Source: Actinomycetota bacterium (GTDB lineage: Bacteria > Actinomycetota > Geothermincolia > Geothermincolales > RBG-13-55-18). From it: a stretch of DNA of 64,000 bases. The number at the start of each line of letters is the position of its first letter. The stretch's first letter is position 1. The stretch spans positions 8,280 to 72,279 of the forward strand of contig QZKE01000065.1 in assembly GCA_003598015.1 (NCBI GenBank), written 5' to 3'. The notes beneath the pieces are model-generated. The model was given only the letters and a program-made list of their open reading frames with translations. It did no database searches and was not told the origin of the DNA. This document shows positions 1-64,000 of this stretch, piece by piece. Position numbers and translations under genes: made by a program.

Positions 1-650
1 TGCAGAAACAGACCAAGCCACTGGAGGTGTTCGAGGGGCAGCAGAGTGACCTGAAAGCCCTTCAGGACCTTTATACACAGGCCAACACGGGCAGGGTGGC
101 CTGGGCGCAGATGCTCAACGATCTGGCCATGTACGTGCCGGAGGGACTGGCGACCGCATCGAATCCGCGGGCGCCCGCTATCTGGTTGACCCGGCTCAGC
201 ATAGACGCACAGTCCCTGGAGGCGATAGCGGGCGGGGTTGCCCCCGAGGGGCAGGTGGCTGCGACGACCCCCATAACCATCGAGGGTTACGCGACACCCG
301 CGTGGCTGTGCGTGCAGACATGGTTGCCGCGGGCGAGCGATTTCAAGGCCAAGGGATTCCTGGACGCCTACCCCTATTACTACTATTTCAGGGGGCACCC
401 CAAGGTTGCCGAGTTCTTCGTAAGGTTGCACAACATGGAGGAGTGGACCAGCCTGTGGATACAGGATTCCTCGCAGACGACTATCAGTGAAACGATGACC
501 ATAATCGAGGAGACTGATTCTGGACCGCAGGAGGCGGAGGTCAATTACTCCGACTGGGCGATAACCTTTTCCATCACGGGACAGTGGAACCCGGAGAATG
601 CTATCTGGCAAGGGGTCGCGGTCGATAGCACGGCTACGGGGGGGAACTGA
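1..650 (+). CDS. pilN: PilN-like type IV pilus assembly protein, 5' end outside window
   Basis: The reading frame of ORF 27..650 stays open to the left edge (no stop in codons 3-26). The pattern RVAWAQMLNDLAMYVPEGL...IWLTRLSID...ITIEGYA resembles the PilN periplasmic domain. A PilO-like gene follows after a 2-nt gap. Confidence 0.5.
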   Translation, partial: QKQTKPLEVFEGQQSDLKALQDLYTQANTGRVAWAQMLNDLAMYVPEGLATASNPRAPAIWLTRLSIDAQSLEAIAGGVAPEGQVAATTPITIEGYATPAWLCVQTWLPRASDFKAKGFLDAYPYYYYFRGHPKVAEFFVRLHNMEEWTSLWIQDSSQTTISETMTIIEETDSGPQEAEVNYSDWAITFSITGQWNPENAIWQGVAVDSTATGGN

Positions 651-652
651 TC

Positions 653-1234
653 ATGCGTTTAAGGGCAAGTGCCGGAATCTGGCTTATCCTGGGAGCGCTT
701 ATATGCGTGATCATCCTCGTGCTCGGGCTGTTCCTGGTCGTATTCCCGCAGCGCAACAAGACGAACGAAGTACAGACGGAGATAGAGAACGTCGAAACGA
801 GTATCCAGGTGGAGCAGAACCGCCTCAACCAGCTTAAACAGTACGAGAAGGACCCGGAACAGTTCCTCCGCCAGATAGACGTGCTGAAGGAGCGCATTCC
901 GGAGAACGTAGAGTTGGCGGATATCATACAACAAATCGACTACGCGGCAGAGGAGGCCGGTCTTGATTTCTATTCCATAACGCCAGGCCTGCCGGTAGCC
1001 GCACAAGGATACTATATCGTGACCTGCACGGCCGTTTTCAACGGGAGATACTTCAACCTGGTGGAGTTCTTCAATCATATCGAGAGATTGCCGAGGTGTA
1101 TAAAGGTTGTCCTGTTGGAGATAGTAGCGTCCGACGACGGCTTGCCGTACCTTCAGATAACCGTAACGTTCAGAGGATTCTTCACCACCACCCAGGGGAT
1201 AGAGGGCCTGTTGCAGCCAGTGGCGGGAGGATAG
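653..1234 (+). CDS. pilO: PilO-like type IV pilus assembly protein
   Basis: N-terminal TM helix (IWLILGALICVIILVLGLFLVVF), a coiled-coil segment, then a PilO-like C-terminal domain (LADIIQQIDYAAEEAGLDF...YFNLVEFFNHIERLPR). Tightly coupled to the upstream pilN-like ORF. Confidence 0.75.
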   Translation: MRLRASAGIWLILGALICVIILVLGLFLVVFPQRNKTNEVQTEIENVETSIQVEQNRLNQLKQYEKDPEQFLRQIDVLKERIPENVELADIIQQIDYAAEEAGLDFYSITPGLPVAAQGYYIVTCTAVFNGRYFNLVEFFNHIERLPRCIKVVLLEIVASDDGLPYLQITVTFRGFFTTTQGIEGLLQPVAGG

Positions 1235-1292
1235 ACGATTATAGAAGGCGGAGGCCAGGGCAAGGAGGAAAGCGGACTTAGAGAGGGTTGAC

Positions 1293-1994
1293 ATGCGAGG
1301 AAACAGAGCTGAACGCGATGGGGTAATCGATATCTCGTTGGCGAAGAATTATCTCCGTTTGCTTATAGGGCTTTCCCTGGCTTTGGGTATGATCGCCGTC
1401 CTCATCATGGCGAACAACCCCGGGGCGAAAGCGAATGAAAAGACGATGCTCTCGCAGGCCCTGCTCTCGGACAGGGTGGACCTACAGATTGATTCGGAGG
1501 AATTAGCGAGCAGGGTCGTGGACCAGAAATTCCAGATACACATGGAGGAGATGGACCAGCAGATGGGAGAGATACCCTACGTAGAGATATGGGTGCTCAA
1601 CGACCCATTCTATCCCCTGATGGGAGAGGTGGGGGATCTCAGGAGCAACGAGGGGACGCTGTCCGGCAAGGAATGGCAGATGCTGGGGTTCCCGGATTAC
1701 GAAGCGGTTGAAAGTGGAACGACAACGGGAGCGCCCGCCGGCAGCCCCACCAGTTCGTTGCCGGTCACCACAGACGTTACCCAGCGCGTGGTGCTGGTGG
1801 AGGAGATATACGAGATGAGGGGGATAATGTACGCGGACATCAAGGTGAACGATACCACCTACGATAAGCTGAAGGCCGGAAGCGAGTTCGCCGAGGTATT
1901 CCGACTGCAGGAGATAAAGGACGGGAAGACGGCCCTAGTGCTGTGTGGAGACGAGTCTTACGAACTCCAGGTGAACCAGCTCAGGAAGATCTAG
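1293..1994 (+). CDS. Membrane-anchored hypothetical protein, possibly PilP-like pilus assembly component
   Basis: Single N-terminal TM helix (LLIGLSLALGMIAVLIM). The C-terminal beta-rich segment (RVVLVEEIYEMRGIMYADIKVNDTTYDKLKAGSEFAEVFRLQEIKDGKTALV) resembles the PilP core. It occupies the pilP position after pilN/pilO. RBS agagaggg lies upstream. Confidence 0.55.
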   Translation: MRGNRAERDGVIDISLAKNYLRLLIGLSLALGMIAVLIMANNPGAKANEKTMLSQALLSDRVDLQIDSEELASRVVDQKFQIHMEEMDQQMGEIPYVEIWVLNDPFYPLMGEVGDLRSNEGTLSGKEWQMLGFPDYEAVESGTTTGAPAGSPTSSLPVTTDVTQRVVLVEEIYEMRGIMYADIKVNDTTYDKLKAGSEFAEVFRLQEIKDGKTALVLCGDESYELQVNQLRKI

Positions 1995-2014
1995 CGCATC
2001 GTTGGGATTGGGGA

Positions 2015-2039
2015 GGGCGGCCTGGAGCCGCCCTTTTTT
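2015..2039 (+). terminator. Intrinsic terminator after the pilNO(P) block
   Basis: GGGCGGC-ctgga-GCCGCCC stem-loop followed by TTTTTT, 21 nt after the stop at 1994. Confidence 0.8.
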
Positions 2040-2114
2040 AATATGGTGGCGGAGAAGGATGCCGGTCCATCATGTGTGGATGAGCCAGTAAGGATAGTGG
2101 AGGTATAAAAGGCG

Positions 2115-3263
2115 ATGTTGAGGTTTCTTGACGCAGGAGAATCACACGGCAAGGGTATGGTTACCATCGTGGAAGGCATTCCTCTCGGCGTTGCCCTCAA
2201 TGCCTCCAGCATAGAAGCGGAGCTGGCCAGGAGGAGGCTGGGTTACGGCAGAAGCGCAAGGATGTCGCTCGAGGCAGACCGCGTTGAGATATGGAGCGGA
2301 GTGAGATACGGGAGCACCCTGGGCTCTCCCATAGCCATGCTGGTAGCCAACCGTGAAAGCGGGGAGTTCATGAGGGTGGAGCGGGAGGGGGTCGTCGAGC
2401 CGCTTACCGCGCCCCGCCCCGGTCATGCCGATCTTCCGGGGGCCCTGAAGTATGGCACCGGGGACATAAGGGATATCCTGGAGCGGGCTTCGGCTCGCGA
2501 GACGGTGGGCAGGGTCTGTGCGGGGGCGGTGGCCAAGAGACTGCTGCTGGAGATGGATATACGGGTGTTGTCACATGTAACAGCCGTTGGTGGGATAACG
2601 CGGGAGGGTGGCTTGCGTGCGCCCGGCCTGGAGGAGATCGCTGCGGCGGACGAAGATCCCATGAGGTGCCTGGACGCGGAGGCGTCGCTTCGTATGCGCA
2701 AGGAAATAGACCGCGCAAGGGAAGAGGGGGATTCTCTGGGAGGAACATTCGAGGTGGTGGCCTACGGATTGCCCGCGGGCCTGGGCAGTCACGTCCACTG
2801 GGATCGCCGGCTGGACGCCCGCCTGGCGGCGGCGGTGATGAGCATTCAGGCGATAAAGGGAGTGGAGATCGGCTCGGGTTTCAGGCTCGCATCCATGCGC
2901 GGATCCCAAGCCATGGATACGATCCACCACGGACCCGGCCGCGGGTATTTCCGCGGCAGCAACCACGCGGGTGGTTTGGAGGGTGGCATGACCAACAGCG
3001 AGCCCCTGGTCATCAGGGCGGCGATGAAGCCTATCCCGACCCTGGCGTCGGGTCTAGAATCCGTGGACCTGATAAGCAAGGAGAAGGTCGAGGGGGTCGT
3101 CGAAAGAGCCGATACGTGTGCCGTTCCCGCCGCCGGCGTCATCGCCGAGGCCATGGTTGCTTTCGTTGTCGCGGATGCTCTCCTCGAGAAGACGGGTGGC
3201 GACAGCCTGCGCGAGGTGAAGGGAAGGTACAAGGAGATCCTGGCCGCCCAGGAGCGATGCTGA
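2115..3263 (+). CDS. aroC: Chorismate synthase
   Basis: 382-aa ORF. N-terminus MLRFLDAGESHGKGMVTIVEGIPLG and internal RPGHADL, SARETVGRV and GGLEGGMTNSEPL are chorismate synthase signatures. Confidence 0.95.
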   Translation: MLRFLDAGESHGKGMVTIVEGIPLGVALNASSIEAELARRRLGYGRSARMSLEADRVEIWSGVRYGSTLGSPIAMLVANRESGEFMRVEREGVVEPLTAPRPGHADLPGALKYGTGDIRDILERASARETVGRVCAGAVAKRLLLEMDIRVLSHVTAVGGITREGGLRAPGLEEIAAADEDPMRCLDAEASLRMRKEIDRAREEGDSLGGTFEVVAYGLPAGLGSHVHWDRRLDARLAAAVMSIQAIKGVEIGSGFRLASMRGSQAMDTIHHGPGRGYFRGSNHAGGLEGGMTNSEPLVIRAAMKPIPTLASGLESVDLISKEKVEGVVERADTCAVPAAGVIAEAMVAFVVADALLEKTGGDSLREVKGRYKEILAAQERC

Positions 3264-3297
3264 GCGGCGGGTATACAGCACGAAGGACGGGAGAAGA

Positions 3298-3819
3298 TTG
3301 CCGCAGGGAGAGCGGGGAATAGTGGCCATTATCGGCTTCATGGGAGCCGGAAAGAGCACCGTCGGCCGCATGCTTGCCGGACGCCTGGGGATGGATTTCG
3401 TGGACCTGGACGAGGTTATAGAGGCTGCGGCGGAGATGAGCGTGGAAGGCATATTCCATGCGGAGGGCGAGGAAGGTTTCCGCGGGCGCGAGGCGGAGGC
3501 CCTGAAAGGAGAGCTCGAGACGGGAGGCAAGGTTCTCGCGTGTGGTGGTGGGGTCGTAAACAGGGAGGAGAATGTACGCCTGCTCACTGAGGCATGCAGC
3601 GTGTTCTATCTCAGGATCTCGGCGGAGACGGCTATACGTCGCCTCGGGGGAACCACGGGACGACCGTTGCTCCAGGGCGTGGATATGGCATGGGACGTGA
3701 GGGAGTTGATGGACGAGCGCGAGGGGCGGTACGTGCGCGCGGCCCACGAGGTGATAGAAGCGGACGACATGACGCCGGAACAGGTGGTGGAGGAGATCAT
3801 CGCAAGATGGCCGGGATAG
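3298..3819 (+). CDS. aroK: Shikimate kinase
   Basis: P-loop IIGFMGAGKSTVGRMLA followed by DLD. Size (173 aa) and its position between aroC and aroB fit. TTG start at 3298; GTG at 3322 is an alternative. Confidence 0.9.
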   Translation: MPQGERGIVAIIGFMGAGKSTVGRMLAGRLGMDFVDLDEVIEAAAEMSVEGIFHAEGEEGFRGREAEALKGELETGGKVLACGGGVVNREENVRLLTEACSVFYLRISAETAIRRLGGTTGRPLLQGVDMAWDVRELMDEREGRYVRAAHEVIEADDMTPEQVVEEIIARWPG

Positions 3820-4922
3820 TACTGCGCCTGGGGAGTGAAGGATACGCGATCCATGTGGGTCGCGGTCTCTACGAGACGGTACTGGCGCAAACCCTGGTCG
3901 GGATGGACCCGGCGAGGATTGTCCTGGCGAGCCACCCCGATATCCTTGAACTGCACGGTAGCCGCCTCGAAGACGCCCTGCGAGGGATGACCGCGGGCGA
4001 TACCTCCATGATGCATTTCACGTTCCCTCCCGGTGAAGAAAACAAGAGTCTCCTTACGCTCGAGAGGGGCTATGTCGCCCTCCTGGAGGCCGGTGTGACC
4101 AGGGAAGACGTCGTCCTGGCCTTTGGAGGAGGAGTGGTCGGGGACCTGGCGGGATTCCTGGCCGCCTCCTATATGCGGGGAGTCCGCTACCTGCAGGTTC
4201 CCACGACGCTCATGGCCATGGTCGATTCGAGTATAGGCGGGAAGGTCGGTATCGACCTTCCCGGTGCCAAGAACGCGGTGGGATGTTTCCACCAGCCGGT
4301 CGCGGTGGTCAGCGATATCGGCGTATTGAAGACCCTGCCGCAGAGGGAAGTCAACAGCGGCCTTGCGGAGGTAGCGAAGTACGGGTTTCTATACGACGTC
4401 GAGCTCCTGAGCATGTTGAGGATATGGGAGAGTGAAAGATCGTTTGAAGGTACCGCTATCGAGAAGATCATAGCCAGGTGCGCGGGCCACAAGGCAGAGG
4501 TTGTCAGGCAGGACGAGAGGGACGTTATCGGTATAAGAGCCCTGCTGAATTACGGCCATACCTTCGGCCATGCCCTGGAGTCCGCCTGCGGATACCAGGC
4601 GTTGAGACACGGTGAGGCGGTGGCTTTGGGCATGATGATGGCGGCGAGGGCCGCCGAGATGGACGGGATGGCGGCCGGTGGTCTCCTGGAGCTGCACCGC
4701 GATGTCCTCATGCCGTTGATCGCGCAGGTCGAAGCGCCCGAAGGGCTGGAGGTCGAGGTGGTATTGCGGCGCATGCTGGCGGACAAGAAGAGGGGCAGGA
4801 GGCAACGCTTCGTTTTGCTGGAGGCCCCCGGAGAGCCTCGCATAGTGGATTCCCTGGATGAGGATATCGTCAGGAGAGCGGTGGAGGAGATCTTGCGCGA
4901 GACATGGGGGATGGAGCGATGA
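3807..4922 (+). CDS. aroB: 3-dehydroquinate synthase
   Basis: From ATG 3807 (MAGIVLRLGSEGYAIHVG). Motifs GGGVVGDLAGF, DSSIGGKVGID, NYGHTFGHALE and HGEAVALGM are present. The track ORF from 3594 is a spurious upstream extension inside aroK. Confidence 0.93.
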   Translation: MAGIVLRLGSEGYAIHVGRGLYETVLAQTLVGMDPARIVLASHPDILELHGSRLEDALRGMTAGDTSMMHFTFPPGEENKSLLTLERGYVALLEAGVTREDVVLAFGGGVVGDLAGFLAASYMRGVRYLQVPTTLMAMVDSSIGGKVGIDLPGAKNAVGCFHQPVAVVSDIGVLKTLPQREVNSGLAEVAKYGFLYDVELLSMLRIWESERSFEGTAIEKIIARCAGHKAEVVRQDERDVIGIRALLNYGHTFGHALESACGYQALRHGEAVALGMMMAARAAEMDGMAAGGLLELHRDVLMPLIAQVEAPEGLEVEVVLRRMLADKKRGRRQRFVLLEAPGEPRIVDSLDEDIVRRAVEEILRETWGMER

Positions 4923-5380
4923 ACCTGATAACCGTGGTAAACGGGCCGAACCTGAACATGTTGGGGGAGAGGGAGCCGGATGTGTACGGCCGGCTGACCT
5001 GGGAGGAGATCAAGAAAGATCTCGAGGAGAAGGCCTCGGGGATAGGGTGCGAGTTGGAGTTTTTTCAGAGCAATCACGAGGGTGCCATCATCGATTACCT
5101 GCAGGGGATCGGCGGCAGGGCCTCCGGTCTGATCGTCAACCCCGGAGCCCTTACCCATTACGGCTACAGCCTGCGTGACGCCCTGGCCGCGCTGGACCTG
5201 CCGGCCGTAGAGGTGCATCTCACCAACATCTATGCCCGGGAGGACTGGAGAGCGTATTCCGTGATCTCCCCCGTCGTCAAGGGGGTTATATCGGGTTGCG
5301 GGCCACTCGCGTACGGGCTGGCCCTGGAATTCCTGTGCGGGAACGCGAGCTCCGGAAACCAGGCGGATGCAAGGGGCTGA
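4919..5380 (+). CDS. aroQ: Type II 3-dehydroquinate dehydratase
   Basis: MNLITVVNGPNLNMLGEREPDVYG...NPGALTHYSYSL-like motifs. ATGA start/stop overlap with aroB at 4919-4922. Confidence 0.93.
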   Translation: MNLITVVNGPNLNMLGEREPDVYGRLTWEEIKKDLEEKASGIGCELEFFQSNHEGAIIDYLQGIGGRASGLIVNPGALTHYGYSLRDALAALDLPAVEVHLTNIYAREDWRAYSVISPVVKGVISGCGPLAYGLALEFLCGNASSGNQADARG

Positions 5381-5610
5381 CATGGACGCGAGGAGAATCG
5401 CCGTTGACGACATAAGCGCAGCTCAAGGGGCTATCGTAACAATAACGTAACATGCTTTGCAACTAATTTGCGTGCAAAGATTAGAAAAAGGCTTAAGATA
5501 TTTTTAAGGGTTATCGATTGAACAAGAGAAGCCGTCCCATACGGGACTTCGCCCGCGGGAGGCGGGAGGGGACGGGAAGCTTCGGGGAAAACGGAAGGGA
5601 GCATCGGGGC

Positions 5611-6141
5611 ATGAGCAGATCGAGACGGGAGTTCGGCTTTACGGTCATAGAACTAGCCATAACCGTCGTGCTCATAGGGGTCTCCCTGGGGATAGCTTCG
5701 CTGTACTACGGCAGGACGCAGAAGGATCTCTCCATGAAGAGCGCGGTGAGCGAGGTCGAGTCCATCATGGAGAGGGCCTACAACATAGCCATGCAGGAGG
5801 GCGTCGAGGTATACGTCCAGTTCTGGGACGATATGGGAACCCACGCCAACCGCTGTGCCATATACAGGGTTTACCCCGATGGAACCGACGAGCATGCGGA
5901 CGATGAGCCGACCGAACCTCCGCCGAGCGGAGTAACGGCCGATACGGATGGAAGCGGACATTACTGGTTCAAGCTCGCCAACGGTGGCATTGACGTACAG
6001 GATCCGGTAACGCTTCTCTTCAGGAGAGACGGCTCGCTGGTCACCGTGAGCTCCACCGAGGGAGGCATGAGCGTCACCCTGGTGGGGTCTGGACAGACGA
6101 GGACGGTATCCATCAACGACCGCGGCGAGATCAGCAGCTGA
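5611..6141 (+). CDS. Prepilin-type minor pilin, FimT/GspH-like
   Basis: Class III signal MSRSRREFG|FTVIELAITVVLIGV with Glu at +5. The helix segment KSAVSEVESIMERAYNIAMQEGVEVYVQF resembles GspH/FimT. The track ORF start 5518 is probably too far upstream. Confidence 0.8.
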   Translation: MSRSRREFGFTVIELAITVVLIGVSLGIASLYYGRTQKDLSMKSAVSEVESIMERAYNIAMQEGVEVYVQFWDDMGTHANRCAIYRVYPDGTDEHADDEPTEPPPSGVTADTDGSGHYWFKLANGGIDVQDPVTLLFRRDGSLVTVSSTEGGMSVTLVGSGQTRTVSINDRGEISS

Positions 6142-6184
6142 GGTCCCTGAAAACGAGGATGAGGATGCGAACGAGGAGAGGGGA

Positions 6185-8854
6185 ATGGCGATGATGAGGA
6201 GAATAGGCGTTTCCCTGCGCAGTGAGGGAGGTTTCTCCCTGGCCGAGGTGTTGATGGCGGGCCTTATCATGGCGCTGGCCATTCTCCCCATGGTGGGGAT
6301 GTTCGACGGCGCTTTCCTGGCATCGCAGGCCGCTGCCGACATCAATACATCCGCGGAGTGCCTGCAGCTGTACACGGAGAAGATAAGGAACATACCTTTC
6401 TACATGGAACATAGCGAGAGCGACCTCGGCATTCCCCTGGACGTGGACGACTTCTACTGGGGCAGCCGCAGCCCCGTCTACACCAATACCTGGACGACGG
6501 CCCCGGAGGTCGTAGTCAAAAACTACGACGTAGAGCCCTACCCGGATATGAGGGTGACCGTGAAGATGTCCTACATCGATGACGAGGTGATGAACGGCGT
6601 AACCCTGGAGCAGGCCGCCAACGCCACCGTCCTCGCCAGCGACTGGCAACCCACGACCCTGTACGGATACGACCGCCCGCAGAACGCCACCGGCAAGACC
6701 CTCACCCTGATTCTCTACGAGGTCAAGGCGACCGCGCGGAGCGGCCGTTCCTACACCAATGCGGAGCTCTACGCCAATCCCACCGACGCGGTGGCGAACG
6801 TATATATCGACCGCGTGGTTAACATCGACTCGGACAGCAGCAAGCTGGGTACCCGCTATAACGCCCTCTCGGAATGCGTGAGCGCGCCTCACAACAAGAA
6901 CGACATAACCATACGCGCTTACGGCGAGGGCTTCACGGCGGCTGAAGTGGCTTCGGGCCTGGTCGACGTGAGGCTGGTGCGCGTGGAGGATACCGACGTC
7001 CAGCTGCGAGGCAGCCCGACGCTCACCTTCGGGACGGATGCCACCGGGACATACGTCCAGGGGGAGATCGATCTGGCCGATGATGACGGGGACGAGGAGC
7101 CATGGGCGCCCGATTACCGCATGCCCGGCTACTGGCATGCCTGGCTGGCCGTGGATCACGTCATATCCGTCAGGAACAGCGCTTTCGTGGTGGAGTACCC
7201 GGTTCCGGTCTACCACTCTCCCGGATCTGACTTCGCGGACGGCGACGGGAACAAGTCGGGCCTGGAGAGCAGCACGGACGAGGTGATAACCTTCACCAAC
7301 CTCGACTACGTAATCAATTTCGTCACCGGCGAGCATCCCGCCCCCGGCGTTGGAGCCGTGGTGCAACTCGTGCACACCGTCGAAGATGACGGCGTGCCCA
7401 TCGACAGCATCAACGGTACCAATCTTACCATCGTTCCGTCGGCGGCGGACGGATACCAGACCGGTCTTACCTCGGTATCAGCACGCTTCAATTTCACCGG
7501 GCATATCGGCGGCGATTACTACGTGCGCGTGGTCAATTGCATCGACAGGTCGACACCGGATCCGCAGGTCATGGGAAACACCTATTTCGAGCTGGACGCG
7601 GGGCCGTACTACTACCTGGAGGGACCGCCGGCGGTCGACGAGGTCTATGTCTACGAGGAGACACCGGTGACGCCATCCGTACGTCATTTCGGTTACGACG
7701 ACCGTGAGTACACCTACAACCTCGAGATAAAGGGCTTCAACTTCGACGACGAGATCTCCGTGGACGATATCTGGCTGGGCCTCGGCGGGGACGTCCTGGT
7801 CGAGCCTCCGGTGGGTGACAACGAGGTGCACCCGGTCTCGGTGGACATACTGGACGATCAGACCATCCAGGCCGATTTCGACTTCGTGGACGACGTCGGG
7901 GATACGGAGAGGGGCCTGTACTGGCTGTACGTACGCAACAGCAACGGTTTCGGCAATGTCCTCAACCCCGCTTTCGATATCCGCGAGCCCAGGCCCATCG
8001 TCTACGACTACAGCGTGGACACCTACGGCCTGTGGCAGAACTACTACGGCGTGGAGGTGCAGGTCATAGGGGAGTGCTTCGACGTCGACCCCGTGGCGGG
8101 GGATTACGTGGACGTAATGATCAAGGAGAAGGACGTCCCCGCCAACGACTGGCTGGCCACCGAGGCCATGGCCGCCCCGGTGGCCGCACCCGGAGGCAGG
8201 CTCGTCACCTGCGCCCTGAACCTGGTGGGCTGCGATACCGGAGACTGGGAGCTCTACGTGAAGTCCCAACCGGCCGGGCTCACCGACAGCGGCTATACGG
8301 ACGTTATCAGCGGGATCATCTACACGAGCTATATAAGCGTCGATTACGGGACGCCCATCCTCCTGACCCCGGGAGTGCCCGCCGCGGGCCAGCCCTGGTC
8401 GGTGAGCATCACCAGCCGCTATAAGGACTGCAACGGATCGGGGGAGTGGGGAGAGTGGAGCTCCTGGCAGACGGTGACCGAGGGGAACGGCTCGCGGGCG
8501 TGGGCCTGGGAGAACGACCCCCTGCACGACACCGTCAATTACCGCACGGAGGGCGAGATGTACTTCGCGCAGTTGCGCGGCATGGGCTTCAACAAGGACG
8601 GCACCATTGACGTTGAGTGCATGGGCAAGAACGACCTCCCGCCGCAGTTCCCGCTCTTCCAGCAGACCTGGCAGGACCAGGCGGTACACTGCGACCGCGC
8701 CAGCGCCCAGGTGTGGATAGAGATGGACGATACCCAGAAGAAGAGTTCCGGCCCGGACGAGGGCGGATTTGTCAAGATGCGTATCAGGAACGACGGTACC
8801 GGGATGTGGTCCGACTGGTATATCGACAGGTTCGCCTTCCAGTCCCAGGGATAA
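6185..8854 (+). CDS. Giant modular prepilin-type protein (PilV-like pilin domain plus about 650 aa of Ig/IPT-like modules)
   Basis: Class III signal ...SEGG|FSLAEVLMAGLIMALAILPMV with Glu+5. The C-terminal part has beta-sandwich-like segments (e.g. YNLEIKGFNFDDEISVDDIWLGLGGDV...LYWLYVRNSNGFGNV). RBS GGAGAGGGG lies upstream. Confidence 0.8.
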   Translation: MAMMRRIGVSLRSEGGFSLAEVLMAGLIMALAILPMVGMFDGAFLASQAAADINTSAECLQLYTEKIRNIPFYMEHSESDLGIPLDVDDFYWGSRSPVYTNTWTTAPEVVVKNYDVEPYPDMRVTVKMSYIDDEVMNGVTLEQAANATVLASDWQPTTLYGYDRPQNATGKTLTLILYEVKATARSGRSYTNAELYANPTDAVANVYIDRVVNIDSDSSKLGTRYNALSECVSAPHNKNDITIRAYGEGFTAAEVASGLVDVRLVRVEDTDVQLRGSPTLTFGTDATGTYVQGEIDLADDDGDEEPWAPDYRMPGYWHAWLAVDHVISVRNSAFVVEYPVPVYHSPGSDFADGDGNKSGLESSTDEVITFTNLDYVINFVTGEHPAPGVGAVVQLVHTVEDDGVPIDSINGTNLTIVPSAADGYQTGLTSVSARFNFTGHIGGDYYVRVVNCIDRSTPDPQVMGNTYFELDAGPYYYLEGPPAVDEVYVYEETPVTPSVRHFGYDDREYTYNLEIKGFNFDDEISVDDIWLGLGGDVLVEPPVGDNEVHPVSVDILDDQTIQADFDFVDDVGDTERGLYWLYVRNSNGFGNVLNPAFDIREPRPIVYDYSVDTYGLWQNYYGVEVQVIGECFDVDPVAGDYVDVMIKEKDVPANDWLATEAMAAPVAAPGGRLVTCALNLVGCDTGDWELYVKSQPAGLTDSGYTDVISGIIYTSYISVDYGTPILLTPGVPAAGQPWSVSITSRYKDCNGSGEWGEWSSWQTVTEGNGSRAWAWENDPLHDTVNYRTEGEMYFAQLRGMGFNKDGTIDVECMGKNDLPPQFPLFQQTWQDQAVHCDRASAQVWIEMDDTQKKSSGPDEGGFVKMRIRNDGTGMWSDWYIDRFAFQSQG

Positions 8855-8869
8855 GGTGGTGAATGGGAC

Positions 8870-9427
8870 GTGAGAAGAGCCGCTAGGATGAGACGCGCGA
8901 TGGAGCGGGAGGAGGGCTTCACCCTCGTAGAGTTGATGATCGCCTTCCTCATCCTGGCGTTGATCGTGTACGCCGCCTTCAACCTCATGGACGTGAATAT
9001 CAGGGCCGGTACCGTCTATACCCTTACGTCGGATATCAGCCAGGAGTTGAGGGAGGCCTCGAGCACCATGGTGGATCAGTTGCGCACCGCGCGTTCCTTC
9101 GCGGACGCACAGGCATCCAGCGTGACCTTCACCTCGTATCTTACCGGTACGAACGATCTCTACAACGTGCAGTTCCTGCTCCAGGACGGCAACCTTATCC
9201 ACCGCTCCAGCCTCTCCACCCCGAGCGAGGCGGACAACAAGGTGCTGGCAACCAACGTAACCGGCCTGCAGTTCACGTACTACGATTCCACGGGGACCGA
9301 ACTGACGGACCCGGGGAGCAGCCTCGCTTTCATAACCCTGGTCGAGCTGGAGCTGACCATTTCCATGGAAGCGGCCGGCAACGTCGTGACCGACAGCGTG
9401 ACCACCATGGCGAGGACGAGGCGATGA
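8870..9427 (+). CDS. Prepilin-type minor pilin, PilW-like
   Basis: MEREEG|FTLVELMIAFLILALIVYAAF N-terminal methylation motif, 185 aa. Start ambiguous (GTG 8870, ATG 8888 or ATG 8900). Confidence 0.8.
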   Translation: MRRAARMRRAMEREEGFTLVELMIAFLILALIVYAAFNLMDVNIRAGTVYTLTSDISQELREASSTMVDQLRTARSFADAQASSVTFTSYLTGTNDLYNVQFLLQDGNLIHRSSLSTPSEADNKVLATNVTGLQFTYYDSTGTELTDPGSSLAFITLVELELTISMEAAGNVVTDSVTTMARTRR

Positions 9428-11856
9428 AAGCGGCGAAGATGTTTTTCGAGGGCAGACGTCTGGGAGTGATCAAGATGACGGGATGCAAGAACAATATCAT
9501 CAGGGAGAGGCGCGGTGATCCCGAGGCCGCTCCTCATGCCGGCGTCTCCGGCAGCGAGAACGGCTTCGCCATGGTCTTCGTCATCTTCGCCATCATGGTG
9601 GTGGGGATCCTGGGAGCGCTGGTGCTGCTCTATACCGGATATGTCCTGCGCAACGCCGTCGGGGTGACCCCGTCCGCGCGTGCGCAGACGGTGGCCGAGG
9701 CGGGGCTCGAGGCCGCCCACGCCCAACTGGCCTCCGAGGAGATAACCGGGGCGGATACCATAGACGGGTCGATGTGGGAGGGCCAGGGAACGTTCCATGT
9801 GGATGTGAGAGAGGCCGACCTCGGGGACGGCGACCCCTACGACTGGCTGATCACCTCCGAAGGTACGTACACGGCCGAGGTGGAGGGGGTAGAGCGTACC
9901 TTCTACCGCACTTTGCAGGAAGTGATCTCCTTCGCCGGCGGGCATTATTACAGCGCCCTCGACTACGTGCTCTTCTCCAAGGAAGGAGACATCGACATAG
10001 ACCTGGACGGCGACCTGGGGTTCCTGGCGGAATTCGACAATGTCAGCATCGGCGAACCGGGGACCATGAGTAATATCTACGCGGGCCAGGACATCACCCT
10101 GGCCAACTCCGCGAAGATCGGGATCGCAGGCGGCGCCTTCGAGATCTACGGCAACATCTATACCGAGCGCGGCGACGTGATGGCCCGCAGCGTATCCGTG
10201 GCGCTGGCGGGATCGGATATCAATATCAACGGCGACATCTATACCGGCATCATGAACGCTGGCGGCATAGGAGGAGGGGTCAACTTCGAGACCTCGGTGG
10301 GGATCATCGGGGGTAACTCCGTCAACGTTACCGGCAATATAAACGCCCACGGGCGCCTCAAGGACTATCCCTACGGGGTCAGGCTGGACAACTTCGTGGC
10401 TTTCATCGGTGGCTCCACGACCCATATCAGCGGCACCATCAAATCCAACGAGACCGTTTTCGGACAGAACAGGGTTGGAGCGGTGGTCAACGCGACCATA
10501 GATATCGACGGCAACGTCCTGTGCGGGGACGACGTCGAGTTCCGCAACGAGATGCTCATCGGCGCCACCATGCGCAACGACATCAACGGCAGCGTCTATG
10601 CCGCGGGAGATGTCACCCTCTACAGCAACTCGGGGGCGTTGGGGAGCAACACCAGCCGCGTGGCCGGCGACATCCAGGCCGGCGGCGACGTTGACGTATA
10701 CACCAACTTCATCATCGGGACCGGCGGAGGTGGCTACAGCATCGGGCGCAACATCTACGGCAGGAACGTCACCCTCACCAGCAGCCTGGGGGCGGCCGGA
10801 ACCCTCAATAACACCGTGGGCGGCAGCGTCTACTGCCGGGGTGGGAACTTCACCCTGGACAACTACGGGGGGCCGGGGGCCACCTGCACCGCCACCGTAT
10901 CCGGAAGCGTGTACGCCTCGGGAAACGCCACCCTCACCAGCCGGGCGAACGGCTTGTGGCCGGTAAGGGGTATCGCCAGGGCTTACGTCCAGGGTGGCGG
11001 CAGCGTCCTCAACCCGCCCAACCTGGCCGGGGCCTTCGCGGGGGGGAACATGACCCTCACCGCCCAGGAGACCGTGCATTTCATCGTCAACGACGAGGCC
11101 GTGATGAGCGTCTCTCCCAACTCCCGCAGGTCGGTGGGGTCGCCCACCATCAGCGAGATAAATGGCGGTGACGTACAGCAGGGCACCACGGCCCCCGCGG
11201 TGGGAGCTTTCACGCCCTTGGCCGCCAACCCTCCGGAGGCGCCCACCCCCTTCGGCGAGGTGCTGCTGCCGGCGTGCGACTTCGATTACTACCGCGAGCT
11301 TGCCAAGGAACAGGAAGCCATAGACGGTTTGCCGCACTATTTCTCGGGCGATACCAATCTCAACATGACCGAAGCCGACTTCGCCGCCTCCAGCACCCAT
11401 GTGGTCTTCGCCGACGGCAACCTGACCATCGATACGGTGGCGATGCCCCTGGACACCAAGGGCGTCTTTGTGTCCACCGGGAACATAACGCTCAGCGATA
11501 CCCTGAGGACGGACCCGCTCTCGTCCCAGTCCGAGTTCCAGCTCATAGCGAAGAACAAGGTCGCCTACGTCGACGGCTTCAATGCCCAGTGGAACGACGG
11601 GGACAACATGTTCATCTACGCTGCGCACGAGAACTACGACCCCAACAATCCCAACGAGAGCGTCAGCGTCGAGTACGAGATGGGCTGGCTGCGGGACGTC
11701 ACCGGGCAGATCACCGCCCGCGGGGATATCGTGCTGACCTCTCATCCCTGGGCCTTCCTCTTCGGTTCGGACCACTCCATCAAGTACAAGAGCCCTACCG
11801 TGCTGGGCGAGGCCTTCCGCATCCCCTTTACCGTGAAGTCCTGGAAGGAACTGTAA
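9424..11856 (+). CDS. Giant PilX-like pseudopilin fused to a beta-helix repeat domain (putative tip adhesin)
   Basis: ATGA overlap with the upstream pilin. N-terminal ...GSENGFAMVFVIFAIMVVGILGALVLL is a hydrophobic segment without Glu+5, as in PilX/GspK-type pilins. There are many G[DN]I[YN]-type repeats (GNIYTERGDV, INGDIYTG, VTGNINAHG, VAGDIQAGGDVDVYT, VSGSVYASGNATLTS). Confidence 0.75.
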   Translation: MKAAKMFFEGRRLGVIKMTGCKNNIIRERRGDPEAAPHAGVSGSENGFAMVFVIFAIMVVGILGALVLLYTGYVLRNAVGVTPSARAQTVAEAGLEAAHAQLASEEITGADTIDGSMWEGQGTFHVDVREADLGDGDPYDWLITSEGTYTAEVEGVERTFYRTLQEVISFAGGHYYSALDYVLFSKEGDIDIDLDGDLGFLAEFDNVSIGEPGTMSNIYAGQDITLANSAKIGIAGGAFEIYGNIYTERGDVMARSVSVALAGSDININGDIYTGIMNAGGIGGGVNFETSVGIIGGNSVNVTGNINAHGRLKDYPYGVRLDNFVAFIGGSTTHISGTIKSNETVFGQNRVGAVVNATIDIDGNVLCGDDVEFRNEMLIGATMRNDINGSVYAAGDVTLYSNSGALGSNTSRVAGDIQAGGDVDVYTNFIIGTGGGGYSIGRNIYGRNVTLTSSLGAAGTLNNTVGGSVYCRGGNFTLDNYGGPGATCTATVSGSVYASGNATLTSRANGLWPVRGIARAYVQGGGSVLNPPNLAGAFAGGNMTLTAQETVHFIVNDEAVMSVSPNSRRSVGSPTISEINGGDVQQGTTAPAVGAFTPLAANPPEAPTPFGEVLLPACDFDYYRELAKEQEAIDGLPHYFSGDTNLNMTEADFAASSTHVVFADGNLTIDTVAMPLDTKGVFVSTGNITLSDTLRTDPLSSQSEFQLIAKNKVAYVDGFNAQWNDGDNMFIYAAHENYDPNNPNESVSVEYEMGWLRDVTGQITARGDIVLTSHPWAFLFGSDHSIKYKSPTVLGEAFRIPFTVKSWKEL

Positions 11857-11873
11857 TAGAGGCAGAGTGAAGG

Positions 11874-11901
11874 GCCCGGGGCGCGGCGACGCGCCCCGGG
11901 C
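11874..11901 (+). terminator. GC-rich hairpin terminator after the minor-pilin operon
   Basis: GCCCGGGGCGC-ggcgac-GCGCCCCGGGC perfect 11-bp stem 18 nt after the stop at 11856. The tail is only TTGT, so Rho-independence is uncertain. Confidence 0.5.
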
Positions 11902-12015
11902 TTGTAATATGCACGTGCTGTCGCAGGAGGGGCGTGGAGAGGCAGGAACGCGGGCGGGCGTGACGAAAAGAATAATGTGACGCGCGGGTATGCATCGGAG
12001 CAAGGAGAGAGGCGG

Positions 12016-12657
12016 ATGGCATCAGGAAGACGGCGCGGTGCGGGCTTGGAGAAGGAAGGCGGGAAGGCGCGCGGGGAGACAGGCCCGGCGAGGAGAAGCC
12101 TGTACTGGTACCTGATGGTGGTAGGGCTGGTCCTCATCGCTTATTTCACCCTGAACCTGATCATCAACGTCGTCTATGCCGTGGATGCCTCCAGCCAGGG
12201 AGTGCTGGTGGTGCTCGAGGAGCCGCTTTACGAGAACGGTTCTCTGGCCCGGGAGGCGGTGACGACAACGCTGCACGGCGCCTCCGGCTGGGCCGCCGCG
12301 TTCGCTCCCTGGCTGGCCCTGAATGCATATCTCCTCGCCCTGGGGGTGATCTTCTTCGCCATCGGCTATATGCAGACGCCCGTCGAGGAGGAGAGATTGC
12401 CCGTATCCCTCTTCAAGCTGCGCCTCCTGGGGGGCTATCTGCTGGCGCTCGCGGCCGTCATGGTTATATTGGGTTTCGACCGCATTTTCTTTCTGCCCCA
12501 TGAGGCCAAGACGGGGTCGCTGGCCTGGATCGACTGGTACCTCTTCGAATTCCTGGCCCACGTCGTATGGGCGGCCGTCATAGCCTTGCTCGCGGTCTTT
12601 TTACTGCGTGTACAACGCTCTTCCGGGATAGGCGGCGATGCCAAGCCGTCGCAATGA
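12016..12657 (+). CDS. Hypothetical polytopic membrane protein
   Basis: About 4 predicted TM helices (YWYLMVVGLVLIAYFTLNLII, LALNAYLLALGVIFFAIGY, LLGGYLLALAAVMVILGF, FLAHVVWAAVIALLAVFLL). ATG 12016 is preceded by AAGGAGAG at 7-nt spacing. The track start GTG 11977 is an alternative. Confidence 0.6.
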   Translation: MASGRRRGAGLEKEGGKARGETGPARRSLYWYLMVVGLVLIAYFTLNLIINVVYAVDASSQGVLVVLEEPLYENGSLAREAVTTTLHGASGWAAAFAPWLALNAYLLALGVIFFAIGYMQTPVEEERLPVSLFKLRLLGGYLLALAAVMVILGFDRIFFLPHEAKTGSLAWIDWYLFEFLAHVVWAAVIALLAVFLLRVQRSSGIGGDAKPSQ

Positions 12658-12678
12658 CGGGAACCGGAGAACAACGGC

Positions 12679-13785
12679 ATGGCAAGCTCAAACGACGAGA
12701 GAAGAGCTGAATACGTACCCAGGCGCAAGAAATTCCGCAAGCTGATGCGCCAGGAGAGCCTGGACGGGGTGATCGTGAACCACCCACCGGACGTCTACTA
12801 CCTGTGCGGTTTCAGCGGATCCAGTGGGATCGTGGTCCTCCTCCGCGAACGGGGGTACTTCCTCACCGACTTCCGCTACCGCGAGCAGGCTGCACTCGAG
12901 ATAACGGGCTTGCGGGAGGTAATCTATGACAGAAGCCCGGAGGAAGGAGTCGCTGACGTCCTGCGCGGTCGCGCCGGCTTGAGGCTCGGCTTCGATGCAG
13001 CATACATGCCGTATGCCAGCGTCGTGGCCATGCGCCGTCATCTCAAAGGAAAAGCCAGCATAGTGCCCCTGAAAGGCTCTCTGACGCTGCTGAGAGCGCG
13101 CAAGAGCCGGTTGGAGCTCTCGGCCATAGTAACGGGTATAGGCATTGCCCAGGAGGCTTTCAAGAGGGCTTTGAGCGAGGTGGGCCGCGATACGAGCGAA
13201 ATGGACCTGGCAGGGGCGGTGGACGCAGCCGCGCGCGAGAGGGGAGCTGAGAGGCAGTCGTTCGTGACCATAGTCGCCAGCGGTCCGAGGAGTGCGTTGG
13301 TGCACGCTCATCCCTCGCACAAGAAGCTGCGTGGGGCCACGGTGGTGGACTGGGGCGTTATATACGAGGGGTACTGTACCGACGCCACACGCACCGTGGC
13401 CTTCGGAAGGGTCCCCGCCGCATTGAGAAAAGCCCATCGCCTGGTGCTGGAGGCGCAGGATCGGGCCATGCAGAGGATCAAGCCGGGCGTGAAAGCAAGC
13501 GACATCGACCGCGCCGCCCGGGAGGTGATCGAGGCGGCCGGCCTCGGAGACGCCTTCGGTCACGGGCTGGGGCACGGGGTCGGATTGGAGGTGCACGAGC
13601 GGCCTTATATCGGAAGGGCCAGCCGGGACGTGATCGAGGAGGGAATGGTCTTCACCAACGAGCCGGGAATATATCTTCCCGGCATTGGCGGCGTAAGGGT
13701 GGAGGACATGCTGCTGGTGACCGCGCATGGACCGGAACTGCTAACCACCCTGCCCCGCAGCCTCGATCCATCCGACTACCTCTAG
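12679..13785 (+). CDS. pepP: Xaa-Pro aminopeptidase (M24 family)
   Basis: Creatinase/prolidase N-domain plus M24 metal ligands (DWGVIYEGYCTDATRT, HGLGHGVGLEVHE, NEPGIY, VRVED). Shows the classic position upstream of efp. Confidence 0.9.
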   Translation: MASSNDERRAEYVPRRKKFRKLMRQESLDGVIVNHPPDVYYLCGFSGSSGIVVLLRERGYFLTDFRYREQAALEITGLREVIYDRSPEEGVADVLRGRAGLRLGFDAAYMPYASVVAMRRHLKGKASIVPLKGSLTLLRARKSRLELSAIVTGIGIAQEAFKRALSEVGRDTSEMDLAGAVDAAARERGAERQSFVTIVASGPRSALVHAHPSHKKLRGATVVDWGVIYEGYCTDATRTVAFGRVPAALRKAHRLVLEAQDRAMQRIKPGVKASDIDRAAREVIEAAGLGDAFGHGLGHGVGLEVHERPYIGRASRDVIEEGMVFTNEPGIYLPGIGGVRVEDMLLVTAHGPELLTTLPRSLDPSDYL

Positions 13786-13837
13786 GGGCCAGCCCCGGAA
13801 TATTCACCGTCCCATGCCTGGAGCTGACCCCATGCTG

Positions 13838-13846
13838 TGTTAAAAT
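13838..13846 (+). promoter_or_regulatory. Candidate extended -10 promoter element for efp
   Basis: TGTTAAAAT (TGn + TAAAAT) lies 40 nt upstream of the efp ATG in an otherwise GC-rich spacer. No clear -35. Confidence 0.35.
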
Positions 13847-13885
13847 GGGTGACGCACGCAGGGAACGAGACGGGAGCTGGCAGGC

Positions 13886-14446
13886 ATGATAACGACCGCG
13901 GAGTTCAAAAACGGCATGACCATCGAGATGGATGGAGTCCTCTACAACATCGTCTACTTCCAGCACGTAAAGCCGGGAAAAGGTGGCGCCTTCGTACGTT
14001 CGAGACTGAAGAATCTGAGAACGGGGGCGGTCATGGAGAAGACCTTCCGGGCAGGAGAGAAGGTGGAACTGGCCATCCTGGACAAGCGCAGGATGCAGTT
14101 CCTCTACCGTGAGGGGAGCAACTTCGTATTCATGGATATAGAGACCTACGAGCAGATGCCTTTCACGGAAGATGAAGTAGGGGAGGCGGAGAAGTATCTG
14201 ATGGAAGGAGCGGAGGTGGAAGTGCACCTTTACGAAGGGAGGCCGGTAGGCGTGGAGCCCCCGGTCTTCGTGGAGCTGGAGATAGTGGAGACCGCTCCGG
14301 GGGTGAAGGGCGACACCGCCAGCGGGGGGAGCAAGCCGGCTACGCTGCAAAGTGGTCTTGTGGTAAACGTACCCCTGTTCGTAGAGGCGGGCAACAGGAT
14401 AAAGGTGGATACGCGCAGTGGGGAATACGTGGAAAGGGTTGAGTGA
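13886..14446 (+). CDS. efp: Elongation factor P
   Basis: [47 protein letters not shown], with the KPGKG loop. 186 aa. Confidence 0.97.
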
Positions 14447-14784
14447 GTGGAATGCTGGATACGGGCGTTTTCAAGATGCGCACGGAGATCCTGGAACTCA
14501 TCGCGGGGATAGCTCTCTCGAGGATCGAGGGAGCAACCGGGACCGGAATGCGCGCGGATCATCCCGATGACCTCAAGAAGCGAAAGAGCCTCACCAAGGG
14601 TATCAGGGTGGAGGAGGATGAGGGCAGCGTCGTTTTCGACCTTGACGTGAGCATGGAATACGGCAAGGATTTCGTGGCTCTGGCCATGGAGATCCAGGGA
14701 GCCGTTGCAGAGAAGATATCGACCATGACCGGTTGGGGCGTTGAGGCGGTGAACGTGAACGTGGTGGGGGTGAACGCCTCCTAG
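14443..14784 (+). CDS. Asp23/Gls24 family envelope stress protein
   Basis: About 110 aa with [15 protein letters not shown]...[47 protein letters not shown], typical of the Asp23 family. GTGA overlap with the efp stop; ATG 14452 is an alternative. Confidence 0.8.
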
Positions 14785-15381
14785 GTGAAAGAGCCCAAGT
14801 CCTTCAGCAGGCGCACTCTGGCCCGCATGCTGGCCTGCGACATCCTCTACCAGATGGACCTGACCGGCGATGATGCGGAGAAGGTGACCGGCGAACTCGA
14901 CCGCATGCTCCAGGAAGGTATCGAGGAAGAGCCCAAGCCGCCACAGGATATTCCGGATATATCCCTGGAGCACGTGCGGCTCCTGCTCGGGAGCAGTGCG
15001 GATATCGAGGAGCTGGTGTCGTTCGGCTCGGTCGATTTCGCATACCCCGAAAAGGTCCCTGAGTTCTCGCGGGAACTCGTGGCGCTGTACATGGACAACT
15101 GGGAGGAGATCGACGGTCTGATAGCCTCTTACGCGGACCGCTGGTCGCTCGAGCGCATGCCCATGGTCGACCGCAACCTGTTGAGGTTGGGCTTCAGCGA
15201 ACTGCTCTACCGTTATGATATTCCCCCCAACGTGACCATCAACGAGTATCTCGAGTTGGCCAAGACATTCTCCACCGAGGATTCGGGGAAGTTCATAAAC
15301 GGCGTGCTGGGGAAGCTGGTCAGGGACAAGGGGCTGCAGGGCCACTTGGGGCCGGATGGGCCCGGGGGCGGGGGGAAGTAG
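14785..15381 (+). CDS. nusB: Transcription antitermination factor NusB
   Basis: SRRTLARMLACDILYQMDL...VDRNLLRLGFSELLY...INEYLELAKTFSTEDSGKFINGVLG are NusB signatures. GTG start directly after the asp23 stop. Gly-rich C-terminal tail. Confidence 0.9.
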   Translation: MKEPKSFSRRTLARMLACDILYQMDLTGDDAEKVTGELDRMLQEGIEEEPKPPQDIPDISLEHVRLLLGSSADIEELVSFGSVDFAYPEKVPEFSRELVALYMDNWEEIDGLIASYADRWSLERMPMVDRNLLRLGFSELLYRYDIPPNVTINEYLELAKTFSTEDSGKFINGVLGKLVRDKGLQGHLGPDGPGGGGK

Positions 15382-15506
15382 GCCCGCCGCCGCTGGGGAT
15401 CAGGAGCTCCGCACGCCTCGCGGGCTCTCGAGGCTGGAGAGAAACCTGCCCGGGACGAAGCGGCACATGACAGGCGCCACATGTTGTGTGTTGCCCTGCA
15501 GTATAG

Positions 15507-16175
<669 letters not shown>

Positions 16176-16200
16176 GCCCGTCGGGAGACGGGCTCTTTTC
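16176..16200 (+). terminator. Intrinsic terminator / attenuator between pyrR and pyrB
   Basis: GCCCGTC-ggga-GACGGGC followed by TCTTTTC, immediately after the pyrR stop codon. Confidence 0.7.
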
Positions 16201-16303
16201 ATGATGGGGGTAGCGGAGAAACGCCTGCCCAAACAGGTGATACGTGCCGAGGTCGCCAATGCGGCGTCTTCACGGGCGCTCATCCGTTGCACGGGAGAGG
16301 AGG

Positions 16304-17245
16304 GTGGACTTGGCTGAGAGAAGGCATCTACTGGACGTGGACGACCTGGACCGCGAGGATATGGAGCGGGTACTGGATACGGCCCGCTCCTTCTCGGAAG
16401 TCCTGCACAGGCCCATAAAAAAAGTACCGTCCCTGCGGGGTAAAACGGTGGTGAACCTCTTTTACGAATCCTCCACGCGGACGCGCATGTCATTCGAGGT
16501 GGCGGCGAAGAGGCTCAGCGCCGATGTGCTCAATTTCAACGTCTCCACGTCCAGCGTCGAGAAGGGTGAGAGTTTCAAGGATACCGCGCTCACACTGGAG
16601 GCCATGGGGGTAGACGCCGTCGTGGTCAGGCACCCGGTAGCCGGAGCCCCCTGGCTGCTGCGACAATGGCTGCAGGCCGCCATCCTCAACGCAGGGGACG
16701 GCATGCATGCGCATCCCACCCAGGCGCTCCTGGACCTCTTTACCATGCAGGAGAGGCTGGGCGAGCTGCAGGGCAGGACCATCGCCTTTGTCGGTGACAT
16801 ACTCCATTCACGCGTGGCGCGTTCGGGGATAAAGGCCTGCCGGGCCATGGGGATGAAGGTACTTGCCGTGGCGCCCCCTACGCTGCTGCCCCCGGTCGCG
16901 CTCGAGGGTGTGGTCACCGGCAGTGATCTCGATGACGTGATACCCCATTGTGACGTTCTCTATATGCTGCGTATCCAGATGGAGAGGCAGAAGGAGGGGA
17001 GGTTTCCCTCCCTGGAGGAGTATACGAGACTCTACCAGCTCAACATGCAGCGGCTGGGGAAAGCCAGGCCACAAGTGGTAGTAATGCACCCCGGCCCCAT
17101 GAACCGGGGGGTGGAGATAGCCGCCGAGGTGGCAGACGCCCCTCATGCCGCCATCACCGCCCAGGTCTCGGCGGGGGTGGCGATACGCATGGCGGTGCTC
17201 TTTCTCCTTCTCGGAGGCTCCGAGGGGGGTGAGAAGGTTGCCTGA
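16304..17245 (+). CDS. pyrB: Aspartate carbamoyltransferase catalytic subunit
   Basis: RHLLDVDDLDREDMERVLD..., with the STRTR motif (YESSTRTRMSFE), HPTQALLD and HPGPMNRG. Start GTG 16304 or TTG 16310, after the GGAGAGGAGGG RBS. The track ATG 16244 is probably too early. Confidence 0.93.
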   Translation: MDLAERRHLLDVDDLDREDMERVLDTARSFSEVLHRPIKKVPSLRGKTVVNLFYESSTRTRMSFEVAAKRLSADVLNFNVSTSSVEKGESFKDTALTLEAMGVDAVVVRHPVAGAPWLLRQWLQAAILNAGDGMHAHPTQALLDLFTMQERLGELQGRTIAFVGDILHSRVARSGIKACRAMGMKVLAVAPPTLLPPVALEGVVTGSDLDDVIPHCDVLYMLRIQMERQKEGRFPSLEEYTRLYQLNMQRLGKARPQVVVMHPGPMNRGVEIAAEVADAPHAAITAQVSAGVAIRMAVLFLLLGGSEGGEKVA

Positions 17246-18551
17246 ACTCCTTATCAGGAACGCGAGGATCATGGACCCGTTCAACGAGCTCGACGAGAAG
17301 ATGGACGTGATGATCTCACGAGGCCGCATTGCGGCGCTGGCTAAAGAACTACCCGTGCAGGGCCGGGAGTCAATACAGGCGGAGGGGATGGTACTCGCAC
17401 CCGGTTTCCTGGAGATCCACGCCCATCTGCGCGAGCCCGGAAAAGAGGATGCGGAGACGCTGGAGAGCGGGCTCGAGTCGGCACTGCGTGGCGGTTACAC
17501 CGCTGTATGCTGTATGCCCAATACCGATCCACCCCTGGATAACGCGGCCATCGTGGAAGGCATAGCCGCGAAGGCCAGGGACCTGGGACTGGCCGACCTG
17601 TTCCCCGTAGGCTGCATCTCCAGGAGAAGGGAGGGTAGCGAGCTCGCGGAGATGGCGCTGATGCACTTGAGTGAGGCACATGTGCGGGCTTTCTCCGACG
17701 ACGGCAGCGGGGTCGCTGACTCCGGTCTCATGCGCAGGGCCATGGAGTACGTACAGGCATTCGACGGCCTGCTCATCTCGCACGCCGAAGAGGCGGCGCT
17801 GTCACGCGGGGGTCAGATCAACGAGGGAACGGTCTCCACCGAGATGGGGCTGAAGGGCATACCGGCGCTGGCGGAGGAGGTGATGGTCGCGCGTGACCTC
17901 CTGCTGGCGGAGGAGACCGGATGCCGGCTGCACCTGGCCCACCTAAGCACCGCACGTTCGGTGCGCATGTTGCGAGAAGCGAAAGAACGCGGCGTGAGGG
18001 TGACGGCCGAGGTCACGCCGCACCACCTGCTCTTGAGCGAGATGGATATCGCCGGTTATGACACCGTCTTCAAGGTCAATCCACCCCTGCGCACGCCCCA
18101 TGACGTGCGGTACCTGCAGGAGGCGCTGGCGGACGGCACAATAGATGCCATAGCCACCGACCATGCGCCCCACACTATCGAGGACAAGGAGAAGGAGTTC
18201 GATTATGCCCCCTTCGGAGTGGTGGGGATGGAGAGCGCCTTCCCCGTTCTATACAGCGAGCTCGTCCTGGCGGGGGGTCTCGACCCGATGCGCCTGATAG
18301 CCCTGCTTACCAGCGGTCCCGCGAGAGTACTGGGGCTGCAGCCGCCGCAATACGGAGCGGGGATCGTTGAGGGCGCTCGTGCCGACCTCGTCATCATGGA
18401 CGTGGAGAACGAATGGACGCTGGATGCCAAGCGCTTCGCCTCCAAGGGTCGCAACTGCCCCTTCCATGGGCGGAGGGTGAAGGGCCGGATCCGCTGTACT
18501 CTAAAGAACGGCGGGGTCGCCTATCGCCTGGCCGAAGCGGGGAGCGGTTGA
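17238..18551 (+). CDS. pyrC: Dihydroorotase
   Basis: LPELLIRNARIMDP...LAPGFLEIHAHLREPG...ATDHAPH are metal-dependent amidohydrolase motifs. TTG 17238 (or GTG 17229) overlaps the pyrB stop at 17245. Confidence 0.9.
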   Translation: MPELLIRNARIMDPFNELDEKMDVMISRGRIAALAKELPVQGRESIQAEGMVLAPGFLEIHAHLREPGKEDAETLESGLESALRGGYTAVCCMPNTDPPLDNAAIVEGIAAKARDLGLADLFPVGCISRRREGSELAEMALMHLSEAHVRAFSDDGSGVADSGLMRRAMEYVQAFDGLLISHAEEAALSRGGQINEGTVSTEMGLKGIPALAEEVMVARDLLLAEETGCRLHLAHLSTARSVRMLREAKERGVRVTAEVTPHHLLLSEMDIAGYDTVFKVNPPLRTPHDVRYLQEALADGTIDAIATDHAPHTIEDKEKEFDYAPFGVVGMESAFPVLYSELVLAGGLDPMRLIALLTSGPARVLGLQPPQYGAGIVEGARADLVIMDVENEWTLDAKRFASKGRNCPFHGRRVKGRIRCTLKNGGVAYRLAEAGSG

Positions 18552-18552
18552 A

Positions 18553-21423
18553 ATGGAGGAGCGGCTGGGAGATGTGCTGGTGGTCGGCCCGGGCCCGGTG
18601 ACCCTGGCCCAGGGGCCGTTCCTCCAGTACACGGCGGCCAGGGGCTGCCTGCAGCTGCGGGATTCAGGCATGCGTGTATTGGCCTTGGAGGACAACCCCG
18701 CCACCTTGATCGATCTGGGAGGAGGTACGGGAGACCTCTTCATGGAACCCCCCGCCGCAGAGGTGGTTGAACGTATCGTGGAGGGAAGCGGCGTCAGGTC
18801 TATGTGGTACGGACTGGGGGGAAAAAGGGGATGGACTCTGGCGGTAAGGCTCGCCCGCGAGCCATGGTACGAGGCATCTGGCATGCATGCGCCGGATCTG
18901 GACGACCGTACGCTGTGGCTTTGTGGCGATCGCTCGCTGCTGCGGGAGACGCTCGAGGCAAGCGGCATCGCCAACCCGGCATTCCGTGCCGTGGGAAGCG
19001 CCAGGGAGGGTCAGGAGGTTGCCGAGAAGCTCGGCTTTCCGCTCGTGGTCAGGCCTCATTTCTCCTGCGGGGGCTGGGGAGCCGGCCTGGCGTACAACCT
19101 CGAGGACTACCCCGAACTGCTCGAGGAAGCCATGCGCGAGAGCCTGACGGGGGAGGTGCTGGTCGAGGAGGCGCTGCATGGCTGGCGTAAATATATCGTT
19201 CTTGTGCTGCGGGACCGCGACGGCGGGATATGTATCCCGGGGTTACTGGAACAGGAGGAACCGCTTCCCAAACACGACGAGGACGCCGTGCTGGTGTACC
19301 CGCCACAGCGCGCGGGCAGGGAAGGTGAGTACGCGCTGCGCGAGATGGCGCGCAATGTCGTGGAGGCCCTGGACCTACTGGGGCTCATAGAGATAAAGCT
19401 GGCTGCCGCTCCAGGTTGGGAATCTCTCTACGTGATAGATATCAACCCCCGCCCATGGAGGGCCATGCCCCTCCTGGAGGCGGCGCGGGGAGTGGATCTG
19501 CTGCGCGCCCACCTCGACCTGCTCATGGGGAGGTCCCTGTCTGCCGGGTACGCAGAGCTCGACGCCAAACCCCCGGACTGTACCACCGTGATCGCGAGTT
19601 GCCCGGCTTATCGTACGGAAAGGGAGGGTGAAGGATATCTTGCGCTGGGTTGCAGGTCCATGGGACGCAGACTTTTCCGTGGCGGCGATGCCCGTGAGGC
19701 GGCCGCCGCCGCCGTCACGAGCCTGTCTCGTGGCCCGTACAGCGAGGTCGAGGGCGAGACGCTGAAGGCGCTCAGGGGACTGATGCGGCCAGCGAAAGGG
19801 AAAGTGCGAGCGGGCGGAGGCACCCCCGGCATGGCCGGCCAGGACGCGGAGCCATCGTATTATCGATCTTGGCCCGTAAGTGCGGGCGTCGCCGGAGGGG
19901 TGATGGTACTGGCCGGCGATAACGGGGGGCCCGGGGGTGGGTATGAGGCGAACGTAAACTGTTTCCAGGCCGTCCAGGCGTGGAAGAGCAAGGGTGGGCG
20001 CGTGGCTGTTTACACCCCCGACCCGGGTTATGCCCTCCTCGCCTCGCGTGTGGCGGATGCGGTTTTCCTCGGATCACTCGAAACGGCCGTTGTTGCACAT
20101 GCCGTATCCGTGCTGGACGCGGAGTGCCTGACGGCTCATTTCGGAGGCCGTGCCGCGATGGATATCGCGGCGGATATGGCGGATAGAGGGATGGTTGTGT
20201 GGGGGATGCAGGCTCTTCAGGGCGGAGGGAGGCTCACGTCGGCACTGAGAAGAGCGGGTGAATCCGGTATCAAGGTAGTAGATTTCAAGATGAGCAAGGG
20301 TAGAGAAGAGGGTGAAGGGGTCCTGGAGGGAGCGTCTTATCCCCTGCTGGCGACGGAGGAAGGAGCCGGGAAGAGGCCCGTCCATCGGCTCGTATACACG
20401 CCGGAGGAAGGGAGGGAAATGCTGCGTGGCCATCAGGGGGACATACTGTGGCGACCGCTGAAGGAGGAAGCCCAGGAGGTACAGGTCGAGGCGGTGGCCA
20501 CGAACGGCGGCCATGTCGTACTCCTCTGGGAACAGGTCGACGCGGCGGGTATGTACTCCACGGACGGTCTGGCCGTATTCCCCCCGTGCTACCTCACGTC
20601 GGAGCAGTCGCGCAAAGCGCTTGAACTGGCCAGGGAAGCCATAGATGCTTTGGGGTGGAGGGGCAATCTCTCCATGCGTATTCATATACACAATGGAGAT
20701 ATAGGTATTTGGAGCCTGTCTCCCGGCCCTTCCGCAAGCCTGCCGTTCCTGTACCGCGCTTCCTCGCTGCCGCTGGCGGCATACGGCATGCTGACTCTGG
20801 GTGGCGGCAGGGACATAGAGATGCAGGCGGCCTGCGAGCCATGCAGTGCCGTAAGGGCGCCGCTCATACCCTTCGGGATGATCGCTGGTGCGGATATTCT
20901 GCCATCCCCCCAGCGCCGTTCCAGCGGCGCGGTCATAGGCATGGCCAACGATCCCGGCATGGCTTTCGCGAAGGCGCTATGGAGCCAGGGCCTCAGGCCG
21001 CAACCTGGAGGAGTGGCTTTCCTGAGCGTGGCGAATCGCGACAAAAGACGGGCGTTGCTGCTGGCGCGGGAACTCCAGGAGGCCGGTTATATCCTCAAGG
21101 CTACCCGGGGTACGGCCCATGCGCTGGCGGCCGCGGGGATCGAGGCGGAGGCAGTGAACAAGCTGCGGGAAGGAAGGCCGAACATCCTCGACCTCATACG
21201 CAATGGCCAGGTGGGCCTGGTGGTCAACATACCGCGCGGCAAATACCCCCACTCCGATGGATTCTATATCCGGGCGGCGTCGGTGCGCCACGGTATCCCC
21301 TGCGTCACCAATATGGAAGTCGCGCTGACCCTGGCGCGGGCCATGCGACAGGCGGACCCCCCGGCATGGGAGATCATGCCCCTGGAGGGCTACTGCCGGG
21401 TCAGACGCGAGATAAGGGGTTGA
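18553..21423 (+). CDS. carB: Carbamoyl-phosphate synthase large-subunit homologue, divergent/degenerate (no carA neighbour)
   Basis: 956 aa, collinear with CarB. It has two ATP-grasp-like halves (GFPLVVRPHFSCGGWGAGLAY...VIDINPRPWRA; second half ...IWSLSPGPSASLPF) and a C-terminal MGS-like domain (VAFLSVANRDKRRALLLARELQEAGYILKATRGTAHAL). Many canonical motifs are substituted. Confidence 0.7.
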   Translation: MEERLGDVLVVGPGPVTLAQGPFLQYTAARGCLQLRDSGMRVLALEDNPATLIDLGGGTGDLFMEPPAAEVVERIVEGSGVRSMWYGLGGKRGWTLAVRLAREPWYEASGMHAPDLDDRTLWLCGDRSLLRETLEASGIANPAFRAVGSAREGQEVAEKLGFPLVVRPHFSCGGWGAGLAYNLEDYPELLEEAMRESLTGEVLVEEALHGWRKYIVLVLRDRDGGICIPGLLEQEEPLPKHDEDAVLVYPPQRAGREGEYALREMARNVVEALDLLGLIEIKLAAAPGWESLYVIDINPRPWRAMPLLEAARGVDLLRAHLDLLMGRSLSAGYAELDAKPPDCTTVIASCPAYRTEREGEGYLALGCRSMGRRLFRGGDAREAAAAAVTSLSRGPYSEVEGETLKALRGLMRPAKGKVRAGGGTPGMAGQDAEPSYYRSWPVSAGVAGGVMVLAGDNGGPGGGYEANVNCFQAVQAWKSKGGRVAVYTPDPGYALLASRVADAVFLGSLETAVVAHAVSVLDAECLTAHFGGRAAMDIAADMADRGMVVWGMQALQGGGRLTSALRRAGESGIKVVDFKMSKGREEGEGVLEGASYPLLATEEGAGKRPVHRLVYTPEEGREMLRGHQGDILWRPLKEEAQEVQVEAVATNGGHVVLLWEQVDAAGMYSTDGLAVFPPCYLTSEQSRKALELAREAIDALGWRGNLSMRIHIHNGDIGIWSLSPGPSASLPFLYRASSLPLAAYGMLTLGGGRDIEMQAACEPCSAVRAPLIPFGMIAGADILPSPQRRSSGAVIGMANDPGMAFAKALWSQGLRPQPGGVAFLSVANRDKRRALLLARELQEAGYILKATRGTAHALAAAGIEAEAVNKLREGRPNILDLIRNGQVGLVVNIPRGKYPHSDGFYIRAASVRHGIPCVTNMEVALTLARAMRQADPPAWEIMPLEGYCRVRREIRG

Positions 21424-21428
21424 CGAGT

Positions 21429-22208
21429 TTGCCCGGGCGATACAGGGCGAAAGTGATGGCGAGGAGGCAGTGCGGCTGTTTCGTAGAGCTCACCATGGAG
21501 ATGGGAGAACCGTTTGCCGCCGCACCCGGACAATTCGTGCACGTTCGCTGTGAAGTCCCGGGCTTGATCCTGCGGCGTCCCTATAGCCTATACGATGTCC
21601 GTAAGGGATCTGCGTCGTTGCTGATCAGGGAGGTGGGTGCCGGCTCTGCGTGGTTGTGCGCGGTGGAAGAAGGTTGTGAGCTCGATATGCTGGGACCTCT
21701 GGGCAGGGGGTTCTCCATGTCCGCCGGGGGCAGGCACGCGCTCATCGCCGGTGGTACGGGCATAGCCGCCATACGCTTCCTGGCCACACGCCTGATGGAG
21801 CTGGACGGGGATACGGTCGTGTTCTGGGGAGTGGAAGGGGAAAAGGAATGCGGGGGCTTGCACGGCGCGCTGGATGGAGAATTCGATCTGCGACTGGCAA
21901 CCATGGATGGCAGCGCGGGATATGCGGGCAACGTGATCGAGCTCTTCCGGGCATCGGGTACGGAGGGATTCACGGGTATCTATGCATGCGGGCCGAGAGG
22001 GATGCTCGCGGGTCTTGCCGAATGCATCGGTAGCGAAGGGCTCGCGCGCCTCCAGGTGTGCATGGAAGAGCGCATGGCATGCGGGGTCGGGGCTTGCAGG
22101 GGTTGTGCCGTGCCGGTTTCTTCGCCGCCCGGCGGCTACCTGACGGCGTGCAAGGACGGCCCGGTATTCACGGGAAGGGAGTTGGATTGGCGGAGGATAA
22201 ACGGGTAG
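21429..22208 (+). CDS. pyrK: Dihydroorotate dehydrogenase (type 1B) electron-transfer subunit PyrK
   Basis: FAD/NAD-binding pattern (RRPYSLY, GPLGRGF, LIAGGTGIAAI) and the C-terminal 2Fe-2S motif CMEERMACGVGACRGC. TTG 21429 follows an AAGGGG RBS; ATG 21456 is an alternative. The track ORF from 20655 runs inside carB and is rejected. Confidence 0.88.
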   Translation: MPGRYRAKVMARRQCGCFVELTMEMGEPFAAAPGQFVHVRCEVPGLILRRPYSLYDVRKGSASLLIREVGAGSAWLCAVEEGCELDMLGPLGRGFSMSAGGRHALIAGGTGIAAIRFLATRLMELDGDTVVFWGVEGEKECGGLHGALDGEFDLRLATMDGSAGYAGNVIELFRASGTEGFTGIYACGPRGMLAGLAECIGSEGLARLQVCMEERMACGVGACRGCAVPVSSPPGGYLTACKDGPVFTGRELDWRRING

Positions 22209-23122
22209 ACCTGGGAATAGAGCTCTCCGGCATCAGGCTCAGGAACCCCGTGCTGGTATGCTCGGGTACGTATGGAAACGGCAGGGAGTACGCGGAGTGG
22301 TTGGAGCTGGAGGCGCTGGGAGGCCTGATGACCAAATCCGTCACGCTCGCGCCCTGTCCCGGGAACGCGCCTCCGCGTCTGTGGGAAACGCCGTCCGGCA
22401 TGCTCAACTCCATCGGGCTGGAGAATGCGGGACTCGAGCGTTTCCTCGCGGACGAGCTTACCTGGCTGTCCCACCTTGATCTTCCCGTGTGGGTGAACGT
22501 GGCCGGATTCAGCCCGGAGGAATACGTGGAAGTGGCCGGGGAGATATCCCGTACAGGCCTGGCGGCCGCATTGGAGCTGAATATCTCCTGCCCCAACGTG
22601 AAGCGGGGCGGCATACACTTTTCCCATGATGCGCACGAGGCTGCCGCACTGGTGGAGCTGGTGAAAGCGGAGATAGAGATACCTCTCTACGTGAAGCTGA
22701 CGCCGCGCTGCACGGATATCGCGCACACGGCGGCGATGGTGGCGGCGGCGGGGGCGGACGGTATAAGCATGATCAACACCTTCCCGGCCATGGCCGTGGA
22801 TATCGAGACCGCGAGCCCCCGCCTGGGAAACGTGACTGGAGGCCTGTCCGGACCCGCCATCCACCCCATCGCCGTACGTATGGTGTGGGAGGTCGCACGT
22901 GCCGTGGATCTGCCCATCATCGGCATGGGTGGTATCTGGACCTGGAAGGACGCCGTGGAGATGATGATGGTCGGGTCCGACGCCGTGGCTGTTGGCACCC
23001 TCAACTTCGCCGATCCCGCTGCTCCCCTGGGAATAGTGGACGGCATTGCCGCGTTCCTCGAGCGCAAGGGTATGGATTCCGTGACAGAGCTGGTGGACAT
23101 GGTACGTGGGGAGGATGAGTGA
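22187..23122 (+). CDS. pyrD: Dihydroorotate dehydrogenase catalytic subunit (type 1B)
   Basis: LGIELSGIRLRNPVLVCSGTYG..., NSIGLENAG, ELNISCPNV, GISMINT, GGLSGPAIHPIA, IIGMGGI. TTG 22187 follows a GGGAAGGGAG RBS and overlaps the pyrK end. Confidence 0.92.
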   Translation: MAEDKRVDLGIELSGIRLRNPVLVCSGTYGNGREYAEWLELEALGGLMTKSVTLAPCPGNAPPRLWETPSGMLNSIGLENAGLERFLADELTWLSHLDLPVWVNVAGFSPEEYVEVAGEISRTGLAAALELNISCPNVKRGGIHFSHDAHEAAALVELVKAEIEIPLYVKLTPRCTDIAHTAAMVAAAGADGISMINTFPAMAVDIETASPRLGNVTGGLSGPAIHPIAVRMVWEVARAVDLPIIGMGGIWTWKDAVEMMMVGSDAVAVGTLNFADPAAPLGIVDGIAAFLERKGMDSVTELVDMVRGEDE

Positions 23123-23123
23123 G

Positions 23124-23852
23124 ATGGCCGTTGCGCCCGACCCCATAATCGTCGCCCTGGATCTGGACGGAAGGGAACGCCTGTTGAGAATCGCGGAGAC
23201 CCTGAGGGGAGAGGTCGAGACGGTGAAGATCGGCTTGGAGGCATATACGCACATGGGTCCCGAGATACTCATGGCATTGACGGAGATGGGCTTCCAGGTT
23301 TTCGCCGATCTCAAGCTGAACGATATACCGAACACGGTAAGCGGTGCGGTGAAGGGCCTGGTGCAAAAAGGGGCCGGTATGCTGACCGTGCATGTGAGTG
23401 GGGGGCGGAGGATGATGGAGGCGGCGGTGGGGGCGGCGAAGGGGGAGTCGGATAGGCTGGGCGTCACCATGCCACTCGTGCTGGGGGTTACCGTCCTCAC
23501 CAGCCTCGACGATGCCGCCGTCGCTGAGATAGGATGGTCTGGCAATGCCGCGGATACGGTGCTTTCCCTGGCCGGCCTGGGCCTGGAAAGCGGGCTGCAA
23601 GGAGTAGTGGCGTCGGCACGAGAGGCAGCCGACTTACGGGCATCCCTGGGAACGCAGGCTGTAATTGTGACGCCAGGCATTCGCCTGCAGGGCGGCGGGC
23701 ATCAGGATCAGGCGAGGACGGCCTCCCCCGCGGAGGCGCTCGGCGCGGGCGCGGATTACCTGGTGGTGGGCAGGCCGGTGACCGCAAGCGCGGATCCCGT
23801 GGCTGCTTTGCACGAGATAAGGACGGCGGCGGGATTGCGGGGGCGGGCGTGA
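23124..23852 (+). CDS. pyrF: Orotidine 5'-phosphate decarboxylase
   Basis: MAVAPDPIIVALDLD...VKIGLEAY...VFADLKLNDIPNTV...LVVGRPV. ATG 23124 follows GGGGAGG; GTG 23106 and ATG 23115 are alternative starts. Confidence 0.92.
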   Translation: MAVAPDPIIVALDLDGRERLLRIAETLRGEVETVKIGLEAYTHMGPEILMALTEMGFQVFADLKLNDIPNTVSGAVKGLVQKGAGMLTVHVSGGRRMMEAAVGAAKGESDRLGVTMPLVLGVTVLTSLDDAAVAEIGWSGNAADTVLSLAGLGLESGLQGVVASAREAADLRASLGTQAVIVTPGIRLQGGGHQDQARTASPAEALGAGADYLVVGRPVTASADPVAALHEIRTAAGLRGRA

Positions 23853-23952
23853 GGCGGATCGCGCAAGGAAACGTTTGGGTCATGGCGGAAAGATGGAACG
23901 TTCGCAAGGCGCCAACCGCTGGCAGATGGCGATAAGGAGGGGGGAGTGAAAG

Positions 23953-24525
23953 ATGAACCAATGGGAGGTGCTGGAGATATTCGAGAAGGAAGGGGCGGTC
24001 CAGAAAGGGCATTTCCTCCTCACCTCGGGACTGCACAGTGACACCTACGTACAATGCGCCAGGGTGCTGCAGCATCCTCACCTGGCCGAGAGCCTGGCGG
24101 ACGAGCTGGCCAAGGGATTCACCCCTCAGGATATCGATGTGGTGGTCAGCCCGGCCCTGGGGGGGATCATCATCGGGTACATGGTCGCCATGGCCATGAG
24201 GAAGCGCATGCTTTTCGCCGAGCGCATGGAAGGCGAGCTCCACCTGCGCCGCGGCCAGCAGCTATCGCGTGGTGAGAGGACGCTGATAGTGGAGGACGTG
24301 ATCACCACGGGAGGTTCGGTGCACGAGTTGATGGCACTGGTGGAGGCAGCCGGTGCGAGCGTTGGGGGATTGGGAGCCCTGATCGAGCGCAGCGAGGACA
24401 GGGAATTCGGCGTCGTCAAGAAGGTGCTGTTGAGATTGGAAACATCTGCCTGGGAAGCTGTGCATTGCCCGCTTTGCCGAGAGGGGGTGAAAATGGAAGC
24501 GCCTGGAAGCAGAAGGCTGGCGTGA
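23953..24525 (+). CDS. pyrE: Orotate phosphoribosyltransferase
   Basis: GAVQKGHFLLTSGLHSDTYVQC... and the PRPP motif TLIVEDVITTGGS. 190 aa, last gene of the pyr operon. Confidence 0.92.
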   Translation: MNQWEVLEIFEKEGAVQKGHFLLTSGLHSDTYVQCARVLQHPHLAESLADELAKGFTPQDIDVVVSPALGGIIIGYMVAMAMRKRMLFAERMEGELHLRRGQQLSRGERTLIVEDVITTGGSVHELMALVEAAGASVGGLGALIERSEDREFGVVKKVLLRLETSAWEAVHCPLCREGVKMEAPGSRRLA

Positions 24526-24649
24526 GTGCGGGTGAATACCACTGCGTCGTGAGGGTGAAGGGGATATATGGCTTGTATGCAGGTAAAAGGAGGTTTATAC
24601 TAATCTAGATTGTTGCTGTAGGGAAAGCTTTGATTCGAGGAGGGTGAGA

Positions 24650-24967
24650 ATGGCTAAGCAAAAGCTCCCGGAATTGACAGCCGAACAGCGCAAGGCAGCC
24701 TTGGAGAAGGCGGCAAAGGTAAGGAAGGAAAGGGCTGAGATCAAGAAGAAGCTCAAGGCGGGTCAACTGAAGGTCAGCGATATATTGAACAAGGCAAGCG
24801 ACGAGATCTATGGCAAGATGACGGTTAAATCGGTAATAGAATCGGTTCCGGGCGTGGGCAAGCTGCGTGCCGCGAAGATAATGGAGGAGATCGGCATAAG
24901 CACCTCTCGCCGCGTAAAGGGACTGGGCCCGAAGCAGATCAAGGCGCTAAAGGAGAGGTTTGCCTGA
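24650..24967 (+). CDS. mihF: Integration host factor, actinobacterial type (mIHF)
   Basis: MAKQKLPELTAEQRKAALEKAAKVRKERAEIKKKLK...VPGVGKLRAAKIMEEIGISTSRRVKGLG is collinear with mycobacterial mIHF. GAGGAGGG RBS 6 nt upstream. Followed by gmk, as in Actinobacteria. Confidence 0.88.
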   Translation: MAKQKLPELTAEQRKAALEKAAKVRKERAEIKKKLKAGQLKVSDILNKASDEIYGKMTVKSVIESVPGVGKLRAAKIMEEIGISTSRRVKGLGPKQIKALKERFA

Positions 24968-25036
24968 ACGGCAAACGTCAACGTATAGGCGACAGACCGC
25001 AACAGAGCACCTTTAATAATACCTGCAGGTGAGGTA

Positions 25037-25612
25037 ATGCCCCAGGGACGTCTTTTTGTCGTCGCCGGTCCGTCGGGCGCGGGGAAAGGCACATTGATCG
25101 GGGAGTTGTTGAAGCGTTACCCGTCTGCCAGCCTTTCGGTATCCGCAACCACGAGAAGGCCAAGGCCGGGTGAGGTTGACGGGTTGCAATACTATTTCCT
25201 GGATGAGGAGGAGTTCAGGGACCAAGCGGGCAAAGACATGTTCCTGGAGTGGGCGGAGGTGCACGGCAATCTCTATGGCACTCCCAGGGCGAAGGTCGAG
25301 CAGGACCTCGCCGAGAGCCGTGACGTGATCCTGGAAATTGACGTCCAGGGAGCCAGGCAGGTGAGGGAAAAGGTCCCGGGCGCGGTGGCCATCTTCGTGC
25401 ACACACCCTCACTAGAGGTATTGGAGGAGAGGCTGCGCAAGCGTGGGACTGAGGAAAAACGGGAATTGGAGAGGCGTCTCCGTAACGCGCTTGAGGAAAG
25501 CAGGGAAAAAGACGATTACGATTATGCGGTATTGAATGACGAGTTCCATCGCGCCGTAGAGGAATTCTGTGCTATATATGAGAGGGAAAGCCCGCTGGCG
25601 AAGAGGAATTGA
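25037..25612 (+). CDS. gmk: Guanylate kinase
   Basis: P-loop GPSGAGKGTL, SATTRRPRPGEVDGLQYYF, EWAEVHGNLYGT. Confidence 0.95.
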   Translation: MPQGRLFVVAGPSGAGKGTLIGELLKRYPSASLSVSATTRRPRPGEVDGLQYYFLDEEEFRDQAGKDMFLEWAEVHGNLYGTPRAKVEQDLAESRDVILEIDVQGARQVREKVPGAVAIFVHTPSLEVLEERLRKRGTEEKRELERRLRNALEESREKDDYDYAVLNDEFHRAVEEFCAIYERESPLAKRN

Positions 25613-25634
25613 TTGAACGGGAGGTTTCAAACGC

Positions 25635-25880
25635 GTGTTGATGAAGACCAGGATCGATGATCTGCTGCTATGGATCGACAACTCGAGGTTCGGATTGACC
25701 ATAACCGCTGCCAAGAGAGCCAGGCAGATTAACAATTATTTCCGTCATCTTGGAGAGGGCCTGGGGCAGGAAGCGGGGCCGCAGATAAGATCCGCTTCGA
25801 ATAAATCCCTCACCCTTGCCCTGGAGGAGATCGCCGCTGATAAGCTGGAGTTCGAACACCCCGAAGATGGGGCGATATAG
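25635..25880 (+). CDS. rpoZ: DNA-directed RNA polymerase subunit omega
   Basis: 81 aa, SRFGLTITAAKRARQIN core. Follows gmk. GTG start, with TTG 25638 or ATG 25641 as alternatives. Confidence 0.88.
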   Translation: MLMKTRIDDLLLWIDNSRFGLTITAAKRARQINNYFRHLGEGLGQEAGPQIRSASNKSLTLALEEIAADKLEFEHPEDGAI

Positions 25881-25909
25881 GCGTCGGAACATATCTGTTT
25901 TCCTGCTCT

Positions 25910-27112
25910 ATGAACTGCATTGTTTTAGGTGTGACGGGTGGTATCGCCGCTTATAAAGCGGTGGACTTGGCGCGCCAGCTTGTCCTGCGCGGTTTCGAGG
26001 TCAAGACGATCATGACCGAACATGCCACCCGCCTCATCGGCCCCGCCACGTTCCGGGCCATCACCGGCAATCCCGTAGCCCGGTCCATGTTCGCTGATGA
26101 AGGCGAGCCCATGCAACACATATCACTGGCCAGGGAGGCGGATCTGATCATCGTGGCTCCTGCGACGGCAAATATAATCGCCAAGATGGCTAACGGGTTG
26201 GCGGACGACCTTCTCTCTACAATGCTTCTGGCGACGCGCGCGCCCATCATGGTGGCGCCGGCCATGAACCTGGAGATGTGGCGCCATGCAGCGACGCGCG
26301 CGAACCTGGAGGTGTTGCGGACGAGGGGAGTCCGTATCGTGGGCCCGGAAAGTGGTTTCCTTGCCTGTGGAGAAGAAGGCGAAGGAAGGATGACGGAACC
26401 AGACCTCATCCTGGAGGCGGCCCTGGACATCCTGGGCATCACCGCGAGCATGGAGGGCAGGACGGTCCTGGTCACGGCCGGAGGGACGCGGGAACCCATA
26501 GACCCGGTCCGGTATATCGGCAACCGCTCCAGCGGAAAGATGGGCTATGCGCTGGCCGCAGCGGCAAGGCGTATGGGCGCGCGCGTCATCTTGGTCAGCG
26601 GGCCGACATACCTCCAGGCGCCACAGGGCGTGGAGGTAATCGCGGTTGAGACCGCCGAGGAGATGTGGCGAGAGGTAATGGCGCGGGAGGAGGATTGTGA
26701 CGTGGTGATCATGGCCGCGGCCGTCGCCGATTTCTCCCCCCAGGCGCGTAAGAGCGAGAAGATCAAGAAAGATGGGCGTGAAGGGTTGACGCTGGAATGC
26801 CGGCCCACCAGGGATATACTCAGGGATCTGGGGCAGAAGAACAGGCCGGAGCGGGTACTGGTGGGATTTGCCGCCGAAACAGGGAAGCCGGTGGAAAACG
26901 CCGTGCATAAACTGCATGCCAAGGGCGCCGACATGATAGTGGCCAACGATGTGTCGACACTGGGATCGGGCTTTGATTCCGATTTCAACAAAGCGACGAT
27001 GGTGTACGGAGATGGGAGAGTCATCGACCTTGACCTGATGCCCAAAATCGAGCTGGCGGCGCGCATATGGGATGCCGTGATCGCATTGCTGGAAGCCGGG
27101 GAAACACGATAG
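25910..27112 (+). CDS. coaBC: Bifunctional phosphopantothenoylcysteine decarboxylase / phosphopantothenate-cysteine ligase
   Basis: 400 aa. VLGVTGGIAAYKAVDL, APATANIIAKMANGLADD and PAMN (flavoprotein half), plus VTAGGTREPIDPVRYIGNRSSGKMG and AAVADF (ligase half). Confidence 0.95.
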   Translation: MNCIVLGVTGGIAAYKAVDLARQLVLRGFEVKTIMTEHATRLIGPATFRAITGNPVARSMFADEGEPMQHISLAREADLIIVAPATANIIAKMANGLADDLLSTMLLATRAPIMVAPAMNLEMWRHAATRANLEVLRTRGVRIVGPESGFLACGEEGEGRMTEPDLILEAALDILGITASMEGRTVLVTAGGTREPIDPVRYIGNRSSGKMGYALAAAARRMGARVILVSGPTYLQAPQGVEVIAVETAEEMWREVMAREEDCDVVIMAAAVADFSPQARKSEKIKKDGREGLTLECRPTRDILRDLGQKNRPERVLVGFAAETGKPVENAVHKLHAKGADMIVANDVSTLGSGFDSDFNKATMVYGDGRVIDLDLMPKIELAARIWDAVIALLEAGETR

Positions 27113-27207
27113 AATCTCAAGGCGATACGCGGCCGCGTCGATACATTAGTGGTGTGAGAGGCGGGAAGCACAAGCCTTTTCGCTCATGGGCGTTGGAGGA
27201 ACAAGAA

Positions 27208-27552
27208 TTGGCGAAGATCACTAAGCAGGGAATCATCCTCAACGTATCCACGTATCCTTTGCCCACGCTTATGCCCAAGCGTATAGACCGCAAATCAAAG
27301 ACACTGACCTTCGATATAAATTTTGACCTGGTGGAGGACGAGGGCAAGAGCACCAGGATATGGTTCTACCGTGGGTTCCGTTTCCCTCCCCCCCTCAACG
27401 ATGGCGATCGCGTCAAGGTCATCGGTAAGTACGGGCACGTCTCCAAGGACGTATTCTACGCGTCCAAGATAATAGACCCCGGGAGGGAGAGAGTATATAC
27501 TGGTTTTCGCAACCGGAAGATCAAGCCCGACGAGGCCGCCCAACTCACCTGA
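27208..27552 (+). CDS. Hypothetical small protein
   Basis: TTG 27208 is preceded by GGAGGAA at 6-nt spacing; GTG 27154 and track ATG 27067 (overlapping coaBC) are alternatives. No recognisable motif. GC visibly lower than the neighbours. Confidence 0.45.
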   Translation: MAKITKQGIILNVSTYPLPTLMPKRIDRKSKTLTFDINFDLVEDEGKSTRIWFYRGFRFPPPLNDGDRVKVIGKYGHVSKDVFYASKIIDPGRERVYTGFRNRKIKPDEAAQLT

Positions 27553-27585
27553 TCTTCATGGCAACAGCGGGTCCACCGCGAACGG

Positions 27586-27673
27586 GTCGGAGTGGCGGAA
27601 TCGGTAGACGCGCTAGGTTGAGGGCCTAGTGAGGAATTTCCTCATGGGGGTTCAAGTCCCCCCTCCGACACCA
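27586..27673 (+). tRNA. tRNA-Leu (anticodon GAG), CCA encoded
   Basis: Manual cloverleaf: acceptor GTCGGAG/CTCCGAC; D arm GCG-GAATCGGTAGA-CGC; anticodon stem CTAGG/CCTAG with loop TTGAGGG; long variable arm (GAGGA-ATT-TCCTC); T arm GGGGG-TTCAAGT-CCCCC; discriminator A plus CCA. Confidence 0.93.
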
Positions 27674-27679
27674 TAAGTT

Positions 27680-27703
27680 AACCCCGGCACAGGCCGGGGT
27701 TTT
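27680..27703 (+). terminator. Hairpin terminator after tRNA-Leu
   Basis: AACCCCGGC-acag-GCCGGGGTT followed by TT(A), 7 nt after the tRNA. It could also terminate the convergent corrinoid-protein gene. Confidence 0.6.
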
Positions 27704-27755
27704 AACGTATGGCGCCGCAGGCAGGCGGGCGAGGAGAAGGGTAATGGCTGAGCGG

Positions 27756-28406
27756 TCAAGAGTCGTTCCATTCCTCGAAAATACGTACCGCGTCTACGGC
27801 GTCCCTTCCCAGGGCATCCAGGCCGAACCTGTCGACCAGTTCCTGGGTGGTGCAGGCTCCGCCGATGGCGATCTTTACCTTGTCGCGCAAGCCGGCTTCG
27901 CGGATGGAATCGACGACCTCCCCGACGGAACCGATCATGGGCGTGATGAGTACGGACATGGCGATCAGGGACGCGCCACTCTGCTTCACGGTGTCGACGA
28001 CTTTGGATTCCGGCACGTCTACCCCCAGGTCGATTACCTTGAAGCCGGCCGCGGAAAGCATGGTACCGACGAGGTTCTTGCCGATGTCGTGGATATCCCC
28101 TTTTACAGTGAAAATGATCACCGGTCCTTTGCGCGAGGTGGCTTCCCCGGAGATCAACGGTTCGAGAACCGCCATCCCCTCCTTCATGGTCTCTCCCGCC
28201 AGAACGAGGTCGGCGAGGTAGTATTCCTCTGCCTGAAACAGCTCTCCGATCTCCTTCATGCCTTCCCCCAGACCCTTGAGGGCGATATCCAGGGGCGGCG
28301 TACCGGCATCAAGAGCCTCCCTGACCGTCTGCTGAATGTTTTCGATATCCAGTTCGATCAGCGTATGCCTGACCTTTTCGATGGCATCCACTCGCTCCAC
28401 CTCCAT
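27756..28406 (-). CDS. Cobalamin-binding corrinoid protein (methyltransferase-associated type, MtbC/MtaC-like)
   Basis: N-terminal helical cap plus a Rossmann B12 domain with DxHxxG (GDIHDIGKNLV), SxL (AMSVLIT) and GG (KIAIGGA) motifs. 216 aa. Confidence 0.88.
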   Translation of the reverse strand: MEVERVDAIEKVRHTLIELDIENIQQTVREALDAGTPPLDIALKGLGEGMKEIGELFQAEEYYLADLVLAGETMKEGMAVLEPLISGEATSRKGPVIIFTVKGDIHDIGKNLVGTMLSAAGFKVIDLGVDVPESKVVDTVKQSGASLIAMSVLITPMIGSVGEVVDSIREAGLRDKVKIAIGGACTTQELVDRFGLDALGRDAVDAVRIFEEWNDS

Positions 28407-28452
28407 GCTCGTATCACGTCCCTTCCGCGCTGGGAATCATTATAAACGAAAG

Positions 28453-28473
28453 GGTTCTTCCACAAGAAGTGTG
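28453..28473 (-). repeat. 21-bp palindromic motif copy (reads CACACTTCTTGTGGAAGAACC towards the corrinoid gene)
   Basis: 18/21 match to CACACTTCTCGGAGAAGAACC. Followed after 8 nt by a perfect TATAAT (28444-28439, minus strand). 47 nt upstream of the ATG at 28406. Confidence 0.6.
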
Positions 28474-28643
28474 AGTAAGTGATGGTGAGATTGACCCGGC
28501 AGCAAACCAGGCTTCTCGCGCAAGAAGAAATGAAATCCACCCCGCCTCAGGGGCGCATGTCCCGGACCCCGGCACCATGAGGCTGCATGCGCGACCGCGA
28601 TGCGGTTGAGGCGGATGAGGTTGCCTCTTTCAGGCCGGGGGGA

Positions 28644-29540
28644 TTATTCCGGAACCCGCGAGCCGTTGAGGAATTCGATGATGTATGAGTTCACCAACTC
28701 GGGCCGCTCCTGCTGTACCCAGTGGCTGCAGGAGGGGATGTACTTGATCTCCAGGGGTCCCTCGACCTCGTCGTGGAAATCATAGGTGAGTTCCTTCCCC
28801 AGGGCCTGGTCTTCCTCGCCCCAGATGACAAGGGTGGGGCAGCGCACCTTCGACGCTACGCCTCCACCCTGGCGGGGAGAGCGCAGGAACTGCCGGAAAG
28901 CGGCGCGGTAGTAATTGATGCCTCCCGTCAATGCTCCGGGTTTGGCGGCGGCTTCCTTGAACATGGCGATATCGTGGACGCTGAAAGCGCTCTTGTCGAT
29001 GGCCCAACCCAGGAAAGCCCTGGCGATAAGATCATAGTCGCGCGCGCGCATGACTGCCTCGGGTAGATAGGGAAGCTGGAAGAGGAACATGTAATAAGAG
29101 CGGCGCAACTGGGCACGGTTGTTCAAAAGATGGCGCATGAGTACGGCGGGGGGCGGGCAGTTGAGTATGATCAGGCGATCGACCATATGCGGGTAGAAGG
29201 CGGCGAAGGGCCAGGCAACACCACCTCCCCAGTCGTGGGCGACGATTATGGCGCTGGATTCGCCCAGATGATGTATAAGGCCCTGGATGTCTCCCATGAG
29301 CGCGTTCAAGCGGTAGTGTCCGGCGCCCACGGGTTTCTCACTCTGGTTATACCCGCGCATATCGGGTGCTACAACGCGGTAGCGTTCCGCCATGGCCGGT
29401 ATCTGGTGCCTCCACGAATACCAGAACTCCGGGAAGCCGTGGAGCATGAGCATAAGGGGACCTTCTCCTGCGGTCACGTAATGCAAGCGGATGTTGTTCA
29501 CATGGGCGTATGCGTGCTTCCAGGGCTCGTTCGCGTTCAT
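28644..29540 (-). CDS. Alpha/beta hydrolase (epoxide hydrolase / haloalkane dehalogenase-like fold)
   Basis: HGFPEFWYSWRHQ, nucleophile elbow VAHDWGG, and C-terminal SCSHWVQQERPELV (catalytic His). AAGGGGG RBS. Confidence 0.85.
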   Translation of the reverse strand: MNANEPWKHAYAHVNNIRLHYVTAGEGPLMLMLHGFPEFWYSWRHQIPAMAERYRVVAPDMRGYNQSEKPVGAGHYRLNALMGDIQGLIHHLGESSAIIVAHDWGGGVAWPFAAFYPHMVDRLIILNCPPPAVLMRHLLNNRAQLRRSYYMFLFQLPYLPEAVMRARDYDLIARAFLGWAIDKSAFSVHDIAMFKEAAAKPGALTGGINYYRAAFRQFLRSPRQGGGVASKVRCPTLVIWGEEDQALGKELTYDFHDEVEGPLEIKYIPSCSHWVQQERPELVNSYIIEFLNGSRVPE

Positions 29541-29585
29541 TACAACCCCCTTCTCTCACGGAAAGGTTGAACCGTTATAAAGATA

Positions 29586-29606
29586 GCCTCTTCTCCGAGA
29601 AGCGTG
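29586..29606 (-). repeat. 21-bp palindromic motif copy (reads CACGCTTCTCGGAGAAGAGGC towards the hydrolase gene)
   Basis: 18/21 match to the consensus. TATAAC (29579-29574, minus strand) lies 6 nt downstream. 46 nt upstream of the ATG at 29540. Confidence 0.6.
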
Positions 29607-30010
29607 AGTTGGCTTCGGAGTCTTGGAGGGCCAGGTCTTGCATCCTGAATTCTGGAGAAACGGCCGGCATGGAACGGTCAGATGGCAGAAGTACAGGATT
29701 CAACTTCTGACCCACCCCTATTTGTTCCAGTCTCACCACTCGCATTTCTCGCAATATTCATGCCTTCGCACATGACCATCATACATTCTATATCACGAAG
29801 CCTCGGCCCGGGTATGACGGGGAGCAGTGCGTTGGCGGGAGCAGTAAACGATCGGAGGTGGCTGAAATACTCCCGGGGATGCGCCCGTGTTGGGGCCGGC
29901 AACGTCACGGGAACGTCCGCCCTGCGCGCTCGCTAAGGCGGAGGGGACCAGCAGCACGGGAGGTATAATCAAAACGAGCATAACGCTGAAGCGGCGAGAG
30001 GGCGACTGTA

Positions 30011-31330
30011 ATGCGTAGAGATACGGAGAGACCGGGGATAGAGGAGCTGGAGGCCGACATCGTCGCACCTCCCGCCGTTATAACGGGTCGGGCGATGCCG
30101 GGTAGCGGAGTACTCTCGGCCTTCCGATACCGCGATTTCAGCGTCCTGTGGTCCGGCGCTTTCGTCTCCAACCTGGGGACCTGGATCCATACCACGGCTT
30201 TGCTATGGTTCGTCAAGGAGCTGACGGATTCCAATGCCTGGGTTGGCGCGGTGAACTTGGCCAGCTATCTGCCGGTATTCCTCCTAGTGCTGTGGGCGGG
30301 ATCGCTGGCTGATCGCCTGGACCGCAAGAAGCTCATCATCGCCACTCAGGCGGTGATGATGCTGGGAGCTTTCGTACTGGCGATATGCGTAGGGGCGGGA
30401 TGGACGTCGATGGCCTTGATCATGGTCATCACCGCGGTCATGGGAGTGGCCTTCGTATTCAACTTTCCGGCATGGCGAGCAATAATCCCCGACCTTGTAT
30501 CCCAGGAGGATATGCTGAATGGCATCGCCCTGGATGCGGCGCAGTTCAACCTGGCACGCAGTGTCGGACCCCTGCTGGGTTCCCTGATCGTCGGCATCTG
30601 GAGCGTAGAGGTTGCCTTCTACGTGAACGCAGTCAGTTTCCTCGCGGTTATCGTGGCCCTCTTCATGGTCAGGACGCGAACTCCGGCTTCTTCCCAGCGG
30701 TATGGAACGTGGAAACATGTCACGCAAGGCGTCGTATACGCGCTGGGACAGCACTGGTCCAGGAACCTGCTGGCGGTGCTGAGCGTGATCTCCTTCTTCG
30801 GGCTTTCCTTCCTGGTTCTACTTCCCGGTGTATCCAAGGACGTGCTCGGGCGCGGGTCGCTCGGATACGGTGTGCTGTTGGGGGCGGTGGGGGTCGGGGC
30901 AGTTATCGGAGCACCCCTCGTTACCCTGCTGCGCAGACGTATCCCGGAACGCACCATTATAAGGTATACGACCCTCGGCTTCGGTCTCAGCCTGCTGGCT
31001 GTATCTTTCTGCCGCGACCTCTGGCTCTGCCTTATCCTGACCACGGGCACCGGCATATGCGGGCTCATGCTGAGCGCAACCGTGAACACGGTGATGCAGG
31101 CGAGGGTCGAACGTGAGATGAGGGGGCGCATGATGAGCCTCTATATCCTGGTCTTCCAGGGTATATTCCCCATCGGGGGATTGTTCCTGGGGTTGATCTC
31201 GGATTTGCGCTCGGTGCCGTTCGCCATGTGCATGGGCGGGATCGCATGTTCGCTTGCGGGTTTTCTGCTCATCCTCTTCCCCGCGTTCTTGAGGGATGCC
31301 GTTTCCAGCACGGAATCCGCGTTAATGTGA
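30011..31330 (+). CDS. MFS transporter (MFS_3 / enterobactin-exporter-like)
   Basis: About 12 TM segments. N-terminal FRYRDFSVLWSGAFVSNLGTW and GSLADRLDRKKL are typical of this MFS subfamily. ATG 30095 is an alternative start. Confidence 0.85.
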   Translation: MRRDTERPGIEELEADIVAPPAVITGRAMPGSGVLSAFRYRDFSVLWSGAFVSNLGTWIHTTALLWFVKELTDSNAWVGAVNLASYLPVFLLVLWAGSLADRLDRKKLIIATQAVMMLGAFVLAICVGAGWTSMALIMVITAVMGVAFVFNFPAWRAIIPDLVSQEDMLNGIALDAAQFNLARSVGPLLGSLIVGIWSVEVAFYVNAVSFLAVIVALFMVRTRTPASSQRYGTWKHVTQGVVYALGQHWSRNLLAVLSVISFFGLSFLVLLPGVSKDVLGRGSLGYGVLLGAVGVGAVIGAPLVTLLRRRIPERTIIRYTTLGFGLSLLAVSFCRDLWLCLILTTGTGICGLMLSATVNTVMQARVEREMRGRMMSLYILVFQGIFPIGGLFLGLISDLRSVPFAMCMGGIACSLAGFLLILFPAFLRDAVSSTESALM

Positions 31331-31514
31331 TCACCGGACTGCATTGCGCGTGGTTTGCCCAGCATGAGAAGGCCATGAAAAAGCGGGCGCATGACAACGA
31401 TTCGTCATGACGGAAAAATATGCGGCTGCGGCGAAACGCGGCGGGATATGATAGCCTTTGCGAGTAGGGAGGATACGGGAACTACGATCCGGGCCGGCGC
31501 ACGGAGGATCAAGC

Positions 31515-31997
31515 ATGAGCGATGATGAAATGCCACGGGTTGAATTGAAGACGGCGGTGGAGCCTCCACTCGGGATCAATACCTATCAGGCCATACCGGA
31601 GATGGTGGAATTCCATCGCCTTGGCCCGATACCGCTCAGCACCCGGACCCTGGCACTGGGGCGTATGCTGCTGAGTCTGGACGGCGATGGTGGTGAGGTC
31701 GTGGGCCTGCAGTCGTATGTCAAGACGGGTAGATGGAAGAGCGAGCAGGAGCCTCTGCCCGCGGTCGACGCCGCAGGCTGTCTGGTCATCCTGCTTCCAA
31801 GCGGAGTGGATGACCCCGTCTTCATAGCCGCGGAACCTGGCTTTGCGTGGCACGAGGATAGCCGCTTTCTGCGTATCTCTCTGGGTGGAGAAACGGCCCT
31901 GGTCTTCCAGGTAGCGAGCTGCCTCCTGGCAGGGGTGGACCGCGCGGGACGCCTCACCGATATCTGGATGTTGGATCTCGACCTGAGTCTCGAATAG
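31515..31997 (+). CDS. Hypothetical protein
   Basis: ATG 31515 follows a GGAGGA RBS (the track start 31458 lies upstream of it). 160 aa, no recognisable motif. Confidence 0.5.
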   Translation: MSDDEMPRVELKTAVEPPLGINTYQAIPEMVEFHRLGPIPLSTRTLALGRMLLSLDGDGGEVVGLQSYVKTGRWKSEQEPLPAVDAAGCLVILLPSGVDDPVFIAAEPGFAWHEDSRFLRISLGGETALVFQVASCLLAGVDRAGRLTDIWMLDLDLSLE

Positions 31998-32339
31998 ATA
32001 TCCGCCCCCTGGCCGGTAAATTCACGGATAACCTGCTTCTCCTGTCGCTCCTGGTGCTCCGGCCCTCACCCAGGAGAAAGGCGGCTCCCACGCCGCCCTC
32101 ACCGGCAGGTCTCCCCATTGCCACTAAGATGATATCGCCCGCCGTCTCGACGTGTACGTCGCCGAGGGCCGAAAGCCAGAGCGCTCAATCCATCGCTTCG
32201 GAGTGACCGCCGGCAGGCATATTCCCGATTCAGCCGACATCAGGATACCGGGAAGGAACGCATGCGCGGATAAACGAAATCTATAGTAGGAATATGCTGA
32301 GCCGTGCCCTCCGGCGGTTAACCTTAAGTGGGGAGGTAG

Positions 32340-33404
32340 ATGCGGATGAAGATTTGCCGGGAGTGCGGCGTGCCCTACGCCGTAAGCAAGGAGCTTGTAT
32401 GGCACGAGAACGGGGTGATCACTCAGACCAGGGATCCCGATCATCGCATGATCTTCTACGAGTCGGATAACCTCGACAACCTTTTTATGGGCATAGAGGA
32501 GATAATCGGCGTGCCCATCGAGCACATCATTATCGAGAGCAAAAGGCGGGAAGTAAAGGAATACGTGGAGAGGCTTCTTCCGGCCCCCGTGCGCAAAGCC
32601 GCACGCTACGGGGGCATGGGCATGATGATACGCAAGCTGAGCAACGTGGGCAGGGCTTACGGCTACGGTAACGTGCGCATGGCCGACAGGAAGATCCGCA
32701 GGAGGAACGATGACTACGTAACCAGGGTCATCGACAACCCCCATGCGATACTCTTCTATTGCGGAGAGAACCTCGGGGCATGGGAGGCGATAGACGGGAG
32801 GGATAGCCGCGTCAGGTATGAGGAGATAACCGCGAACACCTTCGAGGTTACGAACTACATAGGAAAGCATCCCATAGAATTGCACGAACGACTGCGTACT
32901 CCCACCTATGCCCGCAAGCAAGGGGATATATTCTTCGAAAGATGCCCGTTCTGCCGCGTACCCCTTGACGTGGCATCCTGCAAGTGGAACCCGGAACTGG
33001 GGACTATTAACGACCCTTCCACCGGCAGGAGGATGGCGATATTCGGCCCCGCGGGTTTTGAGGCCGTCCTGGACGACCTGGAGGTCGAACTGGGGGCGGC
33101 CATACCCGAGACGGTTATCGAGGCTCAGAGACGCTACATCGTGAAGTCCCTGTCGCCACAGGATCTGGGCAAGGGCAAAGACGCTTTCCGCAGGATGTTC
33201 GCCTTGCGCGGCTTGGGCAACCTCGTGAACCTGGAGGTGTCGGAAGGTGGCATCTCGGCGACCATAGAGAACTCCTGCCTGCCCTTACTCATGGTGGGAG
33301 TGATGCAGGGTGCATGCGAGTCGCTGTTCGCCCACGAGAAGACGGGTTACGAGTGGGAGGCGCGGCAGGATGGCGACCTCAACATATCCATCTACAGGCG
33401 CTAG
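32340..33404 (+). CDS. Uncharacterised tandem CxxC / V4R-like domain protein, paralogue 1
   Basis: Two internal repeats start at CRECGVPYAVSKELVWHENGVI and CPFCRVPLDVASCKWNPELGTI. The C-terminus IENSCLPLLMVGVMQGACESLFAHEKTGYEWEARQDGDLNISIY resembles a V4R-type ligand-binding domain. RBS GGGGAGG. Paralogous to 40032-41102 and 54040-55188. Confidence 0.7.
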   Translation: MRMKICRECGVPYAVSKELVWHENGVITQTRDPDHRMIFYESDNLDNLFMGIEEIIGVPIEHIIIESKRREVKEYVERLLPAPVRKAARYGGMGMMIRKLSNVGRAYGYGNVRMADRKIRRRNDDYVTRVIDNPHAILFYCGENLGAWEAIDGRDSRVRYEEITANTFEVTNYIGKHPIELHERLRTPTYARKQGDIFFERCPFCRVPLDVASCKWNPELGTINDPSTGRRMAIFGPAGFEAVLDDLEVELGAAIPETVIEAQRRYIVKSLSPQDLGKGKDAFRRMFALRGLGNLVNLEVSEGGISATIENSCLPLLMVGVMQGACESLFAHEKTGYEWEARQDGDLNISIYRR

Positions 33405-33450
33405 GCGGACGTACCGGCAGTAGTAACCCGCGCCTACCCGTCGAGCAATT

Positions 33451-34971
33451 TCAATTTATGAACTGGGCTTTCAGCTCTTTTTTCAGAATCTTTCCTGTCG
33501 CCGTACGTGGCAGGGCCTCGACGAAAGCGACTTTCTTGGGTATCTTGTACTTGGCAAGCCGGCCCTTACAGAAGTCTATTACCTCCTGCTCGCTTACCTC
33601 GATTCCGGGAGCGGGAACCACGACCGCCAGCCCCACCTCTCCCCATTTTTCGTCCGGGACACCGATCACGCCGGCATCGGCGATCTTTTCGCAGGCCATG
33701 AGCACGTCTTCCACCTCGGCGGGATATACGTTTTCGCCGCCGCTGATGTACATATCCTTACGCCGATCTACAAGATAGAGATATCCTTCGTCGTCGATGT
33801 AACCCATATCGCCCGTATGCAGCCATCCGTCCGTTATGGACTCGGCTGTGGCCTCGGGAAGCTGCCAGTAGTCCCGGATAACGTTGGGACCCTTTACCCA
33901 TACCTCTCCCATCTCGCCCCGGGGCAGGTCGTTCCCTTCCACATCCATTATGCGGATATCGGTATGAAAGACGGGCTTCCCGCATGAGCCCAATTTGCGC
34001 AGGGCATCCTCGGTGCGCAGCGCGGTGATGGCGGTGGCCGTTTCGGTCATGCCGTAGCCCTGGTTAAAAGTGATGCCGTGTTTGAGCCAGGTCTCGATGA
34101 GAGGCCGTGGGCAGGGGGCGCCACCGGCGATGAAGAAGCGCACGCTGGAGTAATCGGTACTGTCGAATTCCGGCACCTGGGTCATGAGCAGAAACATCAC
34201 GGGAATACCGAACATGAAAGTTACCTTCGCTTCCTCGATGATCTTGAGCGACTCCACGGGGTTGAAAAAGCGCTGGATCACAACGCGAGCGCCCACATAT
34301 AGAGCGGGAAAAGCGGAAACGGCAAGGCCGCCTATATGAAAGAGCGGGGCACTGGCGATACTGGCGTCAGAGGAATCGAAAGCGTACATGTTTATGGAGT
34401 TGATGGCGTTCCACTGCGTGTTACCGTGGAGTATGGCCGCCCCTTTCGGTTTGCCGGTGGTGCCGGAGGTATACATAATGAACTGGACGTCGTCGAGGGT
34501 GACCTCCGCATCGGGTACCGGTTCCTCCTCCGATCGCCCGGCCACCCACTGCTCATACAGAGGATCGGAAGAATCGCCTCCTTCGAGCTCGCGGATATAC
34601 TGACGCATGGAGGGGATTTTCCCCCTGAGGGCTTCGGCGGTCTCGGCGAACTCAGGCGAGTAGATGAGCCCGATGGGGCTGGAATCGTTGAGGATATACT
34701 CCAGCTCCGGCGGCGCCAAGCGGAAATTGAGGGGAACCATTATCCCGCCGAGTTTACTCATGGCCAGGAGCACCTCCAGGAAGACATTGGTGTTGGCGAG
34801 AAGCGCCGCGAAGCGCGTTCCCTTTCTCACCCCCAACTCCTGCAGGGCATGGGCGAGGCGGTTTATCCTGGTGTTGAACTCCCCTTTGCTCAGCGAGAGG
34901 TCCCCATATTCTATATAGGGTTCGTCGGGATAGCGCGCCGCCCAGCGTGCGGGCCATTCACCTACGTTCAT
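33451..34971 (-). CDS. AMP-dependent acyl-CoA synthetase/ligase
   Basis: AMP-binding motif YTSGTTGKPKGA, plus GYGMTE, TGDMGYIDDEGYLYLVDRRKD and LPRTATGKILK. ATG 34971 is preceded by AAAGGAGG at 7 nt; the track start 35013 is less likely. Confidence 0.92.
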   Translation of the reverse strand: MNVGEWPARWAARYPDEPYIEYGDLSLSKGEFNTRINRLAHALQELGVRKGTRFAALLANTNVFLEVLLAMSKLGGIMVPLNFRLAPPELEYILNDSSPIGLIYSPEFAETAEALRGKIPSMRQYIRELEGGDSSDPLYEQWVAGRSEEEPVPDAEVTLDDVQFIMYTSGTTGKPKGAAILHGNTQWNAINSINMYAFDSSDASIASAPLFHIGGLAVSAFPALYVGARVVIQRFFNPVESLKIIEEAKVTFMFGIPVMFLLMTQVPEFDSTDYSSVRFFIAGGAPCPRPLIETWLKHGITFNQGYGMTETATAITALRTEDALRKLGSCGKPVFHTDIRIMDVEGNDLPRGEMGEVWVKGPNVIRDYWQLPEATAESITDGWLHTGDMGYIDDEGYLYLVDRRKDMYISGGENVYPAEVEDVLMACEKIADAGVIGVPDEKWGEVGLAVVVPAPGIEVSEQEVIDFCKGRLAKYKIPKKVAFVEALPRTATGKILKKELKAQFIN

Positions 34972-35118
34972 GATCGTACCTCCTTTGTGATTCGTCTGAC
35001 CGCCCGGCATCATGCAGGAAAGCTCTCTCCGGGCGGTCCGGACCGACGTTCACTGTTTCCTCGCAGCATCCCCTCCTCGAGTGAGAAACCCGACCCCAAC
35101 TCCACCATATTATCCACC

Positions 35119-35139
35119 CACACTTCTCGGAGAAGAACC
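35119..35139 (+). repeat. 21-bp palindromic motif copy (consensus CACACTTCTCGGAGAAGAACC)
   Basis: Perfect copy between the ligase start (34971) and the arsC-like stop (35227). Flanked by AT-rich hexamers on both sides (TAATAT on the minus strand at 35112-35107; TATATT on the plus strand at 35143-35148). Confidence 0.6.
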
Positions 35140-35226
35140 AAATATATTATTTACCGCCGGCGTAGAATTGAAACGCCATCCTGCAACTCGTAACTCAACC
35201 CCGAAAGGCGTTGTCTCGGCGGAGGT

Positions 35227-35616
35227 TCAGCCTTCGAGTTCACGCACGAGCTCCGCGACCATGGAGGCAATCCTGTCCCTGGTCTCCCTCATCGTGGCCA
35301 TATCTCGCCGGCCGGGGTCGTCTATGAGCCATTCCTCCAGACGGTCTCTGGCGGGGAAGACACTCTTGACTATGCAGCCGAAAGAGATGATGCGGCGGAA
35401 TCCCTGCAGGCTGGATAGATAGAGCGGCTTCGGGACCGCCAGCGAGATGTCTATCCCCACTTCCGCCATGGCCTCGACGGCGAGAGGATTTACGGCCGCT
35501 GCGGGATGCGTGCCAGCGCTCTCCGCTATCCAGGCGTCCGCCAAGCGGTTGAAGAACGCCTCGGCTATCTGGCTGCGCGCGGCATTCTCGCCACATACGA
35601 AGAGTATCTTATCCAT
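35227..35616 (-). CDS. Low-molecular-weight phosphatase-fold protein, arsenate reductase (ArsC, thioredoxin-coupled type)-like
   Basis: MDKILFVCGENAARSQIAEAFFN (CX5R P-loop)...ESAGTHP...NPLAVEAMAEVGIDIS...ISFGC. The track TTG start at 35625 is less likely than ATG 35616. Confidence 0.8.
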   Translation of the reverse strand: MDKILFVCGENAARSQIAEAFFNRLADAWIAESAGTHPAAAVNPLAVEAMAEVGIDISLAVPKPLYLSSLQGFRRIISFGCIVKSVFPARDRLEEWLIDDPGRRDMATMRETRDRIASMVAELVRELEG

Positions 35617-35637
35617 GCGCCCCAAGCCTTTGCGTTA

Positions 35638-35658
35638 GGTTCTTCTCCGAGAAGTGTG
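35638..35658 (-). repeat. 21-bp motif copy = left TIR of the MITE-like element (faces the arsC-like gene)
   Basis: Reverse complement is CACACTTCTCGGAGAAGAACC (21/21). 22 nt upstream of ATG 35616. Confidence 0.6.
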
Positions 35659-35850
35659 GGTAGAGACTAGTGAGCAACATCGTCAGGCATAGGGGTCGGC
35701 CCTGGACTTATGCCTGACCCATATGTCCAGCATATATGAATGGGGATTTGAGTGGCGCCACACTTCTTTCCTCCTGCTCCTCCTGGCTGTTTCAGGCATA
35801 AGTCCAGGGCCGACCCCTATGCCTGACGCCCACACTCCTCGGAGAAGAAC
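35638..35850. mobile_element. MITE-like non-autonomous element (213 bp) with 22-bp TIRs and a 9-bp flanking direct repeat
   Basis: Left end GGTTCTTCTCCGAGAAGTGTGGG and right end CCCACACTCCTCGGAGAAGAAC match at 21/22 as inverted repeats. Perfect 36-37-nt subterminal inverted repeats lie at 35682-35718 and 35792-35827. TTTGCGTTA is present at 35629-35637 and again at 35851-35859. Confidence 0.6.
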
Positions 35851-35851
35851 T
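35831..35851 (+). repeat. 21-bp motif copy = right TIR of the MITE-like element (faces the His-rich gene)
   Basis: CACACTCCTCGGAGAAGAACT (19/21). 54 nt upstream of ATG 35905. Confidence 0.6.
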
Positions 35852-35904
35852 TTGCGTTATCGCCACGACTACCTGGGTTCAAGGCAATATTATATACTCA
35901 TCTC

Positions 35905-36243
35905 ATGAGTTATCATGAAGACAGATCGCCCTTGCTGCTGAAGGTGGCCTTGCGCCAGGCCCTACGGCGCATGCAGGGCGAGGCCGATGCTTTTTCGCAG
36001 TATGAAGCCCTGGCCGGCAACCTGGGCTGGGAGGAAGTCGCAGATGCGGCGGCCGCCACGAGGAAAGCCCTGGCGGATGCGGTCGAGGGGGTGGCCGATG
36101 CCATCGAGGCGACCGTCAAGATCCAGGCCGCCGCCACCCACGAGCACCCTGAAGGGCACGAGCACCCTGAAGGGCACGAGCACGAGCACGGCCATGCTCA
36201 CAGCCATCCCCACGCACATCCCCACGACCACGAACATACCTAA
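35905..36243 (+). CDS. Histidine-rich hypothetical protein (putative metal-binding)
   Basis: 112 aa, alpha-helical N-part and the C-terminus THEHPEGHEHPEGHEHEHGHAHSHPHAHPHDHEHT. TATACT at 35893-35898 lies 6 nt before the ATG, suggesting a leaderless mRNA. Confidence 0.65.
   Translation: MSYHEDRSPLLLKVALRQALRRMQGEADAFSQYEALAGNLGWEEVADAAAATRKALADAVEGVADAIEATVKIQAAATHEHPEGHEHPEGHEHEHGHAHSHPHAHPHDHEHT
36139..36186 (+). repeat. 18-bp in-frame tandem repeat (CACGAGCACCCTGAAGGG x2 plus partial copies)
   Basis: Identical copies at 36139-36156 and 36157-36174 encode HEHPEG HEHPEG. Degenerate CACGAGCAC units follow. Confidence 0.85.
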
Positions 36244-36320
36244 GGGCAGCGAGAGAAGAATTCTGGTGCAGGCCGGAACGCCGTTAGCGACAAGGGCAGT
36301 CGAAAAGGCGCATTGACCGG

Positions 36321-37085
36321 TTATGTAAACTTCTGCATGAGGTCGCCGAAGGGTAGATGGTAGTTGATGAAGGTGGGGATGGGATAACGGATGCCGCGTG
36401 CGCTCGTAGCCTCCAGCCCCTCCATTATCCTCTCCGCCCATGCCGCCGGGAAAGCGAAGATGAGCTCGTCATCATGGGTGGTAGCGAATACGCGATCCCC
36501 GTTCCCGGGCAGAGCGACCCTGGGGGTCGCACTTGCGAAGGTGCGCACAACCCCCTCGTTGCATGAACCGGCTATGCCGCCGAAATCGGCGGGCACCCTC
36601 TCGCCCGTCCAGCGGGAAGTGGCGTGCACCAGGCGCATGATCTGTGCAGGATTGCCATAGACCAGCACCAGGTGAGGCTCCACGCGCGTACGTGCAAGCG
36701 GCGACATGACGAGCTTTGGGTATGTATCGGCTTCCAGCATGGCCATACCCTGGACCCTCTTAGCGGCGGCGTCATCGTCCCTGGCGTAGTTCATGGTGAG
36801 CAGGAAAGCGGCCATGAAAGATGGACCGGTGGTCGTATCCCAGCCAAGCGCGGCATTGGCCAGGGGGCAGCTAGACTCCTCGAGTTCGAAGAGCATGGTC
36901 AGGCCCCTCTCCCTGGTGAGCGTAAGCCCCTGGCAGAGGGCGATACTGCAGCCCGTCTCCTCGCTGGGCCGGCGCGCGCGCTCCGGCGGTTCTTCTCCGC
37001 GCTGCAGGAAGCGGATGGCGACCGGGAACGTCGCCGGCCTGATGAAATCCTCGAGCCTGATCCCCAATTCCCTCCATTCCTCCAT
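36321..37085 (-). CDS. DUF169 family protein
   Basis: MEEWRELGIRLEDFIRPATFPVAIRFL...CSIALCQG...SSCPLANAALGW...GNPAQIMRLVHA...GSCNEGV matches my recollection of the DUF169 (COG2043) layout. ATG 37085 follows an AAGGAGG RBS; the track start 37148 is rejected. Confidence 0.65.
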   Translation of the reverse strand: MEEWRELGIRLEDFIRPATFPVAIRFLQRGEEPPERARRPSEETGCSIALCQGLTLTRERGLTMLFELEESSCPLANAALGWDTTTGPSFMAAFLLTMNYARDDDAAAKRVQGMAMLEADTYPKLVMSPLARTRVEPHLVLVYGNPAQIMRLVHATSRWTGERVPADFGGIAGSCNEGVVRTFASATPRVALPGNGDRVFATTHDDELIFAFPAAWAERIMEGLEATSARGIRYPIPTFINYHLPFGDLMQKFT

Positions 37086-37249
37086 GCTATCCTCCTTGCT
37101 CTCGAGCCGCCGATGGCTACCGGGCGTGTTGAGCGGGAATGTCGCCACGTGTACTTGCGGTTGGCTCGCGCCCCCGCAGAAACACTGCGCTTACCGAATA
37201 TACGCTTGCGGATCCCTGGACGGGGCTAGACGGGGGAGACCGGCGACGG

Positions 37250-39595
37250 CTATCCGGCGGAAGATCCGCCCCCGCCCCCGCCCCCTCCAGCGGATCCTCC
37301 GCCGAAACCACCTCCGCTTCCCGAACCCGAGGAACCGGGAGAGGAAGTCAAGGTATGCGAGAGATTCCCGCTCATATTGTTGAGGGCGGCCGTAAGGTAT
37401 ACGGTATTGAAAGCCATGGCAGTGCTCGAGTACCACTGGGGAGGCGTGGTGTATATTTCCTGAAACTTTCGGGCCCATGCGTCGGCGACCTCGAGCACCA
37501 TGGCATAAGGCAGGTTCTCCTGGAACCTCTCGGGAGTCATGTATTCCAACTCGGGTTTCTCGGCGGTCTCCAGGTATTCCTTGAAGCCCAACACGTATTC
37601 GTAGGCTTGCGAACCCACCTTGCTGCGCCTGGGCATCGCCCAGCCGATAACGGAAACGACTATGCCCACGGGGATGAAGGAGAGGAGCAGGACGGCAAAC
37701 CAACCGAGATCGAACCATCTCGGGAGAACGAAGGCGGTGGCCAGGGGCACTGCGGCGACGAGGATCCCCGCCGCAAGGTAGTGTTTCCGCAGGGCTTGGG
37801 GATCGCTGGTGAAAAGGCCTTTGTCCATTACCTCCTTCTTCACCCCCTTGTTCAGGATGGCGTCCACGTGGACATAGAAGGAGTTTTTCAGGTCATCCTC
37901 GCTGGCGCTATTCCCCTTTGAAAACAGGCCTTCCATGATCTCCCGTTCATAGGGCAGGAGTCCGGAAAGATCCTCGGATGTGCGCTGGAAAGCGTACTTC
38001 GTGATCCTTATGAAGCTTCTCTGCTCTTGCTCGATGATGGTGAGGTAGCCGCGACGTGCCAGGTCGACGATGGTAGCTGAGATGTCCTGTATGCGCGGCT
38101 TCTCGTTCACGAGCATCCCGACGACCGCGGGTGTCAGGCCTTGGGGGGGATCATAACGTACCATGGTGGCGCCGGTCCTCCCCACGTCGCGGCCTTTCCG
38201 CCACCATTGCAGAATCATGAGGAGGAAGACAGCGGCCAAGAGGAAGGAAGAGGAGACGATGACGGAGATACCGCAGACCCAGCCGTACTGCCAGGGTTTG
38301 CCGACCACTCCTTTGGGAAAAGCGACGTCGATGCTGAAGGTGGTGTAAGCGGGGATGTTCTTCACGCTCCACCACAGAGTATCTCCATCCCGTCCGGAAT
38401 CGTATGAGGAAGGTGGGCTATGAATATCGATATATTGCGTGGTTTCAACGGCACTCATATCCGTTCCCTCCGGGAGGCGCACGGTCACGGCGGATAACTT
38501 GATGGGAACGTCGCGCTGTACCGACGCCGTGTCCCAATAGAGACGGTCGTAATCAGCGGCGAAGATCAGATCCCCCGTCATGCGGTACTCGATGATCCAG
38601 CCGCGTTGCTCGTCCTGGGCCTGGAATTCGATATGCACCCTTTTGCCGCCTTCATAGGACTCGGCGTGCCAGAGATTTCCGTCGTATGGCTGGCCGTCAA
38701 GATCGTAAACGGCGATATCATGGATGCGTACGCGTCCGTATCTCCTGCCCTCGTCGTATAAGGGGGGTTCCGCACTCAGGTCCCGGTTGAGATAACTGAA
38801 GCTTCCGTGGAAATTGGCCACCTGTGTCTCGCGTACGGTAAAGGATGAATCGGGATTGACCTGGATATCGACGTCGAAACGTTCGAAATTCCAGCTCTTC
38901 CCGTCCGGCGTGGCAAATCCTGCCCCGGACAGATCCATGAGTGCGGCCGGCCAGTAGCAGCTGACGGAATAGGAGGATGACTCCGAGAGATAGGCGGCCT
39001 CTACGATCGCCGTATCGTTGCCGACGAATCTCTTGGTGATCTGTCCGGAATAATCGACGGTGTTGACCTCAAGATCCACGAGGGATGTGTCCACCTCCGC
39101 CGGGAAGCGTAGGGTGACTGAACTCGTGTCGATGGGCGAATCTCTCTCTGCCGGCACCGCCCCCCACTCCGGGATACCAACCCGGTCCCCGCTGACCACG
39201 AACGCACCGTTGAGCAGGTACTCATAGGTAAAGGTGGCCATTGGCCCGGCGCCGCTTACCTCGCACCAGATGGTGTATCCTTCAGCGTTCTCTTCGAAGT
39301 CCCAGCTGCTTTCCGGAAGCACGGCACCGTCGCCCCCCAGGACCCTTGCCTCTTGCAGCGTACCATAAGAGGCGGGGATGAAAAGGCCGACCCACCCCGA
39401 AGAATCCTGGAATTCGTAGGTGACTTTGTTGTGTACAAGGAGCGACCCGTCGGCATTGATGTTCAGCTCGGTGAGGAACGCACCGTAGGAATAGGACGGC
39501 TGCGCCTGTGCGGAGGTCGGACAGAGCAGGGTAAGCACGAGGGCAATGAGAAGTGCCGCCGGCATGAACAGCCTCAAACCGTGAACATAGCGCAT
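37250..39595 (-). CDS. DUF2207-like large membrane protein with Gly-rich C-terminal tail
   Basis: Signal peptide MRYVHGLRLFMPAALLIALVLTLLCPTSAQA, a large extracytoplasmic N-domain, 3-4 TM helices, and the C-terminus SSPGSSGSGSGGGFGGGSAGGGGGGGGSSAG typical of DUF2207. The track start 39643 lacks an RBS. Confidence 0.75.
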   Translation of the reverse strand: MRYVHGLRLFMPAALLIALVLTLLCPTSAQAQPSYSYGAFLTELNINADGSLLVHNKVTYEFQDSSGWVGLFIPASYGTLQEARVLGGDGAVLPESSWDFEENAEGYTIWCEVSGAGPMATFTYEYLLNGAFVVSGDRVGIPEWGAVPAERDSPIDTSSVTLRFPAEVDTSLVDLEVNTVDYSGQITKRFVGNDTAIVEAAYLSESSSYSVSCYWPAALMDLSGAGFATPDGKSWNFERFDVDIQVNPDSSFTVRETQVANFHGSFSYLNRDLSAEPPLYDEGRRYGRVRIHDIAVYDLDGQPYDGNLWHAESYEGGKRVHIEFQAQDEQRGWIIEYRMTGDLIFAADYDRLYWDTASVQRDVPIKLSAVTVRLPEGTDMSAVETTQYIDIHSPPSSYDSGRDGDTLWWSVKNIPAYTTFSIDVAFPKGVVGKPWQYGWVCGISVIVSSSFLLAAVFLLMILQWWRKGRDVGRTGATMVRYDPPQGLTPAVVGMLVNEKPRIQDISATIVDLARRGYLTIIEQEQRSFIRITKYAFQRTSEDLSGLLPYEREIMEGLFSKGNSASEDDLKNSFYVHVDAILNKGVKKEVMDKGLFTSDPQALRKHYLAAGILVAAVPLATAFVLPRWFDLGWFAVLLLSFIPVGIVVSVIGWAMPRRSKVGSQAYEYVLGFKEYLETAEKPELEYMTPERFQENLPYAMVLEVADAWARKFQEIYTTPPQWYSSTAMAFNTVYLTAALNNMSGNLSHTLTSSPGSSGSGSGGGFGGGSAGGGGGGGGSSAG

Positions 39596-39686
39596 GTCGC
39601 GTACGCCACCTTTCTTGCTTGCCCCCCTAACATGTACGGTCATCCCCGCTGTAGGGGCTCATGGTCATCTTGAGGATATCATCTTT

Positions 39687-39707
39687 GCTTCTTCCCCGAG
39701 AAGTGTA
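39687..39707 (-). repeat. 21-bp palindromic motif copy (reads TACACTTCTCGGGGAAGAAGC towards the DUF2207 gene)
   Basis: 18/21 match. AT-rich GATGATATC follows on the minus strand (39683-39675). 44-92 nt upstream of the candidate starts. Confidence 0.55.
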
Positions 39708-40031
39708 GGGGCAACCTGCACGATCGCTCAAGGAGGGTTTGCACGGCATGGTAGCCCGCCCATAGCCGCAGATCGAGCGACAGAGGATGGAAAAGACGGA
39801 GAACGCTTCGCTTTTGCGCTTCCGCGCACATTCCAGAGCACCTCGGCGAAGTGGTAGAATCCCTATAAGCAACCTTGTATTAGTGTTGGCTTCAATGTTG
39901 AAAAGCTGGAGAGATGCGATGGTTGTGGAAGAAATGGCCTTGCTGCTCTATGTAGCCTGCACCTCCGTTGATACGGGCTTCTCCAGCCAGCCGAAGAAGC
40001 CATCCCTGAGCGCGAATCATAAGGAGTCAAG

Positions 40032-41102
40032 GTGGTACAGACCCTGACCCGCTGCCGTTCCTGCGGCCTCCCGGGCAAGTTGGCGGAGCGTCTGGAATGG
40101 CGAAGCGGCGGGACCATCGTCTTCGGCCGTACGATGTCCATGCGCCTTGCGCTGCTGGATGCACAGACCATGGATAACATCCAGAGGGATCTGGCGTCCG
40201 GAGTGGGAGGCGATGCGTGTATGATGGCGGAGAAGGAAGCTACACGCATCGTGACCGGCAGTCTCCTGGCGGGTATAAAGGGCAGATTGACCCGCTACGG
40301 TGCGATCAAAAAAAGAGCGCTGGAGGACATGGAGGAGTACTCCCTGCTCCTGGGGATGGGAAGGATCGAGATGGAGAGATTCACTCCCGGTGAAGGGGGA
40401 GCCTTGAAACTGCATAAGCCGTTCGACCTGATGGTAACGGCGGCAGGTGTCACCGGCGCGCTCGAGGAGATGGACCGTTGCCGGTACCGGACCTCCATTT
40501 CCAGCCTGGGAGAGCACGACTATCGTCTTGTCTTGGAGGTTTCGGAGTCGGAGGACCCCGAGGTATCCCTGTCCGAGCCTTCTTCCTGGCACGGCAGAGG
40601 TGGAGAGAAGGTGAGGGGATGCTCTCTATGCGGACTGCCCCTGGCGTTTTCGCAATTGCTGTGGGACGAACTCTACGGCACGGTGGAAGCCGGCATTCAG
40701 GGAAGAAGAGTCGCATTCCTACCTGCCTATATGCTCTCCGTCCTGGCTCGCCTGGGAAAAGGAGAGGTTGAAGGAGGGCAGGCTGGGCTTGTGGAGAGAG
40801 CGGTATACGCATCGACCGTGAACGGCCTCGAGAGAGGGAGGGACGATGCTTACGAGAGCACCGCCATCGTGCCCAGGAATGGCAATGCCCGGATCGCCTG
40901 GGGAAGCATGGCCATGAGGGGTTGGGGGGAGGTAGTCGGGGGAGCTCTACGGGGGAGAGAATGGCGGATCGATGTGCTCGATCCGGTGGACATGGGTCTT
41001 GTCGCCGGTTGGCTACGCGCCCTGTATACACTAGCTACGGGAGAAGATACCGCGACAAGGATCGAAGAAGGACGGGAGTCAACCACGTTCAGTCTGGGAT
41101 GA
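40032..41102 (+). CDS. Uncharacterised tandem CxxC / V4R-like domain protein, paralogue 2
   Basis: GTG start 5 nt after AAGGAG. Repeats start at CRSCGLPGKLAERLEWRSGGTI and CSLCGLPLAFSQLLWDELYGTV. The C-terminus is DPVDMGLVAGWLRALYTLATGEDTATRIEEGRESTTFSL. 356 aa. Confidence 0.7.
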   Translation: MVQTLTRCRSCGLPGKLAERLEWRSGGTIVFGRTMSMRLALLDAQTMDNIQRDLASGVGGDACMMAEKEATRIVTGSLLAGIKGRLTRYGAIKKRALEDMEEYSLLLGMGRIEMERFTPGEGGALKLHKPFDLMVTAAGVTGALEEMDRCRYRTSISSLGEHDYRLVLEVSESEDPEVSLSEPSSWHGRGGEKVRGCSLCGLPLAFSQLLWDELYGTVEAGIQGRRVAFLPAYMLSVLARLGKGEVEGGQAGLVERAVYASTVNGLERGRDDAYESTAIVPRNGNARIAWGSMAMRGWGEVVGGALRGREWRIDVLDPVDMGLVAGWLRALYTLATGEDTATRIEEGRESTTFSLG

Positions 41103-41103
41103 A

Positions 41104-41128
41104 GCCGTGCCTCACATATAGGCACGGC
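41104..41128 (+). terminator. Stem-loop after paralogue 2 (possible terminator or processing site)
   Basis: GCCGTGCCT-cacatat-AGGCACGGC perfect 9-bp stem directly after the stop. No U-tract. Confidence 0.3.
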
Positions 41129-41170
41129 CATATGCATGGCAGGTGTTGGAGCTGCTGAAAAAGGAGGTCG

Positions 41171-41947
41171 ATGCAGTTGTATAAGGAACAGTTCTCCCTG
41201 GAAGGAAAGGTGGCCATCGTGACCGGCGGCAGCAGGGGGATAGGCCAGGCCATAGCGGAGGGCTACGCCGAGATGGGTGCCAAGGTGGTTCTGGCCAGCC
41301 GCAAGGCCGAGGCATTGGAGGAAGTACGCAAGGGCATCGAGGCCGCCGGGGGAGAGGCTTGCGTCATCCCCACCCACATGGGGGACATGGAGGGCATAGG
41401 GCGCCTTGTCCAGGGCACCCTGGACAAGTACGGCACCATTGACATACTGGTCAACAACGCAGCGACCAACCCCATTTTCTGCGGTACAGGTGACGTGGAG
41501 GAGCCCGCCTTCGAGAAGATAATGGAGGTGAATGTCAAGGGCCTCTTCTTCCTCACCCAGCAGGTGGGGAAGGTGATGTGCGACAAGGGCTCCGGGTCCG
41601 TGGTCAACGTCTCCTCTGAGGCCGCCTTCTGCCCTACGCCCTTTCTAGGGGTGTACTCGATATCCAAGGCTGCGGTGAACATGCTCACCAAGGTCTTCGC
41701 GCAGGAGTGGGGGCCCAAGGGAGTCCGTGTGAACGGTATTGCCCCCGGACTGGTTAAAACCCATTTCAGCCAGGCGTTGTGGGGTAACGAAGCCATACTC
41801 CAGGCCGCACTGGCCTCTATCCCCCTGGGGAGGATGGCGGAGCCCGAGGAGATGGTGGGGCTGGCCATCTTCCTGGCCTGCAATGCCTCCCAGTACCTGA
41901 CTGGACAGGTCGTGCTCATCGATGGAGGAAGAGAGATCTCGGCCTGA
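41171..41947 (+). CDS. Short-chain dehydrogenase/reductase (FabG / 3-hydroxyacyl-CoA dehydrogenase-like)
   Basis: TGGSRGIG cofactor motif, NNAA, and the catalytic S...YSISKAAV pattern. RBS AAAGGAGG. Confidence 0.9.
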   Translation: MQLYKEQFSLEGKVAIVTGGSRGIGQAIAEGYAEMGAKVVLASRKAEALEEVRKGIEAAGGEACVIPTHMGDMEGIGRLVQGTLDKYGTIDILVNNAATNPIFCGTGDVEEPAFEKIMEVNVKGLFFLTQQVGKVMCDKGSGSVVNVSSEAAFCPTPFLGVYSISKAAVNMLTKVFAQEWGPKGVRVNGIAPGLVKTHFSQALWGNEAILQAALASIPLGRMAEPEEMVGLAIFLACNASQYLTGQVVLIDGGREISA

Positions 41948-41982
41948 TTCCTCGCTGGCACGGCATAGAAAAAGGTGAGCGG

Positions 41983-43929
41983 ATGTGCGCATCGTTGTGG
42001 GATAGCATCAGCGTTGGTGGGCTGGAGCTACGTAACAGGGCCGTGATGCCCGCAATGGGCACCGGCTACGCCACCCTACAGGGTCACGTCAGCGATCGCC
42101 TGCAGGCCTATCATAGAGCCCGGGCCGCGGGAGGAGTGGGGTTGATCGTCACCGAAGTATGCGCCGTGCACCCCAGCGGCAGGGCTTTCCCCTCCGAGCT
42201 CGGGATATACGATGACACTTTCCTTCACGGGCTGCGAGAACTCGCGGCCGCGATAAAGATAGAAGGCGCCGGTGCAGCCGTGCAACTGCACCACGCCGGC
42301 AGGGAGACCTTTCCGTCCGTTATCGGCGAACAGCCGCTGGCCCCTTCACCCATACCCAGCCGTGCCATGGGACAGGTGCCGAGGGAGCTTGGCGAGGATG
42401 AGATCCATGAACTCGTACACTGCTTCGCGGAGGCGGCAAGGCGGGCGCGTGAAGCAGGTTTTGACGCGGTAGAAATACACGGCGCTCATGGATACCTGGT
42501 GCACCAATTCATCTCCCCATACTCCAACCTGCGCGAGGATGGGTACGGCGGCGACTCTTCCGGACGCTTCCGCTTCGCTCGCGAGGTAGTGCGGGAGATC
42601 AAGAGCGTGGCCGGAGAGGATTTCCCCGTGCTTTTTCGCTTCTCCGCGAGCGAGGAGATGAAGGGTGGTTACGAGCTCGAATACATATTGCCCCTGCTCC
42701 CCATGCTGGAGGAAGACGGCGTCGATGCCTTTCACGTCTCATGCGGGATATACGACTCTCCGGGCAATCCTACCAGCCCCGGCATGCACCATCCCGAGGG
42801 TATCAATGTAGAGAGGGCTGCGGCGGTCAAGGCGGCTGTTGCAAAGCCGGTGATCGTGGCCGGGAAGATACACGACCCCCGCCTTGCAGAGGAGGTGCTG
42901 CGGACGGGAAAGGCGGATATGGTGGCGTTCGGGAGGCAGCACCTGTGCGATCCCGATTTTCTGGCAAAAGAGGCGCGAGGACGCCATGACGATACTCGCT
43001 TCTGTCTCTCCTGCAACCAGGGTTGCATAGAGCGCCTGACTTTCGAGATGCGCTCGACCACCTGTGTCATTAATCCGCACTGCGGCCGCGAGCTGGAGGT
43101 CGAGCAGAGCGGGCCGCCTGCACCTGGCCCTTTCCTGGTGGCCGGGGCGGGGCCGGCGGGACTGCAGGCGGCCATCACCCTCAAGGAAGCCGGCGCAGAG
43201 GTCAGGATCGTCGAGAGAGAGAAAATGGCAGGCGGTCAGCTGCGGGCGGCATCCAGCCCCCCGGGCAAGGAGCCGTTGGCGGCATGGGTGAAATGGGCCG
43301 AGAATCGCCTGCGGTCGCTGGGCCAGGAGATAGAGTTCGGCGGAGAAGCGAATGCGAGAACGCTCGCGAGCGAAGAATGGATGGGCGTGGTGAACGCCTG
43401 TGGCGCCAGGCCCCTGCTGCCCGTACTTCCAGGGGCGGAACTCCCGATAAACCTGGAGGCAAGGCAGGTCCTGCTCGGACTGGCTGGAGCCGGCGGCGAT
43501 GTTGTGGTGGTGGGAGCCGGACCCGTGGGCATGGAGACGGCGCATTATCTCGTCGACAGGGGGTGCCGGGTAACGGTGGTGGATGGACGCGATCAGCCGC
43601 CGGTCTCCCCTCTGACGTCGCATGGGTATTTTCTACATCGTACATTGAGGAAAAACGGGACGTTGCTGCTGGAGACGCAGGTCCTGGAGGTCGGTGAAGC
43701 GGGGGTGATGGTGATGGCCAGAGGCGAGCGCAGGCAACTCCGGGCGGATAAGGTGGTATGGGCGGTAGGCTCGCTCCCGGAAACCGATATAGCTGAAGCC
43801 GCGCAACAAGCCGGTTTAACGCTGGTGAGCGCGGGCGACGCGGTTGAGCCCAGGCGGCTGCTGGATGCCGTGCACGAAGGTTACAGGGCTGCAAGGCAGC
43901 TTCTGTATGGAGATGCGGACCATGCGTAG
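41983..43929 (+). CDS. Old-yellow-enzyme family NADH:flavin oxidoreductase with C-terminal FAD/NAD(P) domain (2,4-dienoyl-CoA reductase-like)
   Basis: 648 aa. OYE TIM-barrel motifs (NRAVMPAMGT, QLHHAGR, GFDAVEIHGAHGYL), a Cys cluster CLSCNQGC...C typical of the FadH-type 4Fe-4S site, then GAGPAGLQAA and VVVGAGPVGME dinucleotide folds. Confidence 0.88.
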   Translation: MCASLWDSISVGGLELRNRAVMPAMGTGYATLQGHVSDRLQAYHRARAAGGVGLIVTEVCAVHPSGRAFPSELGIYDDTFLHGLRELAAAIKIEGAGAAVQLHHAGRETFPSVIGEQPLAPSPIPSRAMGQVPRELGEDEIHELVHCFAEAARRAREAGFDAVEIHGAHGYLVHQFISPYSNLREDGYGGDSSGRFRFAREVVREIKSVAGEDFPVLFRFSASEEMKGGYELEYILPLLPMLEEDGVDAFHVSCGIYDSPGNPTSPGMHHPEGINVERAAAVKAAVAKPVIVAGKIHDPRLAEEVLRTGKADMVAFGRQHLCDPDFLAKEARGRHDDTRFCLSCNQGCIERLTFEMRSTTCVINPHCGRELEVEQSGPPAPGPFLVAGAGPAGLQAAITLKEAGAEVRIVEREKMAGGQLRAASSPPGKEPLAAWVKWAENRLRSLGQEIEFGGEANARTLASEEWMGVVNACGARPLLPVLPGAELPINLEARQVLLGLAGAGGDVVVVGAGPVGMETAHYLVDRGCRVTVVDGRDQPPVSPLTSHGYFLHRTLRKNGTLLLETQVLEVGEAGVMVMARGERRQLRADKVVWAVGSLPETDIAEAAQQAGLTLVSAGDAVEPRRLLDAVHEGYRAARQLLYGDADHA

Positions 43930-44052
43930 GTACCTGGAGGCCGGGCGCGGAAGGCGGTATGGCGCCGGTCCTGGTGGGCATGGAACCATGCTTTGCGCAA
44001 GAGGGGCGCAGAGGAGTGCAAGCGGGAGGAGGTGTGAGACTTGCGGGAGTTC

Positions 44053-44574
44053 ATGAACGGAAGGATCGGCATCACCCAGGGGGATATCACCGCATGTAAC
44101 GTGGATGCCATCGTCAACGCGGCCAACCGGAGCCTGCTGGGCGGGGGTGGTGTGGATGGGGCCATACACCGCGTAGCGGGACCTGAGTTACTGGAGGAAT
44201 GCCGCACCCTGGGTGGAGCTGAAACGGGAGAAGCCAAGATAACCCGTGGATATCAGTTGATGGCCAGGCATGTCATACATACCGTAGGTCCGGTATGGCA
44301 TGGCGGTGACCGTGATGAAGAAAGACTTCTGGCCGACTGCTACCGCAACAGCCTAGACGTTGCCGTGGAACACGGGCTCAGGAGTGTAGCTTTTCCCTCG
44401 ATCAGCACCGGAGCCTACGGGTTTCCCATAAACAGGGCTGCACCTATCGCCTTGAGAACGGTAAAGGAAGTGCTGGAAGGTGATGCAGGTATAGAAAAGG
44501 TTTTTTTCGTCTGTTTCAGCGAGAACGATCAGCGGGTCTACCTGGATAGAGCGGGCGAATTACTCGGAGATTGA
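44053..44574 (+). CDS. Macro domain protein (O-acetyl-ADP-ribose deacetylase / YmdB-like)
   Basis: [37 protein letters not shown]...[15 protein letters not shown]. The track TTG start at 44041 is an alternative. Confidence 0.9.
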
Positions 44575-44696
44575 GTATATCGTCTGCCGCAGGGATAATG
44601 ATGGTAACCGGCGCGGCCGTATATCTCGCGCGGATGGGAAACGATTACGGCAGCCGGTGGCGACTTATGATCTGCGCTATCGACGAGGAGCATTTT

Positions 44697-45329
44697 TTGA
44701 GGATCCTTTTCGTATGCACCGGCAATATCTGCCGCAGCGCCATGGCCGAGGCCTTTCTGAAGCAGGAGCTGTCTGCCGTCAACGGGCGCTCGGAGGTGGC
44801 CTGCAGCTCCGCGGGGCTGCAGGCCGATGAGGGCGGCGCTCCCCCACCGGAGGTGCTCTCGATCATGCAGGAATTCGGGCTGGACATCTCGGGGCACCGT
44901 GCCCACCTCTTGAGCCGCGAGGACGTGGAAGGGGCTGACCTCATCCTGGCCATGGCCATGCATAATAGCTCGCGCCTTCTCACCGAGTACCAGGAGGCTG
45001 TGGACCGCGTATTCACCCTGAAGGAATTCGTCATACAGGGAGTGGAAAAAGGGCGCGAGATAGAGGAGAGGGACCCAGCGAAGCGACTGGTGGAACTGAG
45101 GAAGTGGATAAGGCATATCGAGGGGCTGGACCATGATGCGGGCGAGGAAAATCTCAACCTCAAGCTGCGCATCTTCATGCTCCATTACTTCCATATCTAC
45201 GACCATCGTTTCGGCATCGACGATCCGCTGGGGCAGTCCATGGATTTCATGCGGCGTACGGCGCTGGAGATCAGGGATGCCGTACTCTGCCTGGCCGGAT
45301 CGGATCTGCTGGCTTTGACGGATACTTGA
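44697..45329 (+). CDS. Low-molecular-weight protein-tyrosine phosphatase with C-terminal extension
   Basis: LRILFVCTGNICRSAMAEAF (CX5RS P-loop), SAG, and a DP loop (GIDDPLGQ). TTG 44697 follows GAGGAG at 6 nt. ATG 44667, or TTG 44571 (TTGA overlap with the macro stop), are alternatives. Confidence 0.85.
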   Translation: MRILFVCTGNICRSAMAEAFLKQELSAVNGRSEVACSSAGLQADEGGAPPPEVLSIMQEFGLDISGHRAHLLSREDVEGADLILAMAMHNSSRLLTEYQEAVDRVFTLKEFVIQGVEKGREIEERDPAKRLVELRKWIRHIEGLDHDAGEENLNLKLRIFMLHYFHIYDHRFGIDDPLGQSMDFMRRTALEIRDAVLCLAGSDLLALTDT

Positions 45330-45396
45330 GAGGTTATGAGGCCTCCCTTCCGGTTGATCGCAGGAGGCGGGGGTCCAAGGGAGAAGGAGGTAGGCT

Positions 45397-46188
45397 TTGG
45401 AGGATGTACTCTTCGCACGTGAGGGCCAGGTCGAGGTGATCACCCTTAACCGGCCGGAGATGATGAACTGTTTCAACAACAATATTCTACTGGCCCTTAC
45501 CCGCAGGTTCGGGGAGCTGCATCAGGACGATGAATGCCGGGCGGTAGTGATCACCGGTGCGGGTAGAGGTTTCTGCACGGGGGCCGACCTCACGGGGGGC
45601 GGGGCGCGTGCCGATGCCGCCACGCCCGTGGGAATGCGCCTTACCACGCATATCTATTCCTCGGTCATCCGCGGACTGGTCACCATGGAGAAACCGGTCA
45701 TCGGCGCCATTAACGGCGACGCGGCGGGAGCGGGATGCAACTTTGCCCTCGCATGCGACCTGCTCATCGCCTCGGAGAAAGCCCGCTTTATCCAAGTATT
45801 CGTGCGGCGGGGACTCGTCGTGGATATGGGCGGCACCTTCTTCCTGCCGCGTCTTGTCGGGCTCTCCAAGGCCAAGGAGCTGGCGTTCTCGGGTGAAGCC
45901 ATAGACGCCGAAAGAGCACTGGATCTGGGCCTGGTGAGCAAGGTCGTGCCCCACGAGAGCCTCATGGACGAAGCCATGGAGCTGGCGAACAGGCTGGCTC
46001 AGGGGCCCACACGGGCCCTCGGGATGATCAAGCGCATGCTCAATCGCTCCTTCGAGTCGGACTTGGAGACGGCCCTGGAGATGGAGGCATCCCTGCAGGG
46101 TATAGCGGTGAGCACCCCCGATGTGGTTGAGGGGATTACTTCATTCCTCCAGAAAAGGCCGGCTAGTTTCACGGGAAAGAGCTGTTGA
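45397..46188 (+). CDS. Enoyl-CoA hydratase/isomerase (crotonase family)
   Basis: ITLNRPEMMNCF...VITGAGRGFCTGADL...AINGDAAGAGCNFALACD...GLVSKVVP. TTG start after a GAGAAGGAGG RBS. Confidence 0.9.
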   Translation: MEDVLFAREGQVEVITLNRPEMMNCFNNNILLALTRRFGELHQDDECRAVVITGAGRGFCTGADLTGGGARADAATPVGMRLTTHIYSSVIRGLVTMEKPVIGAINGDAAGAGCNFALACDLLIASEKARFIQVFVRRGLVVDMGGTFFLPRLVGLSKAKELAFSGEAIDAERALDLGLVSKVVPHESLMDEAMELANRLAQGPTRALGMIKRMLNRSFESDLETALEMEASLQGIAVSTPDVVEGITSFLQKRPASFTGKSC

Positions 46189-46231
46189 GACCTACGAATA
46201 TCCTGACCGGTTCATACAGGGGGTGATCCAG

Positions 46232-47464
46232 GTGAAAGCCTTGACTTTCGAGATGAAGATCCCGGCCTACCTGCTCACGGGGGCTCTATCCGGGATCAGA
46301 CCGCAAGTAGTGCACTCTTCGTGGGTGCCGGTGAAGATGCGAGAAGTCGAGGAACCCGAGCTGATCGGTCCCGCATGGGTAACGATAAAGCCAAGGTTGT
46401 CCGGCTTCTGCGGCAGCGACCTCGGCACGGTCCTTTGCCACGAAAGCCTTACCCTGGAGCCCTTCCCCTCCTATCCTTTCGTGCTTGGACACGAGGTGTG
46501 CGGGGATATCGCCGAGGTGGGGGAGGAGGTGGAGGGATATACAACCGGAGATAGGGTAGTGGTGATGCCCGTTTTGAGCTGTAGTATACGGGGCATCGAT
46601 CCACCCTGCCGCATGTGCGCGCAAGGGCGTTATCAATTGTGCGAGAACCTGACCGAGGGAAGCCTTGCGGCGGGAATGTACGTGGGCAGTTGCACCGACA
46701 CCCCCGGTTTCATCAGTGAAATGGGGGTAGCACATGTATCGCAGCTTTATAAAGTGCCGCAAGGGGTAAGCGACGAGAACGCCGTACTCTCGGAGCCATT
46801 CTCCACCGCCCTGCACATGGTGATCGCCAATCCCATCGCCGAGGGTGAGACGGTGATGGTCATCGGTCACGGCGTTATGGGGCTCTGCACCATTGCTGCC
46901 TTGAAAGCGCTCCATCCAGATGTACGCATAATCGGGGTCGAGGTAGACCCCTTCCACAGCGAGGTCGCCAGGGATATGGGCGTGGAGGAGGTCATCAAAC
47001 CCGGGGGCAAGAAGTTCTACAAAAGGGTAGCCGAGCTCACCGGTGCAAAGATGTACACCCCCACCGTAACCCAGCCCATTCTTATCGGAGGCGTGGACCG
47101 CGTATTCGATGCCGTAGGTTCCACCTCCACCGTCCACTCCGCACTGCGGGTACTGGCAAACGGCGGATGGTACAACCTACTGGGTATCGGTAAGGTGAAG
47201 AAGATCGACTGGACGCCGGTATGGTTCAAGGAGCTCACCATACGCGGTATCTACGCCTACCAGGACGATATGATCGGTGGCGAGAGGATGCACGACTTCG
47301 CGTTGGCTCTCAGGCTGTTCGCCGAGGGCAAGGTCGATCTGTCACACCTGGTAACACACAGATTCTCCCTGGATGAGTGGCATAAGGCTCTCGATACCGC
47401 CATGAACAAGGGTAGGGAGAAGGCCATCAAGATTGTCTTCACGCAGATGAGGGAATTAAAGTAA
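46232..47464 (+). CDS. Zinc-dependent alcohol dehydrogenase family (MDR) oxidoreductase
   Basis: GFCGSDL, GHEVCGDIAEVG, structural-zinc Cys cluster region (CSIRGIDPPCRMCAQGRYQLC), and the Rossmann motif VIGHGVMG. GTG 46232 or 46223 is likelier than the track ATG 46121, which overlaps the ECH gene. Confidence 0.88.
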   Translation: MKALTFEMKIPAYLLTGALSGIRPQVVHSSWVPVKMREVEEPELIGPAWVTIKPRLSGFCGSDLGTVLCHESLTLEPFPSYPFVLGHEVCGDIAEVGEEVEGYTTGDRVVVMPVLSCSIRGIDPPCRMCAQGRYQLCENLTEGSLAAGMYVGSCTDTPGFISEMGVAHVSQLYKVPQGVSDENAVLSEPFSTALHMVIANPIAEGETVMVIGHGVMGLCTIAALKALHPDVRIIGVEVDPFHSEVARDMGVEEVIKPGGKKFYKRVAELTGAKMYTPTVTQPILIGGVDRVFDAVGSTSTVHSALRVLANGGWYNLLGIGKVKKIDWTPVWFKELTIRGIYAYQDDMIGGERMHDFALALRLFAEGKVDLSHLVTHRFSLDEWHKALDTAMNKGREKAIKIVFTQMRELK

Positions 47465-47588
47465 AGATCGATAGTATGTATCGCGTAAGCGATAGCGCCG
47501 TCTTCGGCGCGACGGTGTCCAGGCCTTCAACTTTCTCAAGATGAAGGCCTGGCACGTGTACGTCACCCAAGAGTGTAGAGGAGAGCAC

Positions 47589-48305
47589 ATGACGGCTGTA
47601 CCCATAGCCTTTTTCGACCTGGACCATACGCTGCTCGACGGAGCCAACGGCAACCTGGTGGTGAAGTACATGGTCAAGACCCGGCGCATGGGCGTGGACG
47701 CGATATGGAAGGCGATAAAGTTCACGGTGCTATACCGCATGAACCGCCTGCCCAGAGAGGAGGTCTACCGCTGGACCTTCCAGGAATGTGGTAAGTACAG
47801 CATGCACGAGTTAATCGAGATGCTCGATGAATCCTACGCGCAGTACGTCATGCCGCGCCTCTATAAGGAAGGCGCCGATTGTGTAGCCGAACATAAAGAA
47901 AAGGGGCATCACACGGTCATAGCCACTGCCGCAGGGGAATATATGTCCGAGAAGGTGAGGGTGCAGCTGGGTGCGGACGACAAGATAGCGGCCGTCGCCC
48001 CCGTCCGCAACGGCCGGCTCACGGACGAGCTGGAGATGCCACTGCCCTACGGCGAAGGAAAGAAGGTGCTCGCTCAGCGCTATGCGGAGAGCAGGGGAGT
48101 CACGCTCGAGGACTGCTGGTTCTATTCAGACTCCCTGGCCGACACCCCCCTGCTGGATGCGGTGGGACACCCCGTGGCGGTAAACCCGCAGCGGGCCGTA
48201 AAGCGCATCGCCTTCGAGCGGGGATGGCCGGTGCTGACCTGGCATACACCGGCCGGTTTCACCACCCCCAGTATCGCCGTCGACCTCTCTTTCGAGCTGG
48301 CGTGA
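47589..48305 (+). CDS. HAD-IB family hydrolase (phosphoserine-phosphatase-like)
   Basis: MTAVPIAFFDLDHTLL (DxDxT), TAAGEYM, GEGK, YSDSLADTPLL. The track start 47541 is an alternative. Confidence 0.85.
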   Translation: MTAVPIAFFDLDHTLLDGANGNLVVKYMVKTRRMGVDAIWKAIKFTVLYRMNRLPREEVYRWTFQECGKYSMHELIEMLDESYAQYVMPRLYKEGADCVAEHKEKGHHTVIATAAGEYMSEKVRVQLGADDKIAAVAPVRNGRLTDELEMPLPYGEGKKVLAQRYAESRGVTLEDCWFYSDSLADTPLLDAVGHPVAVNPQRAVKRIAFERGWPVLTWHTPAGFTTPSIAVDLSFELA

Positions 48306-48311
48306 CGCGCC

Positions 48312-48575
48312 ATGCCAGACAATTCGGGCTTGACGCGTATGGTCGATGGAAATATAAAGATATTGCACGTCCTGGGAGGGAACGAGCACTGGAGGCTGCC
48401 CATGGTGACGCCCGCTAGATCATCCTCGAAAAACTCGCTACCTGTAATCGCCTGCCTGTGCCTGGGGGCATGTCTGGGAGCGGCATGGGCCATGCACCTT
48501 GACGAAGAGCAACAGAGGCGGATCAAGAAGAACCTGTTCGAGCTGCGGGAGATGCCGTTCCGCATCTTCATATAA
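48312..48575 (+). CDS. Small hypothetical membrane protein
   Basis: 87 aa with one TM-like segment (LPVIACLCLGACLGAAWAM) and an amphipathic tail. Sits between two co-directional genes with 6- and 12-nt gaps. No clear RBS. Confidence 0.35.
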   Translation: MPDNSGLTRMVDGNIKILHVLGGNEHWRLPMVTPARSSSKNSLPVIACLCLGACLGAAWAMHLDEEQQRRIKKNLFELREMPFRIFI

Positions 48576-48587
48576 GGGGTTGTGGGA

Positions 48588-50135
48588 ATGGACTACGACT
48601 ACGATGTGATCATCATCGGCGCGGGCATGGGCGGCCTGACCGCAGCTACCCTGCTGGCCAAGGAGGGATTGAAGGTCCTGGTGCTCGAGAGGCTGGAGAG
48701 AGTGGGCGGATGCTGCTCAAACTACGACGTCGGCGGCTTCAAGCCCGAGGTGGGAGCTGTCTTCGTCATCGCCCACGAGTTCTATTACAAGCTGTTCGAG
48801 CTGCTCGACCTGCGGCTGGAGGATTACTTGGACTGGAGCCTCATAGATCCCGTCTACCAGGTTTACCTCGAGGACGGTAGCGATGTAGCGCTGCCACGGG
48901 ACGTCGATGAGATGGCAAAAGTCGTCAAAGAACTGGCCCCCCAGGATGTCGACGGATACTACCGCTACTGCAAGGACCTGGGTAAGCTCCACAAGGCTTT
49001 GACCGCCTTCACCGCCAACCCCATGCCGGAGATCAGGAAACTGACCAAGTTGTCCAGCCTGGCAAAATTGTTCGGCAGCAAGGACTTCATCCCCGCCTTG
49101 CCCATCAACCTCAAACTCGCCCTGAACAACCTCGAGAAGTGCGTCAAGAGTTATTTCGACGATCCCGTGGTGCAGCTCATGTTCGGTTGGGAGAACATAT
49201 ACTCCGGGCTGCCGGCACACCGCTGTTTCGGCATGTTCGCGATGATTACCTACATGGGACACTTGGGGTATTATTACCCCAAGGGCGGGATGATCTCCAT
49301 CCCCAAGGCACTGACGCGTATCGCCCAGGACTTCGGCGCGGAGTTGCGACTGGAGGCCGAGGTGGACAGCATCGTTCTCGAAGGCCGTGAGGCCAGGGGA
49401 GTGAAGCTGGCAAACGGAGAGATATTCAGCGCACGTGCCGTGATATCCAACACCCACACGCGCTTCACCTACCTCAACCTCCTCCGGGATGCCAACCTGC
49501 CCGGGTGGGTGGCCCGCACCGTGCGCCGCCAGCCCTGCTCCATACCCGCTCCCATGTTTTACATGGGGCTCTCAGAGCCGCTGGACAGTGTAAAGTCCCA
49601 CATGTCCCTGGTGGCCCAATCAAGAAAACACCTGGATGACGTGTGGAAGGATTTCTACGACCGCGGGCTGCTATGCCGCGCTGCGGATGGGATGTACCTG
49701 CTGATCTGCCCCACCTTCGACGACCCGGAACTGGCCCCTCCCGGCAAGCAGGTTATCTCGGCCATGTACATCGCGCCCTACCGGCTCAAGTATCACGATT
49801 GGGATGATATCGCGGAGGAATGGACCTGGGAGTGTATAGATTACCTCGACAAAAGGTGTTTCCCCGGCCTCGTTCAGCGCGTGGAATGGATGGACCCCGT
49901 ACCTCCCACCGAGCTCGAGCGGCGGCTCAACGTCGCCGAGGGCGCTTTCTTCGGGATCGAGATGAGCCTGCCCAACTCAGGGCCCTTCCGCCCCAATTAC
50001 CGTTCCCACTTCATCGACCGGCTCTATCAGGCCGGTCAATGCACCAATCCCGGCCTGGGGGTGCCGGGGGCGATGATCTCGGGTATGGCGGTGGCCAGCC
50101 TTATGCTCAACGATTGGCCGAAGAAGCTCGCCTAG
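48588..50135 (+). CDS. Phytoene-desaturase-family FAD-dependent oxidoreductase (CrtI-like)
   Basis: DYDVIIIGAGMGGLTAATLLAKEGLKVLVLERLERVGGC dinucleotide fold and a C-terminal CrtI-like GQCTNPGLGVPGAMISG. GTG 48582 is an alternative start. Confidence 0.88.
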   Translation: MDYDYDVIIIGAGMGGLTAATLLAKEGLKVLVLERLERVGGCCSNYDVGGFKPEVGAVFVIAHEFYYKLFELLDLRLEDYLDWSLIDPVYQVYLEDGSDVALPRDVDEMAKVVKELAPQDVDGYYRYCKDLGKLHKALTAFTANPMPEIRKLTKLSSLAKLFGSKDFIPALPINLKLALNNLEKCVKSYFDDPVVQLMFGWENIYSGLPAHRCFGMFAMITYMGHLGYYYPKGGMISIPKALTRIAQDFGAELRLEAEVDSIVLEGREARGVKLANGEIFSARAVISNTHTRFTYLNLLRDANLPGWVARTVRRQPCSIPAPMFYMGLSEPLDSVKSHMSLVAQSRKHLDDVWKDFYDRGLLCRAADGMYLLICPTFDDPELAPPGKQVISAMYIAPYRLKYHDWDDIAEEWTWECIDYLDKRCFPGLVQRVEWMDPVPPTELERRLNVAEGAFFGIEMSLPNSGPFRPNYRSHFIDRLYQAGQCTNPGLGVPGAMISGMAVASLMLNDWPKKLA

Positions 50136-50430
50136 GGGGGGTTGTAGCCCGGTCCCGGGGCAGGCGGTCCTCGTTCCGTGTTATATTCCGGCCCGAGCCT
50201 TGGGGTAATGGCCTCGCTCGGCGCGCAATAGGCGGGATAGGAGGAAGAGACCTCATCTTCATTTGCGCGCGCAGCTGCGACCAACCCATTACTCCTCCGT
50301 GCAGCGGTTATAATGCAGGCTATGCCCGGGCGCGGTCTTTCTGTTACTCACGGATTGATACACCTGGTTCATTATCCTTCGCGATCGGATTCACGTTTTA
50401 TGGGGATTGCGCGATCAAGAGACGGGATAT

Positions 50431-50459
50431 TTGACAGGTGGGCAGGCTGATACTATTGT
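50431..50459 (+). promoter_or_regulatory. Candidate sigma-70-type promoter giving a leaderless tetR transcript
   Basis: TTGACA (50431-50436), 17-nt spacer, TATTGT (50454-50459). The ATG at 50466 is 7 nt after the -10 element, and no RBS is present. Confidence 0.45.
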
Positions 50460-50465
50460 AATGAC

Positions 50466-51131
50466 ATGTCAGTACCAAAAAAACGGATGCCCGCTCGTGA
50501 GCGGCGTGAGCATATACTCGAAGCCTCAGCCGCAGTTTTCTCGCGCAAGGGGTACCGCATGGCCTCGGTCTCGGATATAGTTGAGGAGGCCGGTATTGGG
50601 AGAGGTACCTTTTATCTCTACTTCGATTCCAAGAGAGAGATTTTCCTCGAGCTCATAGAGGCCTTTTTCCGCGGCTATGCCGAGCTGCTCGAGGAGAATC
50701 ACCGCAGGCTGGAGGAGGCCTTCAGGCGACGAAGCAGGGTACTGAGGACCTGGAGGGAAAACATGCTGAGGGTCCTCGAGTACCATCAAGAGAACCCATA
50801 CCTTACCAACATCGCCTACCGTGAGGCCCTCGGAAAGGACGAGGACTTCTCGGCAAGGGTCGGCGAGCTGTCGAGCCTGGCGCGCGAGAAACTGGTCGAC
50901 GAATTCCGCATGATGTACGACCGGGGCATGATGCGCGAATGCGATGTTGAGCTGGTGACTTCCGTGGTAATGGGGTCAACGGTCTACGTGGTCATGGAGC
51001 ACCTGCTGCCGGAGAACGAGGTGGACGTGGAGAGCCTTGCGGACATGATAGTCGAATACCACATCCGGGCACTTATACCGGAGGTGGGAGACGTAAAAAG
51101 GGCGCTGCACAGCGCCATAGAGACAGGATGA
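50466..51131 (+). CDS. TetR/AcrR family transcriptional regulator
   Basis: N-terminal HTH ILEASAAVFSRKGYRMASVSDIVEEAGIGRGTFYLYFDSKREIF. 221 aa. Confidence 0.92.
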   Translation: MSVPKKRMPARERREHILEASAAVFSRKGYRMASVSDIVEEAGIGRGTFYLYFDSKREIFLELIEAFFRGYAELLEENHRRLEEAFRRRSRVLRTWRENMLRVLEYHQENPYLTNIAYREALGKDEDFSARVGELSSLAREKLVDEFRMMYDRGMMRECDVELVTSVVMGSTVYVVMEHLLPENEVDVESLADMIVEYHIRALIPEVGDVKRALHSAIETG

Positions 51132-51337
51132 CCCGAGGGGTCAGACCCGCGTAATCGCCGGTGCGTTCAACGCAGGGGAGAAATGGTTGGAGGAACGCCC
51201 GGCAGGATAGAAGGACAGGATTTGTGGACAGAGCGTGAGCTTTGGCCGTATGACGGAAAGGAGGGTCGAAGCAGGATTGTACTAACAGCTGTATCCCATT
51301 GCATGCGTTCCATTACTAGGAATAAGGGGTGAAGCGT

Positions 51338-52447
51338 ATGGTTTCGTTTGAGTTGAGCGACGAACAGAAAATGGTCCAGGAGACTGTCGCCTCCTTCGCT
51401 GCCGATCAGATAGAGCCGGTCATGCGGGAGAGTGACGAGCAAAACACCATTCCCGAGGAAGTCATCGCCAAGGGGTGGGAGTTGGGTCTCCTGGGAGGGT
51501 GCATCCCGGAGGAATACGAGGGTTTCGGAGAGGAGCTCTCTTCGCTTACCGGACTGATCGCATTGGAGGAGCTGGCTTGGGGGGATCTCTCCATAGGTCT
51601 CCATCTCATGGCCCCCTCGGTTCTCGCCATCTCCGTACTCGACCAGGGAACGGAGGAACAGAAGAAACAACTGCTGCCGACGTTCTGCGAGGAGGAGTAC
51701 AAGGCGGCGTCGAGCGCCCTCGTCGAGCCCTACTACAACTTCTGCGCGTCGGCGCTGCGGACTTCGGCGGCGTGCGAGGGTGAAGAGTACGTCATTAACG
51801 GAGAAAAGTGCCTGGTGCCGCTGGCCCAGGAATCCGAGAACATGCTGGTTTTCGCGGCGAGCAATCCCGGGATGGGATTCTCCGGTGTAGATGCCTTCGT
51901 CATCCCCGTAGCTACCAAGGGAGTAAGCGTAGGGGAGCGCGAGAAAAATATGGGTATCAAAGCCCTTTCCACTTATCCTGTTTCCTTCAAGGACTGCCGC
52001 GTATCCGTGAGCGCCCGCATCGGGGAAGAGGCAGGGTGCAATTTTCTCAGGTTGCTGTCGCGTTCGCGCCTGGCCCTGGCTGCTCTGGCGGTGGGTATGA
52101 GCCGCAGGGCGCTGGAGCACTCCCGCGATTATGCCACACAGAGGATAGCCTTCGGCGAGCCCATCGGCTCGCGCCAGGCCATTGCCTTCATGATCGCGGA
52201 GATGGCCATAGAGATCGATGCCGCAAGATTACTAGCCTGGGAGGCCGCATGGCGCTGCGACCGTGCCATGGATTTCGAGAAGGAGGCCTCGCTGGCCAAG
52301 AACTACGCGGCGGACATGGCCATGATGGTATGCGACCGCGGGGTGCAGATCATGGGCGGCCACGGCTACGTCAGGGACAATCCCGTTGAGCTTTGGTTCC
52401 GTAACTCGCGCGGGTTCGCAGCCTTCGAAGGCTTTGTGATGGTATAG
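51338..52447 (+). CDS. Acyl-CoA dehydrogenase family protein (short C-terminus)
   Basis: MVSFELSDEQKMVQETVASFAADQI...GHGYVRDNPVELWFRNSRGFAAFEGFVMV. It ends only 4 residues after the FEG catalytic-base position. ATG 51338 follows AAGGGG; GTG 51329 is an alternative. Confidence 0.88.
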   Translation: MVSFELSDEQKMVQETVASFAADQIEPVMRESDEQNTIPEEVIAKGWELGLLGGCIPEEYEGFGEELSSLTGLIALEELAWGDLSIGLHLMAPSVLAISVLDQGTEEQKKQLLPTFCEEEYKAASSALVEPYYNFCASALRTSAACEGEEYVINGEKCLVPLAQESENMLVFAASNPGMGFSGVDAFVIPVATKGVSVGEREKNMGIKALSTYPVSFKDCRVSVSARIGEEAGCNFLRLLSRSRLALAALAVGMSRRALEHSRDYATQRIAFGEPIGSRQAIAFMIAEMAIEIDAARLLAWEAAWRCDRAMDFEKEASLAKNYAADMAMMVCDRGVQIMGGHGYVRDNPVELWFRNSRGFAAFEGFVMV

Positions 52448-52459
52448 GGAGGTGGAAAA

Positions 52460-53716
52460 ATGATAGATTTTGAACTCTCTCCGCGTATCAAGGGCACCAA
52501 GAACATGATCCATATGTTCGCGGAAAGCGCAGTGCGCCCCATCGCCCGGCAGTTCGACGAGGAGGAACACGAGAAGCCCTGGGATCTCCTGAAAATGGTA
52601 CAGAAAGTAATGGGCGGCGGCATCGCCGGAGCTTTAGGCAGCCCGGAGAAGAAGGAGAAGAAGGAGGAGGGCGAGGAGAAGAAGGAGAAGAAGCCCCGCG
52701 AGACCAACCTGGCGGGAGCGATCACCGTCGAGGAGATCTTCTGGGGGGACGCTGGCATCGCGCTGGCCTTCCCCGGCCCCGGCCTGGGGGGAGCGGCGGT
52801 TCAGGCCAGCGGAACCCCCGAACAGAAGGAAAAGTTTCTGGCCCGCTTCGCCGGCGAGGAGCCATCCTGGGGCGCCATGGCCATCACCGAACCCGAGGCG
52901 GGCTCGGACACCGCCAACCTCAAGACCAGCGCGGTGCTGGACGGGGACGAATGGGTGCTCAACGGTGAGAAGATTTTCGTCACCTCCGGGAAGAGCGCGC
53001 TGGAGGATTCCGATGGCTTCGTGGTGGTCTGGGCTACCATAGACAAGCAGGCGGGAAGGGCCGGCATCAAACCCTTCATCGTCGAGCACGACACCCCGGG
53101 CATGGAGATAACTAAGATCGAGGATAAGATGGGCATCCGTTGCTCGGACACGGTATCCATCTCCTTCATGGACTGCCGCATCCCCAAGGAGAACATCCTG
53201 GGCAGCCCGGAGGTGGTGGACAAGACCAAGACCGAGGGCTTCAAGAAGGTCATGGCGACCTTCGACGCCACCCGTCCCCTGGTTGCCGCGATGGCTATCG
53301 GTGTGGGCCAGGCTTCACTCGACTTCCTGAAGCAGAAACTTGCGGAGGAGGGAATTGAGCTGCGCTACGGCATCAACCCCCACCGCATGTCCTCTCTCGA
53401 GAGGGATGTCATGCAGATGGAGGCCGACCTCAAGGCAGCGCGGTTACTCACCTGGAGGGCGCTGTGGATGCTGGACAACGGCCTGCGCAACGATCTGCAG
53501 TCATCCATGGCCAAGGCGAAGGCGGGACTCGCGGTCACCCGCATTACCCAGAAAGCGGTGGAGTTGATGGGACCGCTGGGCTATTCCAGGGAACTGCTGC
53601 TGGAGAAGTGGATGAGGGACTCCAAGATAAACGATATCTTCGAGGGAACCGGCCAGATCCAGCTGTTGATAACCGCCAGGCGTATCCTCGGCTTCACACG
53701 AGAACAGTTGAAATAA
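52460..53716 (+). CDS. Acyl-CoA dehydrogenase family protein with Lys/Glu-rich insertion
   Basis: ACAD layout (ITEPEAGSD, GEKIFVTSG, GPLGYSRELLLEKWMRDSKINDIFEGTGQIQ) plus an inserted GSPEKKEKKEEGEEKKEKKPRETN segment near residue 60. Confidence 0.9.
   Translation: MIDFELSPRIKGTKNMIHMFAESAVRPIARQFDEEEHEKPWDLLKMVQKVMGGGIAGALGSPEKKEKKEEGEEKKEKKPRETNLAGAITVEEIFWGDAGIALAFPGPGLGGAAVQASGTPEQKEKFLARFAGEEPSWGAMAITEPEAGSDTANLKTSAVLDGDEWVLNGEKIFVTSGKSALEDSDGFVVVWATIDKQAGRAGIKPFIVEHDTPGMEITKIEDKMGIRCSDTVSISFMDCRIPKENILGSPEVVDKTKTEGFKKVMATFDATRPLVAAMAIGVGQASLDFLKQKLAEEGIELRYGINPHRMSSLERDVMQMEADLKAARLLTWRALWMLDNGLRNDLQSSMAKAKAGLAVTRITQKAVELMGPLGYSRELLLEKWMRDSKINDIFEGTGQIQLLITARRILGFTREQLK
52646..52693 (+). 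repeat. Direct 18-nt repeat GAGAAGAAGGAGAAGAAG x2 inside ACAD gene (encodes EKKEKK)
   Basis: Identical copies at 52646-52663 and 52676-52693, separated by 12 nt, in frame. Confidence 0.8.
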
Positions 53717-53729
53717 TCGCCAGTGTGGA

Positions 53730-53753
53730 GAGGGGGGCGGAAACGCCCCCCTC
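53730..53753 (+). terminator. GC-rich hairpin after the ACAD pair
   Basis: GAGGGGGGCG-gaaa-CGCCCCCCTC perfect 10-bp stem with a GNRA-like loop, 14 nt after the stop. Weak U-tract (GTTCTAT). Confidence 0.45.
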
Positions 53754-54039
53754 GTTCTATATGTGGTCGTCACGGTAAAGGCCCCAGGGGGAGCGATTGC
53801 CGGGCAAAGGGGTTGATCCTGGGATTATGCAGGAGATCGCCGATATTTTGACTATCCTTGAGCGAACATCATGGAGAAGAACCTGATAGAATATTCTCGC
53901 AAACAGGTAAATTACGGAAGCGACACAAATGCGGGGAACAGGGATAAGTAATGTTGCCGGATACCCCGATCAGATCACGACGGGGCCAGGCTTTTCGTCA
54001 GCGGGAAAGGGAGAGGCGCGACTATTCCGGGATGAGGTT

Positions 54040-55188
54040 ATGAACCAGCAAGAAGGTACCGGCAAGAGATCATACGCCGATCGTGCGCCCAGGAAGAGAT
54101 GGGTCAGAAGCAAGGGACTGTCGGTCTTCAGCCCCTTGCTCCGCGTATGCAAGGAATGCGGTGTGCCGCTGGCTATTTCGCAGGACCACGCCTGGGAAGA
54201 GCACGGGCGGATCCTGAGCCGGGATACCTCCCAGAGGCTGGTCATTGTAGAGAGGAAGATAATCAACGGTATCCTCGAGAAGATCACCGCTAAACTGGGC
54301 AGGGAATACGAGAAGACCTTCATCCACGCGAAGGCCTTCGACGCCAGCCAATACGTGCGCTCCGTAATGGTGGGATGGCGCAAGGTCGCGGCGGGTTATC
54401 CCCTCGTGAGGCGCCCCTTTTACGAGCTTCTCTGCGACCGCGCCCGCATACTCGGAATGGCGGACGCCAATGTGGCGCATTACCAGCGGGGCAAAGAGGT
54501 GATCATCACCTGTACCCAGTGTTATAACAAGACCTTCTTTGCCGGTGACATACTGGGCGCGGTATATGCGGGCGAGAAAAGGGAGGCGACGATAGATATC
54601 GACGATAGCGACGGGGAGATCATTTATACGGTTACCGTACTGGATAACGAGAGGTTTGAGGCCATCGAAAAATACTCCTTCTCGTGGGAAGTGCCCCTAC
54701 CCGGCTATATTAGCTACAAGCGGTGCAAGAAGTGTGGCGTCCCCTTCTCGGTCAGCTTCTTCTCCTGGGACATCTCCCGGGGGCTGATGGTCGACACGCA
54801 TAACGGCGAGCCGGTGGCCCTTATCGACGTAGCTGGCATAAATGCCGCATATGCTGAGATAAAAGCCAGAAGCGGGAATTGGGTGGACGATTTCCTTGCC
54901 GTTGAGATCAAGGATATGGTGGATGGCATCCTACCCGGCCTGGAGTGGAAAAGGCGCCGGCCCGAAGAGAAGATCCGCGACCTTTTCTTTCTGGCGTACA
55001 GAGGCATGGGAAACCCCGTGTTCACCGAACCGACCGATGATGGGATAAGGGCCAGGATAGAGAACCCTTTCAACTATCCCATAGTAGCCGGAATAGCGGC
55101 TTCGTTCCTGGCGCGCGACAAGCCGGCGGCCTTCGACTGGGAGAGGGTGATGCCAGGCAGGTTGGAGCTTAACCTGCATTTCCTGTGA
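54040..55188 (+). CDS. Uncharacterised tandem CxxC / V4R-like domain protein, paralogue 3
   Basis: Repeats start at CKECGVPLAISQDHAWEEHGRI and CKKCGVPFSVSFFSWDISRGLM. The C-terminus is IENPFNYPIVAGIAASFLARDKPAAFDWERVMPGRLELNL. ATG 54040 is preferred; the track start 53929 is an alternative. Confidence 0.7.
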   Translation: MNQQEGTGKRSYADRAPRKRWVRSKGLSVFSPLLRVCKECGVPLAISQDHAWEEHGRILSRDTSQRLVIVERKIINGILEKITAKLGREYEKTFIHAKAFDASQYVRSVMVGWRKVAAGYPLVRRPFYELLCDRARILGMADANVAHYQRGKEVIITCTQCYNKTFFAGDILGAVYAGEKREATIDIDDSDGEIIYTVTVLDNERFEAIEKYSFSWEVPLPGYISYKRCKKCGVPFSVSFFSWDISRGLMVDTHNGEPVALIDVAGINAAYAEIKARSGNWVDDFLAVEIKDMVDGILPGLEWKRRRPEEKIRDLFFLAYRGMGNPVFTEPTDDGIRARIENPFNYPIVAGIAASFLARDKPAAFDWERVMPGRLELNLHFL

Positions 55189-55211
55189 GCGCGGAACGGC
55201 GGATCACAACG

Positions 55212-55604
55212 TCAGGCTTCAGGCTGGCTGTTTTCGTAATCCTCCCCCCATTCCTCCTGGAGGAGGTCGAAGACCTCCTTGACCTCGCCGCGGATCTCCT
55301 TCTTGCGGTTTTCCTCCTTGAGACGGCGGCGTGTCTTGAATTCCGGGTCGTGGAAGACCTTGTATATGAGTTGTCCGGCATCCTCCCCCTCGAAATCCCC
55401 GCTGAGGAACAGGGCCTGCCGGTTCTCCTCGCCGTCTTTATGCCACCTCTCAACCGCGATACCGTAGTAGCGGCAGAGGACGTTCTTGGCCTTGATCAAC
55501 TCGAACTCTTCTACCCCGAACTCGCATACGAGGTCCTCATCATAAACGAAGCCCTTATCCAGGATGAGCAGGGCAATTTTCTCGGCGAGTTCTTGCGGAT
55601 CCAA
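55212..55604 (-). CDS. Hypothetical acidic protein
   Basis: 130 aa. TTG start preceded by AAAGGGG at 7 nt. Charged C-terminal half (KTRRRLKEENRKKEIRGEVKEVFDLLQEEWGEDYENSQPEA). No recognisable domain. Confidence 0.5.
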   Translation of the reverse strand: MDPQELAEKIALLILDKGFVYDEDLVCEFGVEEFELIKAKNVLCRYYGIAVERWHKDGEENRQALFLSGDFEGEDAGQLIYKVFHDPEFKTRRRLKEENRKKEIRGEVKEVFDLLQEEWGEDYENSQPEA

Positions 55605-55694
55605 GTCAACACCCCTTTGAATGCGGCTTTACAGACACTATTATATCGGTATCATGGTGCAGAGGATTGAGGCCGAACAAGGAATCGTGATGAC

Positions 55695-58184
55695 ATGCGT
55701 AGTACAAGAGCGGCATATGCGAAGATCCTGGCGGCCATGGCAGCCCTGTTCCCCGCGGCGGCAGCCTCAGCGGTCGCCTTTACCCGCAGGGCGTTGCCGC
55801 ACGTCGCGGGAGAACTGAGGCTCCCGGGAATCGCGCAAGAGGTGCGCATCGACTACGACCGCTGGGGTGTACCCCATATACGTGCGCACTCCCTGGACGA
55901 CGCCCTTTTCGCGCAGGGATTCGTGACCGCGCAGGACCGCATGGTCCAACTCGAGCTCATGCGGCGCATCGGCTGCGGTGAACTGGCAGCGGTCATGGGG
56001 AGGAAAGCGCTTGCAATCGATATGTTCATGCGGGATATCGGCCTGCACCGCACGGCATGCAGGATAGAGGGAAACCTCGGTGATGATACCCGGCGTTATC
56101 TCGAAGATTATTCGTCGGGTGTCAACGCGTACCTGTGCAGCAGGGGCAAGACTTTGCCCCTCGAGGTCATCATGCTGGCCGCAGGGAGGCCGAGGCCATG
56201 GACGATTGTGGACGGCCTGGTGTGCCTGCTCTTCTTCGCTTGGACCATGGATGCCACCTGGACGGCGGACCTCATGCGGGGACGCCTCATCCGGGCACTG
56301 GGAAGGGAGCGGGCCGAGGTGCTCCTGCCCGCAAGCGGGCCCGGCGTCGTTCCGGTGGTGGACCACGATGGTGAAAGGCAACAGCATCGCGTGGAGCCCG
56401 CGCTGGATTGCGAAGTGGAATTCATGGCATTCGACGAAGACAATCCGTCCTGGATGGTGAAGAATATGTGCGTGCACGCCCAGGGCTCGAACAACTGGGT
56501 CGTTGGCGGTTCGCGTACTACTACCGGCAAGCCGCTTCTCTGCAACGATCCCCACGTCCAGCACACCATTCCCACCCTGTTCTACCTGTGTCATGTGCGC
56601 AGCGACGATCCCCAGTGCGATTTTATCGGGGCATCGTTTCCCGGCATACCGGGAGTGCTCATGGGAAGGAACGGGCACATAGCCTGGGGAGCCACCAGCC
56701 TCTGCCCCGATGTCGTAGACCTGTTCATCGAAACCTTTGCAGACGGTGACAGCCAGAGGTACAAGGCCGGAGACGGGTGGATGGAAGCGGATCACCACGA
56801 GGAAACGATAAGGGTCTTTCCGGGTCGCAAAGTAAAGCGGAAGGTGGTCTCGACCCGCCACGGACCACTTATCGCCAGGCACGGCGACAAGGGACTGTCC
56901 CTCAAATGGGCGGGGCATGAAGCTGAGAACGACTCCGCCGGGTGCTTCGTACATATAGCCATGGCCACGAACTGGAAGGAGTTCAATAGCGGCCTCGAGA
57001 GGTATTGCGGGCCGGCCGTGAATATGGTCTATGCGGACGAGGTCGGCAACATAGGTTATACGGCCGCTGGACGCATACCCATACGCGAAGGGCATGACGG
57101 TTCCGTACCGCTTCCCGGCGAGGACCAGCGATACGATTGGAGAGGATACATCCCCGCCGCCGAGCTTCCGCGCGTAATCAACCCGGAGAGGGGATGGATC
57201 GCCACCGCCAACAACCAGGTTGTGGGAGGGGGTTATCCCTATTTCATCACCTCCATGTGGGAGCCCTCCTGCCGCTGGAACCGTATAGCCGAGCTGCTCG
57301 AGGAGAGGGAGAGGCACGGGCCGCATCATATGCGCGAGATGCAGGGAGATGTCTTCACGTTCCACGGCAGCGTCCTGCGGCGCGAGATCTTACGGGCCCG
57401 TGAGAACTGGAATGGCGCGAGCGCTCAAGCGGAGAAAGCCGTGGATATTCTCGCGCAATGGGATTGCCGCGCTACCTCGCAGAGCGTCGCGCAATCAGTA
57501 TATTTCTTTACCTGGCGGGTACTCACCGAGCGGCTCCTGCGCCATCGCCTTGGGCATCGGATGTATTTCGAGTACACGACCTCCTTCTTCAACATCAACC
57601 ATGCGGTGGAGAGTATACTATCGGGACGCCTCGCGGAATGGCTTCCTCCCTCAGCCGAAGATTTCGACGCACTACTCCTGCAGTGTCTGGAGGAGGCCGT
57701 AATGAGACTGCAGGTCAGATTCGGTACCGCGGCCATGGAGGAGTGGAGCTGGGGTAGGTTGCACAGCCTGGAGATACCCCATTTCCTGGCCGGGATCAGG
57801 CCCCTGGGCCGGCTGCTGAACCTGGGGCCGTCGGCGCTGGGTGGAGATGGAGAGACGGTAAACAGCGCTTTCAGCGAGGGAGACCCCACCATACAGGTAC
57901 TGGCACGTTCGGCCCTGGGCGGCGCATGCGACGTCCCCTTCCTTCCCCGCTTCCACTCAGATCGTGTCTATGCGGGACCGGTGTTCAGGATGATAGTGGA
58001 CTTGTCCGCGCAGGGAAGGTCGCTATGGTGCCTGGATACGGGTCAATGCGCGAACCCGCTGAGCCCCTTCTATCGCAACTTCTTCACCGCGTGGAAAGAG
58101 ATCGACTATGCCACCATGGCCTTCAGGGAGGACGAAGTGCGGGAGTATACGCGCAGCACCCTTTGGCTTGAGCCAGGGTCCTGA
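55695..58184 (+). CDS. Penicillin acylase family (Ntn-hydrolase) protein, possible acyl-homoserine-lactone/beta-lactam acylase
   Basis: 829 aa. N-terminal signal-like AKILAAMAALFPAAAASAVAF. Processing/nucleophile motif QGSNNWVVGGSRTTTGKPLLCNDPH. Family-typical WGVPHI and GFVTAQDR. Confidence 0.9.
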   Translation: MRSTRAAYAKILAAMAALFPAAAASAVAFTRRALPHVAGELRLPGIAQEVRIDYDRWGVPHIRAHSLDDALFAQGFVTAQDRMVQLELMRRIGCGELAAVMGRKALAIDMFMRDIGLHRTACRIEGNLGDDTRRYLEDYSSGVNAYLCSRGKTLPLEVIMLAAGRPRPWTIVDGLVCLLFFAWTMDATWTADLMRGRLIRALGRERAEVLLPASGPGVVPVVDHDGERQQHRVEPALDCEVEFMAFDEDNPSWMVKNMCVHAQGSNNWVVGGSRTTTGKPLLCNDPHVQHTIPTLFYLCHVRSDDPQCDFIGASFPGIPGVLMGRNGHIAWGATSLCPDVVDLFIETFADGDSQRYKAGDGWMEADHHEETIRVFPGRKVKRKVVSTRHGPLIARHGDKGLSLKWAGHEAENDSAGCFVHIAMATNWKEFNSGLERYCGPAVNMVYADEVGNIGYTAAGRIPIREGHDGSVPLPGEDQRYDWRGYIPAAELPRVINPERGWIATANNQVVGGGYPYFITSMWEPSCRWNRIAELLEERERHGPHHMREMQGDVFTFHGSVLRREILRARENWNGASAQAEKAVDILAQWDCRATSQSVAQSVYFFTWRVLTERLLRHRLGHRMYFEYTTSFFNINHAVESILSGRLAEWLPPSAEDFDALLLQCLEEAVMRLQVRFGTAAMEEWSWGRLHSLEIPHFLAGIRPLGRLLNLGPSALGGDGETVNSAFSEGDPTIQVLARSALGGACDVPFLPRFHSDRVYAGPVFRMIVDLSAQGRSLWCLDTGQCANPLSPFYRNFFTAWKEIDYATMAFREDEVREYTRSTLWLEPGS

Positions 58185-58385
58185 CGCATGCGTTACGACC
58201 CGCCCCACTGCTTCATGGGCGTTATGGCGAGGTAATGGGAAGCGGGGTCGGGCCTTGGCATCCCGTCTCATGCCCTCGCGCAAAGAAGAAGCACCGACAA
58301 GACGGACCGCGAGACCCGACCCACCCTACGGGGAAGAGGTCGAATTGCGAGGTACTGGTGCGGTCGAAGATCATAGCGCAAGGTC

Positions 58386-58787
58386 TCAGCGGTGGGTCGA
58401 GAGGTTGGTGATAAAAGACCTGCTGCCGGTCTCCTCTTTCAGATATTCGTCGAATTCGTCCTCGCTGACGTCGATGCCTGAATGCAGAAAGAGGGTATAG
58501 AGGTAGAAGCTCATGTAGGTCCATTCCCGCTGCAGGTCTTCCATGGCCTTGTCCCGCTTGCTCTTGATCGGTATGAGACGTTCTCCCTCGTAATCCAGCT
58601 CGTTTATCTTTCTTCTCAGGTCCCTGCAGGTTCGGATGGCGTCGCGCGTCTCGTATTCAAGATCCATCTTGCTCATATTGTTGATATTACGTATCCATGG
58701 TGGGATGACCTCGGATGCCTGACCGTGTTTGTGGAGGTTGTAATAGGAGGCCAGTTTTTTCAGGACTTCCTCGGGGACTTCACGCAT
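58386..58787 (-). CDS. Hypothetical protein (last gene of the synthase/aminotransferase operon)
   Basis: 133 aa. ATG preceded by GGAGGG overlapping the upstream gene's stop. Visibly lower GC. No recognisable motif. Confidence 0.55.
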   Translation of the reverse strand: MREVPEEVLKKLASYYNLHKHGQASEVIPPWIRNINNMSKMDLEYETRDAIRTCRDLRRKINELDYEGERLIPIKSKRDKAMEDLQREWTYMSFYLYTLFLHSGIDVSEDEFDEYLKEETGSRSFITNLSTHR

Positions 58788-58798
58788 ATCATGCCCTC

Positions 58799-60106
58799 CT
58801 ACACGCTCTTATCTACCTTGAGATGGGACGGGTCCAGGGTAAGGATCTTTCGGGCAAGGTCGGGATAGCGGGCTATGAATAGCAGTTCGTCCTCGACCAG
58901 TGGTTTCTGCGTCGTAACGTTCGCATACCTCACGAGCTCCAGGATATCCCTGGCCTCCACCTCGCTCTGGAACTCCACCTCGAGTTTTTCGTAGACGTTG
59001 CGGAACCCCTTGATGCCCGAATACTCGCCCAGTGTGATGTTGCGCCCCGTCTCGATCACCTCCGGCTCCCCACGGCCGAGTTCCTCATAATCGTATAGCT
59101 CGTAGTTGCGCCTGCTCTTGAGGGCTCCGTCGGCGTGGATGCCGGATTCGTGCGCGAATGCATTGTCGCCGACACCGGGTTGATTAACGGGTATGGGTAC
59201 GGCAAATGCATAGGAAGCATACTTGGCGGTCTTCCAAGCAGCCATGAGGTTGATGGAATCGTCCAGGACCTCCTCGCCGTCGAAAAGGGTCGACTTCTTT
59301 ATGGCCAGGATTGTGGAGACGAGGTCGGCGTTGCCGGCCCTTTCACCCATGCCGTTGATGGTGGTGTTTATATAGGCGTTTACGCCCCCGTCCAGCGCCC
59401 CTTTTGCGCCGGCGACGGAATCTCCGATGGACATTCCGAGATCGTTATGGAAGTGCAGTTCGATGTCCATAGCGGTCTCTTCCGCCAGGTTCCTGATGCG
59501 ATCATAGACGGTGAAGGGATCGTTGTAACCCAGGGTGTCGCAGTAGCGCAGGCGGGCCGCCCCATGTTCCTTGGCCGCCAGGGTGAACGCGATGAGGTGT
59601 TCGTCGGAGGTGCGGGAGGCATCCTCCGCGTTGACCCCGATATCCTCGAAGCCGAGCTCCCTGGCTACCTGCAGTGCCTCTACCATCAGGTTAATCACGT
59701 CCGCGAACCTGTAGCGGCCGTTCCATTTGCCCTGTATCATCTGGTCGGACGTAGAGATGGAGATATTGATGTATTTGAGCTTCGGCACCAGTTCCCGCGC
59801 CAGCCTGACATCGCTGGCTACGGCACGCACCCAACCGGACAGGCGCGTGTGATGGATGGCCCCTCTCTCCACTAGTTCCAGGTTGGCCTGGAGGTAATTA
59901 CGCTCGTGACGGGTGGTGGGAAAACCGAATTCGCTCTGCCAGATGCCCATCTCGTCCAGGAGCATATTGAGCATGGTCTTTTCCAGCTTGGCCAGCCCGA
60001 GGCGTGAAGTCTGTACGCCGTCACGGTTGGTCACGTCTACGATATATATGCGCTTGCGGCCATCGCCGCCGCCGCTGTTCGCTGCATCACCCGTGTGAGC
60101 CGACAT
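58799..60106 (-). CDS. HMGL-like family enzyme (2-isopropylmalate / homocitrate / citramalate synthase-like)
   Basis: 435 aa. DRE-TIM barrel start IYIVDVTNRDGVQT (a variant of DTTLRDGEQ), HFHNDLGM and TINGMGERAGNA metal-site motifs. The start abuts the aminotransferase stop (60106/60107). Confidence 0.8.
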   Translation of the reverse strand: MSAHTGDAANSGGGDGRKRIYIVDVTNRDGVQTSRLGLAKLEKTMLNMLLDEMGIWQSEFGFPTTRHERNYLQANLELVERGAIHHTRLSGWVRAVASDVRLARELVPKLKYINISISTSDQMIQGKWNGRYRFADVINLMVEALQVARELGFEDIGVNAEDASRTSDEHLIAFTLAAKEHGAARLRYCDTLGYNDPFTVYDRIRNLAEETAMDIELHFHNDLGMSIGDSVAGAKGALDGGVNAYINTTINGMGERAGNADLVSTILAIKKSTLFDGEEVLDDSINLMAAWKTAKYASYAFAVPIPVNQPGVGDNAFAHESGIHADGALKSRRNYELYDYEELGRGEPEVIETGRNITLGEYSGIKGFRNVYEKLEVEFQSEVEARDILELVRYANVTTQKPLVEDELLFIARYPDLARKILTLDPSHLKVDKSV

Positions 60107-61405
60107 CTATAGCCTCCCGCTACGCCTGTCGTGTATGTCCAGGTCCTTCACGGCAGTATAAAGTATATCAAAGAGGTCCTTTATCTGCTCTCTCTCCAGG
60201 CAGGAGAAAGCTATGCGTATGTCCCTTTCGCCGATGGCGATGATGCCCACGCCGTAGGCATCCAGCAGGTGTCTGCGCAGGCGTTCCGCGTCGGTATGCA
60301 GCAGCTCCAGACACATGAAATAGCCGGCATTGAAGGGGTAAGGGCGGAAAGCTTCGGCATATACCGGTTCCTCTAGCACGCTCTTGAGTTCCGCGTACCG
60401 CTCCTTGAGCAGCAGGAATTTTTCACCCTTCTCTTCCTCGTAACCGGCCGACCTCATGGCGTGGATGAGCAGGGACTGTGACGGCGTTGAGCTCTTGGAG
60501 ATGGTTCCGCGTATCAGCCCACCGGTTTTCCTCTCCAGGGCGTTGTATACAGCATCGCGGTCCCCCTGCATGGCCAGGGAAAAGGTGATGAAGCCCAGGC
60601 GGAAGCCCCATACGTAGTCCTCTTTCGTGGGCCCATCAACTTTGATGGCGGTGAGGCGAGGGTGCGCATCTGCGATGAGGGAGAAGAGGGATTCCCTGTA
60701 CACCCCCTCGTCGTAGAAGAGGCCGGTGTAGGCGTCATCTACGCAGGCAACGATATTGGCCCCGGCTTCAGCCGCGTCAACGAGCGCCTCCGCCATGGCC
60801 GATGCTTCCTCGGGGTATGGGGAGTAGCCGGTCGGGTTATTGGGGAAGTTCAGGAGCACCAGGACCTTGCGGCGGTCCTTGTTGGAGAGCAGGGCGGCAC
60901 GGAAAGAGAGGGCGTCAAGACCACCCTCGGGCGTAAAAAACGGATACATGCGTATATCTGCGCCCCGGCGAGTCCCGAAGATCATGCGGTAGTTTCCCCA
61001 CATCTTGTCTGGCAGCAGCAGGATGTCGCCGGCGTCGCAGAACATATCGGCATATATGCTCAATCCATGGGTCAGCCCGTTTGTGACGATAGGCAGGGAG
61101 AAGCTCTTTTCCGCAAGGCCGGGGTTCAGCTTCAACTGGTGCTCGCGCCAGATGTGCCTCAGGTCAACCAGACCGGTGGTAGGGGCATAAGGGAAGGTCT
61201 CCTCGGGCTTGAGATATTTTATATACTTGCGCAGGCTGCGCAGGTAGAGCGGTTTACCCTTCAGGGTGGCGATGCCGATGGTGGCATTATAGCGATATGC
61301 CGACTTCTTGGCTTCCGCGGTCTGAGTGAGTATTCCCCGCGGGAAGAACAACTCGCGTCCCAGGGCCGAGAGCGCATCGTATACCATGGGCGCATGGGCT
61401 CTCAA
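60107..61405 (-). CDS. Class I/II PLP-dependent aminotransferase (aspartate-aminotransferase-like)
   Basis: About 430 aa. YNATIGIA, FPNNPTG, a KEDYVWGFRLGF-type Lys region, and family-typical length. The start is uncertain: TTG 61405 or ATG 61387, while a strong AAAGGAGG sits at 61453-61446. Confidence 0.8.
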   Translation of the reverse strand: MRAHAPMVYDALSALGRELFFPRGILTQTAEAKKSAYRYNATIGIATLKGKPLYLRSLRKYIKYLKPEETFPYAPTTGLVDLRHIWREHQLKLNPGLAEKSFSLPIVTNGLTHGLSIYADMFCDAGDILLLPDKMWGNYRMIFGTRRGADIRMYPFFTPEGGLDALSFRAALLSNKDRRKVLVLLNFPNNPTGYSPYPEEASAMAEALVDAAEAGANIVACVDDAYTGLFYDEGVYRESLFSLIADAHPRLTAIKVDGPTKEDYVWGFRLGFITFSLAMQGDRDAVYNALERKTGGLIRGTISKSSTPSQSLLIHAMRSAGYEEEKGEKFLLLKERYAELKSVLEEPVYAEAFRPYPFNAGYFMCLELLHTDAERLRRHLLDAYGVGIIAIGERDIRIAFSCLEREQIKDLFDILYTAVKDLDIHDRRSGRL

Positions 61406-61717
61406 CGTCTCGTTGAGCTCTATTGCCAGCGGGTCGATGGTATGACCTCCTTTTGTGGTACGTCCCCGGTGCGATAATCTGCGGGCTGAAATGAAGCGGT
61501 TTCACGCCGCGATTTTCATCAATTATATAGGAAGGAGGTGACCGCGTATATAATGCCTGGGCTCGTACGATGCACTCTCTCGCCACGGCGGGATGGCACT
61601 GGCGCAAGCCCAGAGACGGAGAACGTCGTTATCCCTCGCCCAGCTGTATAGTAAGTCACCGTTTACTAGAGTCCACCCGCGGAAAGCCGCCGGAGCACCG
61701 TCTCAGGCAGCCATGGT

Positions 61718-62380
61718 TCAGGGCTTTCCCAGCCTTATCTTGGCGATCTCCCAGGCATAATCGTACAGGTGCATGCCCTTGGAAAGGGCAAGAGTCTCTC
61801 CGGGAGCCACCCCGATCTCATCAGCCATGTATTCCTTGAGCAGCTGTATACCCGCCAGGTTGCTGGGGAAACCCGCCCAGAGGTCCCAGGAGCGGAAGTA
61901 GACGACGAAATGCAACTTGCCCTCCTCGGGATAGATACGCGTATCTATCTGGCGCAGGCAGGGAGGGTCCTCGAGGTAGATGGCATCTGCATCGCACACC
62001 GCCATGCAGGCCTGGTTGGTGCCGAACCCCTCCTCCCGGTACATGCGGATGACCTCCTGGATCTGCTTTTCCAGGTACATACCATATGTGTAATCTTCGT
62101 TATCCGCTTTGGAACAGGAAGAGCACAGTTTCTCGAGGTATTCCTGTACATAATCCATGTCGGTAGGCGGAGGGAGGCCGATACCCGGGGGGATATCGGG
62201 GATAAGGGGGCGCGTCTCCGGGTACGCCACTTTGACCACTACGAAATCGTACTCCATACGGCGGTTGCCCTTGAAGCTGCCCCGGTCGATGCGATACTCA
62301 TGCCCTTTCTCAAAGATGTTGTAGACGCACTGGAACCAGGCGTCCGGCAGATCCCTTGCCTCTAAAAAGGTGATGTCCAT
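61718..62380 (-). CDS. Thymidylate synthase family protein, archaeal/methanogen-type homologue
   Basis: 220 aa. Conserved Cys context EDPPCLRQID (ThyA nucleophile position), RSWDLWAGFPSNL (cf. ThyA RS.D...G.PFN) and LSKGMHLYD (cf. GD.H.Y). Much shorter than bacterial ThyA. Confidence 0.7.
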   Translation of the reverse strand: MDITFLEARDLPDAWFQCVYNIFEKGHEYRIDRGSFKGNRRMEYDFVVVKVAYPETRPLIPDIPPGIGLPPPTDMDYVQEYLEKLCSSCSKADNEDYTYGMYLEKQIQEVIRMYREEGFGTNQACMAVCDADAIYLEDPPCLRQIDTRIYPEEGKLHFVVYFRSWDLWAGFPSNLAGIQLLKEYMADEIGVAPGETLALSKGMHLYDYAWEIAKIRLGKP

Positions 62381-62551
62381 ATCCGTCTCGAGTCCCCCTT
62401 GTCATCAGAAACGTTATTCAACGCCACATCCATTTAATCCTGCGTTCATTCATATTACCACCGTGCAGTGACGTGAGAGGTGGCGTGAAAGGCCGCCCCA
62501 TGGGCGGTTCAAGCTCGGGCTTGACTTTTACCGTTCCCATCATTATTCACG

Positions 62552-62572
62552 CACACTTCTCGCATGAGAACC
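62552..62572 (+). repeat. 21-bp palindromic motif copy (CACACTTCTCGCATGAGAACC) upstream of the activase gene
   Basis: 18/21 match. TAGAAT at 62575-62580. 60 nt upstream of ATG 62632. Also sits just downstream of a TTGACT-17-TATTCA pair (62521-62549). Confidence 0.55.
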
Positions 62573-62631
62573 GGTAGAATTAATGGGCAGGACACTGCTG
62601 CAGCCGGGACCTGTTCGTAAGGAAGGAGACG

Positions 62632-63450
62632 ATGGCCGCAATGAGCGATAAGCCGATCGTGGGTGGATGCGACGTGGGATCGACTACCGGGAAGGCCCTG
62701 CTCATGAGGGACGGAGAGGTGCTGGGGTATTCCATCATCCCCTGTGCCGTACGCCCCGAGATAACCGCGAAAATGGCCCTGGAACAGGCTTTTTACGCTG
62801 CGGGTATTTCCGCCTCTGAGGAGCTGGCATATATCGTGGGTACCGGATACGGGAGGGTCCGCATTCCCTTCGCCTCGGAGAACGTGTCCGAGATAACCTG
62901 CCACGGGCTCGGGGCCTTCCACCTCAACCCCTCGGATCGCACCCTCATCGACATCGGCGGGCAGGACTGCAAGGTCATCAAGATAAGCCCCCAGGGGAAG
63001 GTGATCGATTTCGCCATGAACGACAAGTGCGCCGCTGGTACGGGCAGGTTCTTCGAGGCCATGGCGCGCGTGCTGGAGATATCGCTGGAGGAGCTTTCCG
63101 AGCTGTCGCTGCGCTCTCACAGCCCGGCCCAGATCACCAGCCAGTGCAGCGTTTTCGCGGAATCCGAGGTGATCACCCTGCTCAATGAGGGTGCTGATGT
63201 CTCGGACATCGCTGCCGGGATTAACGAGGCAATAGCCGCGCGTCTGAGCTCCATGGTCCGTAAAGTCGGATTGGAGGAGGAGATAACCGTCTCCGGGGGA
63301 TGTGCCAAGAACGGCGGGCTTATCGCCGCGCTGGAGCAGAAACTGGGAGTTCAGGTCAAGGCCCTGGGAATGGATCCCCAGGTCATAGGAGCCCTGGGAG
63401 CCGCTCTTATCGCAGGCCGCAGAGCCTTGCATGATGCAGGCGGGGCATGA
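62632..63450 (+). CDS. BadF/BadG/BcrA/BcrD-type ATPase: (R)-2-hydroxyacyl-CoA dehydratase / benzoyl-CoA reductase-type activase (HgdC-like)
   Basis: CDVGSTTGKALL, GTGYGR, IDIGGQDCKVI and NDKCAAGTGRFFE...SQCSVFAESEV (the two cluster-bridging Cys). 272 aa. RBS AAGGAAGGAG. Confidence 0.9.
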   Translation: MAAMSDKPIVGGCDVGSTTGKALLMRDGEVLGYSIIPCAVRPEITAKMALEQAFYAAGISASEELAYIVGTGYGRVRIPFASENVSEITCHGLGAFHLNPSDRTLIDIGGQDCKVIKISPQGKVIDFAMNDKCAAGTGRFFEAMARVLEISLEELSELSLRSHSPAQITSQCSVFAESEVITLLNEGADVSDIAAGINEAIAARLSSMVRKVGLEEEITVSGGCAKNGGLIAALEQKLGVQVKALGMDPQVIGALGAALIAGRRALHDAGGA

Positions 63451-63543
63451 GAAGGCGATTTTAATCCGGACTTTACTCACCGTTACCTGCGGGTGAAAAT
63501 ATAAGGTGTAGCGGGAAGCGGATTCCGACTCGAGGTGCGGGAT

Positions 63544-64000
63544 ATGAAAGAAGAAGAGCGGCCGGTGGGAGAAGAACGCTATCTGGAGAAGATAAAGGAG
63601 CTGGATCTGATCTGGCGTATCAACGAGCAGATCATGTCCTTCGAGAGCTTGGATTCGCTGCTCGGCAGCATCCTCGAGGGAGCCTTGGAGATTATGGAGG
63701 CGACATCGGGCTCGATCATGCTAATCGAACCACCCGGGAGCGACAAGCTGGTGATAAAAGCTGCGCAGGGATTGCGGAAAGAGGTCGTCAACAAAGCAAG
63801 CTGTAAAGTAGGGGAGGGCATAGCCGGCCTGGTAGCGGAGCGGCGTGAGGGGATGCTGCTCCTGGATGACCTCATGGATTCCCGCCTGCGCACGCGGCGC
63901 AAGGTGACGGATGCCCTGAGCGTCCCCATAGTCGAAGAAGGTGAACTCCTGGGAGTCCTCAACCTCAACACCAAGAGGGACAAGGCTTTCGGGGAATTAG
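63544..64000 (+). CDS. GAF-domain protein, 3' end outside window
   Basis: Not in the ORF track because it is open-ended. My own translation from ATG 63544 is MKEEERPVGEERYLEKIKELDLIWRINEQIMSFESLDSLLGSILEGALEIMEATSGSIMLIE...CKVGEGIAGLVAERREGMLLLDD...ALSVPIVEEGELLGVLNLN, a GAF-like pattern. The opposite-strand ORF 63579..63983 is rejected. Confidence 0.7.
   Translation, partial: MKEEERPVGEERYLEKIKELDLIWRINEQIMSFESLDSLLGSILEGALEIMEATSGSIMLIEPPGSDKLVIKAAQGLRKEVVNKASCKVGEGIAGLVAERREGMLLLDDLMDSRLRTRRKVTDALSVPIVEEGELLGVLNLNTKRDKAFGEL

Follow-up and report, generated by a model that had tools for sequence, protein, structure and literature searches.

The question raised by this locus is why seven copies of one palindromic 21-mer should lie in the window, the whole 64,000-nt stretch of DNA analyzed here, close to gene starts and to AT-rich hexamers. 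The first-pass annotation had offered two answers: the operator of a dimeric regulator, overlapping the -35/spacer region and defining a regulon, or the promoter-bearing ends of a small mobile repeat family. Much of its description holds. A sequence scan of the whole window finds all seven copies at the positions and on the strands it had given, each with zero to three mismatches, where 100 dinucleotide-preserving shuffles lead us to expect none. All seven are intergenic by crude gene calls, the core CTTCTC-N-GAGAAG (CTTCTC-G-GAGAAG) is a genuine 13-bp perfect inverted repeat (6-1-6), and the hexamers TATAAT (28444-28439), TATAAC (29579-29574), and TAGAAT (62575-62580) are where they were said to be. 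The proposed length of 21 bp needs extending: the 21-mer is real, but conservation spans 24 nt, the 21-mer together with ACC, and the 21-mer forms the outer 21 nt of a 24-nt terminal inverted repeat (TIR) that reads inward 5'-GGTTCTTCTCCGAGAAGTGTGGGT.

In the Actinomycetota MAG analyzed (G000; 3.8 Mb, 61% GC, 89.5% complete) we found 195 copies of this TIR at up to four mismatches, compared with two in a reversed-genome control. The family comprises approximately 143 loci with 195 ends and covers 17.5 kb of the genome. A profile of the aligned copies shows 24 conserved nucleotides followed by 11 AT-rich nucleotides and then background. There are 53 outward-facing TIR pairs, with a perfect flanking duplication (8/8) in 16 and mostly 6-7/8 in the others; among the best 27 pairs, the 8-bp TSD is perfect in 16 and matches at 7/8 in 11, showing that 8 bp of target are duplicated on insertion. 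The pairs bound non-coding elements of 58-227 bp with AT-rich TSDs, and by the target logo (3+8+3), insertion takes place in AT-rich stretches spanning ~14 bp. Larger subfamilies are composite, with a second hairpin repeat of 35 nt in their interior. Copies in the window are likewise ends of repeated elements rather than independent sites, several of them solo or decayed ends without a recognizable TSD.

The ISL3 family, as described in ISfinder, consists of elements of about 1.2-2.3 kb with a single ORF, TIRs of 15-39 bp that start with GG, and an 8-bp direct target duplication; IS31831 and IS1411 are members. A match to PF01610 (DDE_Tnp_ISL3) occurs on contig C50 of the MAG (E=1.7e-55), in a reading frame that ends inside a TIR copy. 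This gene is a 966-bp 5'-truncated remnant, and no intact autonomous copy is assembled in the 89.5% complete genome, so that current mobility there is unproven. Metagenome contigs encode intact transposases of 411 aa (86-88% identity) that have both PF01610 and PF13542 (HTH_Tnp_ISL3). The corresponding autonomous IS, 1334 bp long, has a single ORF, GG-type TIRs (IRL GGTTCTTCTCCATAAAGTATGGGTG, IRR GGTTCATCTCCCAGAAGTGTGGGTAG) with the transposase stop codon inside the IRR, and 8-bp TSDs (TAAAATGT in L078 and CTTTTTAC in L079). The same TIR thus bounds both the short non-coding elements and an IS with a 411-aa DDE transposase. The short elements, all <500 bp, are multicopy, have TIRs that match the ISL3 IRs and subterminal sequences that match the IRL and IRR sides, and are polymorphic in their insertion between related genomes. 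We hold it to be nearly certain that the motif is the TIR of an ISL3-family IS and of non-autonomous MITEs mobilized in trans by its transposase. The TIRs of the autonomous IS are two to four mismatches from the MITE consensus and lack the perfect 6-1-6 palindrome; the MITEs may instead descend from an unsampled ISL3 element more closely related to them. Indirect signs of transposition are the presence/absence polymorphism of the insertions and, in relatives, contigs that break inside IS ends that are 100% identical.

The window holds the following elements of the family, listed together with a native block that lies outside it:

28453-28531, no strand: degenerate mini-MITE of ~80 bp; outward TIR 28453-28476 (minus strand), partner TIR 28507-28531 with indels
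29586-29759, no strand: degenerate MITE of the 166-175-bp subfamily; TIR 29586-29609 (minus strand), decayed right TIR 29734-29759
35089-35139, plus strand: half element; IRL-type subterminal sequence and perfect TIR 35116-35139
35638-35851, no strand: intact 214-bp MITE; left TIR GGTTCTTCTCCGAGAAGTGTGGGT 35638-35661, right TIR 35828-35851
35630-35637 and 35852-35859: 8-bp TSD of the 214-bp MITE, TTGCGTTA
35683-35717 and 35792-35826: two hairpin units of 35 nt each inside the 214-bp MITE
39687-39709, minus strand: solo diverged TIR (three mismatches), directly adjoining a conserved block upstream of the DUF2207 gene
39826-39870, plus strand: conserved native promoter-like block of 45 bp (…CTCGGCGAAGTGGTAGAAT…) upstream of V4R-like paralogue 2; not in the repeat family
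53873-53883, plus strand: remnant of an eroded TIR (GGAGAAGAACC); the native extended -10 box TGATAGAAT follows immediately at 53884-53892
62521-62572, plus strand: half element of ~46-52 bp, TIR-ended (three mismatches), at the HgdC-like activase gene

The intact MITE has copies of 93-96% identity elsewhere in the genome and a predicted RNA fold of -137.7 kcal/mol (z = -17); the orthologous sites are empty in G007 and G009. Its TIR at 35638 comes to within 22 nt of the start codon of the arsC-like gene, whose promoter must therefore be inside or beyond the MITE. The half element at 35089-35139 is 88-95% identical to the left halves of 82-88-bp mini-MITEs, with no partner end within 400 bp. 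The degenerate MITE at 29586-29759 (76-77% identity to elements on C65, C98, and C17) is missing from five same-genus genomes; with the hydrolase start codon (29540) on one side and a -10-like box conserved in relatives (29776-29788) on the other, it probably sits in the 5'UTR of the hydrolase gene. Among five genomes aligned, only G000 has the solo TIR at 39687-39709.

Three further sites reveal the relation of the TIR to the adjoining hexamers. The mini-MITE at 28453-28531 stands upstream of the corrinoid-protein gene's native -10 box, TTATAAT (~28439-28445), at a distance of 8 nt; the element is missing in G008, G009, and G006, in all of which ATTATAA is conserved. The half element at 62521-62572 was inserted 2 nt before the activase gene's native TAGAAT box (GGTAGAAT, 62573-62580), and this insertion of ~47 nt is missing in G006, G004, G007, and G009, all four of which keep ctGGTAGAATTA. 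The remnant at 53873 is one of two degenerate half-copies proposed in the first-pass annotation, and here the proposal was right: the counterpart in G007 is a full TIR, CCACACTTCCGGGAGAAGAACC, whose junction is identical (GAACC followed directly by TGATAGAAT), while G006, G008, and G005 have no TIR and keep TGATAGAAT. The 11-mer GGAGAAGAACC has 94 exact matches in the genome, 23 of them outside the catalogued TIR copies (up to five mismatches), against four in the reversed-genome control. We rejected the other half-copy, at 39842-39869, as a TIR copy; it belongs to the native block at 39826-39870, which aligns in all four of the same-genus genomes compared (G006 at 96% identity; G007, G008, and G009 more diverged), none of them with a TIR there. 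Since TTATAAT, GGTAGAAT, and TGATAGAAT are kept in genomes without the insertion, they are native promoter or target DNA and not part of the element: The AT-rich hexamers adjoining the motif are -10-type boxes older than the insertions. The mobile-repeat interpretation stands as ends of ISL3-derived MITEs, but its "promoter-bearing" part is not supported as worded.

Comparison within the genus shows insertions present or absent at orthologous sites, with empty sites in same-genus genomes for five loci of the window. Of ten same-genus genomes, three have 146, 129, and 123 TIR copies, a fourth has 11, and the other six have zero to five; outside the genus, there are about zero. A search of 185,579 species genomes for the exact 21-mer finds it only in three MAGs, all of uncultured Actinomycetota, and there frequently at the ends of contigs. 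The expansion of the family is lineage-specific. The genes around the insertions are less "accessory" than had been claimed: At least four same-genus genomes have them in the same order on one contig each.

These data bear directly on the alternative that the motif is a chromosomal operator of a dedicated dimeric transcription factor controlling a regulon of accessory genes. Its perfect 6-1-6 palindrome resembles the operators of dimeric HTH regulators, as does its location upstream of genes, at about -12 to -35 relative to the -10 boxes of several of them, and it is almost certainly a protein-binding site, predicted here to serve the transposase, whose HTH domain is the sole candidate binder identified. 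Unlike such operators, however, the motif occurs in inverted pairs that bound short mobile elements with target duplications, and the identical sequence forms the end of a transposase-encoding IS. It is not conserved at orthologous promoters, contrary to what an operator would lead one to expect: The 53873 site is shared, with G007 only, and the other orthologous promoters compared have no TIR although the native -10 boxes are kept. Copy number ranges from zero to 146 within one genus, exceeding 120 in only three of the ten genomes. Placement relative to the native promoter also varies: Some TIRs fall within the spacer, others in the 5'UTR or farther upstream than the core promoter. Genome-wide, the expected enrichment upstream of gene starts did not appear: 120 of 184 intergenic ends (65%) face gene starts, compared with 61.5% for random AT-rich 11-mers (P = 0.33), and the 35% that face gene 3' ends are no different from random AT-rich sites. 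We give the operator explanation almost no credence. We see practically no chance that the repeats are REP/BIME extragenic palindromes mobilized by a RAYT (an IS200/IS605-like Y1 transposase), or structural RNA or terminator hairpins. The palindromic core, the intergenic location, and the folding of whole elements into very stable hairpins would suit these, but long TIRs and the duplication of 8 bp of target typify DDE transposition and not Y1 elements, the partner is an ISL3 DDE transposase, Rfam has no match for the repeats, and the palindrome shows no covariation (zero to three compensated vs 10-44 broken per pair).

Under the ISL3 TIR and MITE interpretation, the resemblance to an operator would arise from targeting. 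In a genome of 61% GC, the -10 regions of promoters would be the most AT-rich short segments, and a preference of the transposase for AT, combined with purifying selection against genic insertions, would concentrate elements just upstream of genes, so that the TIR comes to resemble an operator positioned across the -35/spacer region. Binding of the palindrome would fall to the transposase and its N-terminal HTH_Tnp_ISL3 domain. Promoters next to an insertion probably remain functional, since promoter activity in this phylum relies chiefly on the -10 or extended -10 element.

Known ISL3 elements have an AT-rich, intergenic tropism and insert beside a retained native -10 box, and in Enterococcus faecium the ISL3 3' end donates a -35 element to form a strong hybrid promoter (PMC13216065). 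The present family resembles these ISs (E. faecium ISL3/IS1476-type, PMC13216065) in its transposase of ~410 aa with DDE_Tnp_ISL3 and HTH_Tnp_ISL3 domains, its one ORF in a 1.3-kb element, its GG-starting TIRs, its 8-bp target duplication, and its AT-rich intergenic preference beside retained -10 boxes. It differs in its host, an uncultured anaerobic Actinomycetota lineage, in the internal 6-1-6 palindrome of its TIR, in having no visible TTGACA-type outward -35 in the end, and in surviving in this genome almost wholly as MITEs. With other prokaryotic MITEs, such as Correia, ERIC, RUP, and Chunjie (reviewed in PMC10969869), it shares short non-coding elements with TIRs like those of an autonomous IS, target duplications that erode over time, a division into size subfamilies, insertion into AT-rich intergenic DNA, a strong capacity to form hairpins, and lineage-variable copy number; the second 35-nt hairpin repeat in the larger subfamilies sets it apart. 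The ISL3-linked MITE on record in Methanosarcina acetivorans has six copies (PMC3852290), far fewer than the ~143 loci and 195 ends here, and in contrast to Correia elements, which are promoter-bearing (PMC10969869), the present elements show no evident internal promoter.

A further reading can be layered on the MITE interpretation and does not exclude it: Some TIR ends may have been co-opted as regulatory DNA, an emergent "regulon" borne by mobile elements. With the TIR in place of the native -35/upstream region of many promoters, it would either form hybrid promoters with the retained -10 box or be a shared site of repression by the transposase or by an HTH protein derived from it. At the corrinoid, activase, and V4R-paralogue-3 genes alike, the TIR does end upstream of a conserved native -10 box, at a distance of 2-8 nt, the arsC-like promoter must be inside or beyond its MITE, and both the E. 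faecium hybrid promoter and the Correia promoters are precedents (PMC13216065; PMC10969869). Start-facing ends more often have TANNNT within 12 nt of the TIR (47% vs 25%, P = 0.004), an excess that fits -10-box targeting and would also fit selection for promoter function. However, TANNNT offsets from the TIR are scattered (peaks at +4 and +9, 13% each), and neither offset analysis nor inspection found a hexamer in the TIR, TTGACA-like or otherwise -35-like, that keeps a constant distance of 16-18 nt to the -10 boxes in the flanks. One-third of the ends point toward gene 3' ends, elements also occur in a 5'UTR and upstream of core promoters, and the mismatch pattern across genome copies indicates decay without constraint. 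We therefore think co-option of this kind unlikely.

A stronger version, in which MITEs favor -10 boxes, keep the box, and swap the upstream sequence for a common 24-bp palindrome, with the transposase or an HTH fragment as a global modulator, strikes us as very improbable. If it were true, dozens of promoters in three species of the genus would have a shared protein-binding site at -12 to -35, a regulon born of a MITE burst, and a truncated remnant could encode an N-terminal HTH fragment of this kind. As it is, the biology of the motif is ordinary mobile-element biology and not that of a new regulon.

All seven copies of the palindromic 21-mer CACACTTCTCGGAGAAGAACC reported in the window by the first-pass annotation are present where it placed them, with three mismatches or fewer (none are expected from 100 dinucleotide-preserving shuffles), and the AT-rich hexamers quoted from their flanks are also there. 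In the whole assembly (G000: 3.79 Mb, 104 contigs, 61% GC; the window is C6:8280-72279) we found 195 copies at up to four mismatches, against two for a reversed-sequence control. The position profile of these copies gives 24 conserved nucleotides, ACC followed by the 21-mer. Beyond them is an 11-nt AT-rich stretch (67%-82% A+T at nine of 11 positions, compared with a background of 39%), after which composition drops sharply to background.

Fifty-three copies are paired: a minus-strand copy is followed 58-227 bp on by a plus-strand copy, the motif facing outward at both ends of the element. A flanking direct duplication is perfect (8/8) in 16 pairs and matches at 6-7 of eight positions in most others. 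When the reconstructed targets are aligned, they share an AT-rich window of ~14 bp, made up of 3 nt, the 8 duplicated nucleotides, and 3 nt more. The elements fall into size classes of 58-105, 166-175, and 186-227 bp, and the family totals ~143 loci and 17.5 kb. Together these features define a MITE family, whose terminal inverted repeat (TIR) is the 24-nt sequence. If transcribed, a whole element would fold into a very stable hairpin (-137.7 kcal/mol, z = -17), as is usual for MITEs (PMC10969869). The elements match no family in an Rfam search; the sole Rfam match in the window is a tRNA gene at 27586-27670, just downstream of the corrinoid-protein gene.

We described subfamilies from the paired elements; single-linkage BLAST clustering of the end sequences was uninformative, as they fell into one cluster of 136. 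A second repeat family, a 35-nt hairpin-forming unit (TCAGGCATAAGTCCAGGGCCGACCCCTATGCCTGA), has 148 copies genome-wide, mostly in inverted pairs ~146 bp apart, at sites that include the following:

Window 35683-35717, TCAGGCATAAGTCCAGGGCCGACCCCTATGCCTGA unit
Window 35792-35826, TCAGGCATAAGTCCAGGGCCGACCCCTATGCCTGA unit
C15:2230-2482, TCAGGCATAAGTCCAGGGCCGACCCCTATGCCTGA units
C85:5268-5522, TCAGGCATAAGTCCAGGGCCGACCCCTATGCCTGA units
C67:2480-2728, TCAGGCATAAGTCCAGGGCCGACCCCTATGCCTGA units
C11:40066-40272, TCAGGCATAAGTCCAGGGCCGACCCCTATGCCTGA units

Because many such pairs and triplets stand without a nearby ISL3 TIR, the 186- to 227-bp elements seem to be composite, an ISL3 mini-MITE combined with an independent palindromic TCAGGCATAAGTCCAGGGCCGACCCCTATGCCTGA element.

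A search of the genome with the Pfam DDE_Tnp_ISL3 model gave one good match (C50:23382-24096, E = 1.7e-55), whose reading frame enters a TIR copy at C50:23337-23357 and ends inside it. A protein search found intact transposases of 408-411 aa (86%-88% identity, with PF13542 and PF01610), and intact IS copies were taken from metagenome contigs. Five transposase-encoding contigs carry a 1334-bp element between left and right inverted repeats GGTTCTTCTCCATAAAGTATGGGTG (IRL) and GGTTCATCTCCCAGAAGTGTGGGTAG (IRR), with the transposase stop codon inside IRR. On the two longest it is flanked by 8-bp duplications, TAAAATGT and CTTTTTAC. The flanks on the remaining three are mismatched and one flank is common to two of them, as is expected where separate copies of a repeat have been joined in assembly. 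In its size, its single ORF, TIRs that begin with GG, and an 8-bp duplication, this IS conforms to the ISL3 family as ISfinder describes it. Subterminally, the MITEs correspond to such an IS on its IRL side (…CACCATACTATTCACC|TIR) and on its IRR side (…GGCCTGACGGTAGCTACC|TIR), so they are internal-deletion derivatives.

The C50 copy itself is frameshifted and 5′-truncated, and its match to the full element covers positions 369-1334 (87.5% identity). BLAST of the 1334-bp IS against the genome returned this 966-bp remnant and a 153-bp fragment, with no intact copy. TIR pairs 0.8-6 kb apart occur only on C15 (2241 bp) and C6 (5554 bp), both without matching duplications, and were rejected as intact copies. 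Among 60 relatives, the search for an assembled full-length copy gave fragments and contig-end stubs only. In several relatives, including G011 (C10, C26, C38, C4, C77) and G002 (C17, C20), contigs stop within the last 37-40 transposase codons at 95%-100% identity, a pattern that implies several near-identical unassembled copies, probably active. An 85%-identical transposase (P0007) comes from a 1.8-kb contig deposited as part of a Candidatus Hadarchaeum (archaeal) MAG; a binning artefact is the more likely explanation, cross-domain transfer the other.

The copy number of the motif differs between lineages:

Copies of the 21-mer per genome, counted at three mismatches or fewer
This genome (G000): 146
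Same genus: G007, 129; G009, 123; G006, 11; six further genomes, 0-5
Beyond the genus (genera, families, and classes searched): essentially none

Outside this genome, exact matches to the 21-mer are confined to three of 185,579 species-representative genomes, all uncultured Actinomycetota MAGs, where the motif often lies ~32 nt from a contig end, as is characteristic of a repeat at which assembly has broken off.

Alignment of the window loci with orthologues in same-genus genomes reveals insertion polymorphism beside promoter-like boxes that are themselves conserved.

Native -10 boxes conserved across the genus, and one conserved block (window coordinates)
28439-28445 (minus strand), TTATAAT, corrinoid-protein gene
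39856-39864, -10 box TGGTAGAAT
53884-53892, -10 box TGATAGAAT
62573-62580, -10 box GGTAGAAT, HgdC-like activase gene
39826-39870, 45-bp block GCACATTCCAGAGCACCTCGGCGAAGTGGTAGAATCCCTATAAGC, upstream of V4R-like paralogue 2

At the corrinoid-protein gene (28453), G008, G009, and G006 lack the element, and ATTATAA (TTATAAT on the coding strand) is kept in all five aligned genomes, including G000, in which the element starts 8 nt upstream of this box. The G007 spacer holds different repeats: at ~5760-6000 of locus L105 (G007:C103), orthologous to window 28450-28640, lie another inverted-repeat element (GGCAACACTTTGGGGTCAGGCCTCAGAAAT … reverse complement) and an ISL3-type TIR. The corrinoid-hydrolase spacer thus appears to be an insertion hot spot, and the genus seems to hold at least a third MITE-like family. 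At the hydrolase gene (29586), the element is absent from all five relatives, which have, ~55-75 nt from the ATG, a conserved CAT(A/C)TTACA box that reads as -10-like on the coding strand. Since this box lies beyond the element in G000 (29776-29788), the MITE is probably inside the 5′UTR. At the activase gene (62552), ~47 nt are missing from G006, G004, G007, and G009, and ctGGTAGAATTA is kept in all four; the TIR ends 2 nt before TAGAAT in G000, so that the 8 bp expected to be duplicated (GGTAGAAT) are the -10 box itself.

The divergent arsC-like and His-rich protein genes (35638-35851) are ~25-50 nt apart in G007 and G009, where the element is absent; a 214-bp MITE plus one copy of TTGCGTTA explains the difference in spacer, and the MITE-like element described by the first-pass annotation at 35629-35859 is thereby confirmed. 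A TATACT box (35893-35907), 6 nt before the His-rich ATG, is kept in both relatives and lies outside the MITE, which is directly upstream of this core promoter. Its position supports a predicted leaderless mRNA for the His-rich gene. On the other side, the MITE ends only 22 nt (35616-35637) from the arsC-like start codon; given the short spacer of the relatives, the arsC-like promoter must presumably be within the MITE or past it, unless the gene is poorly expressed.

Two degenerate half-copies had also been proposed, and these fare differently. That at 53873 is a true eroded TIR remnant: G007 has a full TIR at the identical junction (…GGGAGAAGAACC|TGATAGAAT), so the 11-mer appears to descend from an insertion common to both genomes, while G006, G008, and G005 have no TIR and keep TGATAGAAT. 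That at ~39842-39869 (CTCGGCGAAG-tgg-TAGAAT) is native sequence with no TIR, lying in the 45-bp block, which aligns in five of five genomes (96% identical in G006; alignable in G007, G008, and G009) beside genes just 73%-77% identical. The TIR at 39687 is found only in G000 among the aligned genomes; 39842-39851, suggested as its partner end by local alignment, was ruled out because the native block is kept in genomes without the TIR. The block is probably a conserved promoter together with a site for a regulator, and as an operator candidate it would rank above the TIR. The recurrent form (T)G-n-TAGAAT suggests extended -10 promoters in this lineage.

The motif had been read either as the operator of a regulon or as the promoter-bearing end of a mobile repeat. 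Using our own crude codon-usage gene caller (3053 genes, 85% coding), in which a few calls are wrong-stranded and individual distances approximate, we find 184 of 195 ends intergenic, compared with 16% of positions drawn at random and ~63% of 11-mers with very high A+T content. Of these, 120 face a gene start and 64 a gene end: this 65% is no enrichment upstream of starts beyond the 61.5% of random AT-rich sites (P = 0.33), and distances to the start codon spread widely (median, 106 nt). A TANNNT hexamer lies within 12 nt of 47% of start-facing ends but only 25% of those facing gene 3′ ends (P = 0.004), at no single preferred offset. Frequent insertion at -10 boxes would produce such an excess, to which selection for promoter function may also contribute to some degree. 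Selection on the palindrome as a hairpin is ruled out by the near absence of compensatory substitutions (0-3 compensated vs. 10-44 broken per pair), which points to inheritance from a master copy and not to upkeep, copy by copy, of a hairpin or dimer site.

A regulon that was conserved would not be spread among genomes in this way; with orthologous sites empty and no start-facing excess, we reject the operator. Outward TIR pairs, 8-bp duplications, an ISL3 partner, and those empty sites establish the mobile repeat. Its ends are better described as inserted beside native -10 boxes than as promoter-bearing. In relatives it is the hexamers that are conserved; the motif is mostly absent from orthologous sites, the 53873 junction being common to G007. 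Since they are kept in same-genus genomes without the element, the hexamers are older than the insertions, targets rather than cargo. Whereas an Enterococcus faecium ISL3 end gives a perfect -35 beside a retained native -10 (PMC13216065), inspection of the TIR here shows no hexamer resembling TTGACA at a distance of 16-18 nt from the adjacent boxes. Co-option of the common TIR for regulation is improbable.

We envisage that the TIRs are bound by the HTH domain of the ISL3 transposase, which would mobilise the MITEs in trans. A preference for AT-rich targets in a 61% GC genome would steer insertions to the cores of promoters and to further AT-rich stretches between genes, with genic insertions removed by purifying selection. 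In actinobacterial promoters the -10 or extended -10 element is the main determinant, and by relying on it promoters here could survive insertion.

An ISL3-family IS with MITE derivatives is an already known type of element: an ISL3-linked MITE of 179 bp is on record in M. acetivorans, in six copies (PMC3852290) compared with ~143 loci here, and AT-rich intergenic tropism with promoter effects is documented for ISL3 and MITEs (PMC13216065, PMC10969869). The host lineage, TIR sequence, copy number, and clear targeting of -10 boxes are new. For annotation, a false regulon is removed, and an explanation is given for ~195 palindromic sites, the adjoining AT-rich hexamers, and many of the points at which contigs break, both in this MAG and in its relatives. 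Conservation in genomes with and without insertions also pinpoints the native -10 box of several genes (TTATAAT, GGTAGAAT, TGATAGAAT). In a GC-rich, uncultured Actinomycetota lineage, the family is a clean case of homing by an ISL3-type transposase to the AT-rich cores of promoters, and of a recent MITE burst at the species level. Its insertions are possible strain markers and a natural experiment in how far promoters tolerate replacement of their upstream half.

Follow-up and report, generated by a model that had tools for sequence, protein, structure and literature searches.

Three open reading frames encoding related proteins, designated P1, P2 and P3, are located on the forward strand of the window, the whole stretch of 64,000 nucleotides that was analysed. 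Their translations were exactly as quoted in an earlier, sequence-only reading of this DNA, and the start codons chosen there were backed by the lengths of orthologues and by Shine-Dalgarno sequences. A JGI gene call for P2 (322 aa) was rejected as too short, dropping the first CxxC. The genes, their cysteine knuckles and the neighbouring features are as follows.

32340-33404, forward strand: P1, 354 aa (RJP30373.1)
32355-32420, forward strand: N-half knuckle of P1, CRECGVPYAVSKELVWHENGVI (C6, C9), regex; Cys invariant across the family
32943-33008, forward strand: C-half knuckle of P1, CPFCRVPLDVASCKWNPELGTI (C202, C205), regex; Cys invariant across the family
33451-35013, reverse strand: long-chain fatty-acid-CoA ligase family gene, convergent with P1 (Pfam; NCBIfam NF004837 above cut-off)
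40032-41102, forward strand: P2, 356 aa, GTG start, AAGGAG ribosome-binding site
40053-40118, forward strand: N-half knuckle of P2, CRSCGLPGKLAERLEWRSGGTI, regex scan
40620-40685, forward strand: C-half knuckle of P2, CSLCGLPLAFSQLLWDELYGTV, regex scan
41171-43929, forward strand: SDR (41171-41947) and OYE + pyridine-nucleotide-disulphide reductase flavoenzyme (41983-43929) (Pfam, NCBIfam, synteny)
50466-53716, forward strand: TetR (50466-51131), ACAD (51329-52447) and ACAD (52460-53716) (Pfam); upstream of P3 in most P3 loci
53730-53753, forward strand: GC-rich terminator-like hairpin of 10 pairs, 9 of them G-C, 14 nt past the stop of the second ACAD gene (ACAD2) (scan)
54040-55188, forward strand: P3, 382 aa (RJP30388.1)
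54148-54213, forward strand: N-half knuckle of P3, CKECGVPLAISQDHAWEEHGRI, regex scan
54724-54789, forward strand: C-half knuckle of P3, CKKCGVPFSVSFFSWDISRGLM, regex scan
55212-55604, reverse strand: acidic ORF of 130 aa (pI 4.6), convergent with P3 (tblastn)

Upon pairwise BLASTP comparison the three proteins were found to be true paralogues, as had been proposed. P1 and P3 matched over their full length with 24% identity (E 2e-26), followed by P1 and P2 (E 6e-12) and P2 and P3 (E 4e-10), P2 being the most divergent of the three. The proposed internal duplication was also recovered: alignment of the N-half and C-half profiles with hhalign gave a probability of 98.8% (E 6e-17, 153 columns), and cross-half BLAST matches agreed. 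In P1 the halves lie in tandem (residues 1 to ~187 and ~188 to 354), each consisting of a CxxC knuckle and a V4R/H-NOX-like domain. P3 is built in the same way and begins with a basic, disordered stretch (residues 1-18) that extends its N-terminus. No sequence match to P1, P2 or P3 was obtained in Pfam, NCBIfam or the PDB, no Pfam or NCBIfam model covers the family, and all database names are ‘hypothetical’. P1, P2 and P3 are thus members of a real, new and undescribed protein family. It comprises 536 representatives among 1.84 billion and was seen only in Geothermincolia-type MAGs (Actinomycetota). Individual genomes have several copies, and tandem arrays of two to four occur in many unrelated contexts.

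The motif CxxC[GR][VL]P..W..G, searched by regex throughout the 64-kb window in six-frame translation, occurred at the six sites previously claimed and nowhere else. Conservation was assessed over the 386 members of the family that are 330 aa or longer. All four cysteines are present in 370 of these and are never substituted; the remaining 16 are gene calls truncated at the N-terminus. The only columns conserved at 85% or more were the four Cys, two Pro, two Trp, several Gly, R36, R290 and N311, with no other ligand-type or catalytic-type residue among them, so that neither a conserved set of catalytic residues nor a fifth metal ligand is present. Together with a Pfam search of 56 members, in which the sub-threshold matches were to zinc-knuckle families throughout, this bore out the reported absence of catalytic, nucleotide-binding and DNA-binding motifs. 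In the P1 clade conservation is very strong along whole helices, e.g. PDHRMxFYESDNLD and IEHIVIESKRRE. This exceeds the needs of a ligand pocket and might reflect either catalysis or binding to an obligate partner protein.

High-confidence AlphaFold models were obtained independently for P1 (pLDDT 90.8, pTM 0.89) and P3 (pLDDT 88.5, pTM 0.87) and compared with the PDB by Foldseek. For P1 the matches included the DmpR-phenol complex (6iy8, E 9e-4), PoxR (5frz_A, TM 0.55 over 174 columns of a target of 194 residues), TPC6/Bet3 (TM 0.55), YslB (TM 0.50) and many H-NOX proteins, the latter with probabilities of 0.95-1.0, target-normalised TM-scores of 0.38-0.45 and high RMSD. The top match of P3 was the PoxR sensor domain (5fru_A, TM 0.56, 198 columns), followed by H-NOX, YslB and TPC6. 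BcsD was also among the matches. Each match spans about one half of the query, and the E-values for the V4R/H-NOX likeness are marginal (1e-3 to 1e-2). In sequence, none of the 56 members matched Pfam V4R, XylR_N, HNOB or TRAPP even at E ≤ 10. The original description as V4R-like thus does not hold in sequence, but it is correct at the fold level, since the PoxR/DmpR phenol-sensor domain ranked first for both models. As modelled, the fold is that of the DmpR/PoxR/MopR phenol-sensing domain (XylR_N + V4R), H-NOX and TRAPP Bet3/TPC6.

The best structural match of P1 and P3, the A domain of the sigma54 activators XylR, DmpR, PoxR and MopR (XylR_N + V4R; 5frz, 5fru, 6iy8, 5kbe), is reached with a TM of ~0.55 over almost the whole sensor domain, a likeness of ~190 residues per module without detectable sequence similarity. 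These sensors bind small hydrophobic or aromatic ligands. The sensor domain functions as a dimer with a Cys-bound structural Zn, and that of MopR resembles NO-signalling and fatty-acid-binding TRAPP proteins (PMC9556785). In the new family, the ‘dimer’ is one chain, through gene duplication, and an AAA+ or HTH output domain is absent. MopR has its cysteines at C155, C181 and C189, whereas the invariant cysteines of the family lie in the N-terminal knuckle; only the P3 clade has extra, clade-specific cysteines (C132, C158, C161) of similar spacing. Stand-alone V4R proteins (COG1719 ‘predicted hydrocarbon-binding protein’, BchJ-type) are likewise small, and are presumed to bind hydrophobic ligands and to act in trans (PMC2253512). 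They have in common with the family the beta-beta-alpha-beta-beta C-terminal subdomain that had already been pointed out, but lack its tandem duplication and CxxC knuckles. H-NOX (HNOB) haem NO/O2 sensors are also stand-alone and signal in trans to neighbouring gene products; the family, however, has no conserved His or YxSxR-type haem-binding motif, its family-wide polar residues being only R36, R290 and N311, and no recurrent adjacent kinase or cyclase. TRAPP Bet3/TPC6 and bacterial YslB (DUF2507) share the fold class of the family (TM 0.50-0.55). Subunits of the Bet3 family form (pseudo)dimers, like the halves of the new proteins. Between its sheet and the helices that back it, Bet3 encloses a fatty-acyl chain in a pocket (PMC13254051). 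Bet3/TPC6, however, form part of a eukaryotic complex and have neither knuckle nor Cys4 nor sequence similarity to the family.

The neighbouring genes were identified by Pfam as an AMP-binding ligase (P1), SDR and OYE/Pyr_redox (P2) and TetR-ACAD-ACAD (P3), in agreement with the earlier assignments. The proposed linkage of the family to acyl-CoA enzymes was borne out only in part and is not a family property. P2 is the only paralogue that looks operon-like with its neighbours, heading the SDR-OYE cluster in all four orthologues (loci L041-L043 among them), with three different upstream contexts; SDR-OYE clusters without P2 also exist (L001, L010, L011). P3 follows the ACAD pair in 17 of ~18 informative loci (tblastn maps of 21 P3 loci). 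The hairpin behind ACAD2 (fold energy -36.5 kcal/mol, z -3.1) has a strong equivalent in 15 of 16 orthologous loci, at a conserved position and in many with a T-run. P3 is therefore probably a transcription unit of its own, and does not end a TetR-ACAD-ACAD unit as had been suggested. The P1 clade has no fixed neighbour: no neighbour gene recurs, no adjacent ligase was found in 33 loci, the adjacency of P1 and ligase is not conserved elsewhere, and the close relative L041 has the ligase without P1. In the window, gaps of 320-340 nt precede P1 and P3, and both genes appear to be monocistronic. Phylogenetic inertia may account for part of the conserved synteny of P2 and P3, because all sampled genomes are related.

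The best reading, of which we are about half convinced, is a non-catalytic, pseudo-dimeric sensor or carrier of hydrophobic ligands, stapled by a Cys4 metal site. Each protein is a covalent pseudo-dimer of two homologous modules of ~175 aa, in which a rubredoxin/zinc-ribbon-type CxxC[GR][VL]P knuckle with a small beta-sheet is followed by a helical and then a beta-beta-alpha-beta-beta subdomain. The two knuckles, one per half, may jointly hold one putative tetrahedral Cys4 metal ion, most likely structural Zn, locking the halves together much as in the homodimers of XylR-type sensor domains. Within each half, a small hydrophobic ligand of acyl, aromatic or isoprenoid type would be accommodated in a buried pocket. 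V4R domains, alone or fused, are thought to bind hydrophobic ligands and to signal in cis or trans (PMC2253512). As an output or catalytic domain is lacking, the proteins would act in trans, as ligand sensors or carriers that bind the ligand or pass it to partner proteins. The paralogues may have diverged in pocket residues and hence in ligand, the P2 type working with the downstream cluster of SDR and OYE-type enoate/dienoyl reductase, the P3 type coupled to the TetR-ACAD-ACAD unit by position and not by transcription, and the P1 type without a fixed partner. The multiple copies, tandem arrays and varied contexts are as expected for a diversified binder family. Such a lineage-specific expansion fits better with a diversified binder/sensor family than with the single dedicated pathway accessory first proposed.

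An unlikely alternative is a redox or iron-sulfur protein. Where the halves meet, the four invariant cysteines would then coordinate either Fe, in a rubredoxin-like Fe(Cys)4 site, or an Fe-S cluster. Such a protein could exchange electrons with the neighbouring flavoenzymes (ACAD, OYE-type reductase) or serve them as a redox-gated sensor, or else isomerise hydrophobic substrates by a single-electron route, like D27, a plant carotene isomerase. The knuckles themselves are of rubredoxin type (CxxCG), although pairs of CxxC knuckles are far more often structural Zn sites. The family profile weakly touches rubrerythrin (E 0.07), and zf-ChsH2 (‘rubredoxin-like zinc ribbon’) was matched sub-threshold by 9 of 56 members. 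The hosts are anaerobes, flavoenzymes adjoin P2 and P3, and flavodoxin and Fer4 genes lie beside some relatives (L005), but the P1 clade has no recurrent redox neighbour and no further conserved residues point to a catalytic pocket. D27 and D27-like carotenoid isomerases likewise combine four Cys, a metal cofactor (4Fe-4S) and a hydrophobic pocket in an H-NOX/TRAPP-like fold, and isomerise a hydrophobic substrate (PMC13254051). The D27 cysteines (C199, C211, C215, C242), however, line the ligand cavity of a single core domain, whereas those of the family (2 + 2 Cys) are divided between the N-terminal knuckles of its two domains. The top Foldseek PDB matches did not include D27, and no solved D27 structure appeared among them.

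Somewhat less probable still is a regulator without a classical helix-turn-helix, controlling nearby operons, its knuckle module (with the basic tail of P3) binding nucleic acid and its V4R-like domains sensing a metabolite. The typical role of a V4R-type domain is that of the sensor module in a transcription regulator (PMC2253512, PMC9556785), the genes flank metabolic clusters, and the family has expanded in the way a regulator family does. The monocistronic appearance of P1 and P3, the terminator before P3, and the pI of 8.5 and Lys/Arg-rich tail of P3 are also consistent with it. P1 and P2, however, are acidic (pI 6.4 and 5.6), P3 relatives at ≤ 55% identity lack the basic tail, no DNA-binding family was matched, and the ACAD unit already has a TetR regulator. 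Two single knuckles, if sharing one metal, would leave little free surface for DNA recognition. Least probable is a structural or scaffold role comparable to that of Bet3 in TRAPP or of BcsD. The protein would be a pseudo-dimeric adaptor for building enzyme complexes or tethering them to the membrane, and would itself bind no small molecule. TRAPP Bet3/TPC6 heterodimers and BcsD are among the Foldseek matches, the surface-like helix conservation of the P1 clade suggests a protein-protein interface and tandem arrays could encode hetero-oligomers. Against this, the best structural matches are to ligand sensors rather than scaffolds, the P1 clade lacks a constant partner gene, and P1, P2 and P3 have no membrane segments and negative hydropathy (GRAVY -0.16 to -0.35).

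The best NCBIfam match of the OYE flavoenzyme behind P2 was BaiCD-like, below threshold. The 130-aa ORF convergent with P3, which has no Pfam match and resembles no known family, is kept beside P3 in 19 of 21 loci (tblastn).

Three ORFs of the window, P1 (32340-33404, 354 aa), P2 (40032-41102, 356 aa, GTG start) and P3 (54040-55188, 382 aa), had been described from the sequence alone as a V4R-like, internally duplicated family. Their translations agree with those quoted in that description, and BLASTP showed them to be genuine paralogues (E 2e-26 to 4e-10). P1 and P3 are colinear over the full length at 24% identity (E 2e-26); P2 matches P1 with E 6e-12 and P3 with E 4e-10. When all six frames of the 64-kb window were searched with the pattern C..C[GR][VLIA]P.{6,8}W.{2,4}G.[IVM], precisely the six knuckle motifs claimed were returned and no extra site. 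The proposed start codons were backed by the lengths of the orthologues (about 358 aa for P2, with the GTG-started protein covered for 100%, and 382 aa in most cases for P3) and, for P2, by a Shine-Dalgarno sequence, AAGGAG, ahead of the GTG. The JGI gene call for P2 (P0348, 322 aa) starts too late and loses the first CxxC. An 'Actinobacteria bacterium' MAG lists P1 as RJP30373.1 and P3 as RJP30388.1. As an annotation artefact, JGI names two family members 'ribosomal protein S14' through zinc-knuckle similarity (proteins listed: P0076, P0109, P0348).

Searched exhaustively with the family HMM, a set of 1.84 billion representative proteins yielded only 536 matches at E ≤ 1e-3, nearly all of about 350 aa. 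P3-type relatives number about 78 and P2-type relatives 33. From a collection of 185,579 species genomes 29 loci were recovered, all in Actinomycetota MAGs (Candidatus Geothermincola, Candidatus Solincola, Anoxymicrobiaceae, Geothermincolales and one labelled Acidimicrobium), with three or more loci from individual MAGs. When these loci were scanned with the HMM, two to four paralogues were located in tandem in each of L004, L018, L020, L023 and L025 (L025:5540-10705, L023:4949-8761, L018:6381-12401, L004:10001-12208); an EamA transporter gene adjoins several of the arrays. Few lineage-specific families are expanded in the uncultured class Geothermincolia, and this family is one of them. It could indeed be regarded as uncharacterised, with no Pfam or NCBIfam model, name or paper found and no description in the literature searched.

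The internal duplication was borne out by hhalign. With the 63-sequence alignment of the P1 clade cut at residue 188, the N-terminal and C-terminal halves matched with a probability of 98.8% (E 6e-17) over 153 columns, placing in register the CxxC-GVP-W-G motif, the helices after it and the IENP/IENS strand. Cross-half BLAST matches among the paralogues are concordant with this. Since the full-length alignments of P1, P2 and P3 are colinear, the duplication is older than the split into three subfamilies.

Conservation was assessed by aligning the family members to the family HMM; 386 of them reach 330 aa or more. Among these 386 the four cysteines (C6, C9, C202 and C205 in P1) are complete in 370; in the remaining 16 the gene call is truncated at its N-terminus, and no substitution was seen. 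Two CxxC knuckles with four invariant cysteines are present, as in a zinc ribbon or rubredoxin-like pair, and zinc-knuckle matches recur below threshold. The only columns conserved at 85% or more are the four cysteines, P12/P208, W21/W216, several glycines, R36, R290 and N311. With so few columns, there is no family-wide set of catalytic-type residues, no fifth metal ligand and no H-NOX haem motif. A tetrahedral metal site requires four ligands. As each half supplies one knuckle, we infer that a single metal is common to both, at the pseudo-dyad.

In the P3 clade alone, the N-terminal half has three further conserved cysteines, C132, C158 and C161 (window 54433-54522). The distance between C132 and C158, 26 residues, equals that between C155 and C181 of MopR, in the structural zinc site of this phenol sensor (PMC9556785). 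The spacing of all three is comparable to that of the MopR site (C155/C181/C189), for which the family as a whole has no equivalent cysteines. By this analogy the three residues may form a second, intradomain metal site, which is a lead and not a result. Within the P1 clade whole helices are very strongly conserved, beyond what a simple pocket would ask for, which could reflect catalysis or an obligate protein partner.

The likeness to V4R stood at the level of the fold and not at that of the sequence. P1, P2 and P3 have no match to the Pfam V4R (PF02830)/COG1719 profile at E ≤ 1, and none matches any Pfam or NCBIfam model. Among 56 family members scanned against Pfam at E ≤ 10, V4R, XylR_N, HNOB and TRAPP were absent, and only sub-threshold zinc-knuckle families appeared (zf-Mss51 in 45, zf_C2H2_13 in 40, DZR_2 in 17 and zf-ChsH2 in 9). 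Neither the single proteins nor the family profile matched a PDB chain by sequence. AlphaFold models were obtained from independent alignments for P1 (AlphaFold2, 65 sequences, pLDDT 90.8, pTM 0.89) and P3 (pLDDT 88.5, pTM 0.87, residues 1-18 disordered). In both models each half consists of the knuckle, a short helix, three strands, three long helices and a beta-beta-alpha-beta-beta unit. Foldseek placed both in the V4R/H-NOX/Bet3 fold class, in agreement with the DSSP element order (TPC6 TM 0.53-0.55, YslB 0.46-0.50, H-NOX 0.38-0.45; probability about 1.0; E 1e-3 to 1e-2). The matches of P1 in the PDB were the following.

PoxR phenol-sensor domain 5frz_A: target TM 0.55, 174 columns of 194 residues
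DmpR-phenol complex 6iy8: E 9e-4
TRAPP TPC6/Bet3: TM 0.55
YslB: TM 0.50
Dozens of H-NOX domains: TM 0.38-0.45

For P3 the top match was PoxR 5fru_A (TM 0.56, 198 columns), followed by H-NOX, YslB, TPC6 and BcsD. Every match covers approximately one half of the query. The families matched are considered to share a single fold class: V4R has been proposed as ancestral to Bet3 (PMC2253512), and the MopR sensor domain has been described as a nitric-oxide-signalling fold with a likeness to the fatty-acid-binding TRAPP proteins (PMC9556785). The family is one without a Pfam or NCBIfam model or a sequence-detectable solved relative, yet with a confident V4R/H-NOX/Bet3 ligand-sensor fold. New to this superfamily is the doubling of knuckle and sensor fold in one chain, with four cysteines that are never substituted. 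It is the architecture that is new; the fold and the probable mode of action are of known kinds.

We give about an even chance to the reading of the family as a non-catalytic, pseudo-dimeric ligand-binding protein acting in trans, in which a Cys4 metal site and the duplication within a single chain would keep two V4R/H-NOX-type modules together, each offering a small hydrophobic molecule a pocket. This reading is favoured by the fold, by the lack of conserved catalytic residues and of an output domain, by the behaviour of stand-alone V4R and H-NOX proteins, by the dimeric, zinc-containing XylR-type sensor domain, and by the expansion of paralogues across varied contexts. Whereas the XylR/DmpR/MopR sensors carry a fused AAA+ sigma54-interaction domain and an HTH, P1, P2 and P3 have neither, their 350-380 aa being taken up by the two modules only. 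The family would be a natural covalent version of the XylR-type sensor-domain dimer. Binders of this pseudo-dimeric type could find use as biosensor scaffolds, a role that MopR already fills; since current knowledge is not overturned, the finding is of moderate practical importance.

A redox-active iron or Fe-S centre in the rubredoxin-type knuckles is unlikely, although it has a precedent in this fold class in the 4Fe-4S cluster of D27, reported to be related to H-NOX and TRAPP. The four cysteines of that isomerase line the cavity of its core domain (PMC13254051); in P1 the invariant cysteines are found where each half begins and not in the alpha/beta cavity region. Slightly less probable is the fuller proposal that the 2 + 2 cysteines hold such a centre at the pseudo-dyad of the two domains and that the proteins are stand-alone redox- or gas-gated sensors of hydrophobic ligands, or D27-like single-electron isomerases. 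If this were true, the family would be a previously unrecognised class serving flavin-dependent CoA-ester enzymes in anaerobic Actinomycetota. Equally doubtful is a ligand-responsive regulator that works through the basic tail of P3 or through the knuckles; it would suit genes that are monocistronic and border clusters, but the acidity of P1 and P2 speaks against it. A scaffold like Bet3 or BcsD, to which the fold matches and the helix-wide conservation would lend themselves, appears the least probable of these. An H-NOX-type haem sensor was rejected, as the proximal His and the Y-x-S-x-R motif are not conserved, the HNOB profile gave no match and no His, Tyr or Ser column reaches 85%.

The sequence-only reading had also made the family a dedicated accessory of acyl-CoA enzymes. 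Support for this came from the P2 subfamily and, weakly, from P3, and none came from P1. In all four P2 contexts compared (the window, L041, L042 and L043; 37-100% identity), P2 is followed after 68-78 nt by the SDR and then by OYE/Pyr_redox, Macro, LMW phosphatase and ECH genes, while three different contexts lie upstream. The ribosome-binding site is the sole conserved element in the alignment of the P2-SDR gap, which is compatible with co-transcription. A true functional link is most plausible for P2, with the SDR/OYE-type reductase cluster as its partner. SDR-OYE clusters without P2 occur in Solincola (L001, L010, L011). The best sub-threshold NCBIfam matches of the OYE enzyme are BaiCD, mycofactocin-OYE and bilirubin reductase, and the annotated 'amine oxidase' is a CrtI-family desaturase. 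A supercluster (window 40032-55188, L039, L041-L043, L045) is conserved across Geothermincolia MAGs in the order P2, SDR, OYE (BaiCD-like), Macro domain, LMW phosphatase, ECH, Zn-ADH, HAD, CrtI-family desaturase, TetR, ACAD, ACAD, P3; the Macro domain and low-molecular-weight phosphatase are unusual within a CoA-ester cluster. The identities of the family's ligands would help to read this conserved SDR/OYE/ECH/ACAD cluster of subsurface anaerobes.

Across 21 loci, of which about 18 are informative, 17 have an orthologue of ACAD2, the second ACAD, upstream of P3. Only in L040, which holds the remotest relative (40% identity), does an ACAD directly adjoin P3, with a gap of 6-10 nt, and in L038 P3 is present with no ACAD. 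The ACADs are generic, with AcrC and cyclohexanecarbonyl-CoA dehydrogenase as best NCBIfam matches. Two features flank P3 in the window.

53730-53753, + strand, strong GC hairpin directly 3' of the ACAD2 stop (-36.5 kcal/mol, z -3.1)
55212-55604, - strand, acidic ORF of 130 aa (pI 4.6, no Pfam match), convergent with P3 and 23 nt from its stop

In 15 of 16 loci (L039, L045-L048, L052-L061) a hairpin, differing in sequence and often trailed by a T-run, is found at this position, and 190-970 nt follow before P3. It looks like an intrinsic terminator that shields the TetR-ACAD-ACAD operon from P3. Because of its conserved position and the gap, P3 is most likely its own transcription unit, linked with the ACAD pair by position. 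Scans for promoter and terminator consensus sequences gave no enrichment over shuffles. The 130-aa ORF is convergent downstream of P3 in 19 of 21 loci. It overlaps a + strand ORF of 161 aa (55185-55670), which was rejected as a P3 partner and is probably not a gene, the minus-strand ORF being the conserved one. The sole RNA gene in the window (Rfam, ARAGORN) is a tRNA-Leu (GAG) at 27586-27673 (+).

P1 is without any such tie. A conserved partner was rejected for its clade (33 non-redundant loci, 35-80% identity to P1): no neighbour family exceeds 7 of 38 loci in all-against-all clustering, and among the 123 ORFs within two genes of a family member no Pfam family has more than five members (EamA 5; MFS, PAS and UvrD 4 each). 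Acyl-CoA families are missing from the top 25 Pfam families of these flanking ORFs, and in none of the 33 loci does a ligase orthologue adjoin the P1 relative. The ligase beside P1 clears the NCBIfam cut-off of a long-chain fatty-acid-CoA ligase subfamily. Comparison of L041:1-3430, from a close relative, with window 30011-35013 showed MFS, ORF179 and the convergent ligase kept and P1 missing between them, so the presence of P1 here is an insertion/deletion polymorphism. Loci of Solincola keep P1 and lack the ligase; L001, L010 and L011 combine P1 and SDR-OYE with the absence of both ligase and P2. Between P1 and P2 lie a DUF169 (COG2043) gene, 36321-37148 (-), and one for a large DUF2207 membrane protein, 37250-39643 (-), the latter syntenic with P1 or P2 in L001, L010, L011 and L041.

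Follow-up and report, generated by a model that had tools for sequence, protein, structure and literature searches.

A probable chimeric transposon beside an arsC-like gene of an uncultured actinobacterium: an ISL3-derived MITE carrying a REPIN-like doublet

A repeat-bounded element of 213 bp lies between the divergent arsC-like and His-rich genes of the window, that is, the whole 64,000-nt stretch of Actinomycetota DNA analyzed here, and its features and neighbors are collected in Table 1. The initial annotation had read this element as MITE-like, with inverted-repeat ends, a 9-bp flanking direct repeat, two inner segments forming reverse-complementary hairpins and 20 extra nucleotides in the left arm, and all of these features were recovered. 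The terminal inverted repeats (35639-35660 and 35829-35850) are complementary at 21 of 22 positions, just where they had been placed; the inner arms (~35681-35718 and ~35791-35828) are 37 nt long and 100% complementary, each of them being a hairpin with a 10-bp stem (GTCAGGCATA...TATGCCTGAC); and the additional left segment (35661-35680/81) is real and spans 20-21 nt. The direct repeat CTTTGCGTTA flanking the element (35628-35637 and 35850-35859) amounts to 10 nt if the right repeat is counted with its final C, and contains the 9-mer noted before. Once the element ends are defined from the genome-wide family (G+GTTC...GAAC+C/T), the duplication is refined to the 8 bp TTGCGTTA, and the flanking repeat of the window copy looks 9-10 nt long because adjacent bases agree by chance with it. 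The 22-mer terminal repeat has four matches in the window at ≤3 mismatches versus none in 100 shuffles, and the 37-mer inner arm has two versus none by shuffling. Short ORFs of 50-61 aa are the only ones overlapping the window copy, and an Rfam scan of positions 34900-36400 matched no family.

Table 1. Features of the element, its neighbors and the solo terminal-repeat copies of the window (T, terminal repeat; R, REP-1 unit; arrowheads give orientation).
Feature	Position	Strand	Remarks
Degenerate T (4 mismatches), decayed short MITE	28454..28475 (C6:36733)	+	Decayed partner ~50 nt inward
Degenerate T (4 mismatches), ~170-bp MITE class	29587..29608 (C6:37866)	+	Followed by a REP-2-like inverted doublet
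Solo perfect T, truncated half-MITE	35117..35138	-	Inward subterminal sequence like the IS left end, TGGATAATATGGTGGAG...
arsC-like / LMW phosphatase gene, 129 aa, PF01451	35227..35616	-	Element starts ~21 nt upstream of the ATG
Left target-site duplication TTGCGTTA	35630..35637	.	Looks 9-10 nt here (35628-35637)
Left TIR (T>) GGTTCTTCTCCGAGAAGTGTGGG, ISL3-type end	35638..35660	+	Same repeat abuts ISL3 transposase genes
MITE subterminal segment TAGAGACTAGTGAGCAACATC	35661..35681	+	Homologous to the left arm of short REPIN-free MITEs
REP-1 unit (R>) GTCAGGCATAGGGGTCGGCCCTGGACTTATGCCTGAC, left doublet arm, 10-bp-stem hairpin	35682..35718	+	Also flanks the C29 Y1 gene
Doublet spacer, ~73 nt	35719..35790	+	Homologous to spacers of free doublets
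REP-1 unit (R<), right doublet arm	35791..35827	-	Complementary to the left arm
Right TIR (T<)	35829..35851	-	One internal mismatch; terminal base T for C
Right target-site duplication TTGCGTTA	35852..35859	.	Placed by the family-wide 8-bp statistics
Promoter-like site ATGATA-16-TATAAT	35889..35916	-	Consensus match only; would read through the element toward the arsC-like gene
His-rich protein gene, divergent neighbor	35905..36243	+	Conserved TATATACTC...ATG region right of the insertion, intact
Degenerate T (3 mismatches)	39688..39709	+	Interior unrecognizable
Degenerate T (4 mismatches), half-MITE	62550..62571 (C6:70829)	-	Subterminal sequence of the left-arm type

The terminal repeat GGTTCTTCTCCGAGAAGTGTGGG (T, 22-23 nt) was found in 175 copies in the genome at ≤4 mismatches. 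Paired copies comprise 21 T>T<, 11 T>R>R<T< and no T<T> arrangements, with all 33 of 33 pairs facing inward; thus, with 11 full elements, 21 short ones and many partial ones, the element is not single-copy. Perfect 8-bp duplications flank 12 of the 33 pairs, and 26 of the 33 match at ≥6 of 8 positions, versus 1.1% of the non-partner flanks taken as control. These duplications are 67% A+T in a genome of 61% G+C. The flanking repeat at the locus is an instance of this family-wide target-site duplication instead of a part of some longer local duplication. In general, T-bounded elements are non-coding and measure 64-225 bp. T copies are also abundant in two relatives of the same genus, G007 and G009. 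The motif contains the internal palindrome TTCTC-N-GAGAA, and its outer ends point toward gene starts in 109 cases and toward gene ends in 45, clustering 40-63 nt upstream of start codons; inspection by eye revealed no convincing -35 hexamer facing outward from the repeat.

For the T copies standing alone, the initial annotation had offered two readings, either remnants of MITE ends or a regulatory site spreading separately. Of the 82 solo copies, 31 keep subterminal sequence of IS origin, against 1 in the control taken outward, and in 31 a degenerate partner repeat lies on the inner side, against 11 in that control. Many of them are thus demonstrably decayed or truncated MITEs; the remnant reading holds for at least half of those tested, and for these the separately spread regulatory site is discarded.

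That the window would hold no transposase agrees with whole-genome searches for ISL3 and Y1_Tnp, neither of which gave any match on its contig (C6). The non-autonomous character attributed to the element is in keeping with an ISL3 transposase pseudogene that has the same terminal repeat elsewhere in the genome: the T variant GGTTCATCTCCCAGAAGTGTGGG overlaps the final ISL3 transposase codons on contig C50, as well as in G002, G011 and G030, while in G026 a variant differing by one base is separated by ~50 nt from where the ISL3 match ends. Related repeats, GGTTCTTCTCC and GGCTCTTCTGC, bound an intact ISL3 copy of 1334 bp (transposase 85% identical; ORF matching PF01610 and NF033550), whose subterminal stretches agree with the arms of the MITE (left, GGGTGAA...; right, GGGTAGCTA...). 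ISL3 elements are characterized by an 8-bp duplication, AT-rich targets and terminal repeats starting GG(C/T)TCTT. The 8-bp AT-rich duplications and the terminal repeats observed here fit these traits, pointing to the outer shell being a derivative of this family. Within the genome itself, ISL3 is represented by the C50 copy, frameshifted and with its N-terminus missing, and by a 44-residue fragment on contig C24; no intact transposase was found in this 89.5%-complete MAG, whose incompleteness makes an unassembled intact copy possible. Moreover, T>...T< pairs 250-6000 bp apart in this genome enclose no bona fide IS. Of the suggestion that a transposase gene would be bounded by the same repeats, what stands is that the repeat ends the C50 pseudogene, and not that an IS lies between paired copies. 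Since no intact ISL3 transposase was found and the C50 one is frameshifted, present-day mobility of the element is putative.

The inner arms belong to a repeat, REP-1 (R), whose core occurs in 142 copies in this genome at ≤3 mismatches and in ≤5 copies in each of 40 relatives, the complete 37-nt unit being found 152 times at ≤8 mismatches. Inverted R doublets number 48, with spacers of 69-77 nt and arms showing compensatory changes, and many of them have no T nearby. A CRISPR-like reading of the R arrays was discarded in view of the alternating orientation of the units and the homology among the spacers. R units also surround, in the arrangement R>R> - Y1 gene - R<R<, an intact Y1_Tnp gene on contig C29 (C29:19549-20529; HUH motif NHYHL; Pfam PF01797, E = 3e-10), one of three diverged Y1 paralogues in the genome. 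Its 327-aa product has a long C-terminal extension, and Pfam finds Y1_Tnp alone in it. Against the NCBIfam model for REP-associated tyrosine transposases (NF047646) the protein scored 46.6 bits, the cut-off being 80, and a PDB sequence search with it returned nothing at E ≤ 0.01. Orthologues 56-68% identical occur in G005, G006 and G017, each flanked by its own repeat variant, and these flanking variants have GGGGTC(A/G)(A/G) in common. Species variants are abundant in their own genome only, with 106 copies in G005 and 16-31 in G004, G006 and G008. The motif GGGGTCAG is carried by the REP-2 repeat and by the G006 and G007 variants, and GGGGTCAA by those of G005 and G017, while REP-1 carries GGGGTCGG, one base off GGGG[AT][CG]A[CG]. 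GTAG is not conserved at the 5' end of the units, which begin (G/A/C)TCAGGCATAGGGG. As for T, it flanks none of the three Y1 genes, and G007 and G009, in which it abounds, are without a C29 orthologue and hold ≤5 R copies. Judged from these sequences and their surroundings, the inner 37-nt hairpins are a separate REPIN-like family tied to a Y1 tyrosine transposase, rather than part of the MITE proper.

Orthologous loci gave the empty sites that the initial annotation proposed to look for. The divergent arsC-like/His-rich pair is kept, with the element absent, in two genomes of the same genus (G007 and G009) and in one of another genus (G015), these being other species at ~75% nucleotide identity and not members of the same population. 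The intergenic gap is ~50 nt in both congeners; it measures 50 nt in G007, and 52 nt in the window after removal of the element and one duplication copy, and the element flanks align to the empty site of the relatives. Thus, the multi-copy nature, these empty sites and the family-wide 8-bp duplication together support the MITE-like reading. Upon exact-protein look-ups, both neighbors matched the source contig alone (JGI 3300038436, Ga0394679_033329), again with a 288-nt gap. An empty or excised allele would read ...GCCTTTGCGTTA straight into TCGCCACG..., and an exact search of metagenome contigs retrieved neither this reconstructed junction nor the occupied left one, a result that says little because the locus itself is not represented among those contigs. 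As RNA, the element would form a hairpin of about -150 kcal/mol. If the promoter-like site of Table 1 is used, the element would fall within the 5' UTR of the arsC-like gene, which would then probably be longer by ~220 nt and contain this very stable hairpin.

With the inner arms assigned to a family of their own, the element presents itself as an ISL3-derived MITE with a REPIN-like doublet nested inside, and the history of its copies can be followed. The doublet of the window is 99% identical to that of a copy on contig C35, and the whole element 96%; copies of the subfamily show identical MITE-doublet junctions and different target-site duplications. In a tree of doublets the T-linked ones cluster (8 label changes; 500 shuffles averaged 16.3, and none was as low), and the window copy belongs to an 11-member clade with 95% support (nine members T-linked, two with a truncated T), whose terminal branches measure 0.006-0.07 versus 0.06-0.34 for free doublets. 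Shared junctions with differing duplications, together with this young T-linked clade, indicate that the chimera spread as one unit. We therefore consider it highly probable that the element is a chimeric non-autonomous transposon, an ISL3-derived MITE with a REPIN-like doublet as cargo, that recently multiplied as a whole.

Association of both repeats extends beyond this subfamily. R clusters are T-linked in 35 of 81 cases (3.6 expected), and 41% of the REP-1 units lie inside or adjoining MITE ends. Doublets occur within at least four MITE subfamilies, and the MITE center resembles a REP end (GTCAGGCC...GGCCTGAC). Other chimeras, namely subfamilies B and C and a G007 type, have different REP variants and junctions, and their existence makes an old single capture followed by divergence inseparable from repeated captures. 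On contig C47, a chimera has inserted into a REP-2 unit, within its T-run. The left-arm sequence of the window copy has homologues in short MITEs of its subfamily that contain no REPIN, as exemplified by C61:12321.

Considering all these features, we infer the following course of events. The outer shell would derive from two ISL3 IS ends, consisting of 23-nt TIRs and ~8-21 nt of subterminal sequence; an ISL3 DDE transposase acting in trans would recognize the TIRs and insert the element at AT-rich sites through an 8-bp staggered cut, which would leave the TTGCGTTA duplication. The cargo would be a 146-bp REPIN-like doublet of two inverted 37-nt REP-1 units and a ~73-nt spacer, which came from the free population to sit at the MITE center before the ISL3 machinery amplified the chimera as a unit. 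After the split from the sequenced congeners, one of the copies would have landed ~21 nt upstream of the arsC-like start codon. More tentatively, such coupling may be recurrent in the genus, with the centers of ISL3-derived MITEs repeatedly acquiring the current REP doublet of the resident TIRYT-type Y1, and the DDE-driven MITE spreading that doublet far faster than the Y1 system; the doublets at issue are, in this genome, REP-1 and REP-2-like ones and, in G007, another one with GGGGTCAG. Were this the case, it would be an undescribed route of REPIN dissemination.

Other explanations account for parts of these observations. One is an origin in two steps at the locus itself, a short REPIN-free MITE arriving first and a free REP-1 doublet entering its central hairpin later, which draws on the at least four MITE subfamilies with doublets at a REP-end-like center that may for this reason attract them, as well as on the excess of T-linked R clusters. 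The exact junctions of the window copy are, on the contrary, common to several copies with differing duplications, that of C35 being near-identical, and a young, short-branched T-linked clade is not expected from separate integrations out of an older and diverged free population, making this origin unlikely. T might instead be a promoter element or the operator of a transcription factor, in a palindromic regulatory region serving the divergent pair with no transposon involved, as its internal palindrome, its preference for gene starts and its clustering upstream of them would suggest. This bias, however, follows from the AT-richness of the target and from the depletion of T between convergent genes, and the operator reading is very improbable in view of the 8-bp duplications, the strictly inward pairs, the empty sites in relatives, the identity of the motif with ISL3 element ends and the solo copies that keep IS-derived subterminal sequence or an inward degenerate partner (31 of 82 each). 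Nonetheless, a secondary regulatory use of some T copies is possible.

It might also be thought that a Y1 transposase of the TIRYT kind moves the whole 213 bp, with its T ends, as a mosaic of the BIME/REP type, ISL3 being uninvolved. T flanks no Y1 gene, however, abounds in G007 and G009 despite their few R copies and the lack of a C29 orthologue, and ends ISL3 elements. Target-site duplications are present here, whereas Y1 HUH transposases (IS200/IS605) are not known to make any. Thus, even though T and R are strongly associated, and TIRYT genes have been described with long flanking TIRs and with repeats in dimers and clusters (PMC3733652), such a mosaic is hardly credible. As to a repeat-induced chimeric join during metagenome assembly, these repeats do break the assembly of G007, where many T copies lie ~30 nt from contig ends, and the window comes from a MAG; but the element sits inside an 85-kb contig between syntenic genes, with a clean local target duplication and flanks that align to the empty site of the relatives, so that the chance of an artefact is negligible. 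The chimeric transposon spread as one unit is accordingly the reading retained here.

Both MITEs and REPINs are familiar types of element, and the basic finding, a new MITE family in an uncultured lineage, is in itself ordinary. Less usual is a REPIN-like doublet of a Y1/HUH system within a DDE-type MITE, both having multiplied together, and with linked copies much younger than the free ones. Species-specific families of 100-150 copies at TIRYT-like Y1 genes, present throughout a genus of Actinomycetota, extend REPIN-RAYT-like systems beyond Proteobacteria. REPIN movement is still unobserved experimentally, and a chimera that arose naturally, with a DDE element as its vehicle, lends itself to a tractable assay, as well as to a comparison of the rates of two transposition modes within one genome. 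On the practical side, T and R repeats fragment assemblies of related MAGs and, when they lie upstream of genes, resemble regulatory motifs.

RUP, NEMIS/Correia and Nezha (listed in PMC3733652) are examples of bacterial MITEs that descend from DDE insertion sequences. The family described here resembles them in being non-coding and of 64-225 bp, with 22-23-nt TIRs identical to the ends of the parent IS and a fixed-length duplication, here of 8 bp and AT-rich as in ISL3, as well as in its dozens to hundreds of intergenic copies with strong hairpins, often beside gene starts. It differs in that its interior goes beyond leftover IS sequence, being a complete doublet of a Y1/HUH-system repeat family, and, from those listed, in its uncultured actinobacterial host. 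The literature searched yielded neither a description of such an ISL3-derived MITE nor anything relevant on REPINs nested in MITEs.

Regarding the reference REPIN/RAYT systems (Bertels and Rainey, PMC3116915; bioRxiv 10.1101/2021.07.10.451892), the doublets share with REPINs the inverted ~37-nt palindromic units, the ~70-nt spacer, the >100 copies and the compensatory arm changes, and the C29 gene shares with RAYTs its being a low-copy IS200-like Y1 gene flanked by inverted units, with orthologues in sister species that have species-specific units. On the contrary, REP-1 units are without the GTAG tag, the 327-aa protein has its long C-terminal extension and stays below the NCBIfam RAYT cut-off, the host is actinobacterial and not proteobacterial, and 41% of the units are within or beside a DDE-type MITE.

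A closer counterpart may be TIRYT with its TIRtrons (Di Nocera et al. 2013, PMC3733652), which corresponds to TnpA_REP subclass 2.1 (Quentin et al. 2018, PMC6006769). TIRYT flanking repeats carry GGGG[AT][CG]A[CG] (PMC3733652, PMC6006769), the described TIR families are 'moderately abundant' (PMC3733652), and subclass 2.1 genes were reported without adjacent REP-like sequences (Quentin et al., PMC6006769). The C29 Y1 is a candidate of this type, assigned by flank motif and protein length: it is a Y1 HUH protein longer than classical RAYTs, TIRYT proteins having an HTH-like C-terminal tail as a trait; REP-2 and the variants of G006 and G007 show the flanking-repeat motif as GGGGTCAG; and the repeats occur in dimers and clusters. 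It departs from TIRYT in the 100-150 copies per genome, the REPIN-like doublets and the co-variation of repeats with orthologous genes across the genus.

IS1397, ISKpn1 and similar elements target REP sequences, so that the IS comes to lie inside the REP. Just as in these cases, a DDE element is here physically associated with REP units, the insertion on C47 being a local example; the nesting is, however, reversed, with the REP doublet lying within the terminal repeats and traveling with them.

The intergenic element between the divergent arsC-like and His-rich genes is delimited by terminal inverted repeats that are complementary at 21 of 22 positions, with the direct repeat CTTTGCGTTA on both flanks, as described in the initial annotation. 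Also as described there, the two inner arms, of 37 nt each, are 100% complementary in inverse orientation, each of them is a hairpin (stem of 10 bp), and the left side carries a surplus of 20-21 nt. Neither the terminal nor the inner motif was found in dinucleotide-preserving shuffles of the window. According to the definition of ends used for the family, the target-site duplication of this copy is the 8-bp TTGCGTTA, the repeat appearing 9-10 nt long because the right terminal base is T and not C. The observation is real and its interpretation as a MITE is right: as a MITE derived from ISL3, the element represents a new family within an already known type. What is unusual is its cargo, a REPIN-like doublet belonging to a Y1 system of TIRYT type, an arrangement that is apparently undescribed.

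Coordinates of the features (window positions where no contig is named; contigs C are those of the source genome)
Feature	Location	Strand	Remark
arsC-like LMW-phosphatase gene	35227-35616	minus	PF01451
His-rich protein gene	35905-36243	plus	
Element with flanking repeats	35628-35859		
Flanking direct repeat	35628-35637; 35850-35859		
Terminal inverted repeats	35639-35660; 35829-35850		
Inner arms	35681-35717; 35792-35828		
Sigma-70-like match	35916-35889	minus	right of element
Region of conserved TATATACTC box	35890-35925		
Perfect solo T	35117-35138		
T ends in window	28454, 29587, 35117, 35639, 39688		
First Y1_Tnp gene	C29:19549-20529		327 aa
Second Y1_Tnp gene	C10:37245-38435		284 aa; outside window
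Elements with flipped spacer	C4:23778, C80:1711, C88:4606, C7:57467, C87:9853		
Triple nest	C47:7856-8230		T-MITE with REP-1 doublet at 7877-8100; REP-2b partner at 8202
Third repeat, examples	C19:32612-32830, C4:74-220, C20:40394-40580		
Third repeat near contig ends	C1:35, C42:25, C62:53, C78:52, C86:53, C96:43		

Counting copies by BLAST of the element region against the source genome (3.79 Mb, 61% G+C, 104 contigs, the window being C6:8280-72279), as had been proposed, returned dozens of matches. When tallied as separate motifs, the terminal repeat T (GTTCTTCTCCGAGAAGTGTGGG) has 175 copies with up to 4 mismatches, and the 37-nt inner arm R (also REP-1) has 152 with up to 8. T and R are two families in modular arrangements, not one: T stands alone 82 times and forms 21 short T>T< elements (64-173 bp, arrows denoting orientation); the complete arrangement T>R>R<T< occurs 11 times (170-225 bp), and combinations of T and R on one side only occur about 14 times. 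There are also 48 R>R< doublets with spacers of 69-77 nt, many of them without T nearby. Paired T copies face inwards in every case.

Obvious duplications surround most paired T copies. With ends set as G+GTTC...GAAC+C, the 8 nt outside each end are identical in 12 of 33 pairs and agree at 6 or more positions in 26, while of 1056 non-partner flank pairs only 1.1% agree at that many and none at all 8. ISL3 family members, as known from ISfinder, make 8-bp duplications at AT-rich target sites; the duplicated sites here are 67% A+T. With a transposase sharing the terminal repeats suggested as a further check, a Pfam search of the source genome found an ISL3 transposase pseudogene on C50, frameshifted and missing its N-terminus; a T copy, GGTTCATCTCCCAGAAGTGTGGG, overlaps its final codons. 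GGTTCATCTCCCAGAAGTGTGGG also lies over transposase C-termini 95-100% identical in relatives G002 and G011, where most cases are at the ends of contigs, as a collapsed multi-copy IS would be, and over a 73% identical one in G030. In G026 a one-base variant is located ~50 nt beyond a stop-interrupted ISL3 match (54% identical). An intact ISL3 copy (transposase 85% identical) occurs on a 1768-bp contig, NZ_JBMFOX010000113.1, assigned to a Ca. Hadarchaeum MAG. Its ends, 1334 bp apart, are GGTTCTTCTCCATAAAGTATGGG on one side and GGCTCTTCTGCATGAATTGTGGG in reverse complement on the other, and the subterminal sequences next to them (left GGGTGAA..., right GGGTAGCTA...) are also those in the two arms of short MITEs. 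T forms the terminus of a MITE derived from ISL3. The best intact ISL3 counterpart of the actinobacterial pseudogene lies on a tiny contig of an archaeal MAG, a placement due either to mis-binning or to cross-domain IS transfer.

The empty site sought as a test of insertion was recovered in three relatives, G007 and G009 of the same genus and G015 of another, where the divergent gene pair is also adjacent and the element is absent from the alignment. The distance in G007 from the arsC-like start codon to the His-rich gene's conserved TATATACTC...ATG is 50 nt, the equivalent in the window being 52 nt after subtraction of the element and one duplication copy; a single ...CTGTTATCC... in G007 corresponds to TTTGCGTTA-element-TTTGCGTTATCGCC in the window. 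Considering that these empty sites are known only from other species (gene nucleotide identity ~72-77%), the insertion is later than the species split, with no finer dating.

The suggestion that solo T copies are remnants of terminal repeats is borne out for many of them: in 31 of 82 a degenerate partner lies no more than 260 nt inwards, against 11 in the outward control, and 31 of 82 keep subterminal sequence of the IS-end type, against 1 in the control. The perfect solo copy in the window is a half-MITE, its inward neighbour TGGATAATATGGTGGAG... being a left-arm sequence. Relative to rough gene calls made for this analysis, T clusters are enriched in divergent intergenic regions and depleted in convergent ones (6 observed, ~19 expected by length), and outer T ends point towards gene starts in 109 cases and towards gene ends in 45, and concentrate 40-63 nt upstream of start codons. 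This bias probably results from an AT-rich 8-bp target together with selection against insertion elsewhere, since promoter regions are AT-rich islands of this 61% G+C genome. In G007, most perfect T copies lie ~30-50 nt from contig ends (e.g. C2, C4, C16, C21, C47, C62 and C63 of that assembly), and the T-MITE family is a main cause of its fragmentation into 440 contigs.

With regard to the arsC-like gene, the left end of the element lies 21 nt from the ATG, a gap with room for just AAAGG...GGGG, a plausible ribosome-binding stretch. Only one sigma-70-like match reads towards this gene; it is beyond the element, in the region that in the relatives borders directly on the gene. If the predicted promoter is used, the 5' UTR would grow from ~42 nt to ~263 nt. 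Predicted folding of 279 nt as RNA gives a near-perfect hairpin (-153.8 kcal/mol, z = -12), and folding as single-stranded DNA gives -74.8 kcal/mol (z = -12.7). Intrinsic termination is not predicted, as the hairpin is not followed by a U-tract, and the long duplex could possibly be processed. The conserved promoter core of the His-rich gene lies right of the insertion and is untouched. This gene starts directly after the conserved box at the window site and its orthologues in G007, G009 and G015, and a palindrome over its start codon, ACTCAT-N3-ATGAGT, is conserved across the genus; the gene has the look of a leaderless one, and the site resembles an operator, possibly one for a regulator that responds to metal.

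Three IS200-like Y1_Tnp genes are present in the source genome. That on C29 is an uninterrupted frame whose HUH motif reads NHYHL; on its two sides lie R>R>, 70-140 nt upstream, and R<R<, ~160-250 nt downstream. Its orthologues in G004, G005, G006, G008 and G017 share 56-68% identity, and those of G005, G006 and G017 are each flanked by their own inverted repeat variant, with AGGC..GGGGTC(A/G)(A/G)GCC...GCCT in common. G005 contains 106 copies of its own variant, and G004, G006 and G008 contain 16-31 of the G006 variant, both variants having 0 in the source genome, while the R core (up to 3 mismatches) has 142 copies there, 5 in G007, 1 in G008 and 0 in 38 further relatives. The two arms of individual doublets show compensatory differences. 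In G005, of the same genus and with 0 T copies, the variant forms mostly direct tandem pairs 32 nt apart, in contrast with the inverted doublets (~73-nt spacer) of the source genome. On either side of the C10 Y1 gene lies inverted REP-2 (TAGGGGTCAGGTCTTTCATTTTGCATAC), whose core GGGGTCAGGTCTT has 104 exact copies, mostly in tight palindromes or in doublets ~110 nt apart; together they are a second TIRYT-type repeat system of this genome. A third repeat of ~60-70 nt, GTAATGGGRAATGGGGTCAGG(T/G)CTTG.CA.CTCTCGCCTGCGGCTCGAGACGCAA.ACCTGACCC, often lies near contig ends and is at times tandem (period 82-128 nt); it may be the end of another MITE or IS, or may be related to REP.

The subfamily of the window copy has the junctions T + TAGAGTATAGTGAGnAACATC / doublet / G + T<, common to copies on C6, C35, C11, C2 and C13, whose duplications differ. 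About half of its members have a spacer that runs the other way with respect to the asymmetric MITE arms, most simply read as flip-flop inversion between the inverted arms, which are perfect over 37 nt. In a tree of the 48 doublets, those adjoining T cluster (8 label changes against a shuffled mean of 16.3; none of 500 label shuffles as low). The window copy falls in a clade of 11 (SH-aLRT support 95%), 9 of them T-linked and the other 2 having, on inspection, a truncated or degenerate T; terminal branches are 0.006-0.07 in this clade vs 0.06-0.34 for free doublets, and the window and C35 doublets are 99% identical. Such a pattern would be expected if one doublet of an older free population had been captured and the chimera had then burst through the faster DDE mechanism, a reading in line with the contrast that Bertels and Rainey (bioRxiv 10.1101/2021.07.10.451892) draw in the rates of MITEs and REPINs. 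The chimera has been amplified as a unit in this uncultured Actinomycetota lineage.

R lies within 110 nt of T in 62 of 152 copies and 35 of 81 clusters (3.6 clusters expected by chance); with only distinct junction types (at least 5) counted as independent events, this loose test of the linkage does not reach significance (P = 0.07). REP variants and spacers are particular to each in subfamilies B and C, T>T< elements of 157-173 bp hold REP-2-like doublets, and the MITEs of G007 carry a different doublet, GGGGTCAG, with the 8-bp duplication CAAAACTT. These varied chimeras may reflect either several captures or a single old one whose products later diverged. On C47, a triple nest consists of a T-MITE with a REP-1 doublet (duplication TGTTTTTT) sitting in the T-run of a REP-2b unit (GGGGTCAGGTCTTGTTTTTTGCATACC).

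Among known systems, the TIRYT/TIRtron elements of Di Nocera et al. comprise Y1 genes with flanking inverted repeats containing GGGGWSAS, in families that form dimers and clusters (PMC3733652), and a long C-terminal tail that is HTH-like marks the TnpA_REP subclass 2.1 which Quentin et al. defined (PMC6006769); the R-Y1 system resembles both descriptions. Classical RAYT systems differ: their GTAG tag is absent from R, and the C29 protein matches the curated NCBIfam model for REP-associated tyrosine transposases with a score under its cut-off. As these hallmarks are missing, the cargo is named REPIN-like and the C29 protein is provisionally filed as TIRYT-type.
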